Shown here one piece after another: positions 1 to 64,000 of a stretch of DNA of 64,000 nucleotides (the first letter of the stretch is position 1; the number at the start of each line of letters is the position of its first letter). A program made the translations under genes and the position numbers. The notes beneath the pieces are model-generated. The model did not search any database. It saw only the letters and a program-made list of their open reading frames with translations, and had not been told where the DNA came from. Origin of the DNA: a virus (lineage: Duplodnaviria; Heunggongvirae; Uroviricota; Caudoviricetes). Location of the stretch: the IMG/VR virus record IMGVR_UViG_3300025644_000002; one strand, 5' to 3'.

Positions 1-1
1 A

Positions 2-147
2 AAGTACAAAAGCACTATTGTTGGGGCTGGAGATTCTTTTAGAGTGATAGATGTGATATATAGCTATAGACTAGAAGATGATAATGATACTTTTATAGAC
101 ACCCACACCGAGAGCATGCCTGTTGATGTTTTGGTGCAGGCTATATG
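2..147 (+). CDS. 3' end of a gene that starts upstream of the window (…VIDVIYSYRLEDDNDTFIDTHTESMPVDVLVQAI, stop TGA 145-147)
   Basis: Open frame from the window edge to TGA at 145-147; a hairpin plus T-run follows. Confidence 0.3.
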
Positions 148-157
148 ACGGATAACC

Positions 158-197
158 GAGAGAAGCTAACGCTTTTCTCTACCTTATTTTTTTTATC
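158..197. terminator. Bidirectional rho-independent terminator (AGAGAAG…CTTtTCTCT hairpin + T8)
   Basis: Inverted repeat followed by TTTTTTTT, lying between convergent genes. Confidence 0.4.
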
Positions 198-473
198 TTA
201 AATTGATATCTTGCTAGTACGGGGGTTCACCAGGCCCTGCCGAGCAATAGGTTTTCTCGTAGGTATCACCTCTTTGGCCTTTAAGTAGAGTCCTTCACTT
301 ACCCTTGTTTTGCTAATCATATCGTTCTCATCTTCAAAAGGATACATACCAATATCCCTCATTAGCATCTCTATTACCCTTTCGTTTGGAGTTTCCCATA
401 CCCAATTGCCATGAAACATTGCCTTGGCAAATAGTTTTACTATCGTCGCTAATTTCCTTTCTCTTGGCCTCAT
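198..473 (-). CDS. hypothetical protein (91 aa from internal ATG; start overlaps upstream stop as TAATG)
   Basis: ORF track 198..506; an internal ATG at 471-473 overlaps the TAA of the upstream gene, a translational-coupling arrangement. Confidence 0.4.
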   Translation of the reverse strand: MRPRERKLATIVKLFAKAMFHGNWVWETPNERVIEMLMRDIGMYPFEDENDMISKTRVSEGLYLKAKEVIPTRKPIARQGLVNPRTSKISI

Positions 474-664
474 TATATTACAATCTCGGTTTCTTCCAGT
501 GCCCATTTCAGAGCAGATATTCTACATGTCATTCGAAAAATATTCTCTGATACAATTTCTCTATTTATAGCAATATTTGGACGACCTAATAAGTCGCCGG
601 CGCGCTGACATGTTAGACTTTCTAGTCTCTCTATTTCGTCTATTAATTCTTGTTTAGTTTTCAT
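473..664 (-). CDS. hypothetical small protein (MKTKQELIDEIERLE…)
   Basis: ORF track; coupled to the downstream minus-strand gene. Confidence 0.4.
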   Translation of the reverse strand: MKTKQELIDEIERLESLTCQRAGDLLGRPNIAINREIVSENIFRMTCRISALKWALEETEIVI

Positions 665-772
665 ATTAAATGTGGTTATATCTCTTTCTTAAATATAGAT
701 ATGTTTTTGGGGTAGAGTCAAATATTAGTTCCCATTGATTGTTCTTTTTACGAAGGAATTAGTATTATATAT

Positions 773-783
773 GGGTATAAGAT
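773..783 (+). promoter_or_regulatory. GGGTATAAGA promoter-like box, ~45 nt upstream of the 826 gene
   Basis: One copy of a motif repeated 9-10 times in the 1-20 kb early region. Confidence 0.4.
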
Positions 784-825
784 ATATAGAGAATGTCATA
801 ACACTAAAAAAATGAAAGGAAAATC

Positions 826-1557
826 ATGAAGTGTCATATCTTTGAGGAAAGATACACTAACAGGATGAAACTACCTGTATCTCGTAAGACAGTTCAGAAA
901 CAGATGGAAGAATTCCCATACTGGGGATTCGCCCACTTAGCTTGTACACTTTTCGGACAATTTAGAAATCTTATGATTACTAAAGAAGATGAAAAGGTTG
1001 GCTTTAAGGGCACCGATTGTTGGACCAATATATGGCTATCACGAACTACTAAGTTCGCAAGTGTCGTAGTTAATGCTGCATGGAATTATCTCAAGTCATA
1101 TAAGTTTGAGAAACAGGCAGACCTTTTACGTCCGATAGTCTTTTTATTTGATCCTGAAGAGGTAATACGTCACGGAATACTGCAGTATGAAACTCCCAGA
1201 AAAAACATAGTTCGGCCGGAACATTTAGTTGATACCCCTATGGAACACCACGTTCCTGGATGGTATAATAACTATAACCTACAGCCGAAGTATATAATAG
1301 TTGGTGAGAATAAATACTCTAGGGGAGACATATCCCCCCGCTTACGTAGTAAGCTTGAAGAGTTATTCCCGAAAAGTGTAGTTATTATTATGAAAGGTAA
1401 TTCTAATAATTCGTCCCCATTAGCGTTAGGAGCTAAACAAAAAAGTCTTCCAGACGGCACACAGTCCTCTGGTGAAGATAAATGTGGATATTATGAATGG
1501 TTAATAATGAGAGCGATACTAGCTTATGAAACTAAGTTTTGTTCGGAAAAAGGGTAG
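826..1557 (+). CDS. hypothetical protein (243 aa)
   Basis: ORF track; a promoter-like box lies upstream; stop is TAG. Confidence 0.5.
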   Translation: MKCHIFEERYTNRMKLPVSRKTVQKQMEEFPYWGFAHLACTLFGQFRNLMITKEDEKVGFKGTDCWTNIWLSRTTKFASVVVNAAWNYLKSYKFEKQADLLRPIVFLFDPEEVIRHGILQYETPRKNIVRPEHLVDTPMEHHVPGWYNNYNLQPKYIIVGENKYSRGDISPRLRSKLEELFPKSVVIIMKGNSNNSSPLALGAKQKSLPDGTQSSGEDKCGYYEWLIMRAILAYETKFCSEKG

Positions 1558-1562
1558 CTCCT

Positions 1563-1589
1563 TTTTTTACCTTAAAAAGGGTATAAGAA
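1563..1589 (+). promoter_or_regulatory. T-run + ACCTTAAAAAGGGTATAAGAA terminator/promoter cassette
   Basis: Full-length motif copy; TATAAATA is also present at ~1605-1612 upstream of the 1638 gene. Confidence 0.45.
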
Positions 1590-1637
1590 GTATAGAAGAC
1601 AATCAATATTTATAAATAATAGAAAGGAGTCAGTAGT

Positions 1638-1982
1638 ATGTCATGGAAGCCGATGTGGGAATTGGAATACTGGTACGAACGTAAATTAGAGACAAGAGCT
1701 AAAGAAATTGAAGCTAATAAACTGGCCATTAAAAAAGCCTTAATTCAACGTGATATAATACTTAATAAAGAAATATACACTGCTTCTACAGTGATACCTG
1801 TTCAAATAAGTAAGAGTTATTCTGGGGGAATTATAGACGTTATATATGCTATGCAGGCGCTTGCCAATTTAGCAAATACGGCTGTTACTTGTGTTCATCA
1901 TAACATACGTTTTGCCGTTGATAAAGACACTAATATACAAAAGAAGTATAAACAACTAATGGAATTTTTGCTGAGCAAGTAA
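1638..1982 (+). CDS. hypothetical protein (114 aa)
   Basis: ORF track; RBS AAAGGAG upstream. Confidence 0.5.
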   Translation: MSWKPMWELEYWYERKLETRAKEIEANKLAIKKALIQRDIILNKEIYTASTVIPVQISKSYSGGIIDVIYAMQALANLANTAVTCVHHNIRFAVDKDTNIQKKYKQLMEFLLSK

Positions 1983-2017
1983 TTTCAATACCAAACTAAT
2001 TAAATGAAAGGAAGCAT

Positions 2018-2404
2018 ATGATAGCTCGCTGGGTCGCTTGGATAGATAATGGGCAATTCTTAAGGATGGACACGCGTCCATACATTGATATAAGCACTAG
2101 AGCTTTTAAAGAAGTAGTGTTAAAGATTTTAACAGGTAATCCTGACCATATTCACATTGTTCCTGTGCACTTTAATCCTGATTTGAGATTCTGGCTAATG
2201 TCTAGAGGTTTTGGTGATACTATAGTCTCCGGAAATCTTCAGGCACAGTATCTAAGGGATGGAAGCATTGTAATTCAATTAACACAAACTATGAAATTAA
2301 AGAAAAATAGCACTAATAGCTATAAACCTTGTAAGGATGTGATTCTTACATTTAGTTTAGCTCGTAGTGAGCTTGATGAATTAGTACAAAAATTTTACAA
2401 TTAA
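2018..2404 (+). CDS. hypothetical protein (128 aa)
   Basis: ORF track; RBS AAAGGAAG upstream. Confidence 0.5.
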   Translation: MIARWVAWIDNGQFLRMDTRPYIDISTRAFKEVVLKILTGNPDHIHIVPVHFNPDLRFWLMSRGFGDTIVSGNLQAQYLRDGSIVIQLTQTMKLKKNSTNSYKPCKDVILTFSLARSELDELVQKFYN

Positions 2405-2422
2405 TAAAAGAAAAGGAAAATA

Positions 2423-2926
2423 ATGTTACACACAAAATCACAATTCACTAAAAAGAGATATGCCATAGCTATAGTATTTGTCGTATCCATTATGGTAGCA
2501 ATTTTTACTGGAGTGCTCAACCAAGGGCTTAGCAGTTATAAAGAGCCCGTAAATAGTCAATTGATATCCGTTGAAGTTGTCTACATCACCGACGAAGTAG
2601 ATACTCTTGTATATCATTCAGTGCTACCTCCGACTCCAAAGAACCTATGGTTAGAGGGTCGAATACTTGCAATTAAATACCCGGTATCAGAAGCTGAAAA
2701 GCAATACTTGAGCGTATTTCAAGACGAAGATTATGTGCCTACGTTTGGAGATCTTTTTTCTTTAGACGATTTTATTGGAAATTGTGAATGTGGGGGATTT
2801 CTTGATTCTGATGGAGATGGCGTGTATGCTACTTCGACCCGGGCTTCGGATATACACATTTACCCTAGTGATGTACCTGATAATGTGAGAACAGATTTTA
2901 GCCATGTAGTGTGGTTTAACAAATAA
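2423..2926 (+). CDS. hypothetical membrane-anchored protein (N-terminal TM helix)
   Basis: ORF track; hydrophobic segment AIAIVFVVSIMVAIFTGVL. Confidence 0.5.
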   Translation: MLHTKSQFTKKRYAIAIVFVVSIMVAIFTGVLNQGLSSYKEPVNSQLISVEVVYITDEVDTLVYHSVLPPTPKNLWLEGRILAIKYPVSEAEKQYLSVFQDEDYVPTFGDLFSLDDFIGNCECGGFLDSDGDGVYATSTRASDIHIYPSDVPDNVRTDFSHVVWFNK

Positions 2927-3102
2927 TATAAGAAATGGAGAAATAGAGAGAATATGGATACAGAGATAATAAAAGATGTGTTATCGTGCTTCGATTTTGA
3001 GGAGCTTTTAGCATTTTATAATGACTTTGAAAATTGGTGTGAGGCCGAAGGTCTGCCTCCGTGCGATCAAAATTTTGCAACATTTGTAAATGAGGAAGGC
3101 TA

Positions 3103-3585
3103 ATGGACAAAAATAAAATAATTATTAGTCACGCAAAAAATGGGTATATCATGCATACCTTTACGGGTCCGCTGCTACTAGACACCATTAATAATGTTGC
3201 AAACGAGGTGGTACTTTGGTTAGACGACAACGGCTATTTCTATAGCGCTAAGTTTCCTCCCAAATATAATTTCTTAATATTAGATAGGGAAGAAATTGGA
3301 GGGTCGCATAGCTATTGGGGTGTTGGTAAAGAAGGGTACCAAATTCACGATATTAGGATAGAAAGAGTAAATAATGGAGTTATCGTACATGTAGGTTGTC
3401 AACTTTTAGTATTTTCAGACTTGACTGACTTTATAGAAAATTTGACTCTGTATTTAACTAATCCTGAGGCCGCCACTAAGAAACTACTGCCCGATTTGGA
3501 TATGGAAGTACCTTATGAAGCTGATGAGCATTGTATTGAGGATTGTAAGTGTGCTGACCGCGTAGAGGATAGAGATAAATTTTAA
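3103..3585 (+). CDS. hypothetical protein (160 aa)
   Basis: ORF track. Confidence 0.5.
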   Translation: MDKNKIIISHAKNGYIMHTFTGPLLLDTINNVANEVVLWLDDNGYFYSAKFPPKYNFLILDREEIGGSHSYWGVGKEGYQIHDIRIERVNNGVIVHVGCQLLVFSDLTDFIENLTLYLTNPEAATKKLLPDLDMEVPYEADEHCIEDCKCADRVEDRDKF

Positions 3586-3606
3586 TAAATAACAAAAAGG
3601 AAAATA

Positions 3607-3864
3607 ATGGATTTTAAATCATTATATGAAGCGCCGTTTATGGCCAGAATAGTCATAGGGTTGGTACTCTTGCTCATTGGTTACTTTGTAATCTTTGTAC
3701 TTAAGATAGCCTTCTCTGTGTTATGGCTCATTTTCGGACTAATAGGAGCTATCGTAGTATTACTAGTGATAGCTGGTATTGGAGTTTGGGTTGTACATGG
3801 AAAGGATACAGCTGATGTTCTCGAAGATTGGGAACGCGCATTTAGTATCTGGTGGAGAAAGTAG
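3607..3864 (+). CDS. small membrane protein (two TM helices)
   Basis: ORF track; highly hydrophobic sequence. Confidence 0.45.
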   Translation: MDFKSLYEAPFMARIVIGLVLLLIGYFVIFVLKIAFSVLWLIFGLIGAIVVLLVIAGIGVWVVHGKDTADVLEDWERAFSIWWRK

Positions 3865-3865
3865 G

Positions 3866-3967
3866 ATGCTAGTAACTATTGTAATCATTGTGTGGATAGT
3901 CTTCATTGGCTATCACGGATGGAAATGGGTTTATGCCTGGAACTCCAATAGGAGTCGTAAAAAATGA
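3866..3967 (+). CDS. small hydrophobic peptide (33 aa, MLVTIVIIVWIVFIGYHGWKWVYAW…)
   Basis: ATG at 3866 directly after the TAG of the preceding gene; ends TGA, overlapping the next start as ATGA. Confidence 0.3.
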   Translation: MLVTIVIIVWIVFIGYHGWKWVYAWNSNRSRKK

Positions 3968-4149
3968 CAGGAGTTATTGCTCTAGTCATTGGATGTTGTG
4001 TAGTTGCTGGTAGTGTTTTATACGCTGGCTATTTTGAAAAGCCGTGTAAAAAATGCTACTGGTATAACTGCAGTTTAAAACGCTGTTTACAATCTGTTAA
4101 TTGTATTAGCAGTTGTAAATGGTTTCGAAGCAAAGATAACCTATGGTAA
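3964..4149 (+). CDS. small Cys-rich membrane protein
   Basis: ORF track. Confidence 0.4.
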   Translation: MTGVIALVIGCCVVAGSVLYAGYFEKPCKKCYWYNCSLKRCLQSVNCISSCKWFRSKDNLW

Positions 4150-4161
4150 GGAGATAAAATT

Positions 4162-4413
4162 ATGGTTAGGATGCGAATAGCTTTTGACGATTCTTCGAAA
4201 ACGAATCTAACCTTTTCCACCAATCACGTCCCTAATGTGGGACAGGATATATGCGCTCATAAGGCAGCCTGGAGAGTATACGTAGTTGTATGGAATTATG
4301 AGGGTATAACAGAAAATGATCGATGGCAAGATGCTCGAGATTTCGCTATTGATGTGACTATAGGAGTCAAACCGATTCCAGGTCATTATCAATTTGAAGT
4401 GCACAATCTTTAA
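4162..4413 (+). CDS. hypothetical protein (83 aa)
   Basis: ORF track; RBS AAGGAG upstream. Confidence 0.45.
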   Translation: MVRMRIAFDDSSKTNLTFSTNHVPNVGQDICAHKAAWRVYVVVWNYEGITENDRWQDARDFAIDVTIGVKPIPGHYQFEVHNL

Positions 4414-4492
4414 TTTTCTACTGCGGAACCGCTTATGCAGTAGCATAAAGTGAGAAACTATAAAAAAGAGCTAGTGTAACAACCCGCTAGTT

Positions 4493-4521
4493 CTTTTTTT
4501 ATCTTAAAATGGGTATAAGAA
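4493..4521 (+). promoter_or_regulatory. T-run + ATCTTAAAATGGGTATAAGAA cassette
   Basis: Copy of the repeated motif. Confidence 0.45.
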
Positions 4522-4763
4522 TACTAGAGTTAAACATAAACTAAAAATGAAAGGAAGATTATGGCTGCTCAAAATAATGAGGCGTTTGACGTCTTATCCC
4601 CAGAAGCTGTTGCTCGCCGTAGAAGCTTTTTACGCCAGCTACAGAATAAGAACCAGAAACAAGATATCAAAAACGGTAAGTACAAAGGCTGTAGAGGTCA
4701 TTTGTATTTCCAGTCCAGGGGCAAGGTTAATTCCTGTTCCTGAGATAAAAGAAAGAGTTGTAC

Positions 4764-4792
4764 CCTCCCCTCCGGGGGAGGTGTATTTTTTT
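4764..4792 (+). terminator. Rho-independent terminator (CCTCCCC-TCCG-GGGGAGG + T7)
   Basis: Perfect 7-bp GC-rich stem followed by a T-run, immediately preceding a promoter motif. Confidence 0.6.
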
Positions 4793-4813
4793 ACCTTAAA
4801 AAGGGTATAAGAA
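4793..4813 (+). promoter_or_regulatory. ACCTTAAAAAGGGTATAAGAA promoter-like box
   Basis: Copy of the motif; followed by a 39-aa ORF at 4854..4973. Confidence 0.45.
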
Positions 4814-5099
4814 TAATAGAGCAAACAATAACTAAAATAACGAAAGGTATATCATGGCAATTAGCAATCTTGAAAAACTAAAATTATTGGATTATTATCT
4901 CGCCATACAAGTCCTTCTTCAAAGAAATAGGAGCTTGCGTAAAATAATTAAATTTTGAAAAAGGAAGCGTTCCTCCTAACAAAACGCACAAGCTGAAAAC
5001 AGAAGGTCGAAGCTGTAGAAGGTCTTATAAAAAAAGTAGCGTATATGATTGTATCCTAACGGATATAGCTGCTTTTTTAACTTAAATATATACTCTTTT

Positions 5100-5124
5100 T
5101 TTTACCTTAAAAAGGGTATAAGAA
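5100..5124 (+). promoter_or_regulatory. T-run + ACCTTAAAAAGGGTATAAGAA cassette
   Basis: Copy of the motif, ~45 nt upstream of the 5167 gene. Confidence 0.45.
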
Positions 5125-5166
5125 GTATAGATACAAGTCAATCATAAATTATGAAAGGAAACTATT

Positions 5167-5601
5167 ATGAAAAACTTAATAAAGGTTGCCCTATTTGATT
5201 TAATAATAATCATTGGAATAGGTTGCCAAGTACAGGCTAAAGATAGAATACACCCTCAAAGCGTAACAGTTGGTCCGTTTTATAGCTATACAGTTAGTTA
5301 TACTTCCTTCGATCCAACCGTCGTTGAAACCCAATCTTCATATGCTACAATATTCGTAGACTTGGAAGATGGGCATTATTTTGAGGGAGAGCATATATTA
5401 ATAGTACGTGATCGTTTAAATGACACAGTGGATCTCTTCGAGTTTGATACGATTCACTGGGATGCTGATAGAGGCGCTTGGATTTATTATAAAGATAATG
5501 TATTCATAGGGGGATATAATCCTTACTATGATATAGTATCTCTTTTAGTAAGTGACGATATAGTGCTTATCTTTGAAGCTGCTCAGGATGAAAAAAACTG
5601 A
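5167..5601 (+). CDS. putative lipoprotein / secreted protein (signal peptide with GIGC lipobox)
   Basis: N-terminus MKNLIKVALFDLIIIIGIGC. Confidence 0.45.
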   Translation: MKNLIKVALFDLIIIIGIGCQVQAKDRIHPQSVTVGPFYSYTVSYTSFDPTVVETQSSYATIFVDLEDGHYFEGEHILIVRDRLNDTVDLFEFDTIHWDADRGAWIYYKDNVFIGGYNPYYDIVSLLVSDDIVLIFEAAQDEKN

Positions 5602-5617
5602 TTAATAACTACAAAGA

Positions 5618-5650
5618 GAACGGTATAATGCCGTTCTTTTTAAATTAAAA
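5618..5650 (+). terminator. Rho-independent terminator (GAACGG-tataat-GCCGTTC + T-run)
   Basis: Inverted repeat plus TTTT after the 5167 gene. Confidence 0.45.
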
Positions 5651-5740
5651 AAAAGGAATGATCGATGAATACACAAGATGCAGAAACGATCGGAAACATC
5701 TCCAGAGAGCTTGAGAAGCAGGCTTTGAGGAGTATAGCTG

Positions 5741-6283
5741 ATGGGTAAAATAATTGATGTACTTGCCCGACAACATGAGAAGCAAATGCTATATCATTGG
5801 TATGAAAGTTACTGGATGATTGATATTCATGGAGTGATTTGCCATCCTAATTATGATTTAGATAAGTTAGAGTTGAATTTTGTTAATAAATTCGCATGTA
5901 CCTGTTTGCAGATGCTTACTTTACGTGACGATACTAGATTAATATTATATACTTCTTCTTATCCTGATCAAATACTAGAATACCTAAAGATATTGGAAGG
6001 GCACCATATTAAGTTTGATTATATAAACGAAAATCCAGAAGTACGTTCATACGAGGACTTTGGCTATTATGAAAACAAGCCTTATTTTGACATATATCTG
6101 GACGACAAAGCCGGCTTTCACCCAAACGAGTGGTTAGATATTATACAGTTTTTAAGCTGTAATAGCGCGCCGAATCCGGAATGGAAAAACCCTAACCGTA
6201 AGAGACTGACTCCTGCGGAGATTAGTGCTCGCCGAAGACGGGTAAAAAGTAATGTAAGTGAGCAAATAATAGAGGGAAAATAA
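5741..6283 (+). CDS. hypothetical protein, possible HAD-like nucleotidase
   Basis: ORF track; weak DxHG motif (MIDIHGV). Confidence 0.35.
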   Translation: MGKIIDVLARQHEKQMLYHWYESYWMIDIHGVICHPNYDLDKLELNFVNKFACTCLQMLTLRDDTRLILYTSSYPDQILEYLKILEGHHIKFDYINENPEVRSYEDFGYYENKPYFDIYLDDKAGFHPNEWLDIIQFLSCNSAPNPEWKNPNRKRLTPAEISARRRRVKSNVSEQIIEGK

Positions 6284-6284
6284 T

Positions 6285-6710
6285 ATGAATTTTGTATACT
6301 TGATATCAGATAAATGGGAAGCTGTAGATCGGGGATTAATGGAAGACTCACGTCGAATTAATCTTTATGCTGACGGAGTAGCCATAGGTTGTAGAAGATT
6401 TAATAAATCTGTGCTAATGAAGGTTATTAGCAAACTAAGAAGATACCCTTTTGGGTGGTTTAATGTATTCATAAAGAGAGACTGCAATGGGCATTACTTC
6501 TATAAAAAACGATATGTGTCTATACCTGAAAGAGAAACTAGGCTTAAAGTTCGTTATGGGTTTGTAAATGTATACATATTATTACAAACTAAGTGCCAAT
6601 GGCACACATACCCTAGTTGGGTTACTCAAGAAAACTTTCATTTTAAAAGAAAAGTTTTTAAAGAAATGAAAAAAGCTATAGAAACTCACGAGAGTACTTG
6701 GCCTCTATAA
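6285..6710 (+). CDS. hypothetical protein; outlying member of the 10.5-12.3 kb paralog family
   Basis: Shares the IGC…SVL…FG…RLKVRYGF motif arrangement with ORFs at 10568-12265. Confidence 0.45.
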   Translation: MNFVYLISDKWEAVDRGLMEDSRRINLYADGVAIGCRRFNKSVLMKVISKLRRYPFGWFNVFIKRDCNGHYFYKKRYVSIPERETRLKVRYGFVNVYILLQTKCQWHTYPSWVTQENFHFKRKVFKEMKKAIETHESTWPL

Positions 6711-6932
6711 AATGTGGAGAAGTGGTGAAATTGGTAAACACGCTAGAGGATAGCCGAAAAATAAATATGACTATTAAGGCTTGAGACTGGTGGGTAATGA
6801 GTGTCTATTCTTATGACATCCCTTGGGGGATGGTAGGTATGACTAAGCAAGAAGTTATCGATGATGGACCTGTTAGTATCCACCCAGTTGAAGTTAACGA
6901 ATAATTATGATGAATAGCAAAAAGGAAGAAAA

Positions 6933-7190
6933 ATGTCATTAGCAACCGCAAAATGTATAACCTGCCTTAAAGAAGACGCTACTTGTTTTAGTGGGCATGT
7001 TTGTCGTGGTGAAGACCAAATAATTGCCGGGTTTTGTCGTGAATGTTTTGACGACGATTCACACCCGTCTTTAAACGAGCCGTTAGACGAACCTTGCATA
7101 GGGCATTTGGGAACGTGGACCCCTGAAATGGGAGAGCAGCCCTTTGGCGAAATAGGTTATTTTGAAGTAGAGAGTGGGTGTCATGAGTAA
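6933..7190 (+). CDS. Cys-rich small protein
   Basis: ORF track; multiple CxxC pairs. Confidence 0.4.
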   Translation: MSLATAKCITCLKEDATCFSGHVCRGEDQIIAGFCRECFDDDSHPSLNEPLDEPCIGHLGTWTPEMGEQPFGEIGYFEVESGCHE

Positions 7191-7422
7191 AGACACTATA
7201 AAAAGTAGGACACTTTCCGCCCCCGTAGAGTTGGGATTACAAGAAATGGTGTATGATTATGGAAATTTAACACTAAGAGAGCATGCCGGTGGTATTTTCA
7301 ATACCGCAAAGGACCAAATAAAACGTGGTTATAGGCATACCAGGTTAAACCCTGTTGATAAGAACTGTAAAAGGTTAGTGATTAGGGTAACTGTAAAAGT
7401 AGAAGAAGTAGAAGATCTATAA
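7174..7422 (+). CDS. hypothetical protein (82 aa)
   Basis: ORF track. Confidence 0.4.
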   Translation: MGVMSKDTIKSRTLSAPVELGLQEMVYDYGNLTLREHAGGIFNTAKDQIKRGYRHTRLNPVDKNCKRLVIRVTVKVEEVEDL

Positions 7423-7451
7423 TGTTCGATAACAATTAGGAGAAAAATAAA

Positions 7452-8054
7452 ATGTATCCGAAAGAAATTCCTATATATGAGCGCGCCTGGATGGTTGCGG
7501 AAGCTGCTCATCGTGGGCAAAGCTATGACATATACCCTTATAAATTTCATTTAAAACAGGTGGTTATAGTTGCTGAATCTAATTTTATACCGGCGTATAC
7601 GCAAACTGCTAGCGATCTCCGAAGGTATATAATGCTAGGTTGTATATTACATGATGTTATTGAGGACTCTGAGATAACTTATGAACAGTTATTAAAAGAG
7701 TTTGGCGAAACTGCAGCGCAAATAGTAAGAAACGTATCAGATTCTCCAGGATACAATAGAGCTAAAAGAAAAGAATCAGTATATGTAGCTTTAGAGCAGA
7801 CAGACATAATTAGTAAAATGTCTTTATATGTAAAATTATGTGATCGATTTGCTAACATGGTATTTAGTGGGTCTCATAGTAAACGCCGTTTTAATATGTA
7901 TATAAAAGAATATCCTATAATTTCTGATCGTTTGAGTTCTACGTGTAATGTTGTTAATGAGAAAACTATAGAAGTAGACACAGAAATGAACCGAATGTTA
8001 ATGAATATTTGGGGATCTTTAAACGAATTAGTTATAGAATTGGAAAAACAATGA
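7452..8054 (+). CDS. HD-domain (p)ppGpp hydrolase-like protein (small alarmone hydrolase)
   Basis: AEAAHRGQSYDIYPYKFH…HDVIED matches the RelA/SpoT hydrolase HD motif. Confidence 0.55.
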   Translation: MYPKEIPIYERAWMVAEAAHRGQSYDIYPYKFHLKQVVIVAESNFIPAYTQTASDLRRYIMLGCILHDVIEDSEITYEQLLKEFGETAAQIVRNVSDSPGYNRAKRKESVYVALEQTDIISKMSLYVKLCDRFANMVFSGSHSKRRFNMYIKEYPIISDRLSSTCNVVNEKTIEVDTEMNRMLMNIWGSLNELVIELEKQ

Positions 8055-8311
8055 CAAAACTAGAAAAATTAAAAGAACAATATACCAAACTTGAAGCTGC
8101 ATCTTGGAAAATAAAGGATGATACATATAGGGTAGTGTTTTACGACACAGATGGGAAGGTAGTTCATTCATATAATCGAAAGAGTTCTGCAGAGCTGTTG
8201 AATGATATAATAGCTGCAGCAAGATCTGCGCTAGACGATAGCCTCATACTTATAGAAGATGAGATTGCCGTAGAGTCGCACAAAACGGGTAAAAAACTAG
8301 GTGGATATTAA
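8009..8311 (+). CDS. hypothetical protein (100 aa)
   Basis: ORF track. Confidence 0.4.
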   Translation: MGIFKRISYRIGKTMTKLEKLKEQYTKLEAASWKIKDDTYRVVFYDTDGKVVHSYNRKSSAELLNDIIAAARSALDDSLILIEDEIAVESHKTGKKLGGY

Positions 8312-8334
8312 AAGACTTAAATAAAGGAATAGTA

Positions 8335-8529
8335 ATGAAAAAAATAAAGATATTACTTCTAATGAGTATATTTGTATTTATTGGTTGTAAAGAGGCTGAT
8401 AGGATTTGGGTCGTCAAGCAACAAGCTATAGACGCCTGTATTAGGGCTGGAGGGATACCTATAACAAGCTCGTACAATAGAGTTACAGATTGTATACTTC
8501 CTCATGAACCTTGTTGTGAGGAGGATTAA
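8335..8529 (+). CDS. small lipoprotein (lipobox FIGC)
   Basis: N-terminus MKKIKILLLMSIFVFIGC. Confidence 0.45.
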   Translation: MKKIKILLLMSIFVFIGCKEADRIWVVKQQAIDACIRAGGIPITSSYNRVTDCILPHEPCCEED

Positions 8530-8531
8530 TT

Positions 8532-8870
8532 ATGGAACCATCGCAAAGATTATTGATAGTTATTAGGGACATGCTTCTTGATGCAGAAAAGGTGTTTAGA
8601 TTAAAACCTAAGCATTCTCTTGGAAATACTTGGGGAATTTGTAATTATATAAGTGAACACCTCTTGTTCCATACGTTAGTTGGGAACGATAGACACGCAG
8701 TTAATGATTGGCTCTTTGACAGGTTCCCTGATTACGACAGTGTGTATAAGTTCACTCACGGTAGAACTCAAGTACATGCTTGGGCTATCCAGGCTGAGGG
8801 GCATAACTATGAACGCTCTGATTGGTGTTTGGCGGAATTGTTGAAATTACCATTATTGATCAAGGAGTAG
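8532..8870 (+). CDS. hypothetical protein (112 aa)
   Basis: ORF track; stop is TAG. Confidence 0.45.
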   Translation: MEPSQRLLIVIRDMLLDAEKVFRLKPKHSLGNTWGICNYISEHLLFHTLVGNDRHAVNDWLFDRFPDYDSVYKFTHGRTQVHAWAIQAEGHNYERSDWCLAELLKLPLLIKE

Positions 8871-8873
8871 ACT

Positions 8874-9059
8874 ATGAAAACAAAAAAAGAGATCCAGGAT
8901 AAGTTAAAAGAGCTTAAAGGGGATGAAAGGTTGGGGTATCCAGCGGCTACCGTATTTGCAAATGCACCACTAGCACTTATACAGCTGGGCTTAGAGTCCG
9001 AAATAGGTATACTAAAGTGGGTGTTAAAAGATAAGGAGAAAGAAAAATGTCAACAATAG
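8874..9059 (+). CDS. hypothetical protein (61 aa)
   Basis: ORF track; RBS AAGGAG. Confidence 0.4.
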   Translation: MKTKKEIQDKLKELKGDERLGYPAATVFANAPLALIQLGLESEIGILKWVLKDKEKEKCQQ

Positions 9060-9325
9060 TTACTACGGTAGATACAGTTCTGCCGACCCCTAGAGAGAAG
9101 ATATTTATCCAGGGTAGGTACTACCTCGGAATACACAGTGATATAGTGGTAGTGGTTCGCTGTGCCAACACCAGCAATAAGGAGCTTTTGGGTATGTGTA
9201 TACACTATAGTTATGGGGAAGAACTTGGCGGCACAGTATATACAAATGGGTTAATAACAAACGTATGGGATCATACAACTTTCGTAGAGTTTTTCGGCAC
9301 TGTTACTATAACACAGGTCCCGTAG
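9047..9325 (+). CDS. hypothetical protein (92 aa)
   Basis: ORF track. Confidence 0.4.
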   Translation: MSTIVTTVDTVLPTPREKIFIQGRYYLGIHSDIVVVVRCANTSNKELLGMCIHYSYGEELGGTVYTNGLITNVWDHTTFVEFFGTVTITQVP

Positions 9326-9360
9326 GCTTTTAAAATATAAATGATTATGGGAGAAAAATA

Positions 9361-9765
9361 ATGAGACAATATATAAAAACAATATGGGAGACTGCCGATA
9401 TTACTGGTGGGCTGTATATTGTGCATACAGATAGAGTAACTCTTGACGATAACAGAAGTATTACTAGTATGTTATACAAAATAGGCTGGCATGTAGACTA
9501 CCTTGCAATAAAAAATCGTAAAGAAGATGACGACGACGTGGCCATTAGTGGCCGAGGCGATTACTGTTTAATATCCATGTCTGATGGTATGGTTGCTGCA
9601 GTTCATCCTAGAGCTAAATTTGCAGAACACTTAAACAGTAGCGGCCTTTTCAGACTTGCAACTAAAGATGAAGTTTTAAGAGGGTTGGCTGCCGGTGAAG
9701 CTAACTTTGCAGAAGGGCGCGAGTTTGTAGGAATTATAGATGAACTTAAAGGGCTTAGGAAATAA
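9361..9765 (+). CDS. hypothetical protein (134 aa)
   Basis: ORF track. Confidence 0.5.
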   Translation: MRQYIKTIWETADITGGLYIVHTDRVTLDDNRSITSMLYKIGWHVDYLAIKNRKEDDDDVAISGRGDYCLISMSDGMVAAVHPRAKFAEHLNSSGLFRLATKDEVLRGLAAGEANFAEGREFVGIIDELKGLRK

Positions 9766-10032
9766 ATGCAAGTACTAATATTAACCTCTGGTAGTGGGAA
9801 TTGGGAAGGTATCTATATTAATGGAGAGCTTCATGACGAGGGACATACCCTTGGCGATGGTGATTCTAGGTTATATTTAATGAAAGTAGCAGAAGGCTTC
9901 AATTTTAAAGTAAAAGATATTACCGTTGACGAAGTTACAGATGAAGATGACTCCTATTTATATAAAATGGGAAGATTTCCAAAATTACTAGAAGATTTGC
10001 CTGATGGCAACACATATATAGGAGACTTATAA
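9766..10032 (+). CDS. hypothetical protein (88 aa)
   Basis: ORF track. Confidence 0.45.
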   Translation: MQVLILTSGSGNWEGIYINGELHDEGHTLGDGDSRLYLMKVAEGFNFKVKDITVDEVTDEDDSYLYKMGRFPKLLEDLPDGNTYIGDL

Positions 10033-10502
10033 TGACTGAATTTCAAATGTACAAAGAGTCCTTCAAAAGACCTAAAAATTATTTTGAACTAAGTTCCCAA
10101 GAGCAGTGGGACCTCGATAAAAACTTGGGTATAGAAGATTGGGAGGGGTGTAACATGACCTTTGCCCAACAACAGCGATACTGGGCCCATTATGACGCAA
10201 TACCGGCCAATACGAACGGTAACAAGGACTCTTATATGACCGTAAATATTGATTCTATTAGGTCAATTGGGACTGCATTAGGATTAGGGCCCGTAACAAG
10301 GGACCCATTTCCTTTCGAAGGTAGCGGATCAACCTGGAAAAGTCTAGAATTTGAAGGACTTGGTGGACAGTTATTTAGATTTCATACTAATATGATATAT
10401 GAAGAACTACTCACAGAGATGGGTAAGGCTCTTATGTTAATAGGAAAAATGCAAAAATGTATAGAAATAAAACAAGTTTTATCTACTAATAATATTTACT
10501 AA
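10032..10502 (+). CDS. hypothetical protein (156 aa)
   Basis: ORF track. Confidence 0.5.
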   Translation: MTEFQMYKESFKRPKNYFELSSQEQWDLDKNLGIEDWEGCNMTFAQQQRYWAHYDAIPANTNGNKDSYMTVNIDSIRSIGTALGLGPVTRDPFPFEGSGSTWKSLEFEGLGGQLFRFHTNMIYEELLTEMGKALMLIGKMQKCIEIKQVLSTNNIY

Positions 10503-10567
10503 TTAAAAGAAAACTCAAATTATTGGAGGCAACAAGATGTCGCATATCAGCCGAGGAGTAAGAAGTT

Positions 10568-10954
10568 ATGTTTGAGACCCGTCCGCACAAGAAAGCCCGT
10601 CGAAGCGTGTGTGCTCACTATAGTGTATACTCTATGCGGTTTACCGACGCGGGTGGCGGATCTTATTTAAAAGTAGGATGTGAAAGGTATGGGGTAGAGT
10701 TATTGGAAAAGATAATACATCGTTCTAAAGGGCTATTTGGTAAGTTCTCTATAGAAATAGTCCATACGGATATTTTTTACGTAGAAGGCGTTAACACAGC
10801 TCCACATCGTGCATATTTAAAGGTTAGTTATAGTCCTAGAAAACTAAGAATACAAAAGATTTATCAAGGTTGGGGATTTTCAGAAGCTTCTGTGATAGAA
10901 GATCTTGTATTCTATAAATCAGACCTAAAAAAAGCATGGAAGGCGTTAATATGA
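10568..10954 (+). CDS. paralog family A member 1 (KVGC…LL.KI domain protein)
   Basis: Tandem paralogs sharing VGC……L.K(I/V)……FG……(K/R)(I/L)R(I/V)……GWG……L.(F/L)K.SDL(K/R).(V/L)W. Confidence 0.5.
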   Translation: MFETRPHKKARRSVCAHYSVYSMRFTDAGGGSYLKVGCERYGVELLEKIIHRSKGLFGKFSIEIVHTDIFYVEGVNTAPHRAYLKVSYSPRKLRIQKIYQGWGFSEASVIEDLVFYKSDLKKAWKALI

Positions 10955-11439
10955 GACACGCAGAATACTATAATAGCCGCCTACCCCATAAGCTAGGTAT
11001 AAGGTTATGGGAGTCTGAAAAACACGGTATGCTTGTAAATATAGGCTGTAATAATTTTCACAAGTCTGTATTAGAACTCGCCCTAAGAAAAGTTATGTGG
11101 CCATTTGGCCGAGGTGATTTGTATATACGCGATCGTGGTGGCATTTTTGGGCTTAGCACCCGTGAAACCCCGAGTCCTGGAGTTAGTGCCACACTTCTAA
11201 AAATGAGTTGGGGTCTTAGGAAGGTAAGAATAAGAAAAATTATTGTTACTACTGGCTGGGGTATAAACTACGACATAGTTTTGCAGGATCTTGTATTTAA
11301 AAAATCAGATCTTAGAGAGTTATGGAGAGAGTTATTGGTTAGAGAGCGGGAAGCTGCAAAGCTTCAGCTAAAAGCTGATACGTTAACCGCTAATAATATC
11401 AAAGAGGATTTACAAAAAGATAAGGAGACAATTTTATGA
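10936..11439 (+). CDS. paralog family A member 2
   Basis: Same motif set as above. Confidence 0.5.
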   Translation: MEGVNMRHAEYYNSRLPHKLGIRLWESEKHGMLVNIGCNNFHKSVLELALRKVMWPFGRGDLYIRDRGGIFGLSTRETPSPGVSATLLKMSWGLRKVRIRKIIVTTGWGINYDIVLQDLVFKKSDLRELWRELLVREREAAKLQLKADTLTANNIKEDLQKDKETIL

Positions 11440-11837
11440 TGCAAGAATATAAATGGACTGCAGATGAACAGTTAAAGAGTATGCAGGTTACTAGAGGTAT
11501 TATCGTAGATACTGAGGTTGTAAAGGTAGGTTGCCTATGTTTCGGCATAAGTATTTTGGATAAAATAGTTTCCTCAATGAGATATTTACCGTTTGGGGAA
11601 TTTAGGCTTGCTATAGAAGATGTTGTTGATTTAAAACTTTATGATTTTTCCGAAAATGTTCTATATAACGCTCGATTAAATGTTCGGTTTGGGCCTAAAA
11701 TTGTAAGGGTCGCTGTTGAAGGGATCAGCTGGCAAGGTTCTTGGTGGCCTGTAAACACCGTCTATTTTAAAAGGAAAGTTTTAAAGGACATGTGGGCTTA
11801 TAACCGGAGTATAGTAGCTATTATGGAGAAGTTGTGA
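11436..11837 (+). CDS. paralog family A member 3
   Basis: Same motif set. Confidence 0.5.
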   Translation: MMQEYKWTADEQLKSMQVTRGIIVDTEVVKVGCLCFGISILDKIVSSMRYLPFGEFRLAIEDVVDLKLYDFSENVLYNARLNVRFGPKIVRVAVEGISWQGSWWPVNTVYFKRKVLKDMWAYNRSIVAIMEKL

Positions 11838-12265
11838 TGAATGATAAATGGCCTTGGAAAGTCAAGGAACGCATAGGAGCGCTCGATCATGAGGTTATTA
11901 ATAGGAATATTGTACCGCATCATGAAGGATTAAGGGTTGGTTGTCATATATATAAATACTCAGTTTTAAAACAAGTGCTTGATAAATTGAAATATTCACC
12001 TTTTGGGAGAATTAAGATAGGTTTAGCATGGCCTGGGGGCACGGATACCTATACATTATCTCCCGAAGGAATTTTAACCCGTATGCGCCTACATGGAACC
12101 TATGGGCCTAAAATCTTACGGATTAGGCTTGAAGTAGCTATTCAGGGCTATGGTTGGGATATTATAAATACCGTGACTCTTAAGAGAAGTGACTTAAAAG
12201 AAGTATGGGCCTGCCATAAGCACCGGGAAAAAATGTTGAAATCTGGGGAAAAAGTTTTAAAATAA
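11834..12265 (+). CDS. paralog family A member 4
   Basis: Same motif set. Confidence 0.5.
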   Translation: MMNDKWPWKVKERIGALDHEVINRNIVPHHEGLRVGCHIYKYSVLKQVLDKLKYSPFGRIKIGLAWPGGTDTYTLSPEGILTRMRLHGTYGPKILRIRLEVAIQGYGWDIINTVTLKRSDLKEVWACHKHREKMLKSGEKVLK

Positions 12266-12463
12266 AAAAAAATAAATTAAAAAATTTTAAAATAAAAAAT
12301 CTCATATAGGAAAAATTTTAAACCCTTCAATTTAGTTTTATTCTGTGCATTTGGATAGGGGGCATGATATGGAACCTTAATCCGCAAGATCGAGTTTAAA
12401 ACGTTAATAATTAAGTGTATGATGCTCATATTAGTCAAAAATGGGCTATTTTGGCCCCAAATA

Positions 12464-12474
12464 GGGTATAAGAA
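12464..12474 (+). promoter_or_regulatory. GGGTATAAGAA promoter-like box
   Basis: Copy of the motif ~80 nt upstream of the 12555 gene. Confidence 0.35.
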
Positions 12475-12554
12475 TGATGCGCCAGAGGATACAATGAGAA
12501 AAATCCATGTCTGGCGTTAATTAAACAACTAAATAACGTAAAAGGAGACATAAC

Positions 12555-12761
12555 ATGTCTGATGAACTTAAGGTCGTTGAGACCCCAGAAGTAGGTTATT
12601 TTCGTAAAGCAGTTAATGGTATTAAAGCCGTTGCCTCAAAACCCGCAGTGAAAAACACTGGATTAGTAGTCCTAAGTGTTGCAGCTGGGGCATTTGGATT
12701 ACGAGCCTATGATAATCGCAATACAGACCTTCCATCCTTGGAAGAATCTGCTATCGATTAG
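12555..12761 (+). CDS. hypothetical small protein (68 aa)
   Basis: ORF track; RBS AAAGGAG. Confidence 0.4.
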   Translation: MSDELKVVETPEVGYFRKAVNGIKAVASKPAVKNTGLVVLSVAAGAFGLRAYDNRNTDLPSLEESAID

Positions 12762-12832
12762 TAATTACGTTGTGTAACACGTCAGTTGCACAAAAGGAGA
12801 GTGAAAGCTCTTCTTTTTACCTTAAAAAGCTA

Positions 12833-13165
12833 TTAATTGCTATTATTATCAATATTATTAAAGTTATTTAAGCCATCTAGCTCCATATGATCGAATATAA
12901 GTCTATTATCCTTATAATCTAATGTACTGCCAAGAAGATACATAGCAGTTTCCGAATCCATGGTGTGTGCATAGTCATCATCATACACTATATTTTTAAT
13001 ATCTTTTATGTCTTTATATGTAAAATCGAAGTGTGCCATCTCAGTTTCGTAATTTGGCGCCAACTTTATGTTTAATATGTGGGATTTTGGGTGATTTAAG
13101 CTAATTTTCTTAGTTTCTAACTGTATTGCAGCTGCTTTTGTAATCGAGAGAGGCGAATTGTGCAT
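12833..13165 (-). CDS. hypothetical protein (110 aa), start of the minus-strand late module
   Basis: ORF track; TAA stop. Confidence 0.45.
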   Translation of the reverse strand: MHNSPLSITKAAAIQLETKKISLNHPKSHILNIKLAPNYETEMAHFDFTYKDIKDIKNIVYDDDYAHTMDSETAMYLLGSTLDYKDNRLIFDHMELDGLNNFNNIDNNSN

Positions 13166-13287
13166 TATTTTTATACTGATTTAATACTTTATTCTTCAAA
13201 TTGTCTTTTATAGAGAGACCCCAGTGTATTATCATTGGAATTACCCCCTTTCTTTAATATAGTTAGATTCTAGGTATTATACAAATA

Positions 13288-13755
13288 TTAATTAGCGATA
13301 GTATCAGGTATTATCACTGGTTCAGGCTGAACATTTTCTATTTTTGGTGTATATTTATCTGAATATGGATACCAAGTGTCTGGTATGACCTGAGATAAGA
13401 AAGAGCCTATAACAAATGTCATAACTAGCCAGAATAACCGTGAAACGTTCGTATTAGCTTTTTTGACTAATTTGATCTGGTCTAACGTTTCTTCTTTCTG
13501 TAATTTGCCTACATATACCGTAGCTTCATTCATTTTGTGAATTACGCCGGTTTCAGGATCTAGAAGTCTTCTTTTAATCTCAGACATATCATTCTTAATG
13601 CCCCCAACTGTCTCTTTTAAAGTATCTACATTATCTTCTAATGATTTAAACTTACCGTTAGTAAAAGTCACTAACGTCTTTTCATGCTCATCCACTTTGT
13701 CTCCGATTTTAACGAAAAACTCTTCTCAGCTCATTGGTCCTTTTTTATCAGTCAT
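13288..13755 (-). CDS. membrane-associated structural/assembly protein; N-terminal extension contains an in-frame TGA (13726-13728)
   Basis: ORF track 13288..13695; the same frame stays open upstream through one TGA to an ATG at 13753-13755 that has an AGGAA RBS. Confidence 0.4.
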
Positions 13756-13784
13756 TCTAATATTCCTATTTTATAATGTGGAGA

Positions 13785-14201
13785 CTAAGCTCCAGGGTAT
13801 CCTAACTCTTGTGGGATTGTTATTGCGATTATCTTCGTATCTTCTAAAGCTACTCCAGAATGCATAACCTCATCTTTAAGAATTACGCAGTCTTGATAAG
13901 AATAGATTACGTCATCTACTCCTTCTTGTGTAATTCTTATACTCCCCTTTAATATGATTCCATACTCTACTATTGGATTTTCGTGAGTATGTGGTGGAAA
14001 CTCTGTTCCTTCTGGCAAAGATAATATCATTACTGATCCATCTTCTTCGTTATAAATACTTCGCCCTATAGAATCTGCCCCTGCAGTAGACTCGTACGCC
14101 TTTTCATATACAACCTCGTCTACGCCTTCTTGATCATTCTGGCTAACCACTAATTTCTGCAATGAAGTCATCTGTCGCGCCATATCCCCTAAAGATCTCA
14201 T
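13785..14201 (-). CDS. cupin-like protein (138 aa)
   Basis: FPPHTHENP…E…ILKG resembles the cupin metal-binding motifs; ends TAG. Confidence 0.4.
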   Translation of the reverse strand: MRSLGDMARQMTSLQKLVVSQNDQEGVDEVVYEKAYESTAGADSIGRSIYNEEDGSVMILSLPEGTEFPPHTHENPIVEYGIILKGSIRITQEGVDDVIYSYQDCVILKDEVMHSGVALEDTKIIAITIPQELGYPGA

Positions 14202-14209
14202 AGTATCTC

Positions 14210-15538
14210 CTAATTAGAGTACAGTTTGTTAACGCCCATAAGCAACAGTACTATTTTAGTTACTGAATCCATGGCGTTCTTTACGGCTTCCTCCGGAAGA
14301 TGCCTCATACCTAACCTAGTCATAAGCAGCATTTTGGCTAATTCACTCATAATCATCTCATATTGAGGTAATAGAGCTATGTATTCTATAATATTCTGTT
14401 TGTTGATAGCTCCAAGAGACAATACAGCATCTACAGTGCTTTTATCAGATAAAACCGCAGCCTCTTTTACTAAGTCTACTTTTAACATCTCTATGTCATT
14501 AGTACTATCTTCATAAGTTTCTGCTATTTTATCAATAAACACTTTTGGAGGTATAGGAGCTTCAATTGGACAAGCAATTAGCATTTCAGTGCCTTTCAGC
14601 AACATTGCCGCCTTATTTATATCAGTCTTGGTTGCTCCACAATGAATTAATGATCATTCTGCCTCTGAGAGGCTTAAATCACGTAATTCATGGCTGTTTT
14701 CTGCATATTTAGAGAACTCTGCACCTTTTAAGTAATAAAGGCCTACAGAGTCTTTTCCAACTGTGTGTTTATTTACTTTAACAGTATGTGGTATTTCATT
14801 TTGTAAGTATGATCCTAGCTTAATGAAGCTCACGTCCTTAGATAAATACCAACTAGATTCTTTTTCTACATATTTTGCTTCAGAAGTAGTTGTGTTGTCG
14901 ATGTAATAAGATACTTTTTCTCTTCCGGCCCATCCTGTAACTTTTAATGGGGTATCTTGATTATCCTCGCTAACTTCAGAAACTTTTCTTAATTCTTTGC
15001 CTAATTTAACAAACTTTGCTTCTTTAGGTAGTAACTTTCCGCCATTCTCTGAGTCCATCAGACTCTTAACAGGCATTTCAGTCAGGTAATACGCAATCTT
15101 CTGCAATCCATCCCAACCTGCTACTTGTACTTGTTTATTGCTAGAAGCTTCTAAGTCTTGTAATAGTTCTCTAATCTCAAAAGGCTTAGTGGCACTGCCA
15201 TCAGGCATAACTCACGCTCCGAAATCTCCTATTTTAGGAAAATCTCCGTCTATTTCTACATTTTCTGAAGACTTTTGTCCTAATTTCTCTAAAATAACCC
15301 AATCTTTATTCTTACTGATGCTAAGATACCCTGGACCTCCGTCTAGTTTATAAAGATTTGAAGAATATGACGATACTTTGTCCATTCCTAGTACTTCAAA
15401 AGGTTCAGAGACTGATTCTCCAAATTTTCAAACGCCAAGATCACCAACTTGTGGTTGGTCTTCTTCTAAAGTAAATGCTTCAGCCGTTTTCACATCATTT
15501 CTACTAAAATCATGATAATCTTTGTCCGATGTTACCAT
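14210..15538 (-). CDS. structural (baseplate/tail) protein, ~442 aa, with three in-frame TGA codons (15428-30, 15212-14, 14654-56)
   Basis: ORFs 14654..15208 and 14210..14605 plus the upstream frame form one continuous frame broken only by TGA; ends TAG at 14210-12. Confidence 0.55.
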
Positions 15539-15650
15539 AAGGTGTCTATCAGTGTCCCAAATCTTGTAGCAATTAGCATCTACAGACTCAGCAGTCTTTT
15601 CTTGGAAACTTGAAGCAGTTAATATCTCAAATTCTTCAGCTTCTGAAGCC

Positions 15651-16387
15651 TTAATAGGGAGTTCTCATACAAAATCTATGTTAGAATTAGCTTGTTTAAC
15701 TGTGTGATTACCTAAAGAGTCTTTAATAACTAACTGTCTATCTATATCAAGGTCCCTAATGAAAGAATCCACGATTTCTTCTTGACTCTCTGTTTTTGAC
15801 GCTAGTTTGTCTAAAACGTCTAATCTTCCGGTCTTTTTGAAGTTATTATGGATTTCTGGGTTGTTTTTAACAGTATTTAGTATTTCAACAACGGCTTTTT
15901 TGTCTATATGCTCAATTTTGTCAATAAATGAAGCTATTTTAGCAGGTCGTTCTTGTGAACTAGACTCGCTAGCTGAATTGTTTATACTCCCATCAGGAGA
16001 ATACTGTAATTGTGAGAACATGTCCAGTCCTGATTTAGGAGGAGACGACGCTACTCCTACAAATGCTCCTGGCGAAGTTAACATAGTTCTTAACACCTCA
16101 GTATTAAGTGGTAAAGTTCTTCCACCTGCCATAACTATGTCTAAAGGAGATAATTTCCAATCTTTGATTACTACTGGTATGGATGCCCCGGATATCTTTA
16201 ATACCCCTACCGCATATCCCTTTGTACTATCTTTTTTCTTCCACTGAACCACTGCAGGCTGATTTTGAGCGAACGGATATTGTTCGTAAAAATACGTAAT
16301 TACATTTCTAACCCACTTCGTTGCGTCCATATCCACTGAGTATGACGCTGTTTTAGTAAAAGAGTTCTTTATAAATAAGTTGTCCAT
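15651..16387 (-). CDS. structural protein (~240 aa); frame ends at TGA 15666-68, then ELPY, then TAA 15651-53
   Basis: ORF track 15665..16399; ATG at 16385-87 with a TGGAGA RBS. Confidence 0.5.
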
Positions 16388-16467
16388 TATTATCTCCAAT
16401 TAATCACTAACTTTGTTTCTTCTAACATTTCAATATAACTAAGCTTAGGTTTTTAGTCAAGTATTAT

Positions 16468-17010
16468 CTACGTTATAGTCCATACTACTGTAAGTACTAC
16501 ACCACTTGCCGACGTTCCTGTCATTTGAAACTTTATTTGTTTTACATAGTTATGGATACTAGTTGCCAAGTCTTCACAAAAGATCTCCACAGTTTGGGCT
16601 ATTAACTCTGCATTGCTGCTACCTCATGTGGGTGTTATAAAGGGTATTATTGGTCCTACAGGAGTATAAGTTATAAATCCTACTGCTGTAGGTACTAATG
16701 TAGTAGCTTCCGCTAGTAAATCTTCATCAGATATACCTCTAGACCCTGAAATCTCCGCCAATGGGTTAGATATAAAAGTTAAAGATACATCAACCTCTGG
16801 TCATTCGGGTATAGTTATTTCTACATTAGAAAAGTTTGTAGTGATTCCAGTAACTCCTACTACAGCCTCGCTCATATATTCACTAATAATCTCCCCTAAC
16901 CTGATGCTTTTTTCATCAACTGTATAAGCTATTCGGTTATCGCCTTCTAAATAATAATACTTATAAAACTCCGCGATTAGCTCAGTCTTTAAATTAGTTT
17001 CACTTAACAT
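16468..17010 (-). CDS. structural protein, 180 aa, with two in-frame TGA codons (16801-03, 16624-26)
   Basis: ORF 16801..17010 continues in the same frame through two TGAs to TAG at 16468-70; the start overlaps the upstream TAA as TAATG. Confidence 0.5.
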
Positions 17011-18569
17011 TATTCTGATAAAGTCTTCACAGTATAAATATTCTCATCCAAAGGATCATAAATACTTGGCTGAATTATTGGAGGTGACGAAGGTCCCACT
17101 CCTGTACCATGTGTATGTCCCGCGTATAATTCTGTAACAAACTCTTTAGTAACTAACGTCTGACCCTCTGAGCCTCCGAGATACACATTTTTACCTTCAG
17201 GCACGTCAAGAGTTATTCCGCTGCTATCCAAAGTTATAGTAAGAGTAGTATCTCCTAGATTCAGTTTAACAGTGTATGCCTCATTATTTAACGTCTTTGT
17301 CAATTTCAACTCTGGAGTTGCAACATCCCCGGACTGCACTGTTGTCTTTAATATATCTGTACCGCCAAACTCTTTAGTATACATTTTACCATTAGTTGTG
17401 GTTTCTAGCTGATGGATGTGTCTTCCTCATATTCTACCCGTGTTTAACTTGCCAAAACTACTTACATATTGCTGTTTAATTCCGGTGTTGATAAAAGTAT
17501 AATCGTAACCTTGCCCAGCTTTCCAGGCTGTAGCATCAAAAGTTCCATCATATATTTGATGTCTATATAACTCTCCCGCTAAACTCCCGGACTCTAATTT
17601 CCCAAATCTATTTATCATTGAGCTATTATTATTTGTTACTGCTCGTTTAAATACCCAATGAAATAAAGAACCTGCCGGGTGTTCTTCTCCTATATCAAAT
17701 AGATCTGTAGCCCCTTGATACCCTAGATGTAACTTAGTATAGGTATTCTTCTGTTTAGAACCTCCAGTAGCTTGTCTAGTCTCTAATTGATACAAATGGG
17801 AATAAGGCGTGCCTTTTAAATTCTTAACATGAGGTATGTATCCAGACTTTATAATAGTTTGATCTGTGAATTGGTGCTTGAAAGGAATACTGCGGTGAGT
17901 CTCAGTGTTTTCTGAGATATGGTCAAGATACCCAGTAGTATCATCAAACTTTGAATATACTTCTAAATGTGATGTAGCTCCTTTATCTATTCCTGCAGAT
18001 TTCTTAGGATGATATGAGTCTCTAACAAAATTAGTTGCGCTTCGTCTTTCATATCGTTTAGTTGTAATATTTAGTTTCTTATAAGCTCCATCCAAAGTTA
18101 TTTCAGCGAAGGCGTTAGAAAACCAACTAAAGAATCCATCTGGAGCCATTAGGAAGTTAGTTTTGTTCTTTCCACCTATTTTTAATAACACTCCCCCCTC
18201 TGGTACAGCTTCTGCAGATAAACCGCCGAAGGCCGAAGATAGTCCTGAGGGGATATAAGTAAGAATCTGTGCAACATTATTTCATTTGTCCAAGGCCACC
18301 AAACACTCCTGATTTTCAGGAGGCACTGATACTACTCCCGACCCAAATGCAGAAGTTGGTATAAATATCGGAGGTAACGCCAAATACGTCTTCTCAGGAT
18401 CTGTCTCATCTATTGCCTGAATATATATGTCTTTTTTATCTAGGGCGTTTACATCAGGACTCTCTACTGAAACTACCCTAGCTCTAAATACTTCATAATT
18501 TCTTTCCATACTTGAATATAACCCAATGTCTTTTAAAAAACAATATTTTCTGGTATAAGAATTTCGCAA
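17010..18569 (-). CDS. baseplate central spike protein, gp5/VgrG-like (OB-fold N-terminus), ~519 aa, with two in-frame TGA codons (18282-84, 17427-29)
   Basis: Three track ORFs (18282..18569, 17427..18191, 17010..17384) are co-linear in one frame, separated only by single TGAs. The N-terminus (ALPPIFIPTSAFGSGVVSVPPENQECLVALDK*NNVAQIL) aligns with the T4 gp5 OB-fold (PTTSAGKGMGGVFSLPRVGTEVLVSFLDGDPNRPIIL). An alternative ATG start lies at 18507-09. Confidence 0.6.
18552..18563 (+). promoter_or_regulatory. TGGTATAAGAAT promoter-like box facing the 18.6-19.7 kb non-coding region
   Basis: Same box as the early promoters, on the plus strand; no plus-strand ORF follows. Confidence 0.35.
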
Positions 18570-18589
18570 TCAAGGCTTAGCCTTAATTA

Positions 18590-19690
18590 GCACCTGGGTG
18601 GTATGACATCCAGTTAAAGATAACCCCAGCAATGGGACTAAAAGCAGTCGGGTCTGTGAAATTATACCTGGCATTGCGTTGTTCTCCTTCGGGAGTGCAA
18701 ACATTTATACACTGCGAACTTCTATTTATCTTGTAAAAAATAGTCCAACACTCCAGGCTAACTGCGAGGCGTGAAGGTCGAGATACGTATCCCCTGAGGG
18801 GTAGGCAGAAATGTCTGTATAGTAATCGCAAGATATCCTGTCTGTCAAGCGGGTTATCAATTATATAGTTTGTCGGGATCAAGATATTGAGGCCTTCATT
18901 GGCTTCTAAGTCAAGAAGAGACAACTACTATGATGAAGGATCGGAGGCTGTCATGGCTAATGACTTACGAGGGCGAGTGGCATTATGTGGCTGAAAACTA
19001 CGTAACCACAACCGGGAACGCGTCCTCCCAATCACAGAAAAACCATAATGTAGCTCAGTTGGTAGAGCAACGGAATATTAATCCGTAGATCACGAGTTCG
19101 ATTCTCGTCATTTATAATGAAAGCAATTAGATTCCTGGCTGCTTATAATAAAAGATCACTAATATCGGCCTGTATAACGTCGAGCTCTGCGCCTCGCAAG
19201 GGTTGCAGCAGTATTTATAAGGAAGCGGTTAAGCTTGGCGGCAGCTAAGATAGTCGTGAAATTGTAGAGTTAATGTAAGTGGAAAGACCTGGCTCCATAC
19301 CTGGAGCTGTGATTGGTGTATTACGACGACGTAAGTCTGCGTGGAAACGAGGGGAATTGAAATGATCCCTTTAAAGATATACCGTACTAACTGTATTCTC
19401 AGGAAAAGTACAAACTTCATAAAACTGGGCCAAAGACGTAATAAAAACGTTGGGTGTCTATCCGAAGGAGTTGCAAGGCTAGAGCCTTCAATTTGGAAAA
19501 GAATTTAAGATAGGGCTTCCTACTTAACGTAGGTGGTGCGGGGATTAATAAGTCTCGCAAAGGGAGTTGCATCCCTCGGAAGAAGAGTTTACCCCTCAGC
19601 CACTCTCATCTTCCATAAAAAGAATACCAGGAAAGCCACCTGAAAAATTGGCCTTACGCCCGTGCACTCTGTGCCATCTTACAAGCGTAT
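18590..19690 (+). ncRNA. Candidate structured non-coding RNA region (~1.1 kb, hairpin-rich, higher GC)
   Basis: No ORF of 60 aa or longer on the plus strand. Hairpins include CTCC-TTCG-GGAG (UUCG tetraloop), GCTCCA-tacc-TGGAGC and GGGA…TCCC. A promoter box lies upstream and a tRNA-like gene is embedded. Confidence 0.35.
19044..19116 (+). tRNA. tRNA-like gene with canonical D and T arms, anticodon loop ATATTAA (formal anticodon AUU) and an imperfect acceptor stem
   Basis: GTAGCTCAGTTGGTAGAGC D-arm, ACGGA/TCCGT anticodon stem, ACGAG-TTCGATT-CTCGT T-arm; acceptor pairs poorly. Confidence 0.35.
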
Positions 19691-19691
19691 T

Positions 19692-19724
19692 CTTTTTTTT
19701 ACCTTAAATTTGTAGGTATAAGAC
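19692..19724 (+). promoter_or_regulatory. T-run + ACCTTAAATTTGTAGGTATAAGAC cassette
   Basis: Variant copy of the motif. Confidence 0.4.
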
Positions 19725-19766
19725 CTATGACAATATTTAACCCTATAACATTATTTAATAAATACC

Positions 19767-19778
19767 GGTATAAGAATA
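19767..19778 (+). promoter_or_regulatory. CGGTATAAGAAT promoter-like box upstream of the 19803 gene
   Basis: Copy of the motif. Confidence 0.4.
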
Positions 19779-19802
19779 CTGGAATACACAGGAGACCCAT
19801 CA

Positions 19803-19988
19803 TTGACTAAATTCGATTTAAACAATCTCTTCGATAAAGAGGTTGTGTTCAAAATTAATAAAGCCTTACGTTCTACAAAATCAAACAAAGAACTAGAACT
19901 AAAAGTTATTATCTCTAAATACATGAAACAATTACCTAAAGACGTAAGCTTATCTGATTTTGCTAAATATCTTATCGAAACTAATTAA
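19803..19988 (+). CDS. hypothetical small protein (61 aa)
   Basis: ORF track. Confidence 0.4.
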   Translation: MTKFDLNNLFDKEVVFKINKALRSTKSNKELELKVIISKYMKQLPKDVSLSDFAKYLIETN

Positions 19989-20007
19989 CAAATAAAAAGG
20001 AGCAGTA

Positions 20008-20694
20008 ATGCTTAAAACTATTACAGACAAATTAACATATGAACTTGCTAAAGAATATATGTCCCTGCAACATAGAATGGGGGACATACATACTCCAGTT
20101 ATTATACAGAGAACTATATTCGGCGATGTTTCGATAGGGTATGTGTTGTCTACAGGAAAATACACAGCTTATTCTCGTAGCTATACAGGCTTACCTCCTA
20201 CCAAAACGATTCACCATTATGAGTTTCCAGAAGAATTAAAGCCTACAGTGTTAAGTAAAAGTGGTACAGCAATTTACGCAGCTTTTAGAAATCATTTTTT
20301 AGTGTATCATCATGAACTTTCCGATTATATATATATTTCCAAAAACTTGATACGTAAGATAGGCCTTCCTACTAAAGTACTGGTACCCTGCGAAGGTGAT
20401 GTTATATTATTTGAAGATACCCCACATACTATAAATTATGTAACTCTTCAAGAAAATAATAATCTTTTCAATTATTCTATAGCCACCACTCGGGGCTACG
20501 ATCGTGAGGTATCTATGAGCTTTGTAAATTCTTGTGAATTTTTACAAACCAAAAGACCACCTCGATTGTTCGGGTATCACGCCAGATTTACTAATGAGGG
20601 TTCTCAGTCCCGGATTGTTCAAATTGGATGTCATAGGATCACTAAATCCTTGTGGGACGTGTTACTTGAATCCGCCAACAACGATTATTTTTAA
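20008..20694 (+). CDS. paralog family B member 1
   Basis: Shared motifs: YxFPEEL.P.VL…NLIRKIGLP.KV..PCEGD…CEFLQ…P.RLFGY…GC……LW..LL. Confidence 0.5.
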   Translation: MLKTITDKLTYELAKEYMSLQHRMGDIHTPVIIQRTIFGDVSIGYVLSTGKYTAYSRSYTGLPPTKTIHHYEFPEELKPTVLSKSGTAIYAAFRNHFLVYHHELSDYIYISKNLIRKIGLPTKVLVPCEGDVILFEDTPHTINYVTLQENNNLFNYSIATTRGYDREVSMSFVNSCEFLQTKRPPRLFGYHARFTNEGSQSRIVQIGCHRITKSLWDVLLESANNDYF

Positions 20695-20715
20695 ACTATT
20701 AAAAAAGGAATAAAT

Positions 20716-21432
20716 ATGCTACAACATATTATTAACAAATATCATCTATCCTTAGTACAAGCTTATCTGCATTTATATGACGAAGTTCTGAGCGGATACA
20801 ACACTTTTAAACTTAAAGACATCTCAATACAGCGAACTCAGGAGGGTGCTGTGTTTATGTGGTTCTCTAAACCCGGCTTCCCTATGAATCAACAACTGCC
20901 TTATAGAACCTGGCACTCAACTCATATAGGGGACCTCGCGCCCATCAAAAAGCTAAAAACTTACACATACCCTGAACACCTCATACCTAACATTATTTAT
21001 GATAAGGATGGAACAAACGATTATATTGTTGCCGACATAGGAGAAGCCTACTTATTACTACACGGAGATGAAATCTGGGTATTTACAAAAAACCTCATTA
21101 GAAAAATACGACGAAGCGACCACACCAACCAACCCTGTGAAGGTGACGTAGTAAGAACTAAAACTGGTGAGATGGTTATGATCTTGGACGCCTGCATAGC
21201 GGGTAATAAACTAATGATGAGATGTACTAGAATAGTAGATGATTATGAAATAGGCATAGAGTACACAGACCTATTAGATTGTGAGTTTTTACAAGACCCT
21301 ACTCCCAAATTTCTATTTGGTAGTAATTGTACAACTTACAATAAAGAAAGAAATGCTATATCAAATGTAGGTTGCCAAGATATTGACCCCAAATTATGGG
21401 ACTTACTTCTAAAAAACGCAATGAAAGGATAA
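20716..21432 (+). CDS. paralog family B member 2
   Basis: Same motifs. Confidence 0.5.
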   Translation: MLQHIINKYHLSLVQAYLHLYDEVLSGYNTFKLKDISIQRTQEGAVFMWFSKPGFPMNQQLPYRTWHSTHIGDLAPIKKLKTYTYPEHLIPNIIYDKDGTNDYIVADIGEAYLLLHGDEIWVFTKNLIRKIRRSDHTNQPCEGDVVRTKTGEMVMILDACIAGNKLMMRCTRIVDDYEIGIEYTDLLDCEFLQDPTPKFLFGSNCTTYNKERNAISNVGCQDIDPKLWDLLLKNAMKG

Positions 21433-21433
21433 C

Positions 21434-22255
21434 ATGAATCTCAAAGACCATCCCCAAATAGCTAATCTAGCAGTAGAAGACTATATGTCAAGGCTCTATT
21501 ATCTTATGTCTAGTCAGCAAAGCATTGACGAGTTAATAGGTCATCTACGAATATGTACTGATATCAATAATAATGTTGTAACAGTAATGCAACAAGACAG
21601 CGTATCTGTAGACACTCCTCATCTATTACTATATAGCTCAGGAGCTAAATTATCTCACTCAGCCTTTAATATATACTACCCCAGAGAGTTAGTACCTAAA
21701 GTGTTGTTCAGCTCTAAAGACTTTGTGTTTGCAATGTTGAAAGGTGCATTTATAGTATATTCTGCTACAGATGCTCGATCAATTATGTTTTCTAAAGATC
21801 TTATAAGAAAGCTATACAACCCCTCAAAAGTTACAACTCCTTGTGAAGGTGATATTGTTCAAATACCTGGAAATGTTGGAAATGACGAGCTATGTGTAAT
21901 AATCGATAGCGCTCTGGACTCTTATTTAGAGCCAATATTTCGAATACACTCCTTAAAAAACTACAGCGATGAGTATGAGAACGAGACTCACCTAATTCCG
22001 GGTAAGAGCACATTCTTCTATCCAGGGTTCAACTACAAACACCTACAAGACCCAAAACCTCAAAGGCTTTTCGGATACAACATAAGATACAGAGAAAACG
22101 GTACCATCAGAAAACTAGGATGTATGAACTTACCTGAAGCAGCCTGGCGTGGGTTAGCTCACATAGCTAACAAACAAGATTCAGTAACTTATGAGTCAGT
22201 CTATGTACCTTGTGCTGAAGATTTAGTATCAAAAGCAGACACCACAACCAAATAA
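21434..22255 (+). CDS. paralog family B member 3
   Basis: Same motifs. Confidence 0.5.
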   Translation: MNLKDHPQIANLAVEDYMSRLYYLMSSQQSIDELIGHLRICTDINNNVVTVMQQDSVSVDTPHLLLYSSGAKLSHSAFNIYYPRELVPKVLFSSKDFVFAMLKGAFIVYSATDARSIMFSKDLIRKLYNPSKVTTPCEGDIVQIPGNVGNDELCVIIDSALDSYLEPIFRIHSLKNYSDEYENETHLIPGKSTFFYPGFNYKHLQDPKPQRLFGYNIRYRENGTIRKLGCMNLPEAAWRGLAHIANKQDSVTYESVYVPCAEDLVSKADTTTK

Positions 22256-22259
22256 TACT

Positions 22260-23360
22260 ACTACATCCTGAAGAAGAATAATTGGCCGTAATTGGCCGTG
22301 CTATCTTTTTCTTCTCGAAAGGCCATTAAACTTCCTGAATGTTCCGTTAGCATATATATCAATAATGCGTACTAAGGAGAACACAAGTTGGTTGCTAGCA
22401 AACCGCTTGTAATTAACTTTAGGAAAAAGTAGGCTTGTAGCCTGCACGGAACACCATTTACACCATCACTTACACCATCATTTATATACTAAAAAGACAA
22501 GCGTATCCTAATTAAGGAAATATTTCCAAATTCTAAACTACACTTTTTTTTATCTATAACATCAGTATTTTTAAGCATTTATAGCAATTACCAATTTCAT
22601 TACTACACGTTACTACACCTATTTTCAAAAGTGTAGTTTGGATATATTCTTTATTTACATACACTTATCAATACTAAACTACATTACTACACTTTTAGGC
22701 CAAAACTAGAGGGTCCTTAATCAGAAAAAAAAGAGATCGACAATTTATAAATATTTGCTGACGTGTCTCTCCTTCCAGAAAGCGTAGTAATCGTAGTAAT
22801 CGTAGTTTAGACCAAATAAGTTATTGTTATTATATATACATATATTTTTTTACTATGTGTAGTAATGGTGTAGTAATGGATTCAAAAGTGTAGTTTGGAT
22901 TTTTTATACTTTTCTCTTATCTTTATTATTTACCTATACTTACACCCAATTTCGACCAAAATGGCACTGGTAAGCAAAACCCCCAAACTGGTAAGCCAAC
23001 CCCCCTAAAGTGGTAAGCGAACGCCCCAAACTGGTAAGCAAAACATCAAAAGTGGTAAAAAAACCATCAAAAAAAGCCAGTGTATTTCTATTTTAGATAG
23101 AGCAAGCAGCTATATAGGTTACCCATATGTTGTGCAGAACTATATCGTACACAAGCTATATACCCATTACACAACATATAGGTCTTACCAAAACTACACT
23201 TTTCTTTACCACTTTGAGCACTTTCGTTACCACTTTCGACCAATTGCTTACCACTTTCAACCACCTTTTGACCACTTTTGCGCTCTTTTTACCAATAAAT
23301 TGTCCCAAAACACACAAATTATTACAAAAATTACAATCAAAATTAACCAGGAACTCACTA
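22260..23360. repeat. Iteron-rich non-coding region (candidate replication origin / regulatory hub)
   Basis: TAATTGGCCG x2 at 22281-22301; AAAGTGTAGTTTGGAT x2 plus inverted AAACTACAC copies; GTAGTAAT(C/G)G repeats; 5 copies of (C/G)TGGTAAGC at 21-22 bp period (22960-23075); inverted ACCACTTTC repeats at 23205-23290; TATAAATA at 22753. Confidence 0.5.
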
Positions 23361-23362
23361 AA

Positions 23363-23959
23363 ATGACACACACGTCCGAATATACTTCATTATATAACTC
23401 CTATTTAAAAACCGGTGATGTAGTACTAGTTACTCACCGAACATCACGCCACTTTGCAGGGAACCCATATTCCTGGGAATACTATATGCACCCAGCAATA
23501 GGTCATGTATTTATCGTAAACAAATTAGAATATAGCGGTATATCTCTTAAGATGCATCCAAAATATAGTATTATATTAAAAGATACCGTAGATACTGAGG
23601 AGTACGAAGCAATTGACTACGCTAGTAACTATCTATACCCGCTATGGAGTCTACAAAAGATAGTACCTCCACATCCAATGTATCCAAAAAACCCAGATGT
23701 ACTCAAAGCTGTAAGTAATGAAATTCGTAGAAATCTAAGTACAACATTAGATAAAAATATGATAGAACAAATAGATTCTATAAATGTAAGCATACAAATG
23801 AGACAATCAATTGAATATATAGACTTAAATTTTGTTGTTGACAAAGATGGCACCTTGGCTCCTCCAAAGCCAGCTGATGTATCTTGCACTTATCCAGAAG
23901 ATGGACCATTAAACAAGCCATCACAAGGATATGAGGTAACCCCTTCTCTCTTTACTTAA
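23363..23959 (+). CDS. paralog family C member (SH3-like GD.V.V…W…MD..IG module)
   Basis: ORF track 23132..23959, but the first ~77 aa are a low-complexity translation of the repeat DNA; likely start is ATG 23363 (MTHTSEYTSLYNSYLKTGDVVLV). Confidence 0.45.
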   Translation: MTHTSEYTSLYNSYLKTGDVVLVTHRTSRHFAGNPYSWEYYMHPAIGHVFIVNKLEYSGISLKMHPKYSIILKDTVDTEEYEAIDYASNYLYPLWSLQKIVPPHPMYPKNPDVLKAVSNEIRRNLSTTLDKNMIEQIDSINVSIQMRQSIEYIDLNFVVDKDGTLAPPKPADVSCTYPEDGPLNKPSQGYEVTPSLFT

Positions 23960-24040
23960 ACATATAGTAAATTATACTTTCAGAATAATAAACAATATTA
24001 ATTCAACACACTAACTTAACATATTAAAGGAAACACAAAT

Positions 24041-25003
24041 ATGAATAACACCCCCAAAAATATCATATTAAGAAAGGCTTATGAAACTTTACAAAGTTCG
24101 TATCTAAAGCCAGGAGATATAGTAGAAGTCCTAAATCCATACACAATCAACAGCCCCTCAGACACTAGCGACATTAGTAAAAAGCTAGGCTGGTCAACGG
24201 ACTGGATACCAGAAATGGATGTAACAATAGGGCATAGATTTATAGTTGAAGGTATACATATAATAGACTCGCCTGAAACACTATCAAACGCTCCTTTCGG
24301 GCACAGACGTTCCTACGTGAATGGCGTAACTTTATGCGAAGATCCAATTTGGTATTCCGAAAGAGGCATATTTACACATACAACTGAAACAATATTAGCA
24401 GCAGTTAAATGCTATTTCCCTATATGGTGCTTAAAGAAGATAGAATTAGAAGAAACTACCAGCGTCTGCAGTAGTAATAATTATACTTCTTTATTAGTTC
24501 CTAAGTTAATTTCTGAAGTAATTGCAGAAGACGTACGTAAAGAGGAAGATAGCGTATTTGGCGCCGTACTTCAAGACCTTTCTATAAAAGAAGCTTACTC
24601 AATATTATTAGAGTCTTATATACACGCTGGTGACTCAGTAAAGATAGTTACTAAAGTGCCAGATGAATATTTGGGAGCTAAAGCTTGTTGGATTCCTAAT
24701 ATGGATGAAGCAATTGGTAGATTTGCTATTGTAGATCGCGTAGATATACATAATGCTCGTGTATGGTTAAAACCTAATCTCGACATTACCGACAAACGTA
24801 GTATATTTGCAGATGAAAGTTTAGTAAAGTGGTCATATCCCTTATGGTCATTAGAAGTAAACCCTAAAATACCTACACATGCTGAGCTATCTGAAGCTTT
24901 TATTAAAACAGTTGGAATGCCAGCTGATGACTACTATGACCATAATGACAGTATAGATAATACGTATAACAACTATGGCGAATCTAAACTATTTTCTGAC
25001 TAA
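24041..25003 (+). CDS. paralog family C member (two copies of the module)
   Basis: SYLKPGDIVEVLN…W.PEMD..IGHRFIV and SYIHAGDSVKIV…CWIPNMDEAIGRFAIV. Confidence 0.5.
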   Translation: MNNTPKNIILRKAYETLQSSYLKPGDIVEVLNPYTINSPSDTSDISKKLGWSTDWIPEMDVTIGHRFIVEGIHIIDSPETLSNAPFGHRRSYVNGVTLCEDPIWYSERGIFTHTTETILAAVKCYFPIWCLKKIELEETTSVCSSNNYTSLLVPKLISEVIAEDVRKEEDSVFGAVLQDLSIKEAYSILLESYIHAGDSVKIVTKVPDEYLGAKACWIPNMDEAIGRFAIVDRVDIHNARVWLKPNLDITDKRSIFADESLVKWSYPLWSLEVNPKIPTHAELSEAFIKTVGMPADDYYDHNDSIDNTYNNYGESKLFSD

Positions 25004-25007
25004 GCTA

Positions 25008-25047
25008 TCAAGCTATCAAGCTATCAAGCTATCAAGCTATCAACCTG
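25008..25047. repeat. Tandem repeat (GCTATCAA) x5
   Basis: gctatcaagctatcaagctatcaagctatcaagctatcaa. Confidence 0.7.
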
Positions 25048-25205
25048 ACGGAGTCTGGGTCTAGGAACCGAGGAACCGTCTCTAACCAAAAATGTGTATT
25101 ACCTATGGATCTTCCACCGCCGAAGCGCGAAACACAGCCATAAGTATATATGACATCAAACATAAACAACATTTATTATAAACAATAAAAATAAGGAAAA
25201 GTCAA

Positions 25206-25844
25206 ATGACTAACGAACGAGAATTATATAGACGATTTACTGAAAACTGCAATATTAGAGTCAGGGATAAAGTAAGAGTCATTAGAACGGCTAAAACTGG
25301 CGAAATGGGGTACGGCTGTGTTTGGACAACGGACATGAACAGTACAGTGGACCATATTTATACAGTAACAGCTGTAGACCCTAGACAGGGAATTATGTTA
25401 GATACACCAGCCGGAACTAGATGGTATCCATGGTTTGTACTAGAACCAGATACAAACACTAACTCATTATATGGAATTTTTGAGGAATACCACGCAAAGT
25501 GTGAGCTGAAAACAGGCAATTTAGTAAAATTAGTCAGAACTGCAGAAGAAGATGAATATGGATGGGCAGAGGAGTGGCCTGAAGAATTAGACGATTGTGA
25601 TGTTGGCGATTTATATAGAATTACTAATAAAGATCACAATAGTTATGAAATTGAAGACCTAGAGGGAGATAACCCGTACTGGGTACCTTGGTTTGTTTTA
25701 GAGTTTGTGGAAGACGTAGCCCTAGTCTTTGATGGATCTATTATGCACTTCCACAAAGAGTATGTAAGGGTTGGAAACCTAACTATATCCAACGATCAAT
25801 TATTAACTGTTGCCAAAAAACAAGGCATCATTGCCAGAAACTAA
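25206..25844 (+). CDS. paralog family C member (two modules)
   Basis: Module repeats plus C-terminal VGN.TISNDQLLTVAKKQGII. Confidence 0.5.
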   Translation: MTNERELYRRFTENCNIRVRDKVRVIRTAKTGEMGYGCVWTTDMNSTVDHIYTVTAVDPRQGIMLDTPAGTRWYPWFVLEPDTNTNSLYGIFEEYHAKCELKTGNLVKLVRTAEEDEYGWAEEWPEELDDCDVGDLYRITNKDHNSYEIEDLEGDNPYWVPWFVLEFVEDVALVFDGSIMHFHKEYVRVGNLTISNDQLLTVAKKQGIIARN

Positions 25845-25873
25845 TAAATCTTTTAAAATAAAGGAAACAAACA

Positions 25874-26281
25874 ATGAACAATAGCGAAACAAGCGCAAAA
25901 CTAAGTATGGCCTACATGACTTTAAGCGAGGCCACTGACTTCGAAGTAGGAGAATCTATTAAAGTTGTTAGAACAGCTGAAGATGGTGAAATGGGTTGGG
26001 GAGACAGCTGGATCCATGAGATGACCGAGGCTGTTGAAGAGGAGCATATCCTTAAAATAACAAATCTAGGCAAAAACTCTAACACAGGAATAGAGTTATC
26101 AGACGGTAATTCATATCCTTTCTTCGTTCTTATGAGAGTGGAGCCAGAAGAAATAGAAGAGGAAACCTTGTATATAGGTGAACATGAAGTAGTCTTTAGT
26201 GAGGATGATATCCAGGTAGGATGCCAATGTATCGATAATGATACTATTAAAATTGTACTAGAACGACAAGGCTTACTGTAA
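25874..26281 (+). CDS. paralog family C member
   Basis: C-terminal VGCQCIDNDTIKIVLERQGLL. Confidence 0.5.
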   Translation: MNNSETSAKLSMAYMTLSEATDFEVGESIKVVRTAEDGEMGWGDSWIHEMTEAVEEEHILKITNLGKNSNTGIELSDGNSYPFFVLMRVEPEEIEEETLYIGEHEVVFSEDDIQVGCQCIDNDTIKIVLERQGLL

Positions 26282-26905
26282 ATGATTGACTATAATATAA
26301 TCCCTAAAAATACTTTAGTGTCTATAACCCACGTTGGGCAACAATATAGTGGCTATGAAGAAATGGCGAGAAAACTTGGTCTCGATAAATACCAGGAATA
26401 CCACTCAGTAGGAGCTAATGGTGACTTGGGAATAATTATGGATTCAGCAATTAATCCCCAGGACCAAAATATTACTATATATGGAGTACAACTTGATTCA
26501 GGACTACAGGGATTATTTAATCAAAATGGAATAAAAGCAGAAGCTCCTCATGGAGTAGCTTTCAGAGAAGGCGATTTCGCACGTATTCATGCGGATAAAG
26601 AATGGCGTAGTTGGCATGGATACATGGACGAATATATAGAAACTGTTACAACGGTATGTGAGGTGTCGGGTCCACGTTATTACCGCGGTATAAACGCCAT
26701 GGATGTGTTATTACAATCGGGATTAGAGGGAGGTCATTTGTTTAGAGCTGGCTTCTGTTCCAGAGTGTTAGATGTTAAAACAACTCCATTAATATTCCTT
26801 GACGGCGACGTAATAGTCTTTGAAGACACAGGATTGAGTATAGGAAATCGTAAAGTACCAAATGAAACACTTATAGCAATCGCAGAAAGACAAGGATTAC
26901 TATAG
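26282..26905 (+). CDS. paralog family C member
   Basis: C-terminal IGNRKVPNETLIAIAERQGLL. Confidence 0.5.
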   Translation: MIDYNIIPKNTLVSITHVGQQYSGYEEMARKLGLDKYQEYHSVGANGDLGIIMDSAINPQDQNITIYGVQLDSGLQGLFNQNGIKAEAPHGVAFREGDFARIHADKEWRSWHGYMDEYIETVTTVCEVSGPRYYRGINAMDVLLQSGLEGGHLFRAGFCSRVLDVKTTPLIFLDGDVIVFEDTGLSIGNRKVPNETLIAIAERQGLL

Positions 26906-26914
26906 AATAATTAG

Positions 26915-26955
26915 GGGCGCCAGATAATTCTGTGCGCCTCTTTCTATTTTTAACT
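26915..26955 (+). terminator. Rho-independent terminator (GGCGC…GCGCC + T-run)
   Basis: aggggcgccagataattctgtgcgcctctttctattttt. Confidence 0.45.
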
Positions 26956-26981
26956 AAAAAGGAAAACAACAATGAAAAACA

Positions 26982-27191
26982 ATGAGTAAAGTAGGAAACA
27001 ACAGCGGAAAAGATTATATTCTATGTTGTTGTATATGCTCTTCAACTAGAAAGGACATCCACATGGTGGGGCATCGTAATAAAGATAACCACTTAATAGG
27101 CTTCCTTTATGTATGTGATGAACACACTAAACAAGTAGAAGGAAAAAACTTTCAAGTAAAGTTCGTAGATGAAAAAGAGGAGACTAAATAA
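26982..27191 (+). CDS. small Cys-rich zinc-finger protein
   Basis: CCCICSS…CDEH. Confidence 0.4.
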   Translation: MSKVGNNSGKDYILCCCICSSTRKDIHMVGHRNKDNHLIGFLYVCDEHTKQVEGKNFQVKFVDEKEETK

Positions 27192-27888
27192 TATGGGAGA
27201 CGGAACCCCACTAGGTGATCGTATGAAAGATTATGAAGCTACCTATAAATACAAGCTTCACAAAAGAATGCCAGTAATAATAAGAGTAGACGGTAGAGCG
27301 TTTCACACTCTTACAAGAAAATTATATGGAAGAGGATGGTCTACCGGATTCTCTGCAAATATGATGGAAACTGCTAGGGCTTCTATGGAAGATATGCAGT
27401 CAACAAAGTTTTGCTATGGTCAATCTGATGAGATCAGTTTTTTATTAACGGATTATAAAACTCATAACACACAGTCGTGGTTCAATAATTCCATACAGAA
27501 AATAGTATCAATTACAGCAGCTATCGTAAGCACTAACTTTTATTCAATAACTGGCGAAAAAGTGCAGTTTGATGCTAGAGCTTTTAATTTGGCAAAAGAT
27601 GAAGTGACAAACTATTATATCTGGAGACAACAAGATGCTATACGCAACGCTGTCCAGATGGTAGGAAGAGAGCATTTCTCTCAGAAAGAACTTCACATGA
27701 GAAGTGTTGAGAATATAAAACATCTTCTATCCAAAAAGATAGGAATTAATTTTGATGACTTCTCTAGTTTAAGACGACAAGGGTACTGTATAGACAATAA
27801 CCACCCAGATATGAATATCCCAGTGTTTGCCTCAGCTAGGGGTAAAGATTACATTGAAAAACATGTATATTTAATAGAAAATAATTAA
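27169..27888 (+). CDS. Thg1-like protein (tRNA-His guanylyltransferase family 3'-5' nucleotide polymerase)
   Basis: VIIRVDGRAFHTL ~ Thg1 VVVRLDGRNFHRF; CYGQSDEISFLL ~ AYGQSDEYSFVF; YYIWRQQDAIRNA ~ YLSWRQADCHINN. Confidence 0.7.
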   Translation: MKKRRLNNMGDGTPLGDRMKDYEATYKYKLHKRMPVIIRVDGRAFHTLTRKLYGRGWSTGFSANMMETARASMEDMQSTKFCYGQSDEISFLLTDYKTHNTQSWFNNSIQKIVSITAAIVSTNFYSITGEKVQFDARAFNLAKDEVTNYYIWRQQDAIRNAVQMVGREHFSQKELHMRSVENIKHLLSKKIGINFDDFSSLRRQGYCIDNNHPDMNIPVFASARGKDYIEKHVYLIENN

Positions 27889-28609
27889 GGAGTGAAAAAG
27901 AAATGAAATTAGAATTAAGTGTAGGAATGGTAGTTGAAACAAAGAGTGAAGGAAACTCAATAATTATACACGACCCTACAGAAAATGGATAAACAGATGA
28001 AAAACTATTATAAAGGAGCATAGTATGGTAATTGATTTCACCCCAACAAGTTACAGACTAACTAGAGAAGAGCTCGACCTAATTTTACATACTAAGCAAC
28101 GAAAAAAGTGGTTTTGCTGGCATAGCTGGATCTATTGGACTTTTGGAATGGCTACAAAAAAGCACAGGGTATGTGAAAAATGTTTTAAGAAACAAAAAAA
28201 TCGAAGTGTTGTAAAAGAAAGCCCATATTGGCACAAAGAAACATATTTTATCAAGGGGACCTAACAACAATGGAAGACTTCATAGAATGGTTAATAGAAG
28301 AAGGGCATCTAAGTCATTATGGACCGACAACTCAGTTAGATTGTGAGTTTTCAGCAGGTGAATTAGATTGCCTATATGAACAGTATACCAGAGAAACTGG
28401 AGGAGACTAAATGAAAAATGATTTAACACAGATTGAAAAAGATTTGCTAAAAAGTATTAATTTCTTTCATGACAAAAGATACAATTATAAAAATCTTATG
28501 GAGTGGGGCAATATTGAAGAAAAGGTGAGGGCGAATTTACAAGAAGGCGAAATAATATATAAAGCCTTAGATTTGTATGTTGCTATTAAACCCTAAATAA
28601 GGAGAAATA

Positions 28610-28870
28610 ATGGAAAATAATTGGAAACTTGATAATATAAGTATCAGGTTTAAACAAGGATATGGTTGGGAAAAGAAAGAACATAAACGACATGATAGAT
28701 ATGAAGGTACAATATCCTTTGTTAACGAAGAGGACGAATCATTCTGTTTTAATATTCCTGAGAATTATACTCAACAGTATTTAGATATTATGGCTAACGA
28801 CATAGTTAGATGCGCTACAGATCTAGGCAAGAGGCTTGCTGAGTCTATTAAGCCGAAGGAGAAAGAATGA
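28610..28870 (+). CDS. hypothetical protein (86 aa)
   Basis: ORF track; one of a run of small overlapping early-type ORFs at 28.0-30.5 kb. Confidence 0.4.
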   Translation: MENNWKLDNISIRFKQGYGWEKKEHKRHDRYEGTISFVNEEDESFCFNIPENYTQQYLDIMANDIVRCATDLGKRLAESIKPKEKE

Positions 28871-29175
28871 AATTAACAAAACTAATGGAACAGTATTTGA
28901 GAGAGGAAAATGTAAGAGCTCAATATGAAGCCGGAGAATCTGGTAATTTTTATTGGGAAACTCCTTTCGTGGTATGGTTGGTGGATAAGATACCAGAACC
29001 AAAAGAAAAATGGGAAAGCTGTGAATGTGTGTGTCATACGAAATATCAAAAACATAAATATCATAGGACATGCTGCTATACCGAATCAGAAAAAGGAAAA
29101 TGTTCAGAATTAGGTGATTTTTTTTACTTGAAAGAACCATATAATAAGCAAAAGGGGAGAACTCATGAATACTGA
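28867..29175 (+). CDS. hypothetical Cys-rich protein (102 aa)
   Basis: ORF track. Confidence 0.4.
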   Translation: MKLTKLMEQYLREENVRAQYEAGESGNFYWETPFVVWLVDKIPEPKEKWESCECVCHTKYQKHKYHRTCCYTESEKGKCSELGDFFYLKEPYNKQKGRTHEY

Positions 29176-29413
29176 AATAGTTCGCACAACTAAAGGCGGG
29201 TGTGCAATAAGAAAAATAAAACATAACTTTCACGAATTAAAAGAAGCTATTGATACTATAAACTATTTCAACAAAATGGATTTTAACCAGTTTGTTGATG
29301 AAATGGAACATTATGTCTGCGATAAATACTCGAAAAAAGACAGAGATTCTTTCAAATTTACCGGGTTAAGTAATGTAGACTTTTTCAAAATGGGAGGGAT
29401 CCGTTCCGAATGA
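29165..29413 (+). CDS. hypothetical protein (82 aa)
   Basis: ORF track. Confidence 0.4.
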   Translation: MNTEIVRTTKGGCAIRKIKHNFHELKEAIDTINYFNKMDFNQFVDEMEHYVCDKYSKKDRDSFKFTGLSNVDFFKMGGIRSE

Positions 29414-29760
29414 GCACCCCAATGACTTTTGTAAAACGAATGAACAAAACCCTAATGATCTATACTAATGCTGAAATATTAAGAAAAATAGTAAAAGGTG
29501 AAATCTTAGAATATAAGGTAGAATTTCTCCCTAAATGTGGAGAAGTCCTTATGAAGTTAGAACCCGGCACTATCCCGGTAGAGTTCGATGAGGTGATGTT
29601 CTACATGGGGGTATCTTATGCTACTTATAAAGAAGATGCCTCTAGTTATGTAACTCGCAAGTGGATAAACACTAAAATATTATTTGAGGATACTACTATT
29701 TACTATGTTGTAGTTTTAGGAGATATCTTACGACAAAACCTGAGAGATGTAAAATTATGA
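29410..29760 (+). CDS. hypothetical protein (116 aa)
   Basis: ORF track. Confidence 0.45.
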   Translation: MSTPMTFVKRMNKTLMIYTNAEILRKIVKGEILEYKVEFLPKCGEVLMKLEPGTIPVEFDEVMFYMGVSYATYKEDASSYVTRKWINTKILFEDTTIYYVVVLGDILRQNLRDVKL

Positions 29761-30008
29761 ACGACATAAAGCCTCTTCAACAAATTCTTAAACTTACAAA
29801 GGCAGATAGAGTAGAGCTTTCTCTTAGAAAAAATGCAGACGGTATCTTAGAAGTTAGAGTTTTCTGGTTTACTCCTGGAGAAGAGATGGTTTCCTTTTCT
29901 CAACATTTAAATATGGCTAGTTTCGTATCTGAAAAACTTTCAATGGATTATGCCAGTAGATACTCGGCATTAGCTAACAGCGAACGCCAAAAATATAACA
30001 ATAAATAA
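29757..30008 (+). CDS. hypothetical protein (83 aa)
   Basis: ORF track. Confidence 0.4.
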   Translation: MNDIKPLQQILKLTKADRVELSLRKNADGILEVRVFWFTPGEEMVSFSQHLNMASFVSEKLSMDYASRYSALANSERQKYNNK

Positions 30009-30249
30009 GGTATAAGAAAAAGGAGATAACATGAAGTTAATGCAAAACTTATTAAAAGTAGTGCATCATAAAAATCAAGAAGATCGATTGGGAGCCTGTT
30101 TACCGGTAACCATGTACGAACTTGAGTCGTTAGTAAGGGCTGCTATAGCTTTAGACGACGGAGAAGCAATAGATACAATTAGTATCGAACGAGCAACTGC
30201 CAGCTCAGGAATAGAGGCAGAAGCATAAAACAACTAACCATCTAGACCG

Positions 30250-30486
30250 ATGAGTACAGTAAACATAAAAGACAACTTATTCCTAATACTGAAAACTGAA
30301 GATATTGACAAAGGTCTAGAGCCTGATGAACGCTTAGTTCTGCAGGCAATAATAATAAAAATACAAAAATATAGAGAGAAAACAGGAAGAGAAGCAGCAC
30401 CTAATTATTGGGTTGTAAATCAGGATGAAGAATATTCTGGAATGATTATAGAACAAATAATTAAAGGCGAAGCTTTAAAGAATTAA
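30250..30486 (+). CDS. hypothetical protein (78 aa)
   Basis: ORF track. Confidence 0.4.
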   Translation: MSTVNIKDNLFLILKTEDIDKGLEPDERLVLQAIIIKIQKYREKTGREAAPNYWVVNQDEEYSGMIIEQIIKGEALKN

Positions 30487-30507
30487 GAAAAATGGAAGGA
30501 GGTTAAG

Positions 30508-30804
30508 ATGTTATCATGGATAGTAGGATTTCTAGTTATATGTTTTTTAGTACCGTGGTATTTTCAAGCAATTGGATTACCAAGATGGAAAACAGAAGCT
30601 ATATATTGGGAGTTAATAGCAGTATTCTGTTTATTTGCCAGTATATGGATATCTAGAGACCTAGTTCATCATAAAATGGAAAACAGTTCGGAGATGGCTG
30701 CACGCGAGTACAACTTGTGGGTCAATCACGTTCAGTTTGATAATGAATATTACTACGATTGGTGGATTCCAGACGAAGTAGACACGTTAAAATACAAGGA
30801 GTAG
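30508..30804 (+). CDS. membrane protein (98 aa)
   Basis: Two hydrophobic helices. Confidence 0.45.
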   Translation: MLSWIVGFLVICFLVPWYFQAIGLPRWKTEAIYWELIAVFCLFASIWISRDLVHHKMENSSEMAAREYNLWVNHVQFDNEYYYDWWIPDEVDTLKYKE

Positions 30805-30810
30805 TGTAGT

Positions 30811-31338
30811 ATGAGTTATTTCATGATAGACATAGAGTCTGACGGGGAATGCCCTGGAATATTCTCTATGGTAGAGTTTGCAGCAATAAGGGTCACGGAA
30901 GCGAAGGACGAGTCCGTCCACGAGCGCCTAAGGCCTATTACTAACCTATGGAAACCTGAAGCTTTAGAAAAGATAGGGGTAACTAGGGAAGAAACTCTTG
31001 GATACGGAGATCCTGAAGAAGCTATAAAAACTTTAGCAGAGTTTGTAAAAGAAACTTCAAAAGGAAGGCCGATGTTTATATCTGATAACAATGGGCATGA
31101 TTGGCAGTTCATAAATTATTACTGTCATAAGTACTTAGGGATAAATCCCTTTGGGCACTCAAGTGCAAACCTAGGAAGTCTTTTTAAAGGGTTGGTTCAA
31201 ACTCCTTTTGAAAACTTCAAACACCTGAGAGATACTCCTCATACACATAGCTCTATCGATGACGCTATGGGTAATTTGGAAGCGTTTCTAAAATTAATAA
31301 AGACTTATAACCTTCCGGGATATTTAGATAAGGAGTAG
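30811..31338 (+). CDS. DEDDh-type 3'-5' exonuclease (DnaQ/RNase T-like)
   Basis: Exo I motif MIDIESDG and Exo III motif HSSIDDAMG. Confidence 0.6.
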   Translation: MSYFMIDIESDGECPGIFSMVEFAAIRVTEAKDESVHERLRPITNLWKPEALEKIGVTREETLGYGDPEEAIKTLAEFVKETSKGRPMFISDNNGHDWQFINYYCHKYLGINPFGHSSANLGSLFKGLVQTPFENFKHLRDTPHTHSSIDDAMGNLEAFLKLIKTYNLPGYLDKE

Positions 31339-31346
31339 TAACATAC

Positions 31347-31538
31347 ATGTTCGGATTACTATTTTTACGAGGGATTATTGGACTACTGATAGTCATAATG
31401 TTATATTATGCTTTAGTACCAAAAGAGGTTCGTAAAGTAAATAAATTAACAAGAGAACTAGGGGATTTACAATTAGGCAACCGCCTGAAAGAACAAATCG
31501 CTAGCCTCAAAGACGCCATAACAAAAGAAAAAGGATAA
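31347..31538 (+). CDS. small membrane protein
   Basis: ORF track; hydrophobic N-terminus. Confidence 0.4.
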   Translation: MFGLLFLRGIIGLLIVIMLYYALVPKEVRKVNKLTRELGDLQLGNRLKEQIASLKDAITKEKG

Positions 31539-31541
31539 CGC

Positions 31542-32465
31542 ATGAACAAAGCGCTAGGCATTTTAATAGCTATAGTCGTTGTAGTGCTCTGGGGTACATT
31601 CTCAGCTGCATACACGCTAGACGCTAATGAACAAGCAGTCGTGCTCCGTTTGGGGAAGTACAATAGTACTACCGCTGTTGGAGGACTACAATTTAAGATT
31701 CCGTTCGGGATTGATGAAGCATACAAAGTGAGAACTGAGTATGAATATAAAGCCGAATTTGGATTTAGAACTGTATCTGCTGGTAAAAATACCAACTACA
31801 ACAAAAGCGGATTCGTCGAAGAATCAGAAATGCTGACAGGGGATTTAAATATTGTGTACCTACAATGGGTTGTACAATATAAGATTAATGATCCTTATCA
31901 GTATTTGTTTGCCACTAGAAACCCTGAAGAGCTCTTGCGAGACGGTTCGGAAAGTGTAATGCGTTTAATGGTAGGGGATCGCTCCTTCTATGAAGTATTA
32001 CAAAAAGATCGTGTAGCTATAGCCAATACGGCCAAGACTCACCTGCAGGATATGCTAACATTATATGAATGCGGCATTATCGTAGAGTTGGTTCAGTTGA
32101 AAACTGTTGATCCACCTCCGCTAGTTCAGGCTGCCTTTAAAGAAGTAAATTCTGCTGAGCAAACGCAGGAGACTACTATTAATGAGGCCAGGGAAGACTA
32201 CACCAAGCAGGTAACAGAAACTGAAGGTGAAGCGGCAAGACTGGTTGAGGAAGCAAATGGTTATGCTATCGAAAGAGTTAACGAAGCTAAAGGTAACACA
32301 GCTTGGTTTACTGCAGTATATAATGAGTATAAAGTAAATCCTAAGGTAACTAAGGACCGTTTATATTTTGAAACAATGCAGAAAATTCTACCGACAGCAG
32401 AAAACGTTTGGTTTATTGATGAAAACATTTCAGCACTACCACACTTTAATTTGGGAGGCAACTAG
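31542..32465 (+). CDS. hflK: HflK-like SPFH/band-7 protein
   Basis: N-terminal TM helix, QAVVLRLGKY…FKIPFGIDE…, long coiled-coil; typical HflK layout. Confidence 0.65.
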   Translation: MNKALGILIAIVVVVLWGTFSAAYTLDANEQAVVLRLGKYNSTTAVGGLQFKIPFGIDEAYKVRTEYEYKAEFGFRTVSAGKNTNYNKSGFVEESEMLTGDLNIVYLQWVVQYKINDPYQYLFATRNPEELLRDGSESVMRLMVGDRSFYEVLQKDRVAIANTAKTHLQDMLTLYECGIIVELVQLKTVDPPPLVQAAFKEVNSAEQTQETTINEAREDYTKQVTETEGEAARLVEEANGYAIERVNEAKGNTAWFTAVYNEYKVNPKVTKDRLYFETMQKILPTAENVWFIDENISALPHFNLGGN

Positions 32466-32467
32466 TT

Positions 32468-33427
32468 ATGGAATTGACAGTTAAAAAAGGGGCTTTCATA
32501 TTCCTCTTTATGTTCCTGCTTTTTGGATTCTTTAGCGGTTTATACGTTATCGATGAAAAAGAACAAGTGGTGATTACTCAGTTTGGTAAAATTCGCGGCG
32601 AAGCGATTACTGACGCAGGGGTTCACCTGAAGATTCCTTACATTCAGAATAAGCATGTTTATGACAAACGTATTCTGGAATGGGATGGGGATGCCGAAGA
32701 ATTACCTACAAAAGATAATAAATATGTCTTTATTGATGTATTTGCCAGATGGAGAATTAGTGATCCTCAGGAATATCATAAAGCTGTAGGTGGTCGTGAA
32801 AACCAGGCACAATCTCGAATTGATGATGTAATAGATGGTAGCTCACGTGACATAATTGCTGAGCATGTAATGTCTCAAATTGTACGGTCTAGTAATCGGG
32901 AGATGGTGTTACGTTCGCAGGAAACCTCAGATACAAATACTGAAGATCAGGGCACCGAGTCCAGCTTCATGCAACCAGGAATCCGAGACGAAATTGTGGC
33001 TAAAATCCTGGCAATGGCTCAATCAAAACTAGCCGAACGTAAATTAGGAATCGAAATTATAGACGTTCAGCTGAAACGGGTAAATTTTACCAATGTAGTC
33101 AAGAAAAAGATACAGGATAGAATGGTTTCAGAGCAGTCACGAATTGCTCAGAAATATCGCGCCCAGGGGCAGAAAGAGAGACAGGAATTAGCTGGAAGAC
33201 GAAATAACAAAATAAAAAATCTAATGTCTGAGGCTTATAATGAGTCTGAGATGATTAAAGGTACAGCTGATGCAACAGCTACCAAGATCTACGCAGAAGC
33301 TTATGGCGCAGATCCAGACTTTTATAATTTTGTGAAATCGTTGGAAACGTTGGAGAAAGCGGTAACACCGTCGACCAACATAATGATGACCAGCAGAAAT
33401 GGTGTCTTAAAAGTATTGTTTGAATAG
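32468..33427 (+). CDS. hflC: HflC-like SPFH/band-7 protein
   Basis: EQVVITQFGKI…HLKIPYIQ…, immediately downstream of the HflK homolog. Confidence 0.65.
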   Translation: MELTVKKGAFIFLFMFLLFGFFSGLYVIDEKEQVVITQFGKIRGEAITDAGVHLKIPYIQNKHVYDKRILEWDGDAEELPTKDNKYVFIDVFARWRISDPQEYHKAVGGRENQAQSRIDDVIDGSSRDIIAEHVMSQIVRSSNREMVLRSQETSDTNTEDQGTESSFMQPGIRDEIVAKILAMAQSKLAERKLGIEIIDVQLKRVNFTNVVKKKIQDRMVSEQSRIAQKYRAQGQKERQELAGRRNNKIKNLMSEAYNESEMIKGTADATATKIYAEAYGADPDFYNFVKSLETLEKAVTPSTNIMMTSRNGVLKVLFE

Positions 33428-33451
33428 ATACTAGAAGCCACATTTAAAAGA

Positions 33452-33492
33452 TTAGAAAGAGAGCGGTGCAATATCCGCCCTCTTTCTTTTTA
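33452..33492 (+). terminator. Rho-independent terminator
   Basis: agagagcggtgcaatatccgccctctttcttttt. Confidence 0.45.
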
Positions 33493-33504
33493 GATAAAAA
33501 ATTA

Positions 33505-33579
33505 GGGATGGTAAGCAAAATTGGTTAATGCGACAGGCTGCAACCCTGGACTGTGTCGGTTCGAATCCGACTCATCCCT
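33505..33579 (+). tRNA. tRNA-Cys (GCA)
   Basis: Hand fold: acceptor GGGATGG/TCATCCC, anticodon loop CTGCAAC, T-arm GTCGG-TTCGAAT-CCGAC. Confidence 0.65.
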
Positions 33580-33629
33580 CAATACTTACGATAAGTATTT
33601 TAATTAATAAAAATAATAAGGAACACAAA

Positions 33630-33809
33630 ATGAATTTTAAATTTTTCGGAGCATTAAGATTACTACTGAACTTCTTGACAGGAGTATTTGTAATAGCTGG
33701 AGGAATTATACTACCTAGTACTCCTATTACGATAGCGGGCTGCCTTTTATTAGCAGGGTGGTTAGCCGCGTTTATAGAACGTTACGATTCCCACTATAAA
33801 GGCTGCTAA
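33630..33809 (+). CDS. small membrane protein (MNFKFFGALRLLL…)
   Basis: Track ORF 33528..33809 starts inside the tRNA; likely ATG at 33630. Confidence 0.4.
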   Translation: MNFKFFGALRLLLNFLTGVFVIAGGIILPSTPITIAGCLLLAGWLAAFIERYDSHYKGC

Positions 33810-34123
33810 TGTTAACTACAACATTTACAGTTCACATAATACTAGTTGTATTGCTAGTTCATTGGGTAGCAGATTTCTTGTTTCAAACACAGGAAATGGC
33901 TTCAAAAAAACATGAACACTGGGGCATTCTAATTTTACATTGTGTAGTATATGCCACTGTATTGACGGCGTTTATAATGCTAGCGCCCTCTCTTGGCACA
34001 ATAATAACTATTTCATTAGGAAATGCAGCGCTATGCTGGTCTTTATTATTTATGTCACATTTATGGATAGACGCTGTTACTAGTAGAATAGTAAAAAAAA
34101 GCATTTGCTTTAAACAAAATTAG
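33809..34123 (+). CDS. membrane protein (104 aa)
   Basis: ORF track; multiple TM helices. Confidence 0.45.
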   Translation: MLTTTFTVHIILVVLLVHWVADFLFQTQEMASKKHEHWGILILHCVVYATVLTAFIMLAPSLGTIITISLGNAALCWSLLFMSHLWIDAVTSRIVKKSICFKQN

Positions 34124-34208
34124 GTTTATGTTTAATACTATAGGTTTTGACCAGTTCCTACATTTTGTAGCACTACTATTAATATTAACACTCATAATAT
34201 AAAAACTG

Positions 34209-34280
34209 TGGAGGCGTAGCTGAGTGGTTTAGCAGCGGCCCTTTAAGCCGCCGACGTAGGTTCGATTCCTACCGCCTTCA
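34209..34280 (+). tRNA. tRNA-Lys (TTT) with C33 instead of the universal U33 (anticodon loop CCTTTAA)
   Basis: Hand fold: acceptor GGAGGCG/CGCCTTC, D-stem GCTG/TAGC, anticodon stem GCGGC/GCCGC, T-arm GTAGG-TTCGATT-CCTAC. Confidence 0.6.
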
Positions 34281-34509
34281 CGCCCCCATTAAAAAGGAAC
34301 CAAATGAAAAAAAATAATTGTTTATAATCATGAGCATACAGTAGATGACGCTGTTGCCAAAAGATATGAAGAGTTAATGGATAATCTTCGAGAAGGTTAT
34401 GATAAACTATTAAATTCAGGAATGTTTTTTGAAATTTATCCAGAGCTTACAGGAAACTGGAAAGAAGATGAAGAGGCTTATTTAGCAAAATCAACCAATA
34501 AAAGATAAA

Positions 34510-34761
34510 ATGAAAAAGTCAATTACAATAAATGTGTATATGCAAGACGGAAGAGTATTCAAGTATGAAGTAAGTGATTCAGCAGTGGCTCGAGAGCATG
34601 CACATAGAATAATAACAGAAGGATGGCGTAACGTTGAAAATGGAATTATGAGTTATTATCCAGTTCATCAAGTATTAAAAGTAAGCTTTGAAATGGAAAA
34701 ACTGGATGTTTTAGCTGGTAAGTATCACGCCTCTTCCATTGATTATCCAAAAATGACCTAA
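34510..34761 (+). CDS. hypothetical protein (83 aa)
   Basis: ORF track. Confidence 0.4.
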   Translation: MKKSITINVYMQDGRVFKYEVSDSAVAREHAHRIITEGWRNVENGIMSYYPVHQVLKVSFEMEKLDVLAGKYHASSIDYPKMT

Positions 34762-34772
34762 TAAATTAAATC

Positions 34773-34845
34773 TGTAACGTAGCTCAATTGGTGGAGCGCT
34801 GCACTGTTAATGCAGTGGTTGCGAGTTCGAGTCTCGTCGTTACAG
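34773..34845 (+). tRNA. tRNA-Asn (GTT)
   Basis: Acceptor TGTAACG/CGTTACA is perfect; anticodon loop CTGTTAA. Confidence 0.7.
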
Positions 34846-34864
34846 CAATCAAAAAAGGAAACCT

Positions 34865-35164
34865 ATGGAATTACAAGACGAAATTAATATACTGACTGAT
34901 AAACAGCTGCACAAATTGAATACTAAACGCCTACTATCTTACTATAAATCGATTCGAAATAAGCTACGAAAAACTTGTATGTTTTACTGTTGCGAATTCA
35001 GATGCGAAGTTCTATGGTATGAAGACAAGGATGGAGTTGTTACATCGAGTTATAAAAATGTAACAGATGAAGAAGCTAAGGCTTTAAAGAAGTTAAGTGA
35101 TGATTGGGAAGCCTTCGTTAAACATGTAAAAGCTATTCTAAATACTAGAGAGCATGTCAACTAA
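34865..35164 (+). CDS. hypothetical protein (99 aa)
   Basis: ORF track. Confidence 0.45.
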   Translation: MELQDEINILTDKQLHKLNTKRLLSYYKSIRNKLRKTCMFYCCEFRCEVLWYEDKDGVVTSSYKNVTDEEAKALKKLSDDWEAFVKHVKAILNTREHVN

Positions 35165-35507
35165 ACTAAATCAAAAAAAAACAATAATGATAACTAAAAT
35201 ATGGTACAGTGTACAAAACGGTGGGGATGGAAGTGCTTATCCACAATTAATGGAAAGTGAAAAATTAGCTGAACTAGATCAAGAACATATGGATGAAGGT
35301 TGGGGTGAACCTTGTATCGGTTCAATTCGAATTGAGCATGACGGCCCTATTAAAATTCTCAACAACATTCAAACTGCACAAGAAATAAAAGAAGAAATGG
35401 AAAGAGTTTATAGTAACTATAGTGAGGCTAAAGAAGAGCCTAAAAAATACGAAGCTGTATGTAAACTAGTACAAAAACAAAAACAAAAGGAAACAGAAGA
35501 TGATTAA
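35154..35507 (+). CDS. hypothetical protein (117 aa)
   Basis: ORF track. Confidence 0.45.
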   Translation: MSTKLNQKKTIMITKIWYSVQNGGDGSAYPQLMESEKLAELDQEHMDEGWGEPCIGSIRIEHDGPIKILNNIQTAQEIKEEMERVYSNYSEAKEEPKKYEAVCKLVQKQKQKETEDD

Positions 35508-35856
35508 TATGAAATATAAGAAGACATTATTACTACTAATACCTGCAATAATGTTCTTACTTCACATAGAGGGACTAATATTCTTTTTCATAACTTTAAC
35601 TACTATAGCGTTAATAACATTAGTTATTATACATATAGTAAAGTTAGCGACGACGGACGATTCTTCTGCTATAGATATAAATACCAAGTCAACAGAGATG
35701 TTAAAATTTACTGAAAATTTTTGCACTTCTAAAGAACTAATAATAATAACTTTTGGAACTGCGTTAATAAGTATGTTAGCCGGATTTATGGGTACTGGGA
35801 TTCTTTGGGTAATTACAGCTATCTTAATAATAATACCGAGATATTTATTTAATTAA
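35500..35856 (+). CDS. membrane protein (118 aa)
   Basis: ORF track; multiple TM helices. Confidence 0.45.
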   Translation: MINMKYKKTLLLLIPAIMFLLHIEGLIFFFITLTTIALITLVIIHIVKLATTDDSSAIDINTKSTEMLKFTENFCTSKELIIITFGTALISMLAGFMGTGILWVITAILIIIPRYLFN

Positions 35857-35869
35857 CCAATAAACTACT

Positions 35870-36151
35870 ATGAGTAGAGCTTATGCTTGGATTATAACCG
35901 AAAGCCATCTTGAAAGTTTAAAAGATGAATTAGGAACATTAGGCCCAGGAGGGGCTGTATATTCCGAAGAAGAAATTACAGAATTCGGCAGAAAATTCGA
36001 AATGTATGACGATGATGATATATTATATTACACCGGATATATTTGCGGAGAATACGACGGATTTGAACCACTAGACGATTTTGGTATGCCCAACGCAGGG
36101 TGCACTAGTATCAAACTAGATAGTGGGCATGGAGACATGCTTACGCTATAA
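35870..36151 (+). CDS. hypothetical protein (93 aa)
   Basis: ORF track. Confidence 0.45.
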   Translation: MSRAYAWIITESHLESLKDELGTLGPGGAVYSEEEITEFGRKFEMYDDDDILYYTGYICGEYDGFEPLDDFGMPNAGCTSIKLDSGHGDMLTL

Positions 36152-36287
36152 ATATAATAGTTGGTTATATTAAAAATAATAGTTATATTTAAGAGACCTG
36201 ATAATTGTATCAGAGTGTCATATTAAATATGTGGCATTTGAGTGTGGCAATTCCACACAAATTTGACGTAAACACAAGGTAACAATA

Positions 36288-37139
36288 ATGAATATAAAAA
36301 CCAACCTTACAATTCAAAAGAATCGTTTAAAAGTATATAGCCAATTAGATGTCTGGAATGGCATAGAAGCAACTTATTACTTAAATGATAAAGACGAATT
36401 TGAAATCGAACTTACTAACTTAGAAACTTCTTCCTGTAAATTGAGGATAAAACTTAATGGAAAATATATTTCCAATGGCGGGCTTGTGCTTGACCCTGGA
36501 CAGCATTATTTTCTGGAACGACATATCGAAGTAGATCGAAAGTTTGAATTTTCAACATATAACGTAGAAGATACTGAGGAAATAGACAAAGCTATAGCCG
36601 AGAACGGATTACTAGAGATAGAGTTTTATCGAGAGTCATTTCCTATCGAGCATAAATACTGTAGCCCATACACTAATCCTAATGTCTACCCAAGACCGTT
36701 TACATGGGAAGGTGATATACTAACCAACGATAATACTTGGTGGACCGACCTTGCTGGCGAATTCACGGGAATTAGCGGCATGTCAGCGCCAAGTATGTAT
36801 AGCGCTAGGGGCACAAGATGCTCAAATCCAGCAGAGCCTCAAATGGCTATGGGTATGATAGAAGATAGTGGCGAAGTACTTACAACCGCATGCTTTGCAA
36901 GCGCGCCTATGAAAGAGACGGGTAGAATTAAACAAGGTAGTCATTCAGAACAAAAGTTCGGAAGAAGCTATCAAAAATTTGAGCATACTCCCTCTCATGT
37001 AGTAACCTATAAATTATTACCTATGTCATTAAAACCTATTACGGTAAATGATTTAGAGAAACGTTATTGCCAAAAATGTGGACTTAGACGAAAAAAGTCT
37101 ACCTGGATATGTTGTCCAGCGTGTACAACTAGATATTAA
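36288..37139 (+). CDS. hypothetical protein with a C-terminal zinc ribbon (283 aa)
   Basis: CQKCG…CCPAC at the C-terminus; TATAAATA at 36148-36155 upstream. Confidence 0.5.
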   Translation: MNIKTNLTIQKNRLKVYSQLDVWNGIEATYYLNDKDEFEIELTNLETSSCKLRIKLNGKYISNGGLVLDPGQHYFLERHIEVDRKFEFSTYNVEDTEEIDKAIAENGLLEIEFYRESFPIEHKYCSPYTNPNVYPRPFTWEGDILTNDNTWWTDLAGEFTGISGMSAPSMYSARGTRCSNPAEPQMAMGMIEDSGEVLTTACFASAPMKETGRIKQGSHSEQKFGRSYQKFEHTPSHVVTYKLLPMSLKPITVNDLEKRYCQKCGLRRKKSTWICCPACTTRY

Positions 37140-37142
37140 TAT

Positions 37143-37170
37143 ATAAACGGGGTTTCGGCCCCGTTTTTCT
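37143..37170 (+). terminator. Rho-independent terminator (CGGGG…CCCCG + T5)
   Basis: acggggtttcggccccgtttttc. Confidence 0.5.
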
Positions 37171-37182
37171 TTATGGAGATTT

Positions 37183-38199
37183 ATGACTAGCAAAATAGAA
37201 GTAGATAAAAAACAAATTGATAAATTTAGGAAAAAAGAGATTACAAGTTCAGAATTATATAATAATAGTGAACCTGAAACTTTTTTATCCGAAGATAGCC
37301 AGAATAGCGCCCTACTCCCCGAAGATAAAAACCTAAATCTTGAAAACGTAACCTCTGGATATTTAACCAATGAACAAGGAACTTTTTTACCAGCTTCAGC
37401 TTTTGTAAAAATTTTACCAGCAGGGTATTATGAAGTATTAGAATCTAGAGGAGCCGCCGTAGAGTTCTTAAATATTGAGCTAGAAGCCTCGGACCTAATT
37501 TTATTTAGTAATTCAATAGCTGAAGAAATATTATTAGAATTAGGAAAATTTTGGAAACTTGGATCAGCTTATAAAGCTTGGGGAGAAAGCCATAAAAGAG
37601 GAATTCTAATTTATGGTGGAGACGGCTCAGGAAAAAATAGTACAATGAAAATAGTAATGTCAAATTGTATTCAAAAAGGATATTTAGTATTTGATAGCTC
37701 TTTTGTAGTATCAGAAGGTATTACTAGAATAAGAGATATTGAGGGGAATAGGCCCATACTTGTTATAATTGAAGACATTGACAGAATTATAATGGATCCA
37801 GTAGCTGAAGCAAAGATTCTGGATTTACTAGATGGAATAGGAGTAATAAATAATGTTGTATTTTTAGCTACAACTGCTTATCCAGAACGGCTTCCTACAT
37901 CTTTAAAAAATAGACCTTCGAGGTTTGACAGGGTTATGCACCAGGATTACCCAGATGAAATTACTCGTAAAAAATATTTACAATTAAAGAGTAGTTTAAA
38001 GGGTAAAGAATTAAATACTTGGGTAAAAGATACTAATAACTGGTCTTTCGCACATATTAAAGAACTCATAGTAAGCGTCATAATGTTAGATACAGATTAT
38101 AAAGTATCAATAGACAGAATTAATAAACTAAGGCAAGAGGTAGCTACGTCTGAAGTAGCAATTTCTTCTCATAATATAGGCTTTAAAACAAAAAGGTAA
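37183..38199 (+). CDS. AAA+ ATPase
   Basis: Walker A GGDGSGKNST, Walker B ILVIIEDID. Confidence 0.55.
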   Translation: MTSKIEVDKKQIDKFRKKEITSSELYNNSEPETFLSEDSQNSALLPEDKNLNLENVTSGYLTNEQGTFLPASAFVKILPAGYYEVLESRGAAVEFLNIELEASDLILFSNSIAEEILLELGKFWKLGSAYKAWGESHKRGILIYGGDGSGKNSTMKIVMSNCIQKGYLVFDSSFVVSEGITRIRDIEGNRPILVIIEDIDRIIMDPVAEAKILDLLDGIGVINNVVFLATTAYPERLPTSLKNRPSRFDRVMHQDYPDEITRKKYLQLKSSLKGKELNTWVKDTNNWSFAHIKELIVSVIMLDTDYKVSIDRINKLRQEVATSEVAISSHNIGFKTKR

Positions 38200-38202
38200 A
38201 TA

Positions 38203-39276
38203 ATGAATACAGTCCTAACAGTTTTAGAAACCCAAATAAAGGAAGGGTGGGTAAAGCGAAGAAAACATCCAGAGTTTCCACTTTGGATATATAATTATAC
38301 CCATGCCACACAGTATGCTCGAAATTGGAACGATACCACTACTAGATGTAGGGGTCTTATACTAGATGAATATGGAACTGTAGTAGCCAACCCTTTTAGA
38401 AAATTTTTCAACTATACAGAATTAGAAGGACTAGGTATCGAGCTCCCAGATGACCACTACAGCATTTTTAATAAACTAGACGGATGTCTATTTATAATGG
38501 TTATGTGGAGGGGGCATTTAATTAAATCTACAAGAGGCTCTTTTGATAATGAATATATTACAGAGGCCAATGTAGTCTTAGAAGAAAAATACCCTGACCT
38601 TACTATAAGGGAGGACTTCACATACTGCTATGAGTTCTTAACACCTACTCTTAAGAAAGGGGGGATGACCTGTATCACCTACCCAGAGAGCGACCTAAGG
38701 CTATTGGCAGTACGCGATACGTTTACTGGCAGAGAGATAGGGTTGCACGCTGTTACTACTTGTATACCAAGAACAGAGCTATATGAACATGATTGCGATG
38801 TAAGTGAGTTATATAATGTACCAAATCAAGAAAACAAAGAAGGATTTGTGTTAGCATATGATAACGGGTTCAGAGTTAAAGTAAAATTTGACTGGTATGT
38901 AAGACATCACCGTATATTGCAGCTTTGCAATGATAAAACGGTATGGAAATACTTATCAGATCCAGAATTAGATATACAAGAGTTAATTGATATTGTACCA
39001 GATGAATACTATAAATGGCTTCATACCTCTATAGATAACTTTAGAGAGAATTATGTGATATTAGCAAACACTGCTTGTAAACAATACATGCACCTTATAA
39101 CTAGTTTCCCAGAATCAATTGATATGAAAAAACGAACTTCCAAAGCAGTAGCAGAAAAAGTCATAAATATTGGAAATAAACAAATAATTTCTTTAGTATT
39201 TACAATGTTACAAGGGAAAAACATAAAGCCCTTAATTTGGAAATATTTAAAACCAAAACAAACGGAGAAAAAATGA
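38203..39276 (+). CDS. rnlA: RNA ligase 1 (T4 RnlA-like)
   Basis: Motif I FNKLDGCL; EGFVLAYDNGFRVKVKFDWYVRHH ~ T4 Rnl1 [24 protein letters not shown]. Confidence 0.65.
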   Translation: MNTVLTVLETQIKEGWVKRRKHPEFPLWIYNYTHATQYARNWNDTTTRCRGLILDEYGTVVANPFRKFFNYTELEGLGIELPDDHYSIFNKLDGCLFIMVMWRGHLIKSTRGSFDNEYITEANVVLEEKYPDLTIREDFTYCYEFLTPTLKKGGMTCITYPESDLRLLAVRDTFTGREIGLHAVTTCIPRTELYEHDCDVSELYNVPNQENKEGFVLAYDNGFRVKVKFDWYVRHHRILQLCNDKTVWKYLSDPELDIQELIDIVPDEYYKWLHTSIDNFRENYVILANTACKQYMHLITSFPESIDMKKRTSKAVAEKVINIGNKQIISLVFTMLQGKNIKPLIWKYLKPKQTEKK

Positions 39277-39437
39277 AAAATCCCGGATTCATACTATTTA
39301 TAGTATTACTTGTCCTAAAGTTAGTTGGAGTCATTACATGGAGTTGGTGGTGGATAACTGCCCCGCTGTGGCTTGGCTTCGTCTTATTATTTTTAGCTGT
39401 AGGCGGTATAGCTGCAATTGCAAGTTGGCTCGATTAG
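39237..39437 (+). CDS. small membrane protein
   Basis: ORF track; two TM helices. Confidence 0.4.
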   Translation: MEIFKTKTNGEKMKNPGFILFIVLLVLKLVGVITWSWWWITAPLWLGFVLLFLAVGGIAAIASWLD

Positions 39438-39939
39438 ATATTTACTAATACTACTCACAAATATATGTTTATGCGTTGGAGCCTTACCTGAGGAATGGAA
39501 AGCTTTAACAAGCCATCAACAAGAATCAATACGGGCATCCTATGAATATGGGGTGCCCTTTGATTTAGGGTGGACATTAGCTGCTATTGAGTGGCAAGAA
39601 TCTGCAGGAGGTAAATACCTTGTAAATTTGCAAGACCCTTCCGCAGGAGCTCACCATATCAATATCAACACATATATGAGTAGACATAGAGATGAGATAG
39701 AGGACACACCCTTTAATAGGAATGTAGTGGCCCAATGGCTCATAGATAGTCACATACTTAGTTGTAGAGAAGCAATAACTGAACTAACCTATTGGAAGAA
39801 TGAGAGACATAATGGTAGCTGGTCCAAAACTGTAAGATCCTACAGGGCGGGCAATCGCTGGGAGTCTCCAGCAGGTTGGCAATATTATAAAAGTATAACA
39901 GCCAGAATAAACTTTTTAAAACAAGAATGGAAATTATAA
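39418..39939 (+). CDS. hypothetical protein (173 aa)
   Basis: ORF track. Confidence 0.45.
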   Translation: MQVGSIRYLLILLTNICLCVGALPEEWKALTSHQQESIRASYEYGVPFDLGWTLAAIEWQESAGGKYLVNLQDPSAGAHHININTYMSRHRDEIEDTPFNRNVVAQWLIDSHILSCREAITELTYWKNERHNGSWSKTVRSYRAGNRWESPAGWQYYKSITARINFLKQEWKL

Positions 39940-39940
39940 A

Positions 39941-41005
39941 ATGAGACATTTAGCAACAATCCAACTCATAGCTAATTTAGAGCCTATCTCTGGAGCAGAT
40001 GTAATTGAAAAAGCAACTGTAAAAGGCTGGCATCTAGTAGTTAAGAAGGGGGAATTTCAAATAGGTGATAAATGCGTCTACTTTGAAGTGGACTCTTTGT
40101 TGCCAGAAATAGAGCCGTTTGAATTCTTAAAGAAAAACGGTGTCAAAACAATAGATGACGGCACAAGAGGTTATCGCTTACGAACTATAAAATTGCGTAA
40201 GCAAATTAGTCAAGGGCTAGCCATGCCATTAGATACTTTCGAAGAGCTCGCCGATGGCCCCGAAGTGGGAACAGACGTAAGTGAACTTTTGAAAGTAGTA
40301 AAATATGAAGCACCCATTCCAGCATGCTTAAGTGGCCAGATTAAAGGCCACAGACCTTCCTGGATTCCTAAGACGGATGAAGAACGTGTACAGAATCTTG
40401 TAGATGAAATAAAAGAATGGGCAGGAACAGAGTGCTACATAACAGAGAAATTAGATGGATCGTCATCTACCTTTTATTATGCACCTAACTACCGAAAAGC
40501 AACACCTTTCGGAGTATGCAGTCGGAAGCTTGACCTAATAGAGAATGACAAAAATTCTTTCTGGAAAGTCGCTAGAGATATTGACGCAGAAGAGAAAATG
40601 TCTAAACTTGGTATAAATGTAATTTTCCAAGGAGAATTACTGGGGCCAGGGATTCAGAAAAATAAATACAAATTGTCTGCTACAGAAGTAAAAATGTTTA
40701 ACGCTTTTACTATACAAGATGGTGGCTTTGGAAGTATTGAGAGCTTTCTAAATCTTATATTTGGGGACTACACAACTGAGGGGGAAGTTCGCGTACGAGG
40801 GTTAGATAGAATATTTAATACTGTACCTGTCCTTAATCCAAAGATGGTGTTAAACCATACAGTAGACGAATTAGTAGAGCTTTCTAAAGGCCCAAGCCTT
40901 CTAAATCCTGATATCCCAAGAGAGGGAATTGTGATTAGAGCGAGAGATGGTAGCTTTAGTTTTAAAGTAATTAACCCTGACTTCTTAATTAAGTTTGGAG
41001 AATAA
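39941..41005 (+). CDS. rnlB: RNA ligase 2-like nucleotidyltransferase (Rnl2 family) with an extra N-terminal domain
   Basis: Motif I TEKLDGSS; FQGELLGPGIQKNKYKL ~ T4 Rnl2 FGEFAGPGIQKNVDY; motifs EGIVIR and SFKVINPDF. Confidence 0.6.
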   Translation: MRHLATIQLIANLEPISGADVIEKATVKGWHLVVKKGEFQIGDKCVYFEVDSLLPEIEPFEFLKKNGVKTIDDGTRGYRLRTIKLRKQISQGLAMPLDTFEELADGPEVGTDVSELLKVVKYEAPIPACLSGQIKGHRPSWIPKTDEERVQNLVDEIKEWAGTECYITEKLDGSSSTFYYAPNYRKATPFGVCSRKLDLIENDKNSFWKVARDIDAEEKMSKLGINVIFQGELLGPGIQKNKYKLSATEVKMFNAFTIQDGGFGSIESFLNLIFGDYTTEGEVRVRGLDRIFNTVPVLNPKMVLNHTVDELVELSKGPSLLNPDIPREGIVIRARDGSFSFKVINPDFLIKFGE

Positions 41006-41389
41006 ATGAAAAGTAACCAGCTTTTAAAAACACTGAAAGATGGCGATATAGTATTAATGGTGCTTCCTGGGTTATATGAGCCTTCAGTGTTAGAGATATG
41101 CCAACTCAAAAATACTAAATTCATTCCAAAGGGTGAGGGGCGCTCTTTCGACTGGTTAGACTTTGACTCTGACACTTTGTATGTAAATACTCGCGTACAT
41201 AGTTCACAGTTAGGTGAATCAGCTGGAAACTGTTTGTCAATAACAGAAGTGATAGCTCCCGAGCATCTTGAACAATTTGCACGAAATAAAGATATGTGGA
41301 AAGCATCTTTATACCAATACTCTGACGTTGAGTACAAACACGCCCAGAGTACGGCGGAGAGTTCTATAAAGTTATGGGATAGAGACTAA
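41006..41389 (+). CDS. hypothetical protein (127 aa)
   Basis: ORF track. Confidence 0.45.
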   Translation: MKSNQLLKTLKDGDIVLMVLPGLYEPSVLEICQLKNTKFIPKGEGRSFDWLDFDSDTLYVNTRVHSSQLGESAGNCLSITEVIAPEHLEQFARNKDMWKASLYQYSDVEYKHAQSTAESSIKLWDRD

Positions 41390-41413
41390 GCCATAAATAA
41401 AAGGAAATACAAA

Positions 41414-42328
41414 ATGAGACAAGTAATAATACTACGGGGGTTACCCGCAAGCGGTAAGACTTCGTATGCCGTAGATATGATGGATAAAATGCCAGATACA
41501 TACAAACGTGTAAATAGGGATAGTCTACGAAGCATGGTTGATGGTGGAGTATACTCTAAAGGAAATGAGAAAATAATTAAAGCAATTAGAGACTCTTTAA
41601 TCTTTAGATACTTAGATGCCGGAAGATCAGTATTCGTAGATGATACAAACTTACACAGCTCAAATGAGGAGCATATTAGAAAAATAGTGGCGGACTATAA
41701 CATTTTACGGGAAGTTAAGCACGACGTATTAGTTGTGGTTAGAGAATTCCCTACAGATGTATTTGATGCCATTGATCGAGACGCATTACGTACAGGATCG
41801 GCCCATGTAGGCTCTAAAGTTATTTATGATATGTACAGTAGGTTTCTAAAGAAAGATGAGCCTCACGACTATCCTGAGCCTCCAGGCACGGTTGAGTTGG
41901 TAGACGGCTTACCTAAGGCAATCATTTGTGACTTAGACGGCACGATGGCATTCCTTAAAGGCCGTAACCCTTATGACGCCTCTACTTGTGAGAACGATAC
42001 TTACAATGCGATTTTGGGGGAAATTCTTCACGTTATGGACAAACAGGGATACCAAATAATCTTTTTATCTGGAAGATCGGAAAAATACCTTTCAGAAACT
42101 AGACAGTTTTTGAAAGCAAACCTTCCGTTTCCTCATTGGAAGATGTTCATGAGACCATTGTTTGAGCATAATATAAGAGATTCAATTCTTAAACGCAAAC
42201 TTTATGATGAACACGTTAAAGATAAATACAACGTATTTTGCGTGTTTGATGATAGAGACCAAGTAGTTGGTCTATGGCGTAAAGACTTAGGTCTACAATG
42301 TTTCCAAGTAAACTACGGAAACTTCTAA
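41414..42328 (+). CDS. pnk: polynucleotide kinase / 3'-phosphatase (T4 Pnk-like)
   Basis: N-terminal P-loop GLPASGKTS; C-terminal HAD motif ICDLDGT. Confidence 0.65.
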   Translation: MRQVIILRGLPASGKTSYAVDMMDKMPDTYKRVNRDSLRSMVDGGVYSKGNEKIIKAIRDSLIFRYLDAGRSVFVDDTNLHSSNEEHIRKIVADYNILREVKHDVLVVVREFPTDVFDAIDRDALRTGSAHVGSKVIYDMYSRFLKKDEPHDYPEPPGTVELVDGLPKAIICDLDGTMAFLKGRNPYDASTCENDTYNAILGEILHVMDKQGYQIIFLSGRSEKYLSETRQFLKANLPFPHWKMFMRPLFEHNIRDSILKRKLYDEHVKDKYNVFCVFDDRDQVVGLWRKDLGLQCFQVNYGNF

Positions 42329-42382
42329 ATTAATAAACTGACGAAATAATAACATACAAGTTAGAAAAGGAAAAAAAACAAA

Positions 42383-43246
42383 ATGCAAAAATTGCACTTC
42401 TTAATAATTGATCCACAAAACTCTTTTATGGATCGAAACAATGATTTAGTCTTACTTCAAAAAGCCGGCATAAATTTGGCGGATATAGGATTACGACTTC
42501 CAGAACCAGAATTACCGGTACCGGGGGCTTATGAGGACTCTGAGAGGTTAGCTATGGTGCTTAACCGCTTAAGAGGTAAAATTACTGGGATCCACGTGAC
42601 GCTAGATACCCACCAATTGTTGGATATTTCGCATCCATTATTTTGGATGAATAGTGCTGGAGAACATCCGGGCCCGTTTACACTTATAAGTCTAGACGAC
42701 TTAAACGGATCAGTTTGGACACCGACTAGCCCAGATCGAATTCCAAGAGCCAGAGCTTACCTGCAAGCTCTCCAAGACAACGACAGATACCTTCTGTGTA
42801 TATGGCCACCACATTGTAAAGTGGGCACATGGGGCCACAATGTAGTAGATGTTGTAAACGCAGAACTTGAAGCCTGGGAAGAAAGCAGAAAACGCAGAAT
42901 AAACTATGTTACAAAAGGACACAACCCTTGGACAGAACATTACTCTGGCGTTATTGCTGATGTACCTGACGATGAAGATCCTACTACGCAGTTAAACGTC
43001 ACTCTTTTAAAACTTTTAAAAGACGCAGACATAATTGCCCTTTCAGGTCAGGCTCTATCACACTGTGTAGCTAATACAGTTAAAGATATTGCAGACAACT
43101 TCGGAGAAGAGAATATCAAAAAACTAGTACTGCTTGAAGACACTTCTTCAAATGTTACTGGGTTTGAGAAATTGGGTACCGACTTTGTAACGGAAATGGT
43201 TTCACGCGGTATGCAGATCTGTAAAGCTGAAGACTTTTTGAAATAA
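42383..43246 (+). CDS. isochorismatase-family hydrolase, putative nicotinamidase (PncA-like)
   Basis: LIIDPQNSF resembles the isochorismatase/nicotinamidase N-terminal motif; fits the NAD salvage set. Confidence 0.45.
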   Translation: MQKLHFLIIDPQNSFMDRNNDLVLLQKAGINLADIGLRLPEPELPVPGAYEDSERLAMVLNRLRGKITGIHVTLDTHQLLDISHPLFWMNSAGEHPGPFTLISLDDLNGSVWTPTSPDRIPRARAYLQALQDNDRYLLCIWPPHCKVGTWGHNVVDVVNAELEAWEESRKRRINYVTKGHNPWTEHYSGVIADVPDDEDPTTQLNVTLLKLLKDADIIALSGQALSHCVANTVKDIADNFGEENIKKLVLLEDTSSNVTGFEKLGTDFVTEMVSRGMQICKAEDFLK

Positions 43247-43276
43247 ACAAACACACAAAGATAAAGGAGATTATCA

Positions 43277-44041
43277 ATGGTAGATACCATGCAAAGTGTG
43301 GACTTATTAGGAGCTGGAAATTTTAAGTTTTCAGCAATAGGCTTAGATGAACTAGAAGCCTCCGAATATACCTTAGTAGGTATAGTCGTTGACATTACCG
43401 GATCAGTGGGCGGTTATGAAACTATGTTACAAAAGATGATTGAAGAAATAGTGGGGGCATGTAAAATGTCTGCACGTTCTGAAAATCTACTTGTTAGGGT
43501 AACACTGTTTAATAGTCAGACTGATATTTTGGAAATCCATGGATTTAAGCCTGTAAACGATATAGATTTAAGTGAGTATTCAGGGAAATTAGTACCTGAC
43601 GCAGCTACTAACCTGTTTGATGCCACTTATGATATGATCGGATCAATTGAACAGTATGGTAAATCCCTAGCGGACCAGGAATACAGTGTAAATGCTGCCG
43701 TGTATGTTATTACAGACGGAGATGATAATTCTTCGACTATGACAGCCACTAATGTAAAGGACAGAATACACTCCATTAAACGTGCCGAAGAATCAATTGA
43801 ATCTTTAATTTCCGTATTAATCGGGATAGGCACAGACGGCAACCATGGTTGGGGCTCTAGGGTTTCACAACTATTAAAAGAGTTTAAAGATGATGCAGAC
43901 CTCACGCAATATATTGATGCGGGCAATGCAAATGCTAAAACTCTTGCAAAATTAGGGAATTTCATTAGCCAAAGCATTAGTTCACAGAGCCATTCACTTG
44001 GCACTGGCGGACCTTCTGCTCAAGCTAGTATGAAATTCTAA
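43277..44041 (+). CDS. von Willebrand factor A domain protein (TerY-like)
   Basis: MIDAS DITGSVGG…TDGDDN. Confidence 0.55.
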   Translation: MVDTMQSVDLLGAGNFKFSAIGLDELEASEYTLVGIVVDITGSVGGYETMLQKMIEEIVGACKMSARSENLLVRVTLFNSQTDILEIHGFKPVNDIDLSEYSGKLVPDAATNLFDATYDMIGSIEQYGKSLADQEYSVNAAVYVITDGDDNSSTMTATNVKDRIHSIKRAEESIESLISVLIGIGTDGNHGWGSRVSQLLKEFKDDADLTQYIDAGNANAKTLAKLGNFISQSISSQSHSLGTGGPSAQASMKF

Positions 44042-44072
44042 CTTACAAAACGTACGTAAGAAACGGCGTAAC

Positions 44073-44140
44073 GGGGCGGTATCTCAGCAGGGTAGAGTTA
44101 GGGGATACCCTAGACATTGGTTCGAATCCAATCCGCGCTG
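44073..44140 (+). tRNA. tRNA-like gene (68 nt) whose anticodon arm is replaced by a TAGGG-GATA-CCCTA tetraloop hairpin
   Basis: Acceptor GGGGCGG/CCGCGCT, D-arm, canonical T-arm ATTGG-TTCGAAT-CCAAT, but no 7-nt anticodon loop can be folded. Confidence 0.35.
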
Positions 44141-44169
44141 TTACGTTCGTTCTTATTAAAAGGAAAACT

Positions 44170-44949
44170 ATGAACATAGATTCACATTTTATTCAAGGGG
44201 CCACTCATCGGGTTTGTGAAGATTATACACTTCATGGGGAAACAGATGAGATAGCTTATATTATTGTATGTGATGGGTGTTCAAGCGCTCCTCACACAGA
44301 TTTTGGAGCTAGATTAATAGCCCATAGTGTAGAACAAGCCATTAGAGAATTTGGAGAGCTGACTCGTCAAAAATTAGAGTGGCAACTTCAATTATGTAAA
44401 GGTTATACTGATGTCCAAGGCCTGGACCGCCGTATGCTGCTGTCAACTGTGTTGGTAGCTATCTATAATAAAGAAAAACAAAGCTTTTATATTCTTATGG
44501 CCGGAGATGGACATTGTTTCTTAGATTCAAAAGAAGGACCGCTTCATATAGATATTCAATCACCTCATAATACTCCATACTATCCTGCGTATAACATTAC
44601 TCGAAAAGATCAGGAAGAATACAAAGAGTGTTTAAAGGACAAAGGACAAACAGTTGTTCACATGAATGATGGTGACGAGGATCCTACCAATGTAGCATTA
44701 GAAACTGGAATGCCCTTTATATTTCAGCCTGATTACCCGATAGCTTCGGTAATTTTAACTACTGATGGTATAGACCAAGTAATAGATAGGGATACTGGAG
44801 AGAGAGTAGTGATTGATGATATCATCACTCATTTCCCAAGTGCCGCAGGAGCATTCGCTGTAAGAAAACTAAGGTTTCTTAAGAAAACCTGGAATAGAAA
44901 TTATATTACTAACGCAGACGATATTGGAATTGCTGGAATAATATTATGA
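44170..44949 (+). CDS. PP2C-family Ser/Thr phosphatase
   Basis: VCDGCSSAPHTDFGA ~ PP2C xDGxGGxxxG motif; sits between the vWA and kinase genes. Confidence 0.5.
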   Translation: MNIDSHFIQGATHRVCEDYTLHGETDEIAYIIVCDGCSSAPHTDFGARLIAHSVEQAIREFGELTRQKLEWQLQLCKGYTDVQGLDRRMLLSTVLVAIYNKEKQSFYILMAGDGHCFLDSKEGPLHIDIQSPHNTPYYPAYNITRKDQEEYKECLKDKGQTVVHMNDGDEDPTNVALETGMPFIFQPDYPIASVILTTDGIDQVIDRDTGERVVIDDIITHFPSAAGAFAVRKLRFLKKTWNRNYITNADDIGIAGIIL

Positions 44950-46637
44950 AGGTTTTAGTACAAGGAAAGGGGCAAGTATCATTATTAGACTCTAATTTTG
45001 TAGCTCAAGGTGGAGAGGGTAAAGTATATGTAAAAGGTGGAAGAGCTTATAAAATATTTCATGACCCAAAAACTATGATACCTGAAGAAAAAATTAGGGA
45101 ACTGTCAGTTCTTACTAAGAATACCATTATAAAACCTGAGAATTTAATTTACACTACAAAAAACACGTTAATAGGATTTATGATGCAGACTGTACCTCAG
45201 TCTATTCCATTACCAAGAATGTTTACATCTGCGTATCTTAATAGAAACAATTTAAATAACGATACCGTTACTAAATTAGTTACAAATATTAAGGATACAA
45301 TTAGTCATGTGCACGATCATGACATAATAATGGTCGATGGTAACGAATTAAATTATTTAATAGAAACTAGAAAGCATACTACTGCTTATTGTATAGATGT
45401 AAACTCATGGCAAACTCCTAATTATCCAGCTACAGTAATTATGCCCTCTATTAGAGATTGGCATGCTACAGAATTCACAGAAATTTCAGATTGGTTTTCC
45501 TTCGCTGTAATAGCTTGTCAACTGTTTATAGGAATTCACCCATATAAGGGAAAGAATTCTCACTTTAAACGAGCTACATTAGAAGAACGTATGAGAGCAA
45601 ACGTATCAATCTTTAACCCTGAAACGCGTGTTCCGGGCGCAGTAAGGGACTTTACAAATATACCTAAGAGTTATTATGATTGGTTTAAAGAAGTATTTGA
45701 AAATGGTTATAGAAGTACTCCTCCAGACATGAAAGGGCAGTACATTATACTTCCAATAACTCCTATAATAACAACACACACCGGAAGCAAATATTTTACA
45801 ATACAACAATTAAACGATTATCCTGGCGACATAATTGACTGCACTTATTTTGGTAGACAGTATATAATATATACCAAAAAAGATGTTGTCATATATAACA
45901 ATAATAGTTATATTAAAGATACCACCTCCAAGGTTTTTTCACACAGTATGTCTCAAAAGACGTTTCTTGTGAAAACTAAGGATGAATCTTTAGTATACAG
46001 ATCATTGGAAGATAGCCAATCTCCTTATCATAGTACAAATATTAAGGTTGAAAAAACTATGATATACGAAAATAGGCTATATGGCGTAAACAAGGATAGA
46101 TTTTTTGAAATAGATGTATTAGATACCGGCTCAAAGCCTACGTTTTATATTTTAAATACTTGGGAAATATTCAATAATTCTACAGAAATGTTAGATGGAG
46201 TATTATGTTCTAGTATTTTAGGTAAAACTCATTTATATTTACCATACGCACCCAACAAATGTGCAATTGTAGCAATTCCTGAACTAGATAAGTACAAGAT
46301 AATTGATGCAAAATGCCGAGACAGGGTTTGTATGATAATAGGACAATCAGGCAGCAAGTATGATAAATTTATTATCGTATTCGATGAAAATTTCAAAAAA
46401 TATGATATAAGAATCTTGAAGGACGCAGATAATATGTTGAATTTTATCTGCCTACCTAACGGATTAACTATAAGTATACATGAAGATGGCGCTTTAGAAA
46501 TGTTTCGCGCTAAGGCTTCAAGTGATGTGCAGGTCTACAAAGACTCTGCCATCAAGTCGTCGATGACACTGGCCCACGAGGGCAATATTGTTCGGTTCTA
46601 TGAAATGAATCGGATGTATCAACTAAAAATGAAATAA
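44946..46637 (+). CDS. eukaryotic-like Ser/Thr protein kinase
   Basis: Gly-rich loop AQGGEGKVYV, AYKIF (VAIK-like), DWFSFAVIACQLFIGIHPYKG (DxWSxG…P). Confidence 0.55.
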   Translation: MKVLVQGKGQVSLLDSNFVAQGGEGKVYVKGGRAYKIFHDPKTMIPEEKIRELSVLTKNTIIKPENLIYTTKNTLIGFMMQTVPQSIPLPRMFTSAYLNRNNLNNDTVTKLVTNIKDTISHVHDHDIIMVDGNELNYLIETRKHTTAYCIDVNSWQTPNYPATVIMPSIRDWHATEFTEISDWFSFAVIACQLFIGIHPYKGKNSHFKRATLEERMRANVSIFNPETRVPGAVRDFTNIPKSYYDWFKEVFENGYRSTPPDMKGQYIILPITPIITTHTGSKYFTIQQLNDYPGDIIDCTYFGRQYIIYTKKDVVIYNNNSYIKDTTSKVFSHSMSQKTFLVKTKDESLVYRSLEDSQSPYHSTNIKVEKTMIYENRLYGVNKDRFFEIDVLDTGSKPTFYILNTWEIFNNSTEMLDGVLCSSILGKTHLYLPYAPNKCAIVAIPELDKYKIIDAKCRDRVCMIIGQSGSKYDKFIIVFDENFKKYDIRILKDADNMLNFICLPNGLTISIHEDGALEMFRAKASSDVQVYKDSAIKSSMTLAHEGNIVRFYEMNRMYQLKMK

Positions 46638-46649
46638 TCAAGACAACAA

Positions 46650-47036
46650 ATGAGCAATTTATACTCAAAATTAAGTGACGATAAAAAATATGATGCAGTA
46701 GACTTCGTACTGTACTGGAACGAGCCAAACGTAATGGTTGAGCTATTAGTACCAGGTTATCAGGCTTCTAACATTAAAATTAGAATAGCTAAGGCTGGAA
46801 CTGCGTTCGGCAATTCGCCTTCAACTCATGACCGCCTGTTAGTGACAGCTGGACCGGATAAAGAGATTGGTAAAGGAACTTTCTGTAAAGGTTTCTATAA
46901 CGAATTTCCATTACAGAACGGTGAACATTTTAATTATGGAAAATTAACTAGTTCGCTAGTTCGTGGTGTTTTAACCATCGCCATACCTGTAAAAGGGAAA
47001 TTCACTCCACAGGAGTTCACAGTTAGCGAAGGCTAG
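46650..47036 (+). CDS. Hsp20 / alpha-crystallin-family small heat shock protein
   Basis: …GKLTSSLVRGVLTIAIPVK C-terminal alpha-crystallin-like beta strands. Confidence 0.45.
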   Translation: MSNLYSKLSDDKKYDAVDFVLYWNEPNVMVELLVPGYQASNIKIRIAKAGTAFGNSPSTHDRLLVTAGPDKEIGKGTFCKGFYNEFPLQNGEHFNYGKLTSSLVRGVLTIAIPVKGKFTPQEFTVSEG

Positions 47037-47100
47037 CGCTTCTATGTAGATCGTCAATAAAAGACATTATAAAGCTTAACCGCTTTATATCTTTGAAATT

Positions 47101-47140
47101 AGGCCCGGCGATCACTCGCTGGGTCTTTTTTTTAACAATT
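47101..47140 (+). terminator. Rho-independent terminator (CCCGGCGA…TCGCTGGG + T9)
   Basis: ggcccggcgatcactcgctgggtcttttttttaac. Confidence 0.5.
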
Positions 47141-47161
47141 ATTAACAATAGGGAATTATAA

Positions 47162-47839
47162 ATGAGATTATTAATGAGAGCGTTAGTAGGAAGTAGATTG
47201 CATGGGTTAGATACTCCTATAAGTGATTTCGATTATAAAACTGTATTTATTGAGACTACTTCAAATATTTTAGCTTTACCAGAGCACCAGCCCAGCGATC
47301 CAAAGGATCCAGCAGATACCTGGGAATTAGCTAGATTTCTACATTTCGCATTAAGAAGTAATCCTACAATTCTGGAAACTTTTAAAGCGACATTTACTAC
47401 AGAAAACGAGAACTGGTGTGAAGAGTTAAGAAGTCTATTTCCAGACGTTTGGAGTTCTAAATTAGTTTTCCACTCGTACAGGGGTTATGCTCAATCGCAA
47501 CGCAAAAAGCTTTTAGAAAATGATGAAGCCCTTAGTAATGGAAATGTAGAATTAGATACCATTAGAAAAAGAAAATCATCAGCGGCCTGGTTAAGAATGT
47601 TATATAATGGATACGAACTATTACAAACTGGCGATTTTACAGCCAGAATAGCTGATACAGAAGTAGGCATTCTTTGCAGAAAATATAAGGAAGGCGAATC
47701 TACTATACCAGAGGTTATAAAAACTTGTAGCTCTTGGGAAGAAAAACTAGAAGACGCGTTTAATAAGTCTACAAAAAAAGAAGCTAACTCAAAATTAGTA
47801 AATGATTTTCTATTAAAAATAAGAAAAGTTTCTTGGTAA
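47162..47839 (+). CDS. minimal nucleotidyltransferase (Pol-beta superfamily)
   Basis: GSRLHGLDTPISDFDY matches GS…SDxD. Confidence 0.45.
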   Translation: MRLLMRALVGSRLHGLDTPISDFDYKTVFIETTSNILALPEHQPSDPKDPADTWELARFLHFALRSNPTILETFKATFTTENENWCEELRSLFPDVWSSKLVFHSYRGYAQSQRKKLLENDEALSNGNVELDTIRKRKSSAAWLRMLYNGYELLQTGDFTARIADTEVGILCRKYKEGESTIPEVIKTCSSWEEKLEDAFNKSTKKEANSKLVNDFLLKIRKVSW

Positions 47840-47840
47840 T

Positions 47841-47911
47841 GCGGCTATCGTCTAATGGTAGGACACAACCTTGCCATGGTTGGAATGTCGGTTCAAATCC
47901 GTCTAGCTGCT
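47841..47911 (+). tRNA. tRNA-Gly (GCC)
   Basis: Acceptor GCGGCTA/TAGCTGC, anticodon loop TTGCCAT. Confidence 0.65.
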
Positions 47912-47932
47912 CAAATAAATAGAAAGGGCAAC

Positions 47933-48202
47933 ATGAGTTATAAACACAATCAACGACAACACGCTGTAAAAAGATTTGAAGAGCGTTATGATATTACGTT
48001 GACCAAAAAGCTAAGAAAAGAATTATTGAATAGAATTAGGAACGAGTATAACGACCAAGGAGTAAGCGTTCTAGAAAAAGTAGGACACAGGTTAGTTATG
48101 ATTATTGAGCAAAATAGCATTAGATACAAAGTAGTATATGATAAGAAAACTAATGAAATTGTCACAGCTTTACCAATTAAAGCGGCTATGGTCCAACGGT
48201 AA
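47933..48202 (+). CDS. hypothetical protein (89 aa, MSYKHNQRQHAVKRFEERYDI…)
   Basis: Track ORF 47855..48202 begins inside the tRNA; ATG at 47933. Confidence 0.45.
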   Translation: MSYKHNQRQHAVKRFEERYDITLTKKLRKELLNRIRNEYNDQGVSVLEKVGHRLVMIIEQNSIRYKVVYDKKTNEIVTALPIKAAMVQR

Positions 48203-48252
48203 GACTTCTGACTTCCACTCAGACGATGAGAGTTCGATTCTCTCTAGTTGCT
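48182..48252 (+). tRNA. tRNA-Gly (TCC)
   Basis: Acceptor GCGGCTA/TAGTTGC (two GU pairs), anticodon loop CTTCCAC; overlaps the 3' end of the preceding CDS. Confidence 0.6.
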
Positions 48253-48274
48253 CAAATAAAACCAATAAAAAACA

Positions 48275-48670
48275 ATGGCAAGTTATGAAAAGAAAACAGT
48301 TAAAATAATAATAGCACACCCGTATGATTATGATGATCTAGAAGGAAAACTTGAAGACGTACAAGAGGTACTAAGGCACATCATAGCTCTTTCTAGACAA
48401 CAGACAGGGGTAGACAACCCAGATGTGAGGTTTACCGCAGTTTGTAGCCAGTTCAACTCGTGGGACGATAGGATAGAGCTCGACGAATTAGAGGTTAGCG
48501 TGAGTCGAAAAGAGACGGATGAGGAATTTACTATTAGAACGAATGTATTAAAAGATAGAGCAAAAAAATCTGAAATAACTAGAAAGCGAAACGCGACAAG
48601 ACGGAAGAATAAGAAAGAAAAAGACGATTTTGAGCTTTATAAACAATTGGAAAAAAGATTTAAAAAATAA
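48275..48670 (+). CDS. hypothetical charged protein (131 aa)
   Basis: ORF track. Confidence 0.45.
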   Translation: MASYEKKTVKIIIAHPYDYDDLEGKLEDVQEVLRHIIALSRQQTGVDNPDVRFTAVCSQFNSWDDRIELDELEVSVSRKETDEEFTIRTNVLKDRAKKSEITRKRNATRRKNKKEKDDFELYKQLEKRFKK

Positions 48671-48679
48671 GGAAAGCTA

Positions 48680-48919
48680 ATGTCACAAAAATCAAACTCT
48701 AACAAACAGGGTAGAGACAAAATAAAATGCCAACGATACCTGGGGCGTGAAACACGGGAAATGAACATAGCAAGACGAATTGTAAAATTTGCAACAAGCA
48801 AACCAGGGCACAAAGGTAAAGAGGTTAAAATTGCGTTACATATGGCTAGTCAAAATAAACAGCCTGTAATTACAAAACTACATGTAAATCGTATTTTAAA
48901 ACAAAAGAACCTTCTATAG
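48680..48919 (+). CDS. small basic protein (79 aa)
   Basis: ORF track. Confidence 0.4.
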   Translation: MSQKSNSNKQGRDKIKCQRYLGRETREMNIARRIVKFATSKPGHKGKEVKIALHMASQNKQPVITKLHVNRILKQKNLL

Positions 48920-48956
48920 AAGATTCTAGTTTTTTGACATAGAGAGAAAAAATTAA

Positions 48957-49029
48957 TGGGGGCTCATCCAACGTAAAGGACGTCTGCAGAGGCAGGCGAA
49001 TGTGGGTTCAAATCCCACACCCCCAACCA
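48957..49029 (+). tRNA. tRNA-like gene with encoded ACCA, a canonical T-arm, and a 7-bp CGTCTGC/GCAGGCG + AGAG tetraloop hairpin in place of the anticodon arm
   Basis: TGGGGGC…ACCCCCA-A-CCA; GTGGG-TTCAAAT-CCCAC; no 5+7+5 anticodon arm can be folded. Confidence 0.35.
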
Positions 49030-49031
49030 AC

Positions 49032-49103
49032 GCCGTGGTCGTCTAATGGTAAGACGCTCTTAGTCCGCTAAGAGAAATGGAGGTTCAACTCCTTCCCTAG
49101 GCT
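49032..49103 (+). tRNA. tRNA-like gene with a non-canonical anticodon arm (CTCTT-AGTCCGCT-AAGAG, 8-nt loop, or a 6-bp stem with 6-nt loop)
   Basis: D-arm TCGTCTAATGGTAAGACG, T-arm GGAGG-TTCAACT-CCTTC, acceptor GCCGTGG/CCTAGGC with 2 mismatches. Confidence 0.35.
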
Positions 49104-49112
49104 CTAATTTAT

Positions 49113-49185
49113 AGGGTGGAAGTGTTAATGGTAACACGCCGGCCTGTCACGCCGGAGACTGCGGGTTCGATCCCCGTGCGCTCTG
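49113..49185 (+). tRNA. tRNA-Asp (GTC)
   Basis: Anticodon arm CCGGC-CTGTCAC-GCCGG; acceptor AGGGTGG/GCGCTCT (2 GU pairs, 1 mismatch). Confidence 0.6.
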
Positions 49186-49210
49186 CGAAATAAAAAGAAA
49201 GGACAACGTT

Positions 49211-49447
49211 ATGATGGGAATTATAGTACTTCTCATACCAGTGGGAATTATATTTGGGCTTGGAACTATGTTCCTAGTAATGTCGCTAATGCCAAAGTAT
49301 ACAAAGAAAGCCGGATGGGCAAAAACATATGGACTAGCTTGTTATGCCATTTGTGGAATCGTGTGGTATCTTTTAATACTTTCATGGGCCGAATCAGAAG
49401 TAGTCATGGCAGAAGAAGAAAAACAAGCAACAGAACAAACAGAATAA
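49211..49447 (+). CDS. small membrane protein (78 aa)
   Basis: ORF track; two TM helices. Confidence 0.45.
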   Translation: MMGIIVLLIPVGIIFGLGTMFLVMSLMPKYTKKAGWAKTYGLACYAICGIVWYLLILSWAESEVVMAEEEKQATEQTE

Positions 49448-49453
49448 ATTAAT

Positions 49454-49527
49454 GGGGTTGTAGCTCAGTCTGGGAGAGCAACTGCTTTGCACGCAGAGGG
49501 TCAGGGGTTCAAATCCCCTCTTCTCCA
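49454..49527 (+). tRNA. tRNA-Ala (TGC)
   Basis: Anticodon loop TTTGCAC; D-arm TAGCTCAGTCTGGGAGAGC; acceptor GGGGTTG/CTTCTCC has T5-T68 and T6-T67 mismatches. Confidence 0.55.
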
Positions 49528-49539
49528 CTCATTAATAAC

Positions 49540-49611
49540 GGCGCATTCGTCTAATGGCTAGGACACCAGGTTTTCAGTCTGGGTACAGGAGTTCGATTCT
49601 CCTATGCGCTA
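49540..49611 (+). tRNA. tRNA-Glu (TTC)
   Basis: Anticodon arm CCAGG-TTTTCAG-TCTGG; acceptor GGCGCAT/ATGCGCT. Confidence 0.65.
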
Positions 49612-49637
49612 CGAAGGTAACAAACCAGAAAAATAAA

Positions 49638-49874
49638 ATGACAAGACAGAAGAATTTATGTGGAAAGACCAGACCTCTTGACAACCCATATGAAATATGG
49701 AGAACTTTAGATCAGTCTTGGGAATGGAAAGTTTTAAAAAAATGGCAAATAGATGATAACAAAGAAGGCGCTAGATGGTTTTGCGGAGTTAAGTCTCCCT
49801 ATACTTATGGCAGCTATGAATTGGGAGATGTATTTGTACATGAAATAATAGCGGTAGCTAGGAAAGTTAGGTAG
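49638..49874 (+). CDS. hypothetical protein (78 aa)
   Basis: Track ORF 49554..49874 begins inside tRNA-Glu; ATG at 49638. Confidence 0.4.
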   Translation: MTRQKNLCGKTRPLDNPYEIWRTLDQSWEWKVLKKWQIDDNKEGARWFCGVKSPYTYGSYELGDVFVHEIIAVARKVR

Positions 49875-49886
49875 CTAAATAGGTTT

Positions 49887-49959
49887 AGTGCGGTGACCGG
49901 GGGCGAGGCTCTTGGGTTTTGGAAACCTGGGAAGGTGGGTTCGACGCCCACTCGTGCTA
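49887..49959 (+). tRNA. tRNA-Pro (TGG) with an aberrant D-arm
   Basis: 73 nt fits standard numbering; anticodon arm TGGGT-TTTGGAA-ACCTG; T-arm GTGGG-TTCGACG-CCCAC; D-stem does not pair. Confidence 0.45.
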
Positions 49960-49981
49960 CAGAAAAAAAAGAGAAATAATT

Positions 49982-50167
49982 ATGAAACAAGAAACTAAAG
50001 ATAAAATTACTACCGGGCTTTTCCAAGTAATTGACACCTTTTTAAAAGGAGTACTATTCGGAATAAATACCCGTATAGCCCCAAAAATGACATGCCATAG
50101 TTGCGGACTATTAGCAACCAAAGTTTATAAAGGACGCTGGGAGTGTGAGTGCGGGAGACGTTGGTAA
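49982..50167 (+). CDS. small zinc-ribbon protein
   Basis: CHSCG…CECG; track ORF 49919..50167 begins in tRNA-Pro. Confidence 0.4.
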   Translation: MKQETKDKITTGLFQVIDTFLKGVLFGINTRIAPKMTCHSCGLLATKVYKGRWECECGRRW

Positions 50168-50388
50168 TGAATAAATTAACTCAAGAGGAAATGAAAACCC
50201 TCTTTCAAACAACAAATAAAATGGGACTAAACAACCCCCTCTGGAGACGTGGGCAATGTATTTTTAATGCACTTTATATACTTTATCCGGAAGTAGCAGA
50301 AGAGATTAGAGCTACAGCAATGGATCCATTTTACCAGGATAGTAGAATAGCTGCCTGTATAAACCACATTACAAAGGATGAAGGATGA
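50149..50388 (+). CDS. hypothetical protein (79 aa)
   Basis: ORF track. Confidence 0.4.
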   Translation: MRETLVMNKLTQEEMKTLFQTTNKMGLNNPLWRRGQCIFNALYILYPEVAEEIRATAMDPFYQDSRIAACINHITKDEG

Positions 50389-51092
50389 AAAATAAAATAT
50401 TTGTACTGGGAGACGTACATGGTAATTACCAGGGCATGCTCCAATGTTTCGAACGTTCTAACTTCAATTATGAGGAGGATACATTAGTCTTTCTTGGCGA
50501 TATAAATGACGGGTGGCCAGATACGGCAAAGTGTTTCGAAGAACTTTTAAAGATTAAGAATTTAATATAGGTTATAGGTAATCACGACGTATGGCTACTT
50601 GGGTGGTTAGAATATGGACAAACTCCCTCATTGTGGACTAGACAAGGTGGTATGGCTACAATTGCCAGCTACGTGTCAGCCCCACTAGAATGGAGAACTA
50701 AGCACCTACATTATCTACGTAACAAAACAGTATTTTACCACATCGATGATGAGAACAAAATCTACGTACACGGAGGATTCGATCAAAAGGTCCCTATCCG
50801 GGATCAGGATCCGTATAATTTGTATTGGAATCGTCACATCATTGAAGTGGCAAAAATTTACGTAACTCAAAAGCGTGAATTTAAAGATTATAAAGAGGTA
50901 TTCGTTGGGCATACAACTACAGGAATGTTTGGAACGGATAAACCTTTAAATATTTCCAATCTATGGATGTTAGACACCGGATCAGGTTGGGAAGGAAAAC
51001 TTACTATCATGGATGTAAATACGCATGAGTACTGGCAATCAGACTTATCAGAAGATTTATATCCGAACGACTACCATGGAAGAGAACGATAA
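50385..51092 (+). CDS. ApaH / PP-lambda-type metallophosphoesterase interrupted by a single in-frame TAG (50568-50570)
   Basis: Motif 1 GDVHG and motif 2 FLGDINDGWPD lie before the TAG; motif 3 VIGNHD lies immediately after it in the same frame; VHGG and GHT follow. Track ORFs 50385..50570 and 50631..51092 are the two halves. Confidence 0.6.
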
Positions 51093-51099
51093 TTAAGTT

Positions 51100-51182
51100 G
51101 GGCAGCTGGCCGAGCGGTCAAAAGCGCCAGATTGTAGATCTGGTCCCTACGGGGTTCGGAGGTTCGAATCCTTCTCTGCCCA
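51100..51182 (+). tRNA. tRNA-Tyr (GTA), class II
   Basis: Anticodon arm CCAGA-TTGTAGA-TCTGG; long variable arm; acceptor GGGCAGC. Confidence 0.65.
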
Positions 51183-51213
51183 CACTTTTAAATAATAAAA
51201 ATCAAACTAACAA

Positions 51214-51675
51214 ATGAAAAACACAAACCAAATAATTTTCTCCGCAAAGAAGCCATCAGGCTATGATCAATATTTTTCTAATTTTGCACATTCCCCTATT
51301 ACTATAGAAGGTATTGAATATCCAACAGTAGAGCATGCGTTTCAAGCACATAAAACATTTAATAACACAATACGTAAAGAAATAGCACAGTTAAAAACCC
51401 CTGGCAAATCTAAACGTGCGGGTAATAAAGTAAATCTTCGCCCAGATTGGGAAGAAGTAAAATATGACATTATGGTTATGTGCTTAAGAGAAAAATTCAA
51501 AATAGATCTTTACAAAAAGATTTTACTATGTACACAAGATGCAGAATTAATAGAAGACGCGGCTGAATGGAACGACGCAATATGGGGCATCGGAAAAAAT
51601 GGTAAAGGTACAAACCTTTTAGGAAAAGCATTAATGAAAGTAAGAAAGGAACTAAAAGAAAATGAATGGAAGTAA
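51214..51675 (+). CDS. NADAR-domain protein (YbiA-like)
   Basis: EYPTVEHAFQAHK…W…NLLGKALMKVR matches the NADAR/DUF1768 signature. Confidence 0.55.
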   Translation: MKNTNQIIFSAKKPSGYDQYFSNFAHSPITIEGIEYPTVEHAFQAHKTFNNTIRKEIAQLKTPGKSKRAGNKVNLRPDWEEVKYDIMVMCLREKFKIDLYKKILLCTQDAELIEDAAEWNDAIWGIGKNGKGTNLLGKALMKVRKELKENEWK

Positions 51676-51997
51676 AAAAGGATTTACAATAATAGAACTA
51701 ATTATTGTTCTAGTAATTGCAGGGATTATAGGCTCAGTGGCAATACCAAAGCTTTTTAATTCTGGTGTTATAGATGCGAATGGTACGAAAACAGAATTAG
51801 GTTATGGAAATGATTCTAGAACTACCTATACTCTTACAGTTTATGACAAAGCTTATAATATTAAATATGACAAAGAATACTTAGCGGATCGTGTGTCAAT
51901 AGGTGACAACAAACTAACTTTTTTTGTCAATGGCGAAATAGTTCAAGTAATTAATATTCCCGAGGCACGTTGGGAAATACTCGAGAAGGTTTATTAA
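51662..51997 (+). CDS. prepilin-like protein (type IV pilin-type N-terminus)
   Basis: KKGFTIIELIIVLVIAGIIGSVAIP class III signal/pilin N-terminal helix. Confidence 0.45.
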   Translation: MNGSKKGFTIIELIIVLVIAGIIGSVAIPKLFNSGVIDANGTKTELGYGNDSRTTYTLTVYDKAYNIKYDKEYLADRVSIGDNKLTFFVNGEIVQVINIPEARWEILEKVY

Positions 51998-52135
51998 TGA
52001 GTGAGGTTATACTACCTTTAGAAGCTACCATAGATGAGGATTTACAACTTATTTTGGAAACCAAATTTGGAAATGGCAGACTAACCCTTACAGATATACT
52101 TCTATTACAAATTTGTAGAAAACTCGATAAACTTA

Positions 52136-52429
52136 ATGGAGAGGAAACAGATGTTTAAATTAAAAGTAGATGACGTTATAACGGTACGAGCTAGTACTGG
52201 CGAAGACCACATTCCGTCATACTGGACACAACGTAGGTGGGCAATAACTAAAGTTAGTCCCACTAAAATAGACGTTCAAGGATACGATAACTACGGTTGG
52301 AGAAAGATAGCAGAAAGACACTTTTTATTGAAAGACTATGCTATCGAGCGTTGTATAATAGAGGTGGTTGACGGTTCTTCCAGCCTAACCGTATTACGTA
52401 CAATACACTCTGGAAAGGATACCAAATAA
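52136..52429 (+). CDS. hypothetical protein (97 aa)
   Basis: ORF track. Confidence 0.4.
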   Translation: MERKQMFKLKVDDVITVRASTGEDHIPSYWTQRRWAITKVSPTKIDVQGYDNYGWRKIAERHFLLKDYAIERCIIEVVDGSSSLTVLRTIHSGKDTK

Positions 52430-53574
52430 TGTTAATTAATTCAATTTTAGATAACGACATATATAAATTTACACAACAAATGTTTGTTTGTCAGCAATTT
52501 CCAAACCTGGAAGTAGAATACAAGTGGATATTGAGAACTCCAGTTGAGTTTAGTGACTCGTTTGCTACAAAATTGATAAGCAATATTAACGCAATGGGAT
52601 CACTACGGTTAACTGATTCAGAAGCAACTTTTTTAAAAAAGAAATGTTATTATTTCACTCCCGTGTATAGGGACTTTTTAAAAGGGTATGCGTATGACTC
52701 TTCTGAAGTAGAAGTAATTTATGAACCCGGTAAACAACATCAATTTGAGATATGTATTAGAGGTCCCTGGTATAGGACTATACTGTGGGAAGTACCTATT
52801 ATGGCTATTATTTCAGAGATGTCTAATGGGGAATTAAGCCCGCTGTATGAGTTAGAAAAACAGAATATAGAAAAATTGAGAATTATACACGATAATCATT
52901 TAAGCGTAGCCGACTTCGGAACTAGACGAAGGCACTCTTATGACGTACATGATAAAACTCTTAATATTTTAAAGCATGGATTGGTAGGAACCTCTAATGT
53001 TCATTTTGCCAAAAAATATAATTTAACCCCAACAGGTACACAAGCTCACGAAGTATATATGGTCTTATCACGCCTATACGGTTACAAGATGGCAACTACT
53101 ATGGTATTAGAGAAATGGGTAGAAGTGTTTCAAGGAAGTCTGGGAACAGCTTTACCAGATACCTTTACTACAGACGTTTTTCTTAAAGAATTTGCCATGA
53201 AGTATTCTAAACTATTTGACGGTGTGAGGCAAGACAGTGGGGACCCGCTTGTGTTTGCTAACAAAATTATTAACCACTATGAGCATTTAAACATTGATCC
53301 GAAAAGTAAATTAATAATCTTTTCAGACAGTTTAAATCTCGAAAAAGCGGTACACATCGAAAAAGAAGTGAATAAGCACATTAAAACGGCTTACGGAATT
53401 GGTACCAACTTCACTAATGATACAGACGTTACACCATTGAATATGGTAATCAAAATTAACGCTGTTAAATTAAATGATGTATGGGAACCAGCTATTAAGT
53501 TGTCAGATTCCCCGGGAAAACATACAGGCGATCCAGACGAGATTGCGTTATGTAAACAAATATTAAAGGTTTAA
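52429..53574 (+). CDS. pncB: nicotinate phosphoribosyltransferase (PncB)
   Basis: LDNDIYKFTQQMFV, GPWYRTILWEVPIMAIISE, FGTRRRHS, TPTGTQAHE, RQDSGDP, KLSDSPGK all match E. coli PncB blocks. Confidence 0.75.
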   Translation: MLINSILDNDIYKFTQQMFVCQQFPNLEVEYKWILRTPVEFSDSFATKLISNINAMGSLRLTDSEATFLKKKCYYFTPVYRDFLKGYAYDSSEVEVIYEPGKQHQFEICIRGPWYRTILWEVPIMAIISEMSNGELSPLYELEKQNIEKLRIIHDNHLSVADFGTRRRHSYDVHDKTLNILKHGLVGTSNVHFAKKYNLTPTGTQAHEVYMVLSRLYGYKMATTMVLEKWVEVFQGSLGTALPDTFTTDVFLKEFAMKYSKLFDGVRQDSGDPLVFANKIINHYEHLNIDPKSKLIIFSDSLNLEKAVHIEKEVNKHIKTAYGIGTNFTNDTDVTPLNMVIKINAVKLNDVWEPAIKLSDSPGKHTGDPDEIALCKQILKV

Positions 53575-53576
53575 AT

Positions 53577-53606
53577 ACGTGGGGGCCAAGCGTCCCCACT
53601 TTTAAA
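53577..53606 (+). terminator. Rho-independent terminator (GTGGGGG…TCCCCAC + TTTT)
   Basis: cgtgggggccaagcgtccccactttt. Confidence 0.5.
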
Positions 53607-53610
53607 TAGA

Positions 53611-53694
53611 GCTGGTGTTACCTGAGCGGTCGAAAGGTCCTGATTTGTAATCAGGTGACGAAAGTCCACGTAGGTTCGAATCCTACCATCAGCC
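53611..53694 (+). tRNA. class II tRNA (Ser-like body, GAAA-capped variable arm) with anticodon loop TTTGTAA = anticodon UGU
   Basis: Acceptor GCTGGTG/CATCAGC, D-stem ACCT/AGGT, anticodon stem CCTGA/TCAGG, variable arm TGACGAAAGTCCAC, T-arm GTAGG-TTCGAAT-CCTAC. Confidence 0.45.
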
Positions 53695-53695
53695 C

Positions 53696-53780
53696 GTTGT
53701 CGGTGGCAGATTTGGTAATGCACTCGGCTGTGACCCGAGTTGGAGTTGCTCCTCATGCGGGTTCAAATCCCGTCCGACAC
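53696..53780 (+). tRNA. tRNA with a GUG (His) anticodon, a possible G-1, a T1:C72 mismatch and an unusually long variable arm
   Basis: Anticodon arm ACTCGG-CTGTGAC-CCGAGT; variable hairpin GGAG-ttg-CTCC; T-arm GCGGG-TTCAAAT-CCCGT. Confidence 0.45.
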
Positions 53781-53804
53781 CCCAATTAACTTAGGAACTA
53801 AAAA

Positions 53805-54161
53805 ATGAAAAATCCAAAATATATAGTCAGGCCAGACGATTCCTATATATGGGAATTAGACGAATCAAACAATTGCTATAGAAGCTATAAACCTATAAAA
53901 TATTCAGACGGCACAAGAGCAAACGCTCATGACAACTACACCTTTAAACGTTTAACAGAAATTTATGACTTTTTTCCTATTGAAGAAGACGAATTAGCGA
54001 AATATGAAGCTAAATGCAAGGATCATTATGCCTTTGTTGGTTGGCAGATCAGATCAGACGGTCACGGAGGGTGCAAAGGCGGAACTCGAGCCGAGTATGA
54101 GATATATTTGGAAAGAGTTGAACGTTACCAGAAATGGAAAAAAGAAGAAGGAATTGAATAA
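53805..54161 (+). CDS. hypothetical protein (118 aa)
   Basis: ORF track. Confidence 0.45.
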   Translation: MKNPKYIVRPDDSYIWELDESNNCYRSYKPIKYSDGTRANAHDNYTFKRLTEIYDFFPIEEDELAKYEAKCKDHYAFVGWQIRSDGHGGCKGGTRAEYEIYLERVERYQKWKKEEGIE

Positions 54162-54665
54162 TTGAAAGTAATATTTTTAGATATCGACGGCGTACTCAAT
54201 AATCGTGAGTCGGTACATAAACGACATGAAGAAAAGTTAGGAAATGTATGGCTTCCAGACATAACGCTAGTAGAACGCTTAAAGCAAATAATTGACGCAA
54301 CTGGAGCACAAATAGTAGTATCCTCAACTTGGAGACTTCATGGTGATTCATTTATGTTTAGACATCTATTTGCTGCCTTGGGATTCAATTTACCCTTCGT
54401 AATAGGGAAGAGTACCCCAAGACTACATAAAAGAAGAGGCATAGAAATTCAACAATGGCTTGATGAGCATAATGCCGAATACGACGCAGATCCTGAGTTC
54501 TCTAAAGAACATTACCACGAAAGAGCCGATTCCTTCATAATTTTGGACGATGACTCAGACATGGAGCATTTAATGGATCGACTAGTACAAACAAAAACAG
54601 ATTTAGGTCTACAAGATGAGCATGTAGAACAAGCAATTAAATTATTAAATACTCCGGCGGGGTAG
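54162..54665 (+). CDS. HAD-superfamily phosphatase
   Basis: Motif I FLDIDGVLN; TTG start per track. Confidence 0.5.
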   Translation: MKVIFLDIDGVLNNRESVHKRHEEKLGNVWLPDITLVERLKQIIDATGAQIVVSSTWRLHGDSFMFRHLFAALGFNLPFVIGKSTPRLHKRRGIEIQQWLDEHNAEYDADPEFSKEHYHERADSFIILDDDSDMEHLMDRLVQTKTDLGLQDEHVEQAIKLLNTPAG

Positions 54666-54727
54666 CTCAGGGGTAGAGCGGTGGATTGAAGATCCACGCG
54701 ACGGTGGTTCGATTCCATCTTTCGCCA
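54656..54727 (+). tRNA. tRNA-Phe (GAA)
   Basis: Anticodon arm GTGGA-TTGAAGA-TCCAC; D-arm TAGCTCAGGGGTAGAGC. Confidence 0.65.
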
Positions 54728-54821
54728 CAGACTCATCTGCCATCGCTTGCGTGTAAGAGCAGAAGGAGATGGGAGCGCGCAATATAATAACTGCAGAAAA
54801 AAGTATCGCGTCGCTCTTTAC

Positions 54822-54914
54822 GGAGAGGTGTAAGAGAATGGTATTCTGCCGGTCTTGAAAACCGGTGCGCCCCCGCAAGGGGGTCTGCAGGTTCGATCCC
54901 TGTCCTCTCCTCCA
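54822..54914 (+). tRNA. tRNA-Ser (TGA), class II, CCA encoded
   Basis: Acceptor GGAGAGG/CCTCTCC is perfect; anticodon arm CCGGT-CTTGAAA-ACCGG; variable arm GCGCCCCCGCAAGGGGGTC. Confidence 0.7.
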
Positions 54915-54987
54915 GGGCCTTTAGCTCAATTGGCTGAGCAACACACTCATAATGTGTAGGATGCTGGTTCGAGTCCAGCAGGGCCCA
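54915..54987 (+). tRNA. tRNA-Met (CAT), elongator type
   Basis: Acceptor GGGCCTT/AGGGCCC; anticodon arm ACACA-CTCATAA-TGTGT. Confidence 0.7.
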
Positions 54988-55035
54988 CAAAAAAAATGGT
55001 TAGGTGATGTAATTGGGAAACATCTTCGCGTAGTA

Positions 55036-55120
55036 GGCTGTTCGACTCAGTAACACTTCAGTAGATATACTATATAGTGGACGCATGGTGCGTATGCAGG
55101 TTCGAGTCCTGTCCTAGCCA
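55036..55120 (+). tRNA. class II tRNA-like gene or pseudogene (85 nt) with no foldable anticodon arm
   Basis: T-arm GCAGG-TTCGAGT-CCTGT, variable hairpin ACGCA-tgg-TGCGT, acceptor GGCTGTT/CCTAGCC with 2 mismatches; the anticodon region is ATATACTATAT. Confidence 0.25.
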
Positions 55121-55297
55121 CTAATAACAAAGAGGATAAATGAAAGAAAAGAAAGAAAAACCACAAGTCACATGGACTGGGTTTCTAAAATTATGGGCTA
55201 TTGGAGATGATCAAAAACGAGCCAAAGAAAAAGCTAAATTGTTAAAAACTTATAACAATATCCAAGATGATTTAAACAGTAAAAAAGGAAAGGAACA

Positions 55298-55696
55298 GTG
55301 ATAAACAGAGTATTTTTAGGAGGCACTTGCGCACATACAACCTGGAGGAATCAAATAATTCCTCAACTAACTATAGACTACTTTAATCCAGATGTGGAAG
55401 ACTGGACAGAGGCGTGCCAAGCAATAGAAATGGATGAAAAAGACAATAAATGTAATGTACATTTTTATCTTATTTCTAAAGAAATGCAAGGAGTATTTTC
55501 CATAGCAGAAGTTGTAAATAGCGCACACACCCACGGCAAACGAACTATATTGCACGTTAGGCCTGATGGATTTGATAAAGGACAGCTCAAAAGTTTAAAA
55601 GCTACTGTAGAGTTAGTAAATGCTGCAGGAGGAATAGCTTACATAGATAACAACATACACAGGGCGGTTACCATATTAAACAACTGCTTTGCTTAA
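55298..55696 (+). CDS. hypothetical protein (132 aa) adjacent to the NAD genes
   Basis: ORF track; GTG start. Confidence 0.4.
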   Translation: MINRVFLGGTCAHTTWRNQIIPQLTIDYFNPDVEDWTEACQAIEMDEKDNKCNVHFYLISKEMQGVFSIAEVVNSAHTHGKRTILHVRPDGFDKGQLKSLKATVELVNAAGGIAYIDNNIHRAVTILNNCFA

Positions 55697-55713
55697 TTTA
55701 AAAAGGAAAACAG

Positions 55714-56505
55714 ATGAAACTTAGACAAGACATAATTGACTTACAAGATTTTATAAAAAGAACAGTAGAAGATGCAGGTGCTGATGGGGTAGTCATAGGA
55801 TTATCTGGAGGAGTAGACTCCGCAGTAATTGCGGCTTTAGCTCAAAGAGCTTTAGGGCCAGAGAAGGTTATGGCGGTGTGGCTGCCTTACCATGAAACAG
55901 TTATTCCCTCAATATCTAATTTATTTCATGGAGCTGATAATATACTAGCTCTTGCAAAACATCTCCAATTAAACCTTAATTGTATAGATATTACCACTTC
56001 TGTAGACGCCATGATAGAGGGTATGACTTATATCCAAACAGAGGCAATAACTACCCTCACAAAAGGGAATATGAAAGCCCGGGCCCGCATGTCTGCACTG
56101 TACCTGCTAGCAAATAGTACCAATAACCTCGTAATAGGAACAACTAACAAGTCTGAATACGAAATAGGGTACTTTACTAAATATGGAGACGGTGGAGTAG
56201 ATTTTGAACCATTGTTAGAGTTTTACAAATTTGAAGTTAGAGAAATAGCTAGAGAATTAGAGCTACCTAACGAATATGCAAATGCGGTAGCTTCTGCGGG
56301 ATTATGGGAAGGACAAACTGATGAACAAGAATTTGGATTTACATACCAAGAACTAGATTCTTATTTGATTTGGTGGAGTACTATGGACTGTGAAAATGTA
56401 CCATCTCCGGTTTCTGTAGAAGTTATGAATAATATCGAAAGTATGATAAACAATAGCCGTCATAAACGCGATAATATTCCAAGCTTTTTAAGGGACATAG
56501 CCTAA
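55714..56505 (+). CDS. nadE: NH3-dependent NAD+ synthetase (NadE)
   Basis: PP-loop GLSGGVDSAV. Confidence 0.7.
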   Translation: MKLRQDIIDLQDFIKRTVEDAGADGVVIGLSGGVDSAVIAALAQRALGPEKVMAVWLPYHETVIPSISNLFHGADNILALAKHLQLNLNCIDITTSVDAMIEGMTYIQTEAITTLTKGNMKARARMSALYLLANSTNNLVIGTTNKSEYEIGYFTKYGDGGVDFEPLLEFYKFEVREIARELELPNEYANAVASAGLWEGQTDEQEFGFTYQELDSYLIWWSTMDCENVPSPVSVEVMNNIESMINNSRHKRDNIPSFLRDIA

Positions 56506-57098
56506 TGCCAAAAATTAAGATTAAATTTGTATCAGACGCTTTAATAGAGCCCCAACATGTAATAGCTGAAACATTAAATCTAGAAAATGAAGCTGGAGAA
56601 ACTACTGATTGGGAAATAGTTAGAAGAATTGGAAACCAAAAGTCTGTAGCGGGAGTATTTCATGACCGCTCTGGAAGATTCTTACTAATTAAGGAGTGGA
56701 GACCTGCGTTAGATAACTACATTTGGTCATTTCCAGCAGGTATGATAGAAGAGGGAGAAACTCCAGAAGACGCTATGCGTAGAGAATTGTTGGAGGAAAC
56801 TGGATATGAAGTAGACGGGGCTTGTAGAGTATTTCCTGCAGCCATCAATACCGCAGGAATGTCAGATGAAGCAACTCATTTAGTAATGGGAGCTTTAGGA
56901 AGTTACTTACCAGAGCAACAGTCGTTAGGAGACTTTGAAGATATAGACCAAATAATCTTAATTAATGGTTATAATTTACTTAGTTTCATAGCCTCTGAAA
57001 AAGCAAAAAAAGTAGAAATCTCAAGCAGACTTCTGTCATTTGCAGCAGGATTATCTTTTATGGAATCTCCAAATTACGAATATATAAGGATGAAATAA
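56505..57098 (+). CDS. Nudix hydrolase
   Basis: Nudix box PAGMIEEGETPEDAMRRELLEETG. Confidence 0.65.
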   Translation: MPKIKIKFVSDALIEPQHVIAETLNLENEAGETTDWEIVRRIGNQKSVAGVFHDRSGRFLLIKEWRPALDNYIWSFPAGMIEEGETPEDAMRRELLEETGYEVDGACRVFPAAINTAGMSDEATHLVMGALGSYLPEQQSLGDFEDIDQIILINGYNLLSFIASEKAKKVEISSRLLSFAAGLSFMESPNYEYIRMK

Positions 57099-57634
57099 TG
57101 AGAACAATTCACATATACGGGGGGTCATTTGATCCTCCTCACTTGGGACATATGGCAGCTGTTGAATACTTAAATAATAAAATATATAACTCCGAATACC
57201 CTAGTTCAGATTTATTACTTATTTGCCCGTCATTTAATCCCTTTAAAATAGAACAACCTCTTCAAAGCGATTACAACGACAAAGTAGCAATGTGTGCTAA
57301 AGCTTTCCCAAATAACTTTATATTACATTATAACCATACGTATATGATGAGTTTAATTAATCATATACAGATTATGTATTATAATGTGAATATTGTAATT
57401 TATGTAGGCGATGATGATACTGGGTTAGAAGTTCATAAGTGGCAGGATATTGATGAAATTAAAAAATGCGCAGCTATAGAGTCGATTGATTTAGGAAAGA
57501 TTTCAGAGTATACTCACGCAAGTAGCGGTAAAGTTAGAGAACACATTTGTAAAGCTGAGTATGAGTTGGCTGGAAGATTACTCGACGGAAGTATCTTTGG
57601 CTATATTATAGGACATCAACTATATAAAGAATAA
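57098..57634 (+). CDS. nadD: nicotinate/nicotinamide mononucleotide adenylyltransferase (NadD-like)
   Basis: GGSFDPPHLGH (HxGH nucleotidyltransferase motif). Confidence 0.65.
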   Translation: MRTIHIYGGSFDPPHLGHMAAVEYLNNKIYNSEYPSSDLLLICPSFNPFKIEQPLQSDYNDKVAMCAKAFPNNFILHYNHTYMMSLINHIQIMYYNVNIVIYVGDDDTGLEVHKWQDIDEIKKCAAIESIDLGKISEYTHASSGKVREHICKAEYELAGRLLDGSIFGYIIGHQLYKE

Positions 57635-57637
57635 ATT

Positions 57638-58021
57638 ATGGAAAGAATAATTACAGAAGAATATCTAATAGAAAATCCCACACACATTTTTGTGTTTGGA
57701 GATAATTTATTACGAAAAGGTAAAAAAGGTGCTTCAGAGCTTAGAGACCTCCCTAATGTCCTTGGGTTTATTACAAAAAAGTATCCTAATTATAAAGATA
57801 GCTCATACTACCATCCGGAAGAATACAAAACAGTTTTTGAAAACGAATTTGATATGTTAACAGCTATGATACAAGTCAAACATGATAACATATTCCTCAT
57901 ATCAAAACTAGGAAGCGGGTTGGCTAATAAGTACGGTATCTGGGAAAAAATCATTTGTAATAGACTAAAAGAATTAATTGAAGTAGATAATGTAGAATTC
58001 TTATTTGATTTTGAGAATTAA
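57638..58021 (+). CDS. hypothetical protein (127 aa)
   Basis: ORF track. Confidence 0.45.
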   Translation: MERIITEEYLIENPTHIFVFGDNLLRKGKKGASELRDLPNVLGFITKKYPNYKDSSYYHPEEYKTVFENEFDMLTAMIQVKHDNIFLISKLGSGLANKYGIWEKIICNRLKELIEVDNVEFLFDFEN

Positions 58022-58250
58022 AACCACTATACTTAAGTATATAACCAGTATACAAAATAAAGGAGCAGTTATGCAAAAAATGATAAGGGTGGGAAGTTGT
58101 TCCCAATGCCCTAAATGGACTGGATGCCCTCTAATCAGCAAACTGTCAGAACCGGATAAATGGACGTTACAATTTGGAGAAAAGGCGGACTTTAAAAATA
58201 GAGGTCTTTTAAAAGGTTGTCCATTGGAAAATGCTCCGGAAAAGAAATAG
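58005..58250 (+). CDS. hypothetical Cys-containing protein (81 aa)
   Basis: ORF track. Confidence 0.4.
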   Translation: MILRIKTTILKYITSIQNKGAVMQKMIRVGSCSQCPKWTGCPLISKLSEPDKWTLQFGEKADFKNRGLLKGCPLENAPEKK

Positions 58251-58322
58251 ACGCGGGAAGGATGTTGGCTTCCGGAAAGGACTCATAACTCTTTCAACGC
58301 GGGTTCGATCCCCGCTCCCGCT
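58251..58322 (+). tRNA. tRNA with anticodon loop CTCATAA (CAT; Met or Ile-lysidine type), C1-T72 mismatch
   Basis: T-arm GCGGG-TTCGATC-CCCGC; acceptor CGCGGGA/TCCCGCT. Confidence 0.5.
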
Positions 58323-58326
58323 ACAA

Positions 58327-58378
58327 GGCTCTCAGTGCACAAAACCGTGGCCTCATGAGCTGAGGTTGAGAGCTACCA
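58327..58378 (+). ncRNA. armless mini tRNA-like gene (52 nt): 7-bp acceptor stem GGCTCTC/GAGAGCT + A + CCA around a single CTCATGA-containing hairpin
   Basis: Lies between two CAT tRNAs; has no D- or T-arm. Confidence 0.3.
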
Positions 58379-58392
58379 ATTTAAAAATCAAA

Positions 58393-58470
58393 CGCGGGGT
58401 GATAGCAGTCTGGTAGCTTGCGAGGCTCATAACCTTGAGGTCGGGGGTTCGAATCCCTCCCCCGCAACCA
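58393..58470 (+). tRNA. initiator tRNA-fMet (CAT), CCA encoded
   Basis: CGCGGGG…CCCCCGCAACCA with a C1-A72 mismatch, as in E. coli tRNA-fMet; anticodon loop CTCATAA. Confidence 0.7.
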
Positions 58471-58529
58471 ATTCATTGTCGGAAGGCAATAATCCTATTA
58501 GTTAATAAGGTACAATAAACCTAATAGGC

Positions 58530-58603
58530 GCGGTGTAGAGCAGAGAATAGCTCGCCCCCCAGGCAGGGGGGAGGACACAGGTTAAAGTCCTGTCACCGCA
58601 ACC
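58530..58603 (+). tRNA. initiator-like tRNA-like gene with a C6/G6 anticodon stem, loop AGGCA/CAGGCAG (no U33) and T-loop TTAAAGT
   Basis: CGCGGTG…CACCGCA-A-CCA mirrors the fMet acceptor; D-arm GAGC-AGAGAATA-GCTC. Confidence 0.3.
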
Positions 58604-58606
58604 AAT

Positions 58607-58707
58607 AGTTAGGTCGTCCAAATAGACTAAGACATGTGAAAAACGGGTGGCGTGAACAGTCACTGGCGATTAGTAACATATATAGGTTTAAGTCCTATCC
58701 TAACTGC
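58607..58707 (+). tRNA. 101-nt tRNA-like gene with a perfect acceptor stem (AGTTAGG/CCTAACT), T-loop TTTAAGT and internal GTGA-acag-TCAC hairpin
   Basis: Too long for class I or II; no foldable anticodon arm. Confidence 0.25.
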
Positions 58708-59300
58708 TAGAGGGGAAGTTATCCGGATATATGCTGATGCATATCAGCGCAGGTGCAAGATCCTGTACTTCCCCACCAATTAACGCGAGTTCGTCTAAGT
58801 CTAGGAACCTCTTTGTTAGAGAGGGAATGTAGTGTAATAAACTACACTCGCGACCAAATTATAAGTAGGAAGTAGGCTTAGAAGCAGCCATCTTTTAAAG
58901 AGTGATAACTCATGCTCTAAACATGACGTAGCAGTTGGATAAAATCTACCTCCAGGGAAAAGGCATTGGGGGCTGTAGCTAGGAGTGCCTCCTAGTTGTC
59001 TTTGGCGTAACAGCACACTATTTATATACATTAATTAAACTTTCAAGTTGCCTTGAGGGCACAGAGGATGTACGATTGGAACAGAGGATGTATCGCACAC
59101 AGCGATCTGTTGAGAGGGCCTACGCTATCGGGTTGATCACCGATCGAACTAACGCCAAACATTCATGAGATCCTCGGTGAGCGACCTGAACAACTTGAAA
59201 CACCTTTACCCAGTAGCAATACTGGAGAAGAGTCGTCGAATAGAGCCCCAAGATCCCTTCTATTCGGCGATTTAGTTTATAACTGATAACTTAACCAAAA
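58708..59300 (+). ncRNA. Candidate structured non-coding RNA region (~0.6 kb)
   Basis: Nested stems GGGGAAGT…ACTTCCCC (58712-58774) around GCTGAT-gcat-ATCAGC; CGCGAGT…ACTCGCG (58785-58851); direct repeat ACAGAGGATGTA x2; a T-arm-like ATCGG-GTTGATCA-CCGAT; no plus-strand ORF. Confidence 0.3.
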
Positions 59301-59306
59301 AATAAA

Positions 59307-59666
59307 ATGATACAAATTAAAACATATAAAGATTATACTAACCCAGTAGTCCCTACCTATTCAGAAAAAACTTGGCAGATAGAAGCCCTAACACTAATAC
59401 GAGGAGCTATAGTACAGGCAGGACTCCGCGACTCATGCGATGTTAATAAGTATGCCCAAATAATAGATCCTGACATAATTAGCATATTACATGGGACTCC
59501 GTATGCTAATATGGATATCACGGGCCCTTGTATGGCAGTGGCTTATACACTACATTCCATATCTAGTACTTATATACAATGCGGATATAATGATAATGTA
59601 ATATCCATTAGATTAGACCATGCAGGAACCTGGGCAAAATTTGTGGAAGAGTTTAAGGAGCTATAA
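59307..59666 (+). CDS. hypothetical protein (119 aa)
   Basis: ORF track. Confidence 0.45.
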   Translation: MIQIKTYKDYTNPVVPTYSEKTWQIEALTLIRGAIVQAGLRDSCDVNKYAQIIDPDIISILHGTPYANMDITGPCMAVAYTLHSISSTYIQCGYNDNVISIRLDHAGTWAKFVEEFKEL

Positions 59667-60218
59667 ATGAAGCCTAAAAGAATTAAAGGTATATCTCCTG
59701 CAATAATGCTGACAAACCCAAAGTTTGCAGTTAACGTTGGAGCTACAGTTAGGGCAGCGTCATGTTGGGGAGCAGAGCAAGTTTATTGGACTGGACATAG
59801 AGTGCAGCATCCAGATGAATGGACAGAAAAATATAGACTTCCAAGGGAAGAACGTATGAAGGGATACAAAGAAGTATCTATGCATAGAGTTGATACGTTA
59901 AAACATACATTGAAAAATTTTAGCGAAGACACAGTTCCGGTAGCAATAGAATTAAGGCCTGGATCTGAAATGTTATTTGATTTTGAACATCCTGAAAACG
60001 CAGTGTATGTATTCGGCCCAGAAGATGGTGGGCTGGATTGGAAAACATTACAACATTGTCATCGATTTGTGGTACTACCCACGGCCCACTGTACTAATTT
60101 AGCAGCAGCCGTAAATGTAGTATTAGCTCATCGGAAAGAACAAAGATTTAAAAAGGGGTTAATTCCCGATATTTATGATTCTTTACAAGAGGATCGTGGA
60201 TTTATAGGTAACTGCTAA
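59667..60218 (+). CDS. SpoU/TrmH-family RNA 2'-O-methyltransferase
   Basis: IMLTNPKFAVNVGATVRAASCWG, VYVFGPEDGGLD and TAHCTNLAAAVNVVL match SPOUT motifs 1-3. Confidence 0.55.
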   Translation: MKPKRIKGISPAIMLTNPKFAVNVGATVRAASCWGAEQVYWTGHRVQHPDEWTEKYRLPREERMKGYKEVSMHRVDTLKHTLKNFSEDTVPVAIELRPGSEMLFDFEHPENAVYVFGPEDGGLDWKTLQHCHRFVVLPTAHCTNLAAAVNVVLAHRKEQRFKKGLIPDIYDSLQEDRGFIGNC

Positions 60219-60586
60219 TGAAAGTAAAAATAGTTTGTAAAACGTGCGAGGGTAAGGGTAAATATGACGCTAAAGGTTTAGTACCGTGGCCAATTCCTTG
60301 CCCTACCTGTGAAAGTAAAGGATATGACTTAGCTACCATTTGGGAAATAGATAACTACGATCAGTATTGTAACGGTTGTAAATACTTGGTAGATACTCAT
60401 GAATATACTGCAAATGGGCAGGGAATACAGTACATGCAGTATTGCTGTAAGGTAACAACTTTTCCAAAAATTGGAGGCGAAAACTGCTTTACTACTTTTG
60501 GAGATATACCAAGTCCGAGATGGTGCCCAGGAAAGGAACTAATTCCCAAAGATACAAAAATAACGATAACAATCAAAAATAATTAA
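60218..60586 (+). CDS. Cys-rich zinc-finger protein (122 aa)
   Basis: CKTCEGKGK…CPTCESKG. Confidence 0.45.
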   Translation: MKVKIVCKTCEGKGKYDAKGLVPWPIPCPTCESKGYDLATIWEIDNYDQYCNGCKYLVDTHEYTANGQGIQYMQYCCKVTTFPKIGGENCFTTFGDIPSPRWCPGKELIPKDTKITITIKNN

Positions 60587-60954
60587 TGAAAGACAATCGC
60601 CCTAATATTCGACAACTGAAAACGACGACAATATATTATAGAATTGTGGAAGAGTATAAGGGCGGAGTACGCACACTATTCCATGGAACAAACCGATCTA
60701 GACACTTAGAGCCTAATAAATGGCTAAAGTCTGATCAGAAACCAATAAAGGATGGAAGTCATGCTACGGTATATACTTCAGGTTGGCATTTATTGCCTAC
60801 GAAAGAAGCTGCGGAGGCCTTCAAAAAAGCGCAGTTTAAAACACGTCTCAACAAGCTCAAAATAATCCCTGTGCAAGTTAGGGGACTTATTTGGCCAAAA
60901 ATACATTCTCGAGCAGATATATGGCTTGCGGAATGGATAAAATATAAAAAATAA
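60586..60954 (+). CDS. hypothetical protein (122 aa)
   Basis: ORF track. Confidence 0.45.
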   Translation: MKDNRPNIRQLKTTTIYYRIVEEYKGGVRTLFHGTNRSRHLEPNKWLKSDQKPIKDGSHATVYTSGWHLLPTKEAAEAFKKAQFKTRLNKLKIIPVQVRGLIWPKIHSRADIWLAEWIKYKK

Positions 60955-60966
60955 GAAAGGAAAAAT

Positions 60967-61341
60967 ATGTTCTCATTTATACAATTAGGGAATATACAAA
61001 TAAAAAACGGATTTAGCGTTATGATTCTATGGTATTGCATTTTTCTTGCAATAGGGCTCTTAACTACCTCTGTGGAAATAATAGTATGCAATTTTATATT
61101 TGCAGGGTTAGGGTTACTCTCAATTAGCGCATATAAAACCGCAGGGGTACAGTATAGTCAACAGTTAAGTTTGACTTCAGCTAGTTTAAAAGTTATTGCC
61201 GCAATAGCAATAATCTTAATAGCTAAATACATAATAATCTTACATATTGTAGGGGTGGCTTTTTTAGTACCAGCTTTTGCAGCGCTTTATCACTTTATAG
61301 AGGCTGGATACGTTCAACACTTATTATTAAATGCATCTTAA
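60967..61341 (+). CDS. membrane protein (124 aa)
   Basis: Multiple TM helices. Confidence 0.45.
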   Translation: MFSFIQLGNIQIKNGFSVMILWYCIFLAIGLLTTSVEIIVCNFIFAGLGLLSISAYKTAGVQYSQQLSLTSASLKVIAAIAIILIAKYIIILHIVGVAFLVPAFAALYHFIEAGYVQHLLLNAS

Positions 61342-61347
61342 TAAACT

Positions 61348-61421
61348 GGTCCGGTAGCTCAATTGGTTAGAGCACCCGGCTGATAACCGGGAGGTTGATG
61401 GTTCAACTCCATCCTGGACCA
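61348..61421 (+). tRNA. tRNA-Ile (GAT)
   Basis: Acceptor GGTCCGG/CTGGACC; anticodon arm CCCGG-CTGATAA-CCGGG. Confidence 0.7.
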
Positions 61422-61602
61422 CATATTAAGGCGGTGGCGAAAGATAAAGAAAACAATTGATTTAACCAAAACTAATAGTTATATTTAAAAATGAAGAAGA
61501 ATTACATAATGCAATTTAGCTAGATTTGTTTGCGAGGTCCTCCTTGAAACTTAGATTACATAAAAATACAAGTAACTAAGTAACAAACTTCAAGGAGAAG
61601 AC

Positions 61603-61881
61603 ATGAACAAAACAATTTTAGAAATTAAAGAAGAACAAAAAAGTTTAGGAAAGGGGATCAGAGATCTCAAAAAGGAAAGAAAAGGAAATGGATCAGATTG
61701 GCAATTACAGTGTAATATTGAGACAAAGTCTACAGAGTTTAGACATAGGCATATTGCGCGCTGTGAGCTTAGAGGTCGCACTCGTGAGCAGATCGAGAGA
61801 CATACCAAAAATCCCCCAAATGAAACTAGAATAACATTATATAAAGAAGAATACGTCGAAAGAATTCAGGAGGGGTCATAA
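61603..61881 (+). CDS. hypothetical basic protein (92 aa)
   Basis: ORF track. Confidence 0.4.
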   Translation: MNKTILEIKEEQKSLGKGIRDLKKERKGNGSDWQLQCNIETKSTEFRHRHIARCELRGRTREQIERHTKNPPNETRITLYKEEYVERIQEGS

Positions 61882-61883
61882 TC

Positions 61884-62180
61884 ATGTCCCCTTTTTTATT
61901 TATATTATGTAGAAAGGATTTAGATCCAGTTTACGCAGCAGTCCAAGGAGGGCATGCAGTTGCAGAAATTTTACTTAATGGCAACACACAGGAATGGAAT
62001 AACGATTATCTCATTTATCTTGCAGTTCGGGATGAACAGGAGCTCGAAAAATGGCAATACAAACTTTCATCCCGGGATGTTAGTCATTCCTCTTTTTATG
62101 AGCCTGATTTAGACGGGCAACTAACTGCTATTGCAGTTGAAAATAATAATAAATTATTTAAAAGCTTAAGAACCTTATAA
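61884..62180 (+). CDS. PTH2-like (peptidyl-tRNA hydrolase 2 family) protein
   Basis: ILCRKDLDPVYAAVQGGHAVAE resembles the PTH2 VRxDL…GK…AQxxHA motif. Confidence 0.35.
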   Translation: MSPFLFILCRKDLDPVYAAVQGGHAVAEILLNGNTQEWNNDYLIYLAVRDEQELEKWQYKLSSRDVSHSSFYEPDLDGQLTAIAVENNNKLFKSLRTL

Positions 62181-62183
62181 ATA
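62176..62183 (+). promoter_or_regulatory. TATAAATA (T4-type late-promoter-like box) immediately upstream of the CUA tRNA
   Basis: ttataaatagtggctgggtagc. Confidence 0.3.
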
Positions 62184-62185
62184 GT

Positions 62186-62261
62186 GGCTGGGTAGCTCAA
62201 TTGGATAGAGCGGGGGACTCTAAATCCCTGTCAGCTACAGGTTCGAGCCCTGTCCCGGCCA
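62186..62261 (+). tRNA. putative amber suppressor tRNA (anticodon CUA, loop CTCTAAA)
   Basis: Hand fold: acceptor GGCTGGG/CCCGGCC (1 GU pair), D-arm TAGCTCAATTGGATAGAGC, anticodon stem GGGGA/TCCCT, U33 present, T-arm ACAGG-TTCGAGC-CCTGT. Confidence 0.65.
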
Positions 62262-62265
62262 CAAT

Positions 62266-62348
62266 GCCTTCGTGGTGGAAATGGTATACACGGCGGTCTT
62301 AGACACCGTTGGTTGAAAGATCTTGAGAGTTCAAGTCTCTCCGAAGGT
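62266..62348 (+). tRNA. tRNA-Leu (TAG), class II
   Basis: Anticodon arm GCGGT-CTTAGAC-ACCGT, long variable arm, acceptor GCCTTCG/CGAAGGT. Confidence 0.6.
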
Positions 62349-62393
62349 ACAGTGACATGTGTCACGATAATAGAATAATAAACAAGGAGAAAT

Positions 62394-63143
62394 ATGAAAA
62401 AGATACTTTTGCTATGTGTAACGCTGTTTACATTTACAATGGCCCAGTTCCCTACATTTGATACTACTGTTTCGCAGGATATCACTATTAGTGGGGATTT
62501 TGAAACCTTTTTAAATGTTAGCGATAGCGATTCACTAACAAACGATCTTGGCTATCTGGGATTCCAACTTCAAGGCGAAAATTGGAACCTGGGCCTCAAC
62601 ATTGAGAGTCAATTGGTCAATGTAGAAGAAGCCAACATCCGTTTTGGATTGTTTACAGTAGGACTACAACCACTTCCTTATGGAAATGCTTGGGCCTTAC
62701 ATAGACCTTCTCAAAGCAACTTCTATTCTACTCCTAGAATGCACGACGTGCAAACTGGAGTTTTAGTAGGAGATAGAGATTTTGGAATTTTCTATCAGAA
62801 CAACGATAATTATTGTTGGAGAATTGCTCCAAACTTTAATGATCTTTTAGGAATAGACACGCTTCAGTTAGGATATTCAGATAGTAACGCCCCCGGCGCA
62901 GAACCTATTTGGGATTTTAATACAGAAGCTTCATTTTTCAATATGACTGAAAAAGTTCAGTTTGAATACGTTGAAGATGAGATTCTTTGGTATACTACTT
63001 CACTTCAGTGGGGTAATATGGTAGGTTTATATGGCGAAATGGATGACGAAGCCCTTTGGGGTATTGGTTATAAATTCGGCAACGCCTATTTAGTATACGA
63101 AGACGGAGAGTCTAAGATATTGGCACTATCTGTCGAATTCTAA
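62394..63143 (+). CDS. secreted protein with signal peptide (249 aa)
   Basis: N-terminus MKKILLLCVTLFTFTMAQF. Confidence 0.5.
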   Translation: MKKILLLCVTLFTFTMAQFPTFDTTVSQDITISGDFETFLNVSDSDSLTNDLGYLGFQLQGENWNLGLNIESQLVNVEEANIRFGLFTVGLQPLPYGNAWALHRPSQSNFYSTPRMHDVQTGVLVGDRDFGIFYQNNDNYCWRIAPNFNDLLGIDTLQLGYSDSNAPGAEPIWDFNTEASFFNMTEKVQFEYVEDEILWYTTSLQWGNMVGLYGEMDDEALWGIGYKFGNAYLVYEDGESKILALSVEF

Positions 63144-63165
63144 AGAAAGTGTAGCGGGGCCTATA

Positions 63166-63196
63166 CCTCGACGAGCGGGTGAAAAGCCCGCCCTTT
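63166..63196 (+). terminator. Rho-independent terminator (GCGGG-tgaaaa-GCCCGC + CTTTGG)
   Basis: agcgggtgaaaagcccgccctttgg. Confidence 0.4.
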
Positions 63197-63271
63197 GGCT
63201 CCTTAGCTCAGTCTGGGCAGAGCACCTGGTTTACATCCAGGGTGTCGGCGGTTCAAATCCGTCAGGGGTCA
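63197..63271 (+). tRNA. tRNA-Val (TAC)
   Basis: Anticodon arm CCTGG-TTTACAT-CCAGG; T-arm GGCGG-TTCAAAT-CCGTC. Confidence 0.65.
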
Positions 63272-63294
63272 CAAATTTAAGAAAAGGAAAACAA

Positions 63295-64000
63295 ATGAAA
63301 ACTACAATAGTAGGAGGCAACTGGCAAGAACCAATTTTTGGAGATAAAACTTTAAAAAAAGAATCAAGTATTATAATTAAATTAGCACGCTTTTTTGAGG
63401 TTCCTACAGTTTATAATGGTGGAGATGTCAAAGATTTACCTGAAAAGGTTGACGGGCTTACAATTTGGATGCCTAATATTTCTAATGCAGTAACTAAGCA
63501 GTATCCAATAAAAAAAGTAGGTTCTTGCTTAATTGTTTCTAAAGTGGTTCGTAGGGCGGAAAGCACAGAGAGGTTAATAGAAAAAGCTCTAACAGGCCAC
63601 CATAAATATTTTGAGGCTGTTCAACGAATTTTTAAAATGCGGGCAAATGCAGTAATTGCAATTGAAAATACTCCTAATTTTAAAACTTTTAGTCTTATTG
63701 ACGCTTTAGGAAATATTTGGATAACTACTTGTAATACTTCAGCATTAGCTAATACTATTCATACATTTTATAACTGGAATAGTCAGCAAAAAAGAGTTTC
63801 TACACCAAAACATACTGAAATTGAAGAATTTATGCATTTAGTAAGAGAAAATGCAAAAAATATAATGGAAGGAACTTCCGATAGATACTTTGGCAACTGT
63901 AGCACTAGATGTATGTCTACATTTCCATCTGTAAGAAGTGAAAGCGGTTGTTTAGTTTCCCCTCGTAACGTTAGTAAACTTGAGTTAGAAGCTGGAGACA
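63295..64000 (+). CDS. hypothetical protein, 5' portion (runs off the window end)
   Basis: ATG at 63295 after an RBS GAAAAGGAAAA; open to the end of the window. Confidence 0.45.
   Translation, partial: MKTTIVGGNWQEPIFGDKTLKKESSIIIKLARFFEVPTVYNGGDVKDLPEKVDGLTIWMPNISNAVTKQYPIKKVGSCLIVSKVVRRAESTERLIEKALTGHHKYFEAVQRIFKMRANAVIAIENTPNFKTFSLIDALGNIWITTCNTSALANTIHTFYNWNSQQKRVSTPKHTEIEEFMHLVRENAKNIMEGTSDRYFGNCSTRCMSTFPSVRSESGCLVSPRNVSKLELEAGD

Follow-up and report, generated by a model that had tools for sequence, protein, structure and literature searches.

The tRNA-Lys gene and its anticodon loop

The window, i.e. the whole stretch of 64,000 nucleotides of phage DNA that was analysed (IMG/VR virus record IMGVR_UViG_3300025644_000002), carries on its plus strand a 71-nt tRNA-Lys(UUU) gene at 34210-34280, with a discriminator A73 (the A at 34280) and without an encoded CCA. 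The earlier note on this DNA, made from the letters alone, had placed the gene at 34209-34280; the end holds, whereas the start lies one base too low. ARAGORN calls tRNA-Lys(ttt) at 34210-34281 and folds it into a 7-bp acceptor stem with one G-U pair, a 4-bp D stem, a 5-bp anticodon stem, a 4-nt variable loop and a perfectly paired T arm (GTAGG-TTCGATT-CCTAC). The Rfam model RF00005 matches 34210-34280 over its full length (model positions 1-71) with 65.0 bits for a gathering score of 29, which ranks fourth among the 21 tRNA matches in the window. The unconstrained minimum-energy fold of the 71-mer computed with ViennaRNA is also a cloverleaf, with the same 7-nt anticodon loop and an energy of -29.2 kcal/mol. 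In the ARAGORN fold and the Rfam alignment, no stem and no conserved tertiary position is disrupted. The anticodon UUU and the discriminator A73 are identity elements for the LysRS of E. coli.

The anticodon arm (34235-34251, +) is made of the stem GCGGC (34235-34239), the loop CCTTTAA (34240-34246) and the stem GCCGC (34247-34251), as read from the sequence, from the bracket string of ARAGORN and from the fold of the isolated 17-mer (-7.5 kcal/mol). The anticodon TTT (U34-U35-U36; 34242-34244, +) reads AAA and AAG. In tRNA numbering, the loop is C32-C33-U34-U35-U36-A37-A38, and the C at 34241 (+) occupies position 33, where a U is nearly universal; it immediately precedes, on the 5' side, the bond cut by the anticodon nuclease PrrC (PMC2610378). 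Three methods agree on C33, namely ARAGORN, ViennaRNA and Rfam, in whose alignment the C sits opposite the consensus U33. The earlier note had described a tRNA-Lys(UUU) with C33 whose anticodon arm folds in one way only, as GCGGC-CCTTTAA-GCCGC, and had named ARAGORN as a check; the ARAGORN call of tRNA-Lys(ttt) with the loop CCTTTAA, the Rfam score and the ViennaRNA fold all bear this description out, and none of the three folds contains an alternative stem that would put a U at position 33. We rejected another register of the loop, which would give the anticodon UUA, as shifting by one base puts C-C and G-G mismatches in the stem.

C33 is unique to Lys among the 22 tRNAs called by ARAGORN in the window: 20 of the 21 others have a U before the anticodon, the exception being a doubtful Ala(GGC) gene with A33. 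An error of assembly was also rejected as the source of C33. An identical tRNA-Lys gene is carried by an independent assembly of another sample (L479, ERZ4200964), with 99.95% identity along 10,960 bp. This makes C33 a genuine feature, fixed in the population that was sampled. A scan for promoters and terminators around the gene gave nothing better than shuffled sequences. Taken as a whole, the gene very probably encodes a genuine C33 tRNA-Lys that is functional in translation.

The phage, its tRNA set and its RNA-repair genes

The DNA comes from a huge phage, whose only relatives in GenBank are 'uncultured phage' genomes of 485-595 kb. These relatives are distant, with about 34% protein identity (34% amino-acid identity for LR756511 and LR745208). 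The exact contig is found at ENA as scaffold_55 (139 kb) of ERZ23491642, and in the assembly collection, 63-84 blocks contain the same proteins, on contigs that reach 0.2-1 Mb. The tRNA region had no match among GenBank phages by megablast, and a scan of metagenomes with the D-arm motif, which is common in unrelated tRNAs, did not retrieve the tRNA-Lys of the window. Just upstream of the tRNAs lies a pair of SPFH genes, HflK and HflC (31542-33427, +), and the HflC is about 50% identical to that of Marinimicrobia and the FCB group. Using HflC as a query, we found no viral relatives: the search returned only an identical protein and cellular HflC of about 50% identity, and hence no diverged sister phage in which the conservation of C33 could be followed. 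The identical HflC is filed at NCBI under a 'Candidatus Scalindua' MAG, its next-best homologues being Marinimicrobia HflC (50% identity). This entry is probably a phage contig that was mis-binned as bacterial. The setting of the phage is marine.

Within about 93 kb (the window and its flanks), we counted 29 tRNA or tRNA-like genes, which cover all 20 amino acids, and a tmRNA. No tRNA-Lys other than the C33 gene is present in this region, while Lys codons represent 7.1% of the codons in the ORFs of the window, with 662 AAA and 222 AAG (about 3:1). The tmRNA (17994-18365 of contig L480) is located about 7.4 kb past the 3' end of the window and encodes the tag peptide GRPAVKLAA; five tRNAs (Leu-UAA, Gln-UUG, Arg-UCU, Ser-GCU and Arg-ACG) lie between the two, and a tRNA-Trp is found about 4.6 kb upstream of the window (4549-4621 of contig L481).

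Several other members of this set are unusual. A tRNA of amber-suppressor type with the anticodon CUA (62186-62262, +; 'Pyl' for ARAGORN, 58.9 bits with Rfam) is at most 70% identical to the other tRNAs of the phage. Recoding of a stop codon in the window was considered and rejected: TAG ends 13 of the 85 plus-strand ORFs of at least 80 aa, and reading it as sense gains little. Long class-II variable arms are normally confined to Leu, Ser and Tyr in bacteria; here, long stem-forming variable arms are present in a tRNA-Thr(UGU) of 85 nt (53611-53695, +) and in a tRNA-His(GUG) of 88 nt (53697-53784, +), and a viral tRNA-Lys(UUU) from another locus (L025), 90 nt in length, also has a long arm. 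A tRNA-like gene at 49032-49104 (+; Rfam 38.3 bits), to which ARAGORN assigns no anticodon, combines a 6-nt anticodon loop (GUCCGC) with an acceptor stem in which two pairs are mismatched. The tRNA at 19045-19116 (+) was missed by ARAGORN and detected by Rfam only (58.7 bits); its loop AUAUUAA corresponds to the anticodon AUU (Asn), in which A34 is unusual, and it has a C1-A72 mismatch. An initiator-like tRNA-Met (58393-58470, +) has C1 opposite A72 and an encoded CCA. It is followed by the tRNA-like 'Ala(GGC)' gene with A33 (58529-58604, +), which scores below the Rfam gathering score and whose acceptor stem and CCA are nearly those of the tRNA-Met.

A block of genes for RNA repair is found 4-8 kb downstream of the tRNA-Lys gene, comprising an AAA ATPase, two RNA ligases, a polynucleotide kinase/phosphatase (Pnkp), a PP2C phosphatase, a kinase-like protein of 563 aa and an RlaP nucleotidyltransferase. 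The first ligase (38203-39276, +) is a probable member of the T4 RnlA (Rnl1) family, with 45.2 bits for Pfam RNA_lig_T4_1 (cut-off 28.3) and 71.9 bits for NCBIfam TIGR02308, which is below the equivalog cut-off of 242. The second (39941-41005, +) is of the DRB0094 family, with a PHA02142 OB fold and an RNA_ligase domain (Pfam) and 198 bits for TIGR02306 (cut-off 151). The Pnkp, a polynucleotide 5'-kinase/3'-phosphatase similar to T4 PseT (41414-42328, +), contains the Pfam domains AAA_33 and HAD_PNKP, and tblastn aligns it over its full length with annotated pseT genes of T4-like phages at 28-31% identity. The Pnk/Rnl pair announced by the earlier note is thus present, and these T4-type repair genes are ordinary members of their families. 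The whole set for RNA repair and tRNA maintenance extends over 36288-47839 (+), 27169-27888, 30811-31338 and 59667-60218, and also includes a Thg1-like 3'-5' polymerase, an RNase T-like exonuclease and a 2'-O-methyltransferase of the SpoU family, which weakly matches the position-32 methylase TrmJ. The Thg1-like enzyme and the SpoU methylase lie in other parts of the window than the repair block. The window also holds a block for NAD metabolism (51214-57634, +) composed of NADAR, NAPRTase, a HAD-family protein, a nucleoside 2-deoxyribosyltransferase-like protein, NAD synthase, a NUDIX protein and an NMNAT-like cytidylyltransferase; it resembles the pathways by which phages reconstitute NAD+ against NAD-depleting defences.

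C33 in other viruses, in T5-like phages and in cells

We searched IMG/VR for the pattern CCTTTAA followed by a T loop, a method whose counts are lower bounds. At least 43 contigs carry a bona fide tRNA-Lys(UUU) with C32-C33 and the loop CCUUUAA, representing 38 distinct sequences and 26 clusters at 80% identity, and the acceptor, D and T arms are very different among these matches. Six of these loci also hold a canonical U33 tRNA-Lys(UUU). The same pattern was then searched in prokaryotes, with one genome per species. Among the 120 matches listed, nearly all were tRNA-Ser genes with the motif in the variable arm, and 5 were Lys-C33 genes. All five are located in arrays of 2 to 17 tRNAs within at most 8 kb (four of the five arrays hold 6 to 17), which often carry further C33 tRNAs; such arrays are usual when phage DNA has been binned into MAGs. 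Elsewhere in the scanned genome loci, C33 was found in 1 of 136 tRNAs. C33 tRNA-Lys is virus-associated and recurrent in unrelated phages. The co-occurrence of viral C33-Lys genes with Pnkp, Rnl and Thg1 was also counted in short viral loci (1, 0 and 2 matches, respectively, vs. 0), where numbers are too small to give the comparison power.

A viral scan that left positions 32 and 33 unconstrained gave another picture of how specific C33 is for Lys. Among the matches listed, none of the 76 called tRNA-Lys(UUU) has C33, which is present in 10 of the 573 other tRNAs of the same loci (1.7%), distributed over Val, Asn, Arg, Ser, Ala and Glu. Other 'universal' positions deviate in these loci at 5% (T54), 4% (A58), 1.4% (C56) and 0.9% (T55). 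The rate of C33 is higher, at 4.6%, in the other tRNAs of phages with a C33 tRNA-Lys. Of 22 large viral arrays, 10 have no C33 tRNA besides that for Lys, while a few phages have many. Five IMG/VR loci (L052, L054, L118, L123 and L161) have C33 in many isoacceptors, mostly as C32-C33, with up to 8 of 26 tRNAs in L118 and 4 in L052, which points to a cause that is specific to a lineage or host and differs from the 'Lys only' pattern. When U33 is replaced in the viral tRNAs of the IMG/VR C33-Lys set, it is by C in 85 cases vs. 6 for A and 3 for G. As C is preferred over A and G, non-U33 tRNAs would be filtered for function rather than decaying.

The CCUUUAA loop is also that of the tRNA-Lys of coliphage BF23, which is one of the sequences retrieved from IMG/VR. 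Megablast found this gene in 88 GenBank/RefSeq records (some of them duplicates) of T5-like phages of Salmonella, Escherichia and Yersinia, 78 of which are at least 99% identical; the variant of slur09 retains C33. Roughly one third of the sequenced T5-like phages carry this BF23-type allele. The tRNA-Lys(UUU) of the host E. coli has the loop CUUUUAA, with U33, in 5426 of 5426 complete genomes. In BF23, Lys is the only C33 tRNA of about 20. The GenBank note on the BF23 gene tRNAK (AJ604530.1) gives the codon AAA and states that changing the anticodon to CUA makes an effective amber suppressor; this annotation indicates that the E. coli ribosome accepts the C33 backbone. In T5 itself, the tRNA-Lys found at the corresponding genomic position has U33. 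At this single locus, T5-like phages have at least four tRNA-Lys(UUU) alleles with differing anticodon arms, i.e. the T5, BF23 (C33), BUCT632 and beppo (C38) types, of which BUCT632 and beppo are both U33. Between T5 and BF23, 11 tRNAs are identical, 3 are nearly so and 6 (Pro, Lys, Ala, Leu and both Gln) are replaced at 62-74% identity. A search for Pnkp homologues matched 2162 phage records: a listing spread over these records contains no T5-like phage and 'Salmonella' does not figure among the leading organism names, so that BF23-type phages appear to lack Pnkp. The tRNA-Lys of the window is 68% identical to the BF23 type, and its nearest GenBank relatives are U33 tRNA-Lys genes of actinophages. 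Because the nearest relatives of each are U33 tRNAs, the C33 alleles of BF23 and of the window phage look independent.

Nuclease evasion and alternative explanations

According to the literature, tRNA-Lys(UUU) is a target of PrrC, RloC and AriB. PrrC cuts 5' of the wobble base, directly 3' of the canonical U33 (PMC2610378), in agreement with the U33-U34 bond given in the earlier note, and RloC cuts at the PrrC site and one position further on. The modifications mnm5s2U34 and t6A37 'significantly improve cleavage' by PrrC, modified tRNA-Lys being the better substrate (review PMC13191261). In vitro, E. coli TsaBCDE put no t6A on a U33C tRNA, and the study describes C33 as an anti-determinant towards the t6A enzymes of bacteria and yeast (PMC8887486). 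Other nucleases behave differently. Gamma-toxin cuts C33 and U33 stem-loops equally well. AriB, which the earlier note had counted among the nucleases of interest, acts elsewhere: its cleavage site is at 40/41 and not at 33/34, so that C33 has no bearing on it, and changes at positions 39 and 41 confer escape. P2 OLD was rejected as a relevant nuclease, as it cuts after nucleotides 27-29 of other tRNAs. In yeast, mutations of U33 lower translational and decoding efficiency, and C33 therefore likely carries a cost. Our literature search found no paper mentioning C33 in a phage tRNA-Lys and no PrrC or RloC data on a C33 substrate. In a survey of tRNA evasion in phages (van den Berg et al. 2023, eLife, PMC10264068), the entry for PrrC/RloC and tRNA-Lys is 'No mutation', and protection is ascribed to rnl1 and rnl2.

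From the whole analysis, we give a probability of about 0.4 to C33 being an adaptation against anticodon-loop nucleases of the PrrC/RloC type. The phage tRNA-Lys would be charged by the host LysRS, presumably through U34-U35-U36 and A73, and would read AAA, the main Lys codon of the phage. C33 is a fixed allele, and many unrelated phages have acquired or retained the same change. It would alter the nucleotide whose 2'-OH attacks the scissile phosphate at the 33-34 bond, and would probably prevent t6A37, a modification favoured by these nucleases, which may offer a second, indirect route to resistance. The tRNA would then be a poor substrate, and Lys codons could still be translated after the destruction of the host tRNA-Lys, while Pnkp and the RNA ligases would act as a second line by repairing cut tRNA. 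We infer the aminoacylation, the loss of t6A and the nuclease resistance of C33 tRNA-Lys.

Several observations argue for such an adaptation. C33 tRNA-Lys is enriched in viruses and recurs in unrelated phages, and C33 is restricted to Lys in two unrelated complete tRNA sets, those of the window phage and of BF23. The substitution sits exactly at the PrrC junction, and 4-8 kb away the phage encodes the classic response to PrrC, namely Pnkp along with two RNA ligases. In T5-like phages, the anticodon arm of tRNA-Lys is hypervariable, one of its alleles being a proven AriB escape variant, and the BF23-type C33 differs from the U33 of the host tRNA-Lys in the sole case with a known host. Against nuclease evasion stand the indifference of Gamma-toxin to C33, the different site of AriB, and the lack of specificity for Lys among the matches listed (0/76 Lys vs. 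10/573 others, at a rate like that of other conserved positions). The higher frequency of C33 in the other tRNAs of C33-Lys phages points to a lineage effect in some phages rather than to a cause directed at Lys. Moreover, the loss of t6A37 should weaken the decoding of AAA and AAG, and the phage already encodes repair enzymes.

Nearly as likely as the adaptation is that C33 is a tolerated and nearly neutral variant: the tRNA would work, the backup by host tRNAs would weaken the constraint, and C would be the least harmful replacement in the U-turn. A C33 rate of about 1.7% over many isoacceptors, similar to the deviations at other 'universal' positions, is what such tolerance would give, as are the missing enrichment for Lys in the unconstrained sample (0/76 among the matches listed) and phages with many C33 tRNAs (8 in L118, 4 in L052); eukaryotic initiator tRNAs, moreover, function with C33 (PMC8887486). 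However, near-neutrality fits poorly with a gene that is otherwise flawless and is the phage's only tRNA-Lys for 7% of its codons, with the strong enrichment in viruses over cells and with the restriction of C33 to Lys in BF23 and in the window phage. The allele is also common and stable in T5-like phages, as seen in the 78 nearly identical records out of 88 and in slur09, and given the loss of translational efficiency caused by U33 mutations in yeast, its persistence needs either tolerance or a benefit. That benefit might lie in decoding or modification apart from defence, which we consider improbable: the lack of t6A37, or recognition by the SpoU methyltransferase of the phage, would shift the reading of AAA vs. 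AAG or frameshifting at A-rich sites. The block of E. coli t6A synthesis by C33 in vitro (PMC8887486), the weak TrmJ match of the SpoU methylase and the 3:1 ratio of AAA to AAG in the window ORFs are consistent with this tuning, but nothing ties the methylase to tRNA-Lys, and the same loop is found in phages of very different genomes and codon usage.

The six viral loci with both a C33 and a U33 tRNA-Lys(UUU), in which the C33 copy is not needed for decoding, raise the question of a role outside translation, either as a decoy that blocks a nuclease directed at tRNA-Lys or as a decaying gene. The AriB paper mentions competition by viral tRNAs as a possibility, and the window holds other odd tRNA-like genes. 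Nevertheless, this is quite improbable for a gene that is the only tRNA-Lys of a complete 20-amino-acid set, whose stems and conserved tertiary positions are intact and whose BF23 homologue is annotated as the backbone of an effective suppressor. C-to-U editing of tRNAs exists in trypanosomes, organelles and one archaeon, and editing of C33 after transcription would make the mature tRNA canonical. We know of no C33 editing in bacteria, profile searches of the window revealed no deaminase near the tRNA-Lys gene, and this explanation can hardly be expected to hold.

The C33 tRNA-Lys can be compared with known systems. By function, the closest are the AriB-escape tRNA-Lys of T5 and the hypothesis of anticodon-loop mutations; by sequence feature, it is the BF23-type tRNA-Lys. 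The latter shares with the gene of the window the loop CCUUUAA, C32-C33 and the status of sole C33 tRNA in a near-complete phage set, but it differs by its stem (GCGGA/UCCGU), its encoded CCA and its carrier, a siphovirus of enterobacteria in which no Pnkp was detected. The tRNA-Lys(UUU) of T5, resistant to AriB of the PARIS system, also differs from the host tRNA in its anticodon arm and restores translation when the host tRNA-Lys is cleaved. Its resistance, which is experimentally proven, maps to U39A and A41C around the 40/41 site and it keeps U33, whereas C33 in the window affects another site and is known from sequence. The idea of a substitution at or near the nuclease site in a phage tRNA is that of van den Berg et al. 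2023 (PMC10264068), in whose survey tRNA-Lys has 'No mutation' at the PrrC junction, while the C33 alleles described here mutate exactly that junction. As in T4, where Pnk (PseT) and Rnl1 repair the tRNA after cleavage, the window has a full-length PseT homologue and a probable RnlA-family ligase near the tRNA array; C33, in contrast, would avoid cleavage. A natural and functional C33 tRNA is the cytoplasmic initiator tRNA-Met of eukaryotes, whose C33 is an anti-determinant towards the t6A37 enzymes of bacteria and of yeast (PMC8887486). That tRNA has the anticodon CAU and belongs to multicellular eukaryotes, whose KEOPS is adapted to C33, whereas the gene of the window is an elongator tRNA-Lys of a bacterial virus. 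The gene is thus a phage tRNA variant at a site targeted by defence, and not a new kind of element.

In its broadest form, the evasion reading would be a case of convergent counter-defence, in which phages from T5-like coliphages to marine huge phages independently exchanged the uridine of the U-turn for a nucleotide that keeps tRNA-Lys usable on the ribosome and makes it invisible to PrrC/RloC-type nucleases, partly by switching off t6A37. We regard this generalization as doubtful. U33 is among the most conserved nucleotides in biology, and a functional elongator tRNA without it deserves attention, all the more as C33 is a recurrent, virus-associated allele. The BF23 gene has been in GenBank since 2004, and we found no discussion of its C33 in the literature. 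BF23 and E. coli are tractable, and since the host has U33 and the phage apparently lacks RNA-repair genes, they provide a direct test system for protection against PrrC and RloC. A neutral C33 would show to what extent the U-turn position may deviate in vivo. If it confers resistance, it would represent a second escape route for tRNA-Lys, at another site than the route of T5 against AriB, and would link an anti-determinant of tRNA modification to immune evasion.

What the first reader, a model, noticed from the sequence alone, without database searches (positions are those of the whole stretch)
37183..42328. Complete RNA repair cassette: AAA+ ATPase, Rnl1-like, Rnl2-like and Pnk
The 37183-42328 block encodes an AAA+ ATPase, a T4 RnlA-like ligase (motif I KLDG, motifs IV and V matching T4), an Rnl2-family ligase (GPGIQKN block) with an added N-terminal domain, and a T4-type kinase-phosphatase. 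Together with the Thg1-like protein, TrmH and the PTH2-like protein, this is an unusually complete tRNA maintenance toolkit. It implies the host uses tRNA-cleaving immunity.
Basis: partly seen in the sequence, partly recalled or inferred. Interest (0 to 1): 0.6.

Follow-up and report, generated by a model that had tools for sequence, protein, structure and literature searches.

The report
Jumbo-phage tRNA break-repair gene cluster
A large phage carries intact genes for the classic T4-style kit that heals and re-joins cut tRNAs (an end-healing kinase-phosphatase and two RNA ligases) inside its tRNA gene array, a known counter-defence; the neighbouring AAA+ ATPase shows no link to it.

Summary
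Window 38203-42328 encodes three RNA-repair enzymes with intact active sites.

- **Rnl1-family ligase (38203-39276):** the closest solved relative by sequence and fold is T4 Rnl1.
- **Second ligase (39941-41005):** this is Rnl5 (DraRnl/NgrRnl type), not Rnl2. It has an N-terminal OB domain and no C-terminal domain, matches NgrRnl at E 6.5e-68, and passes the TIGR02306 cutoff.
- **Pnkp (41414-42328):** a T4/Pnkp1-type kinase-phosphatase.

The block is not a tight four-gene cassette. Three ORFs with no established RNA-repair role interrupt it.

The AAA+ gene (37183-38199) is a YjoB-like AAA protein. It was not next to an RNA ligase or Pnkp in any of the 7 homologue loci examined. It is also the only one of 120 family members with changed Walker A (GKT/S to GKN) and sensor-1 (Asn to Ala) residues.

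The Rnl5-Rnl1-Pnkp trio recurs next to a tRNA array in an unrelated viral contig (L017). Rnl1-Pnk pairs are annotated in actinophages.

Further repair genes lie outside the block: RlaP, SAK-HAD, Thg1-like and a SpoU methylase, plus 22 tRNAs. No PTH2 was found.

Such toolkits are already described for T4 and for jumbo phages, so this is a new member of a known kind. Host tRNA-cleaving immunity is plausible but only inferred.

The parts
38203..39276 (+). Rnl1-family ATP-dependent RNA ligase (357 aa). Predicted nucleophile K91 in motif I KLDG; all-helical C-terminal domain.
   Evidence: PF09511 E 1.3e-11 and phrog_562 E 1.8e-52. T4 Rnl1 PDB 2c5u E 1e-14. TIGR02308 at 72 bits, below the equivalog cutoff of 242, but aligned over 29-339 vs profile 33-348/373. 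T4 Rnl1 residues R54, K75, F77, K99, D101, G102, E159, E227, G228, K240, K242 are all conserved; K119 is Arg. AF2 model pLDDT 92. Best PDB folds are T4 Rnl1 at E 1e-18; the next best (Rnl3, Trl1) are at 1e-9.
39941..41005 (+). Rnl5-family (DraRnl/NgrRnl-type) nick-sealing RNA ligase (354 aa): N-terminal OB domain plus nucleotidyltransferase domain, no C-terminal domain. Predicted nucleophile K170.
   Evidence: PF21189 E 2.2e-35 plus PF09414 E 2.8e-18, and phrog_968 E 1.8e-73. NgrRnl 5cot E 6.5e-68 over residues 2-351. TIGR02306 RNA_lig_DRB0094 at 198 bits, above the cutoff of 151. All 12 NgrRnl active-site residues are conserved (residue list from PMC7261155).
41414..42328 (+). Bifunctional polynucleotide 5'-kinase / 3'-phosphatase (Pnkp, 304 aa), T4/Pnkp1 type: P-loop kinase plus HAD (DxDGT) phosphatase.
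   Evidence: PF25109 E 3e-42 plus PF13671, and phrog_505 E 2.6e-74 over the full length. Pnkp1 4xrp E 7.5e-42 and T4 Pnkp 1ltq E 3.5e-27 over 1-304. Kinase residues G9, K15, T16, D36, R39, R122, R126 and phosphatase residues D173, D175, T177, R184, S219, R221, D256, K260, D279, D280 are all conserved against T4.
37183..38199 (+). YjoB-like classic AAA+ protein (338 aa) with atypical Walker A (GGDGSGKN, N152) and sensor-1 (A232). Adjacent to the ligase, but its membership of the repair set is not supported.
   Evidence: PF00004 E 8.7e-9. YjoB 7w42 E 1.4e-18. Among 120 family members it is the only one with N at the GK[T/S] position and A at sensor-1 Asn. It is not next to an RNA ligase or Pnkp in L001-L003 and L006-L009.
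39237..39437 (+). Small predicted membrane protein (66 aa from the TTG start; gene callers aa from 39273). Interspersed; no RNA-repair link.
   Evidence: phrog_1374 E 5.5e-16, unknown function. Called as 54 aa on the public contig L005.
39418..39939 (+). T4 Vs.1-like protein (173 aa), possibly a lytic transglycosylase. Interspersed; no RNA-repair link.
   Evidence: phrog_600 E 2.4e-34. tblastn hits in 889 phages, including RB14 vs.1 and Aeromonas phage AP1 'transglycosylase SLT domain protein'.
41006..41389 (+). 127-aa protein of a small family of unknown function. It starts directly after the Rnl5 stop codon. Its link to RNA repair is unproven.
   Evidence: No Pfam, PHROG, NCBIfam or PADLOC hit. 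33 cluster representatives at E<=1e-3. One homologue lies two genes downstream of an HNH-Rnl2-type ligase, with Rnl1 and RlaP nearby (L026). Four other family members examined (P0124, P0125, P0128, P0130; six mostly short contigs, L029-L034) show no ligase nearby. AF2 pLDDT is only 64.
47162..47839 (+). RlaP (RNA-ligase-associated Pol-beta nucleotidyltransferase). A likely accessory that restores nucleotides lost from the 3' end before ligation.
   Evidence: PF10127 E 8.2e-22. Function as in PMC12776372 and PMC7824862.
54162..54665 (+). Stand-alone 'Swiss-army-knife' HAD phosphatase associated with RNA repair.
   Evidence: PF18143 HAD_SAK_2 E 5.7e-26.
27169..27888 (+). Thg1-like 3'-5' nucleotidyltransferase (repair of tRNA 5' ends, or addition of G-1).
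   Evidence: PF04446 E 6.1e-23.
59667..60218 (+). SpoU/SPOUT-class RNA 2'-O-methyltransferase; target unknown.
   Evidence: PF00588 E 1.6e-17. Only weak, sub-threshold NCBIfam hits to TrmJ, RlmB and TrmL.
33505..34846 (+). tRNA-Cys(GCA), tRNA-Lys(UUU) and tRNA-Asn(GUU) genes just upstream of the block.
   Evidence: ARAGORN; Rfam RF00005.
47841..63272 (+). Dispersed array of 19 further tRNA genes downstream of the block, interleaved with protein-coding genes. It includes a tRNA with anticodon CUA at 62186-62262.
   Evidence: ARAGORN; Rfam.
37145..37166 (+). Terminator-like GC-rich hairpin plus T-run, just before the AAA+ gene. It may mark the start of a transcription unit.
   Evidence: Pattern scan. 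The overall count is not above the shuffled expectation, so this is weak evidence.
47101..47126 (+). Terminator-like hairpin plus T8, between ORF 46650-47036 and RlaP.
   Evidence: Pattern scan; weak evidence.

Best explanation
This is a T4-type RNA (tRNA) heal-and-seal pathway carried by a jumbo phage. It lies in a counter-defence island that also holds a large tRNA set.

Proposed mechanism:
1. A host or competitor ribonuclease cuts a tRNA, typically in the anticodon loop. This leaves 2',3'-cyclic-phosphate (or 3'-phosphate) and 5'-OH ends.
2. Pnkp (41414-42328) removes the 3' phosphate with its HAD domain and phosphorylates the 5'-OH with its P-loop kinase domain.
3. The Rnl1-family ligase (38203-39276) self-adenylylates at K91, transfers AMP to the 5'-phosphate and seals the single-stranded loop break.
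4. The Rnl5 ligase (39941-41005) seals 3'-OH/5'-PO4 nicks where the 3'-OH strand is RNA in a duplex. It takes the place that the nick-sealing Rnl2 holds in T4, and could handle breaks in tRNA or rRNA stems.
5. RlaP (47162-47839), the SAK-HAD phosphatase (54162-54665) and the Thg1-like enzyme (27169-27888) plausibly trim or refill damaged ends.
6. The phage tRNAs replace what cannot be repaired.

The AAA+ gene and the three small interspersed ORFs are neighbours, not demonstrated components.

Shown here: family membership, intact catalytic residues, gene order, and recurrence of the trio elsewhere. Inferred: the substrates (tRNA), the division of labour between the two ligases, and the existence of a host nuclease.
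For: - Family assignments come from independent libraries and from solved structures.
- Every catalytic residue checked is conserved: 12/12 for Rnl5, 11/12 plus one Lys-to-Arg for Rnl1, and 17/18 for Pnkp plus a conservative Ser16-to-Thr change.
- The AF2 model of the Rnl1 protein (pLDDT 92) matches T4 Rnl1 best, E 1e-18 over the whole length.
- An unrelated high-GC viral contig (L017) has Rnl5-Rnl1-97aa-Pnkp contiguous. They lie directly after a 19-tRNA array and before an ORF that looks Ro/TROVE-like to my eye, which was not tested with any tool.
- Annotated phages pair the closest Rnl1 relatives with polynucleotide kinase: Arthrobacter phage Bauer gp70/gp71, and Streptomyces phage LukeCage gp207/gp210 inside a tRNA array.
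- Fusions link the kinase to Rnl1: phrog_8238 matches both proteins, and P0194 is an AAA_33+Rnl1 fusion.
- In Flavobacterium reichenbachii a 36%-identical Rnl1 homologue sits beside the Hen1 / PNKP_ligase / Pnkp1 repair genes.
- Rnl5 biochemistry is taken from PMC4408790 and PMC7261155.
- The T4 precedent is Amitsur et al. 1987, as cited in PMC4408790. The jumbo-phage survey is PMC7824862.
Against: - There is no experimental data for these proteins.
- The host and any host anticodon nuclease are unknown.
- The Rnl1 protein is a distant family member (72 bits against an equivalog cutoff of 242). Its substrate preference could therefore differ from that of T4 Rnl1.
- Rnl5 enzymes have no established physiological substrate. 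The one genetic phenotype is radiation sensitivity in Deinococcus (PMC5397189).
- In 13 of 14 IMG/VR loci Rnl5 is not next to Rnl1 or Pnkp within the DNA available. The trio is therefore a recurrent module, not an obligate one.
- Three unrelated ORFs interrupt the block.
Confidence: 0.8

Rival explanations
1. One reading: a four-component cassette in which the AAA+ ATPase is a working part of RNA repair, for example by remodelling damaged tRNA, ribosome or nuclease complexes, or by loading the ligase.
For: The AAA+ stop codon is 3 nt from the Rnl1 start, on the same strand. A terminator-like hairpin lies just upstream of the AAA+ gene, so the two genes may be co-transcribed.
Against: In 7 loci that carry homologues (30-43% identity) the AAA+ gene is not next to an RNA ligase or Pnkp. 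This includes L006, a related phage that shares several 54-75%-identical genes with the window. The independent trio in L017 has no AAA+ gene. The AAA gene near RNA-repair genes in L026 is clamp-loader-like and belongs to a different family. The window copy alone has GKN in Walker A and Ala at sensor-1, which suggests impaired hydrolysis. Phage genes are tightly packed in any case.
Confidence: 0.07
2. Pnkp and Rnl5 mainly serve nucleic-acid end repair that is unrelated to tRNA. Examples are healing DNA ends, or sealing nicks at RNA-DNA junctions (primers, ribonucleotide-containing or R-loop intermediates) during replication of a very large genome. Only Rnl1 would act on tRNA.
For: NgrRnl and DraRnl seal nicks with an RNA 3'-OH strand on DNA or RNA templates. 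Loss of DraRnl sensitises Deinococcus to ionising radiation (PMC4408790, PMC5397189). From background knowledge, T4 Pnkp also acts on DNA ends. Most Rnl5 loci in IMG/VR lack adjacent Rnl1 or Pnkp.
Against: Here Rnl5 sits between Rnl1 and Pnkp within a tRNA / RNA-repair island. The same three genes are contiguous next to a tRNA array in L017. No replication genes were identified in the flanking region.
Confidence: 0.1
3. The enzymes mature or maintain the phage's own unusual tRNAs (end trimming, joining of processing intermediates) and do not counter a host nuclease.
For: The window has 22 tRNA genes. Some are atypical: tRNA-His of 88 nt and tRNA-Thr of 85 nt with long variable arms, one tRNA with an undetermined anticodon, and a CUA suppressor. 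Thg1-like and SpoU enzymes are tRNA-maturation types.
Against: No protein-spliced introns or split or permuted tRNA genes were detected. The T4 precedent and the RlaP and SAK-HAD companions point to damage repair (PMC7824862, PMC12776372).
Confidence: 0.03

Closest known systems
Bacteriophage T4 tRNA repair pathway (Pnkp/PseT plus Rnl1/gp63, which counters the PrrC anticodon nuclease), together with T4 Rnl2
   Same: The same two-step chemistry and the same enzyme families for healing (a bifunctional kinase / HAD phosphatase, aligned end to end with T4 Pnkp) and for sealing (an Rnl1-family ligase with conserved motifs I, III, IV and V and a helical C-domain). As in T4, there is also a second, nick-sealing ligase.
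   Different: The second ligase is Rnl5 (N-terminal OB domain), not Rnl2 (C-terminal domain). From background knowledge the T4 genes are dispersed, whereas here the genes are clustered within 4.1 kb inside a tRNA array. Sequence identity to the T4 proteins is low: about 20% in the structural alignment for Rnl1, and 99 bits for Pnkp.
Rnl5 family: Deinococcus radiodurans DraRnl (DRB0094) and Naegleria gruberi NgrRnl
   Same: Full-length collinear alignment, the OB plus NTase architecture, all 12 active-site residues, and a pass of the TIGR02306 cutoff.
   Different: Phage-encoded and embedded between Rnl1 and Pnkp. It carries an insertion of about 16 residues in the region 264-290 relative to NgrRnl. 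Its physiological substrate is unknown, as for the whole family.
Jumbo-phage RNA-repair and tRNA-provisioning repertoires (Iyer et al. 2021, Viruses 13:63, PMC7824862)
   Same: The same inventory: many tRNAs, combinations of ATP-dependent RNA ligases, PNK-HAD, SAK-HAD, RlaP, Thg1 and NAD+ salvage enzymes.
   Different: That survey groups the ATP-dependent RNA ligases as Rnl1 and Rnl2 and does not name Rnl5 in the passages retrieved. This phage has no close relative in the isolate collection (DNA hits cover 3% or less of the block). PTH2 was not found here.
Bacterial Pnkp1-Rnl-Hen1 RNA repair system (Capnocytophaga gingivalis; PMC4411300)
   Same: The window Pnkp's best solved relative is Pnkp1 (E 7.5e-42). 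In Flavobacterium reichenbachii a 36%-identical Rnl1 homologue lies directly upstream of the Hen1, PNKP_ligase and Pnkp1 genes.
   Different: The window has no Hen1 and no PNKP_ligase (Rnl4-type) gene. The ligases here are Rnl1 and Rnl5. The only 2'-O-methyltransferase candidate is an unlinked SpoU-type enzyme.
Actinophage RNA ligase / polynucleotide kinase pairs (e.g. Arthrobacter phage Bauer gp70/gp71, Streptomyces phage LukeCage gp207/gp210)
   Same: These hold the closest isolate-phage relatives of both the Rnl1 (30-32% identity) and the Pnkp (35-37%). The genes are adjacent or near-adjacent, and in LukeCage they lie inside a tRNA array.
   Different: No Rnl5 is annotated in those stretches. 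The hosts and genome sizes differ.

Membership tests
Rnl1 family (T4 RnlA type) | Nucleotidyltransferase motifs I (KxDG, with the lysine nucleophile), III, IV and V | tested here: met
   K91-L-D93-G94, E144, E213-G214 and K226/K228 align with T4 K99, D101, G102, E159, E227, G228, K240 and K242. They are invariant in 48 clade members.
Rnl1 family (T4 RnlA type) | Rnl1-specific upstream elements (T4 R54, K75, F77) and the all-helical C-terminal domain | tested here: met
   R50, K67 and F69 are conserved. The TIGR02308 alignment reaches profile position 348/373. The AF2 model has helices only over 230-349, and T4 Rnl1 is the top fold match over about 380 columns at E 1e-18. TM is only 0.57, which is consistent with a different relative orientation of the domains.
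Rnl1 family (T4 RnlA type) | Scores above the curated equivalog threshold | tested here: not met
   TIGR02308 at 71.9 bits against a cutoff of 242. It does pass the Pfam PF09511 gathering score (45.2 vs 28.3). It is a family member, but not an equivalog of T4 RnlA.
Rnl1 family (T4 RnlA type) | Seals single-strand breaks in the tRNA anticodon loop | not testable with these tools
   Needs biochemistry.
Rnl5 family (DraRnl/NgrRnl) | N-terminal OB-like domain followed by an NTase domain, with no C-terminal appendage | tested here: met
   PF21189 over 4-97 plus PF09414 over 164-344 of 354 aa. Collinear with NgrRnl over 2-351.
Rnl5 family (DraRnl/NgrRnl) | Active-site residues of the two-metal adenylylation mechanism (NgrRnl R4, D53, K121, T145, R149, K170, D172, R190, E227, F248, E312, K326) | tested here: met
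   All 12 are conserved: R2, D51, K121, T145, R149, K170, D172, R195, E232, F253, E328, K342. The residue list is from PMC7261155.
Rnl5 family (DraRnl/NgrRnl) | Curated family threshold | tested here: met
   TIGR02306 RNA_lig_DRB0094 at 198.1 bits against a cutoff of 151.15.
Rnl5 family (DraRnl/NgrRnl) | Seals duplex nicks that have an RNA 3'-OH strand | not testable with these tools
   Needs biochemistry.
   No T4 Rnl2 chain among the PDB sequence hits at E<=1. Only the motif III block GE..GPGIQKN (33 aa) aligns to a T4 Rnl2 sequence recalled from memory. The protein ends about 10 residues after motif V, so it has no C-domain.
T4-type Pnkp (bifunctional 5'-kinase / 3'-phosphatase) | N-terminal P-loop kinase with T4 K15, S16, D35, R38 and R126 | tested here: met
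   K15, T16, D36, R39 and R126. The list of essential residues comes from my knowledge of the Shuman-lab mutagenesis work.
T4-type Pnkp (bifunctional 5'-kinase / 3'-phosphatase) | C-terminal HAD/DxDxT phosphatase with T4 D165, D167, R176, R213, D254, D277 and D278 | tested here: met
   D173-L-D175-G-T177, R184, R221, D256 and D279-D280. PF25109 HAD_PNKP E 3e-42 over the full profile.
Classic AAA+ ATPase (active enzyme) | Walker A GxxxxGK[T/S], Walker B acidic pair, sensor-1 Asn, arginine finger(s) | tested here: inconclusive
   Walker A Lys (K151), Walker B E197-D198, and R244/R247 are present. However, the GK[T/S] position is Asn152 and sensor-1 is Ala232. Both are unique among 120 family members (70 T / 49 S / 1 N, and 119 N / 1 A). 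The fold membership is clear. Catalytic competence is doubtful.
RNA-repair cassette membership of the AAA+ gene | Conserved gene-neighbourhood linkage to RNA ligase or Pnkp | tested here: not met
   0 of 7 homologue loci have a ligase or Pnkp next to the AAA+ gene. L009 holds a truncated AAA_33 kinase-like ORF about 6 kb upstream, which was not tested as a polynucleotide kinase. The sample is small.

The most novel reading that the evidence does not exclude
Rnl1 + Rnl5 + Pnkp would form a dedicated three-enzyme phage module that recurs next to tRNA arrays in unrelated lineages. In it, Rnl5 would have a specific and so far unknown role in tRNA or rRNA stem-nick repair. That would give the Rnl5 family its first physiological substrate. 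In this phage the module may also have recruited new accessory proteins: the 127-aa family member that starts directly after the Rnl5 stop codon, and/or the hydrolysis-impaired AAA+ protein acting as a scaffold or sensor.
Probability: 0.12. Interest if true: 0.55.

Novelty: new member of a known kind. Interest (0 to 1): 0.3.

Why it matters
It adds a clean, compact example from an uncultivated jumbo phage (contigs up to 212 kb, seen in many metagenomes) of the T4-style answer to tRNA-cleaving immunity.

It also shows that Rnl5 ligases, whose biological role is still open, can occupy the 'second ligase' slot beside Rnl1 and Pnkp. The contiguous Rnl5-Rnl1-Pnkp trio in a second, unrelated viral contig makes that pairing a testable lead for Rnl5 function.

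Two practical corrections follow. The ligase should be annotated as Rnl5, not Rnl2. The AAA+ gene should not be annotated as an RNA-repair factor.

The sequence links of Rnl1 and Pnkp to the Bacteroidota Pnkp1-Rnl-Hen1 neighbourhood, and the 36% GC, hint at a Bacteroidota host.

Tried and rejected
1. **DNA-level relatives among isolated phages.** Only two short hits of about 130 nt, inside Rnl5.
2. **IMG/VR scans with single proteins.** The AAA+, Rnl1 and Pnkp queries found nothing usable. Only the Rnl5 query returned loci.
3. **AAA+ linkage.** Seven homologue loci were inspected and none supports linkage. The 'AAA' near RNA-repair genes in L026 turned out to be clamp-loader-like.
4. **The 127-aa ORF as a possible ligase accessory.**
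   - The word-index search found only one distant relative. It lies in a ligase-rich locus.
   - The exhaustive profile search found a family of about 30 members.
   - Four further members show no ligase nearby, on mostly short contigs.
   - The AF2 model was too poor (pLDDT 64) to justify a fold search.
   - A family alignment was too diverse for the search for related loci.
   - Linkage is left unproven.
5. **The 173-aa ORF.** It is T4 Vs.1-like, not RNA repair.
6. **The 287-aa ORF after Pnkp.** It is a weak nicotinamidase match, so it belongs to NAD salvage, not RNA repair.
7. **PTH2.** Not found by Pfam or NCBIfam scans of 30 small ORFs, nor by tblastn with two Pth2 sequences recalled from memory.
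8. **PADLOC.** No meaningful hits for the flanking genes.
9. **Rfam.** Only tRNAs; no Y-RNA-like or tmRNA partner.
10. **Promoter and terminator scan.** Counts are not above the shuffled expectation. Only two intergenic hairpins are noted.

Full report
**What is there.** Between 37183 and 42328 the + strand carries seven back-to-back ORFs:
- 37183-38199, 338 aa
- 38203-39276, 357 aa
- 39237/39273-39437, a small membrane protein
- 39418-39939, 173 aa
- 39941-41005, 354 aa
- 41006-41389, 127 aa
- 41414-42328, 304 aa

The window is AT-rich (about 36% GC) and holds 22 tRNA genes. Three lie just upstream of the block and 19 downstream; Rfam finds nothing but tRNAs. The exact Rnl1 and AAA proteins occur on dozens of public metagenomic contigs, the longest 211,738 bp, with the same gene order. 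The source is therefore an uncultivated jumbo phage. It has no close relative among isolated phages.

**The three repair enzymes.**

*Pnkp (41414-42328).* It matches HAD_PNKP (E 3e-42), a P-loop kinase domain and phrog_505 (E 2.6e-74) over its full length. It aligns end to end with Capnocytophaga Pnkp1 (4xrp, E 7.5e-42) and T4 Pnkp (1ltq, E 3.5e-27). All kinase and phosphatase residues I checked against T4 are conserved, including the P-loop K15/T16, D36, R39, R126 and the DxDGT nucleophile D173.

*Rnl1 (38203-39276).* It is an Rnl1-family ligase: PF09511, phrog_562 at E 1.8e-52, and T4 Rnl1 at E 1e-14. The motif I lysine K91 and the T4-essential positions are conserved and invariant in 48 clade members. 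It is a distant member, at 72 bits against the TIGR02308 equivalog cutoff of 242. An AF2 model built on 48 homologues (pLDDT 92) has an all-helical C-terminal domain. It hits T4 Rnl1 nine orders of magnitude better than Rnl3 or Trl1 ligases.

The GPGIQKN block it noticed is real, and it does resemble motif III of T4 Rnl2, but that is all that aligns (using a T4 Rnl2 sequence recalled from memory as a probe). Four results place the protein in the Rnl5 family:
- It has the PHA02142 OB domain followed by the PF09414 NTase domain, and no C-terminal domain.
- It aligns over its full length with Naegleria NgrRnl (E 6.5e-68), with no T4 Rnl2 hit at E<=1.
- It passes the curated DraRnl model TIGR02306 (198 vs 151 bits).
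- It keeps all 12 active-site residues of the NgrRnl two-metal mechanism (residues from PMC7261155).

An N-terminal domain in place of a C-terminal one is exactly what defines Rnl5 (PMC4408790). Rnl5 enzymes seal duplex nicks whose 3'-OH strand is RNA.

**The AAA+ gene.** It is a genuine classic-clade AAA protein. Its closest solved relative is B. subtilis YjoB. Two results argue against counting it as a repair component.

First, its neighbourhood is not conserved. It is not beside a ligase or Pnkp in three huge-phage genomes (LR756511, LR756500, LR756508) or on four metagenomic contigs with 37-42% identical homologues. One of these, L006, comes from a related phage that shares several 54-75%-identical genes with the 57-63 kb part of this window. 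There the AAA gene sits among those genes instead.

Second, in an alignment of 120 family members the window protein is the only one with Asn instead of Thr/Ser after the Walker A lysine. It is also the only one with Ala instead of the sensor-1 Asn. From general AAA+ knowledge these positions coordinate Mg2+ and the attacking water. I therefore infer that this copy binds ATP but hydrolyses it poorly. This inference is not tested.

**The interspersed ORFs.**
- The 173-aa protein is a homologue of T4 Vs.1. It is annotated in one phage as an SLT transglycosylase.
- The small protein is a membrane peptide of phrog_1374.
- The 127-aa protein starts at the base after the Rnl5 stop codon. It belongs to a small family of stand-alone proteins with no known domain. 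One homologue lies two genes downstream of an HNH-fused Rnl2-type ligase in a locus that also has Rnl1 and RlaP. Four other family members (six loci) show no ligase on their mostly short contigs. The structure prediction was too weak to use. I leave its function open.

**Evidence that the trio is a functional unit.**
- An unrelated, high-GC IMG/VR contig (L017) has Rnl5, Rnl1, a 97-aa ORF and Pnkp contiguous. They lie directly after 19 tRNA genes and before an ORF that looks Ro/TROVE-like by eye, which I did not test.
- The nearest Rnl1 and Pnkp relatives among isolated phages are adjacent in Arthrobacter phage Bauer. In Streptomyces phage LukeCage they lie two genes apart inside a tRNA array.
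- Kinase-Rnl1 fusions exist (phrog_8238; P0194).
- In Flavobacterium reichenbachii a 36%-identical Rnl1 homologue lies directly upstream of Hen1, the PNKP_ligase-type Rnl and a Pnkp1-type gene. This is the neighbourhood of the characterised Pnkp1-Rnl-Hen1 repair system (PMC4411300).

**Wider toolkit.**
- RlaP (47162-47839), which adds nucleotides to damaged RNA 3' ends (PMC12776372)
- a Swiss-army-knife HAD phosphatase (54162-54665)
- a Thg1-like enzyme (27169-27888)
- an RNase T-like exonuclease (30811-31338)
- a SpoU-class methylase (59667-60218) that cannot be assigned to TrmH

**Mechanism.** The best-supported reading is the T4 paradigm. A ribonuclease cuts tRNA. Pnkp heals the 2',3'-cyclic-phosphate/5'-OH ends to 3'-OH/5'-phosphate. 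Rnl1 seals loop breaks. Rnl5 takes the slot of the nick-sealing second ligase that Rnl2 holds in T4. RlaP, SAK-HAD and Thg1 deal with eroded ends, and the phage tRNAs back the system up. Family membership, intact catalytic sites and recurrent gene linkage are shown. Substrates, the division of labour and the existence of a host nuclease are inferred.

**Comparison with what is known, and verdict.** Iyer et al. (2021, PMC7824862) already describe this inventory as typical of many jumbo phages: tRNAs, combinations of ATP-dependent ligases, PNK-HAD, SAK-HAD, RlaP, Thg1 and NAD+ salvage. PMC4408790 notes Rnl5 homologues in phages. The finding is therefore a new member of a known kind, with three corrections:
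1. The second ligase is Rnl5, not Rnl2.
2. The AAA+ gene is not a supported component, and it may be catalytically degenerate.
3. The block is interrupted, not a compact cassette.

The modestly new points are the recurrence of a contiguous Rnl5-Rnl1-Pnkp trio next to tRNA arrays, and the sequence ties to the Bacteroidota Pnkp1-Rnl-Hen1 neighbourhood.

Noticed in passing
window 42383-43246, 51214-51675, 52429-53574, 55714-56505, 56505-57098, 57098-57634: A full Preiss-Handler NAD+ salvage set is scattered through the tRNA array. It comprises a weak nicotinamidase-like protein (PDB 2h0r E 0.0095; WPPHC and SHC motifs), NADAR, NAPRTase, NAD synthase NadE, a Nudix hydrolase and a NadD-like adenylyltransferase. 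It is probably a counter to NAD+-depleting host defences.
   Followed up: partly
window 37183-38199: The AAA+ protein is the only one of 120 family members with Walker A GKN (instead of GKT/S) and Ala at sensor-1 (instead of Asn). The exact sequence occurs on 46 contigs, so this is not a sequencing error. It may be a pseudo-ATPase.
   Followed up: yes
window 43277-46637: Three consecutive genes right after the nicotinamidase-like gene: a 254-aa protein that looks vWA-like by motif only (no HMM hit), a PP2C phosphatase (PF13672 E 5e-13), and a 563-aa protein with a weak protein-kinase match (PF00069 E 2e-4, below threshold). This may be a signalling or conflict triad.
   Followed up: partly
window 62186-62262; L017 8206-8281 (- strand): A tRNA with anticodon CUA (an amber-suppressor type; ARAGORN labels it 'Pyl') is present in the window and also in the unrelated contig L017. 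This hints at TAG read-through or recoding in part of the phage genome.
   Followed up: no
window 53611-53784: Adjacent tRNA-Thr(UGU) (85 nt) and tRNA-His(GUG) (88 nt) have unusually long variable arms. The tRNA-His gene encodes G-1 and the CCA end, although the phage also encodes a Thg1-like enzyme.
   Followed up: partly
window 49032-49104: ARAGORN reports a tRNA with an undetermined two-base anticodon ('cc'). Rfam scores it only 38 bits.
   Followed up: no
window 30811-33427: An RNase T / DnaQ-like exonuclease is followed by two tandem SPFH/Band-7 proteins, just upstream of the first tRNAs. A DnaQ-like exonuclease also sits in the tRNA/ligase region of Streptomyces phage LukeCage.
   Followed up: no
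L035 (Flavobacterium reichenbachii MUHF01000022) 6001-10792: The bacterial gene order is Rnl1-like, then Hen1_N, PNKP_ligase and Pnkp1-like. An Rnl1-family ligase thus accompanies the Pnkp1-Rnl-Hen1 repair genes, giving that neighbourhood two different ligases.
   Followed up: partly
L026/L027 2744-20118: A second low-GC phage contig holds a different RNA-repair neighbourhood: Rnl1, an HNH-fused Rnl2-type ligase, an R2K ATP-grasp protein, the 127-aa family member, a stand-alone AAA_33 kinase, RlaP and Nudix.
   Followed up: partly
window 36288-37139: A 283-aa ORF upstream of the AAA+ gene has a C-terminal CxxC...CxxC zinc-ribbon-like motif and no hit in Pfam, PHROGs, NCBIfam or PADLOC.
   Followed up: partly

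Follow-up and report, generated by a model that had tools for sequence, protein, structure and literature searches.

The locus examined here raises the question of why a phage should carry, gene by gene, the enzymes that would lead from nicotinamide to NAD+, and whether they are there to counter NAD+-depleting immunity, as an earlier note on this DNA had proposed. The window, by which we mean the whole analysed stretch of 64,000 nucleotides, comes from a large marine phage of more than 200 kb: an RNA-repair kit, 22 tRNA genes and contigs of >200 kb mark it as a large phage, and it is widespread in marine metagenomes. Two RNA ligases, PNKP, RlaP, SAK-HAD and Thg1 lie in the neighbourhood together with the tRNA genes, and the NAD genes of the window do not form a single operon but are scattered over 15 kb between tRNA and RNA-repair genes. 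The features concerned are the following:

42383..43246, + strand: PncA-like isochorismatase-fold hydrolase, nicotinamidase-like, 287 aa; first gene of a four-gene module
43277..44041, + strand: vWA-domain protein, YegL/TerY-like, with a MIDAS motif, 254 aa; conserved partner of the PncA-like gene
44170..44949, + strand: PP2C-type phosphatase, 259 aa (PF13672 at 5.3e-13)
44946..46637, + strand: Ser/Thr-kinase-like protein, 563 aa, with a weak Pkinase match (PF00069 at 2e-4)
47101..47126, + strand: terminator-like hairpin, 11-bp stem (7 GC pairs) plus T tract; a match to the consensus only
51214..51675, + strand: NADAR-domain protein, 153 aa; opens a tight block closed by PncB
52429..53574, + strand: PncB, nicotinate phosphoribosyltransferase, 381 aa; both Pfam NAPRTase domains present
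53579..53599, + strand: terminator-like hairpin, 8-bp stem (6 GC pairs) plus T tract; directly 3' of PncB
55298..55696, + strand: nucleoside 2-deoxyribosyltransferase-like protein, 132 aa (PF15891 39.5 bits, cutoff 30)
55714..56505, + strand: NadE, NH3-dependent NAD+ synthetase, single-domain, 263 aa (PF02540, TIGR00552)
56505..57098, + strand: Nudix hydrolase, NUDT5-like ADP-ribose/ADP-sugar pyrophosphatase, 197 aa (PF00293 60 bits)
57098..57634, + strand: predicted divergent NadD-type nicotinate-mononucleotide adenylyltransferase, 178 aa; NadD-type models only

The six open reading frames that the earlier note had named (starting at 42383, 51214, 52429, 55714, 56505 and 57098) are all found at these positions on the + strand, and the gene identities rest on strong HMM matches rather than on chance motifs. 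Clear Pfam matches bear out PncB, NadE, Nudix and NADAR, and three of these furthermore exceed NCBIfam-type cutoffs, namely PncB (NF003704 424 bits, cutoff 379; TIGR01514 387, cutoff 269), NadE (PF02540 228 bits, 8.6e-68; TIGR00552 224 bits, cutoff 64) and NADAR (PF08719 106 bits; TIGR02464 104, cutoff 74). The naming of the 57098 protein as NadD holds in kind, in that NadD-type models alone match it, but not in strength, every score being under the curated cutoff (TIGR00482 46 bits against 112). The protein bears the motifs GGSFDPPHLGH and SSGKVR, and since NadD models match all 36 relatives from an exhaustive search and the profile of these relatives with the window protein matches Bacillus subtilis NadD (1kam) at 1.3e-50, it is predicted to be a divergent member of the NadD family. 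In the run NadE, Nudix, NadD each next start overlaps the preceding stop codon, and the gene at 55298, which ends 17 nt upstream of NadE, possibly shares this operon; in the other viral loci no gene of its type was seen close to the module.

The nicotinamidase assignment at 42383 is less direct. The protein has no direct match in Pfam, NCBIfam or PHROG, the window sequence scoring under the Pfam PF00857 threshold, but 23 of 25 members of its family match PF00857 and the family profile matches nicotinamidases (Pnc1 at 2.5e-9, three more below 1e-3). Likewise, the top 11 PDB fold matches of its AF2 model (pLDDT 92) are all nicotinamidases, with a query TM-score of about 0.6 owing to large insertions and an identity to solved nicotinamidases of 16-19%, and other isochorismatase-family amidases rank below nicotinamidases in profile and fold searches alike. 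The Cys/Asp/Lys triad, whose presence the earlier note had left to be checked, is found as D10/K178/C228, and it is, together with the nicotinamidase-specific D75/H77/H144 metal site and F15/W141, invariant in 160 of 161 homologs; D75/H77/H144 align with the DxH and WPxHC motifs of Pnc1. It is this Asp/His/His metal site that, as far as is known, separates nicotinamidases from other isochorismatase-fold amidases. The protein thus has the isochorismatase fold, the triad, the metal site and the QNDF, WPxHC and ALxxCV motifs in common with bacterial PncA and yeast Pnc1, but it is about 70 residues longer through two insertions, and a vWA gene constantly accompanies its own. In view of these extra residues its substrate could differ from that of canonical PncA.

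While the protein is nicotinamidase-like as had been suggested, its gene does not stand alone but heads a collinear module (42383-46637) in which the vWA, PP2C and Ser/Thr kinase genes (43277-46637) follow. The block is ended by the hairpin at 47101-47126, found 3' of a small ORF (46650-47036). The vWA protein is 45-48% identical to its partners at phage and bacterial loci, members of its family bear PF00092 or PF13519 (the JGI name is YegL), and its model (pLDDT 91) has integrin I and vWA domains as top fold matches. The usual metal-binding positions of the PP2C protein (D18, D35, D199 and D250/D251) are kept in at least 95% of 128 homologs, and the kinase, the start of which overlaps the PP2C stop codon (44946 versus 44949), keeps its G-loop GGEG, K36, D131/N136 and D151 in at least 95% of 91 homologs. 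Its C-terminal domain of about 300 aa has no recognised fold.

The module is not peculiar to this phage. Among 80 viral loci carrying a nicotinamidase of the 42383 family, the vWA gene is present in 75, PP2C in 70 and the kinase in 70, which makes them by far the most constant neighbours, and the collinear order is seen in 62. At a distance of up to 10 kb from the PncA-like gene, PncB is found in 20/80, NadE in 23/80 and NadD in 15/80; at least one of the three occurs in 30 loci and all three in nine, the gene set of the window being found together again in other phage contigs. The remaining 50 loci have no Preiss-Handler gene in that range, so that the module does not depend on phage-encoded PncB, NadD or NadE. 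In four viral loci (L032, L064, L070 and L076) the order is PncA-like, vWA, PncB, NadE, PP2C, NadD, kinase. Among 80 bacterial loci NrtR is found in 40, SIR2 in 31 and PP2C in 58, and two of them (L151 and L159) read NrtR, PncA-like, vWA, PP2C, kinase, PncB, NadE. Furthermore, in 50,697 public phage records PncB occurs 13 times, the 42383-type nicotinamidase family four times and NadE 55 times, and these rare genes co-occur in the huge-phage genomes LR756500 and LR756511. We can conclude that the PncA-like/vWA/PP2C/kinase module, previously unremarked, is conserved across many big phages and bacterial NAD regulons.

The constancy of these signalling-type partners, as opposed to PncB, may suggest that the 42383 protein is a related Cys-hydrolase acting on another amide (NMN, nicotinamide riboside, or an ADP-ribose-derived or signalling molecule) in a separate system with the vWA, PP2C and kinase proteins, in which case the window would lack the first step of the route. 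The missing direct match to curated models, the low identity and the modest TM-score would agree with this notion, which is nonetheless made unlikely by the facts that the D75/H77/H144 metal site and both F15 and W141 are invariant, that nicotinamidases outrank the other amidases of the family, that PncB, which uses the product nicotinate, recurs as a metabolic neighbour in phages and bacteria, and that linkage to NrtR and SIR2 suits a nicotinamide substrate.

The same three domain types in the order vWA, PP2C, kinase make up the TerY-P triad, described by Anantharaman et al. (2012) as a TerY-like vWA protein with PP2C and a Ser/Thr kinase and summarised in a later account (eLife 2024, PMC11090510). 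According to that account, such triads are stand-alone bacterial anti-phage systems and also accompany restriction systems. Defence cassettes are frequent in phages; the hydrolase and its partners could hence be a phage-borne defence or superinfection-exclusion cassette of this kind, its proximity to NAD genes being incidental island clustering. We regard this as quite improbable, since PncB, NadE and NadD are interleaved among the triad genes in several independent contigs and the bacterial copies adjoin NrtR outside defence islands. The MIDAS of the window triad is intact, and kinase and PP2C are both predicted to be active, but the window's vWA and kinase have no match among PADLOC models, and the roughly 300-aa C-terminal domain of the kinase is not Cys-rich, no zinc ribbon being found in it, and is thereby unlike the described TerY-P kinases with zinc ribbon or OB fold. 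The window triad also differs in being phage-borne, in being preceded by a nicotinamidase-like gene and in being tied to NAD salvage and NrtR instead of restriction or tellurite-resistance genes.

The two accessory genes allow of a different reading. The Nudix protein aligns over its full length with NUDT5 (2.6e-15) and bacterial ADPR pyrophosphatases (about 1e-11), and with its Nudix box intact it looks catalytically active. NADAR passes the cutoff when scored against the YbiA-type N-glycosidase model, and falls far short of the one set for the anti-phage NADAR model. The earlier note had considered that NADAR might reverse DarT-type ADP-ribosylation of DNA, but its location among RNA-repair and tRNA genes makes other roles just as plausible. 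NADAR and Nudix may serve RNA repair or ADP-ribose detoxification rather than NAD+ salvage, a reading we hold only tentatively, and may do so by clearing ADP-ribose derivatives or ADP-ribosylated nucleic acids that arise from tRNA- and RNA-targeting conflicts, which seems possible to the same limited extent. Both genes are surrounded by RNA-repair genes and tRNAs, a survey of jumbo phages has put forward a role for NADAR, Macro and Nudix proteins in the degradation of ADPr-derived signals and toxins and in NAD+-dependent RNA repair, and just 8 of 80 viral loci have NADAR at 10 kb or less from the module (in L010 inside it). In 17 of 80 loci, however, a Nudix gene is found close to the module, that of the window is translationally coupled between NadE and NadD, and the window was found to contain neither a KptA/Tpt1 nor a Macro gene. 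Confined as it is to the two accessory genes, this reading does not conflict with the main explanation.

That main explanation, to which we incline with some confidence, is that the window encodes a phosphorylation-gated, deamidating NAD+ regeneration system. The earlier proposal of a complete route from nicotinamide through nicotinate, NaMN and NaAD to NAD+ is borne out, as regards gene identities, by HMM matches, fold and residues. The PncA-like enzyme would convert nicotinamide to nicotinate and NH3, PncB would form NaMN from nicotinate, PRPP and ATP, the NadD-like enzyme would turn NaMN and ATP into NaAD, and NadE would complete NAD+ from NaAD, NH3 and ATP. The NUDT5-like Nudix protein would split ADP-ribose into AMP and ribose-5-phosphate, and the latter could supply PRPP synthesis by way of host Prs, which is invoked because no phage Prs is seen in the window. 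PP2C and kinase may constitute a phosphorylation switch that gates or organises the salvage enzymes, the MIDAS-bearing vWA protein being its putative binding or scaffold subunit.

Since the bacterial copies sit in ADP-ribose-responsive NrtR loci or beside SIR2, the module would seem to belong to a response to NAD+ consumption, and we infer a counter-defence role in which the phage version keeps NAD+ up in infection, most plausibly when host NADase defences free nicotinamide and ADP-ribose. It should also be mentioned that host NADases could be freed from product inhibition if nicotinamide is removed, an effect of no obvious benefit to the phage. The genes may alternatively be auxiliary metabolic genes that provide general support independent of host NADase immunity, a view that we find possible but doubtful, and the more specific form of it, that extra NAD+ serves phage replication and repair in nutrient-poor marine hosts, is no better placed. 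In favour of it, a previous study (Microbiome 2024, PMC11662467) views NAD-jumbo phages in these terms, pairing NAD+ synthesis with phage NAD+-consuming enzymes, the bacterial counterparts are part of housekeeping NAD regulons in which NrtR or SIR2 is present, and the phage is widespread in the sea. The dense conflict neighbourhood of RNA-repair and tRNA genes is however in poor agreement with such a role, the window has yielded no phage enzyme that consumes NAD+, and other phage NAD+ routes are proven to counter NADase defences. The metabolic and counter-defence readings are in any case mutually compatible.

The bacterial module adjoins NrtR, sometimes with PncB and NadE, as is expected of NAD salvage genes, whereas the phage window is devoid of NrtR and its Nudix protein lacks a winged-helix domain; the searchable literature yielded no account in which vWA, PP2C or kinase genes belong to an NrtR regulon. 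The experimentally validated phage routes to NAD+, NARP1 (Adps and Namat), NARP2 (NadV and NatV) and NARP3 (PnuC and NadR), are alike in proposed purpose, as NAD+ is rebuilt from breakdown products or precursors in infection, but they take two steps, whereas the window route, predicted from sequence, would be a four-step deamidating one through nicotinate, NaMN and NaAD at a cost of about three ATP plus PRPP. Its enzymes share no homology with Adps or Namat of NARP1, and it adds an apparent regulatory layer of kinase, phosphatase and vWA protein.

The idea of a phage Preiss-Handler pathway is not new, since jumbo phages with pncB-nadD-nadE clusters, some of them from seawater, and phage pncA have been reported bioinformatically (PMC11662467). 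Those phages, such as Kuafu_71, are likewise large and have PncB, NadD and NadE, but their genes are clustered and their gene census holds no link to vWA, PP2C or kinase, whereas in the window the pathway is spread out and its nicotinamidase is divergent and missed by standard models. With the nicotinamidase step the route would begin one stage earlier, at the nicotinamide that NADase defences produce.

The protein encoded at 42383-43246 (plus strand, 287 residues) gave no match in direct scans of Pfam (even with E up to 10), NCBIfam, PHROGs or PADLOC, and its identity rests on family-profile and structure-based tests. It has more than 3,000 homologs, and a profile of 25 sequences of this family matches yeast Pnc1 at 2.5e-9 and three other solved nicotinamidases at less than 1e-3. 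PF00857 (Isochorismatase) is reached by 23 of these 25 members, but not by the window sequence itself. The AF2 model (pLDDT 92) has an isochorismatase-like alpha/beta fold, for which the top 11 Foldseek matches in the PDB are all nicotinamidases, from six organisms (E 5e-13 to 3e-9, target TM-score 0.74-0.81), with other amidases of the isochorismatase superfamily ranking below them. In the HMM alignment the catalytic Asp-Lys-Cys triad is made up of D10, K178 and C228, which align with VDMQNDF, DKG and ALEYCV of Pnc1, and the metal site of D75/H77 (LDTHQ) and H144 (WPPHC), which align with its RDWHP and LWPVHC. To our knowledge such an Asp/His/His metal site (DxH and the His of WPxHC) sets nicotinamidases apart from the other amidases of the family. 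Of 161 viral and bacterial homologs, some as distant as about 35% identity, 160 retain the triad, the metal-site residues and the aromatics F15 and W141. An earlier note on this DNA had taken the protein to be PncA-like, an idea that lack of the catalytic triad would have refuted, and with Asp, Lys and Cys all in place it is not refuted. Canonical PncA is about 70 residues shorter, and identity with the solved nicotinamidases is 16-19%, so the activity of the protein, hydrolysis of nicotinamide to nicotinate, is nonetheless a prediction, to which the recurrence of PncB, NrtR and SIR2 among the neighbours of its gene lends indirect support. It should also be mentioned that a large nicotinamidase-like family has surfaced in this way, which standard annotation often leaves as hypothetical.

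The earlier reading of this DNA as an NAD+ salvage pathway was right about the gene set for the route and is supported in part as an interpretation, but overlooked the partners of the 42383 gene. In the loci of homologs that were inspected, an unannotated gene for about 250 residues always lies directly after the 42383 homolog, and the homologous ORF in the window (43277-44041; 45-48% identity) encodes a YegL/TerY-like vWA protein with conserved MIDAS positions D39, S43, T111 and D147. Members of this family bear PF00092 or PF13519, and the model of the window protein (pLDDT 91) finds integrin I and vWA domains as its fold matches. A PP2C (44170-44949; PF13672 at 5e-13) comes next, and then a kinase-like protein of the Ser/Thr type (44946-46637; 563 residues), whose Pkinase match is weak and whose start overlaps the PP2C stop codon. 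Since the kinase family retains the G-loop, the beta-3 lysine, the catalytic Asp/Asn and the DFG-equivalent Asp, and the PP2C family its metal-binding aspartates, both are probably active enzymes. In the PDB, sequence searches with the vWA profile, the PP2C and a deoxyribosyltransferase-like ORF of the window were without result, and with the kinase gave marginal matches only (E=0.13).

The system is laid out in three tight blocks, with tRNA and RNA-repair genes between them:

42383-47036: block 1, genes for the PncA-like protein (plus strand), vWA, PP2C and kinase, then a small ORF; with a strong terminator-like hairpin (47101-47126) at its close
51214-53574: block 2, NADAR, three small ORFs and PncB; with a hairpin (53579-53599) at its close
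55298-58021: block 3, deoxyribosyltransferase-like ORF, NadE, Nudix, NadD and DUF7831

Stop and start codons overlap along NadE, Nudix and NadD, and a scan for promoters, with 69 sites found where 55 were expected, was uninformative. The DUF7831 protein (57638-58021; PF25176, 66 bits; phrog_2072) starts 3 nt past the NadD stop codon and ends this string. At the other end of the block, the nucleoside 2-deoxyribosyltransferase-like ORF (55298-55696; PF15891, 39.5 bits) precedes NadE by 17 nt, seemingly as part of one operon with it, and may be a nucleotide N-glycosidase; near the module in the other viral loci no such gene recurs. Within the NADAR-to-PncB block, the last bases of the NADAR gene also belong to a small ORF (51662-51997), which has the prokaryotic N-terminal methylation (type IV pilin-like) motif PF07963.

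All six ORFs of the proposed pathway and its companions, which begin at 42383, 51214, 52429, 55714, 56505 and 57098, are indeed present. PncB (52429-53574) scores 424 bits on NF003704 (cutoff 379) and 387 on TIGR01514 (cutoff 269) and has both PF17767 and PF04095. NadE (55714-56505) scores 228 bits on PF02540 and 224 on TIGR00552 (cutoff 64); it is a single-domain protein of 263 residues, of the NH3 type and lacking a glutaminase domain, and on NF010587 it falls slightly below the cutoff (247 against 255). The NADAR protein (51214-51675) reaches 106 bits on PF08719 (cutoff 35) and 104 on the YbiA-type TIGR02464 (cutoff 74), but falls short of the anti-phage NADAR model NF053876 (68 against 240). 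In the Nudix protein (56505-57098) the box GX5EX7REUXEEXGU is intact, and residues 10-191 align with NUDT5-type ADP-sugar/ADP-ribose pyrophosphatases at 2.6e-15 and with bacterial ADPRases at about 1e-11; since no NCBIfam equivalog cutoff is reached, ADP-ribose or an ADP-sugar is to be regarded as its putative substrate.

The NadD protein (57098-57634) misses every curated NadD cutoff (best TIGR00482, 46 bits against 112) but has the HxGH (GGxFDPxHxGH) and SxTxxR signatures, as GGSFDPPHLGH (residues 8-18) and SSGKVR (142-147), and its matches in NCBIfam and the PDB are exclusively NadD-type enzymes. A word-indexed homolog search found the identical protein only, whereas an exhaustive HMMER search found 220 relatives, and all 36 sampled from these match NadD models of NCBIfam. 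Furthermore, a profile of these 36 and the window protein matches B. subtilis NadD (1kam) better than NMNAT and PPAT, at 1.3e-50. By these comparisons the protein is a divergent NadD, with NaMN as its predicted substrate.

Whether the module keeps the same company elsewhere was addressed by a neighbourhood census covering 10 kb on each side of the nicotinamidase-family gene in 80 viral and 80 bacterial loci, taken from 92 relatives confirmed in viral contigs and 335 in species genomes. The neighbours were counted by profile searches; de novo single-linkage clustering was discarded, as it merged vWA, PP2C and NrtR in one cluster, an artefact of ORFs in overlapping frames.

Table. Loci with the given neighbour within 10 kb of the nicotinamidase-family gene (viral; bacterial).
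vWA: 75/80; 31/80
PP2C: 70/80; 58/80
Kinase: 70/80; 23/80
PncB: 20/80; 11/80
NadE: 23/80; 2/80
NadD: 15/80; 1/80
Nudix: 17/80; 5/80
NrtR: 12/80; 40/80
SIR2: 0/80; 31/80

The exact order PncA-like, vWA, PP2C, kinase recurs in 62 of the 80 viral loci. Thirty viral loci have PncB, NadE or NadD, singly or combined, within 10 kb, and nine of them have all three. The full deamidating route is found in the window and at least nine other viral contigs. Four loci (L032, L064, L070 and L076) interleave the salvage and switch genes, in the order PncA-like, vWA, PncB, NadE, PP2C, NadD, kinase, and in three others (L036, L051 and L063) the module comes after PncB and NadE and before NadD. Among annotated phage records these genes are rare (PncB 13, the nicotinamidase family of the 42383 protein 4, NadE 55), and despite this rarity all three occur together in the huge-phage assemblies LR756500 and LR756511. 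The module's link to NAD metabolism holds independently of the window.

In bacteria two layouts are found. In Competibacteraceae, SIR2 lies divergently upstream of PncA-like, PP2C and NrtR genes. The other layout, seen in Rhodoferax, Accumulibacter, Armatimonadota and others, has NrtR in that divergent upstream position, ahead of the PncA-like, vWA, PP2C and kinase genes, and sometimes PncB and NadE after the kinase. ADP-ribose is the signal for NrtR, a Nudix-related repressor of NAD genes, and nicotinamide is what sirtuins release, so both neighbours fit a nicotinamide-consuming enzyme. The identities and residues of the components, their gene order and their co-occurrence are matters of observation. 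Phage-type modules with Rnl2 or NADAR genes are also found in two contigs with GTDB titles of Promethearchaeota and Thermoplasmatales MAGs (L143 and L150), and these "archaeal" contigs are probably mis-binned phage contigs. In another module-bearing phage contig (L010, 15748-16533) a NADAR gene lies between PP2C and kinase, and about 2 kb downstream there is a gene for an anti-Pycsar Apyc1-like protein of the metallo-beta-lactamase fold, as might be expected of a counter-defence island.

The window has about 37% G+C and 22 tRNA genes, and from about 20 kb onward nearly all its genes are on the plus strand. At nucleotide level the region as a whole had no megablast match among 50,697 phage records, and identical copies of its proteins are found in dozens of marine metagenome contigs (the longest of 211,738 bp) and in one NCBI entry filed under a Candidatus Scalindua MAG, a label that probably reflects mis-binning. 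The genes around the system form a jumbo-phage conflict kit, comprising Rnl1-type and PHA02142/Rnl2-type RNA ligases, PNKP, RlaP, a SAK-type HAD phosphatase, a Thg1-like enzyme, an RNase T-like exonuclease and a SpoU methylase, in agreement with the RNA-repair repertoire described for jumbo phages (PMC7824862). The two ligases and PNKP (kinase and HAD phosphatase) occupy 38203-42328, directly upstream of the nicotinamidase module. Far upstream, the kit is carried on by the Thg1-like tRNA-His guanylyltransferase/3'-5' polymerase (27169-27888; PF04446, 82 bits) and the RNase T-like exonuclease (30811-31338). About 16 further viral loci have an Rnl2-type ligase or RlaP gene no more than 10 kb away from the module, so islands that carry NAD salvage tend to carry tRNA repair as well. 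Prs, NadV, PnuC, NadR, Macro, KptA and SIR2 were not found in the window, Pfam scans of 30 further ORFs included. Just ahead of a tRNA cluster lies a pair of SPFH/Band 7 (prohibitin-like) genes (31542-33427; 307 and 319 residues), unusual for a phage. A tRNA-like gene at 49032-49104, within the tRNA cluster there and with no anticodon called ("cc" at position 34), may have an unusual anticodon loop or be a degenerate tRNA, and an amber-suppressor-type tRNA with anticodon CTA (62186-62262; ARAGORN label Pyl), which adjoins tRNA-Leu(TAG), could be a sign that part of the phage genome uses TAG read-through or stop-codon recoding.

As to what the system does, its activities, regulation and purpose are what we infer from these genes. 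The PncA-like enzyme would deamidate nicotinamide, PncB would convert nicotinate and PRPP to NaMN, the NadD-like enzyme would adenylate NaMN, and NadE would turn NaAD into NAD+, for which the ammonia from the first step could serve. The NUDT5-like Nudix protein would cleave ADP-ribose to AMP and ribose-5-phosphate, a PRPP precursor. The vWA, PP2C and kinase could act on the entry enzyme or on the whole route as a phosphorylation switch or a scaffold, and control of salvage in one of these ways is most plausibly the role of the trio. Candidates for phosphorylation or for binding by the vWA protein are an insertion of the PncA-like protein at residues ~85-135, and PncB. A bolder and distinctly tentative proposal, which we consider possible but would not bet on, is that PncA-like, vWA, PP2C, Ser/Thr kinase, PncB, NadD and NadE make up one unrecognised, phosphorylation-gated NAD+ regeneration system common to bacteria and large phages. 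In bacteria the ADP-ribose sensor NrtR would control it, and phages would use it as a fourth, regulated pathway of NAD+ reconstitution against NADase immunity, with kinase, phosphatase and vWA protein sensing NAD+ breakdown and then switching the nicotinamidase or assembling the salvage enzymes.

NAD+ depletion is a major anti-phage strategy of bacteria. NAD+ synthesis by phages has long been noted (NadV, NadM, NadR), and NARP1, NARP2 and NARP3 have been shown experimentally to counter NADase defences, but none of these three runs via the classical deamidating route, as the predicted pathway of the window does. Identity with NARP3 is excluded, since that pathway consists of PnuC and NadR. Clusters of pncB, nadD and nadE in jumbo phages, including those of seawater, were however reported from bioinformatics in 2024, with phage pncA mentioned in passing (PMC11662467), and the pathway itself is therefore of a known kind. 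In the searchable literature, which does not include the original description of TerY-P, we found no report of a nicotinamidase constantly paired with a TerY-P-like triad, be it in phages or in NrtR/SIR2 loci, and nothing relevant on counter-defence by phage PncA or on NrtR with vWA, PP2C and kinase. The likeness to TerY-P lies in the TerY-like vWA with its MIDAS, the adjacent PP2C and the Ser/Thr kinase. However, the TerY-P kinase has a C-terminal zinc ribbon, or an OB fold in the defence variant, whereas the C-terminal 300 or so residues of the window kinase are free of a Cys-rich zinc-ribbon pattern, and neither the window vWA nor the kinase has a PADLOC match. The chief addition made here is the view of the system as one of seven components, in which kinase, phosphatase and vWA protein are linked with the entry enzyme both in phages and in bacterial NAD regulons. 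Should this link prove functional, phages would have a regulated fourth route beside the three NARP pathways in their counter-defence repertoire, and NAD salvage in bacteria would have an undescribed layer of post-translational control.
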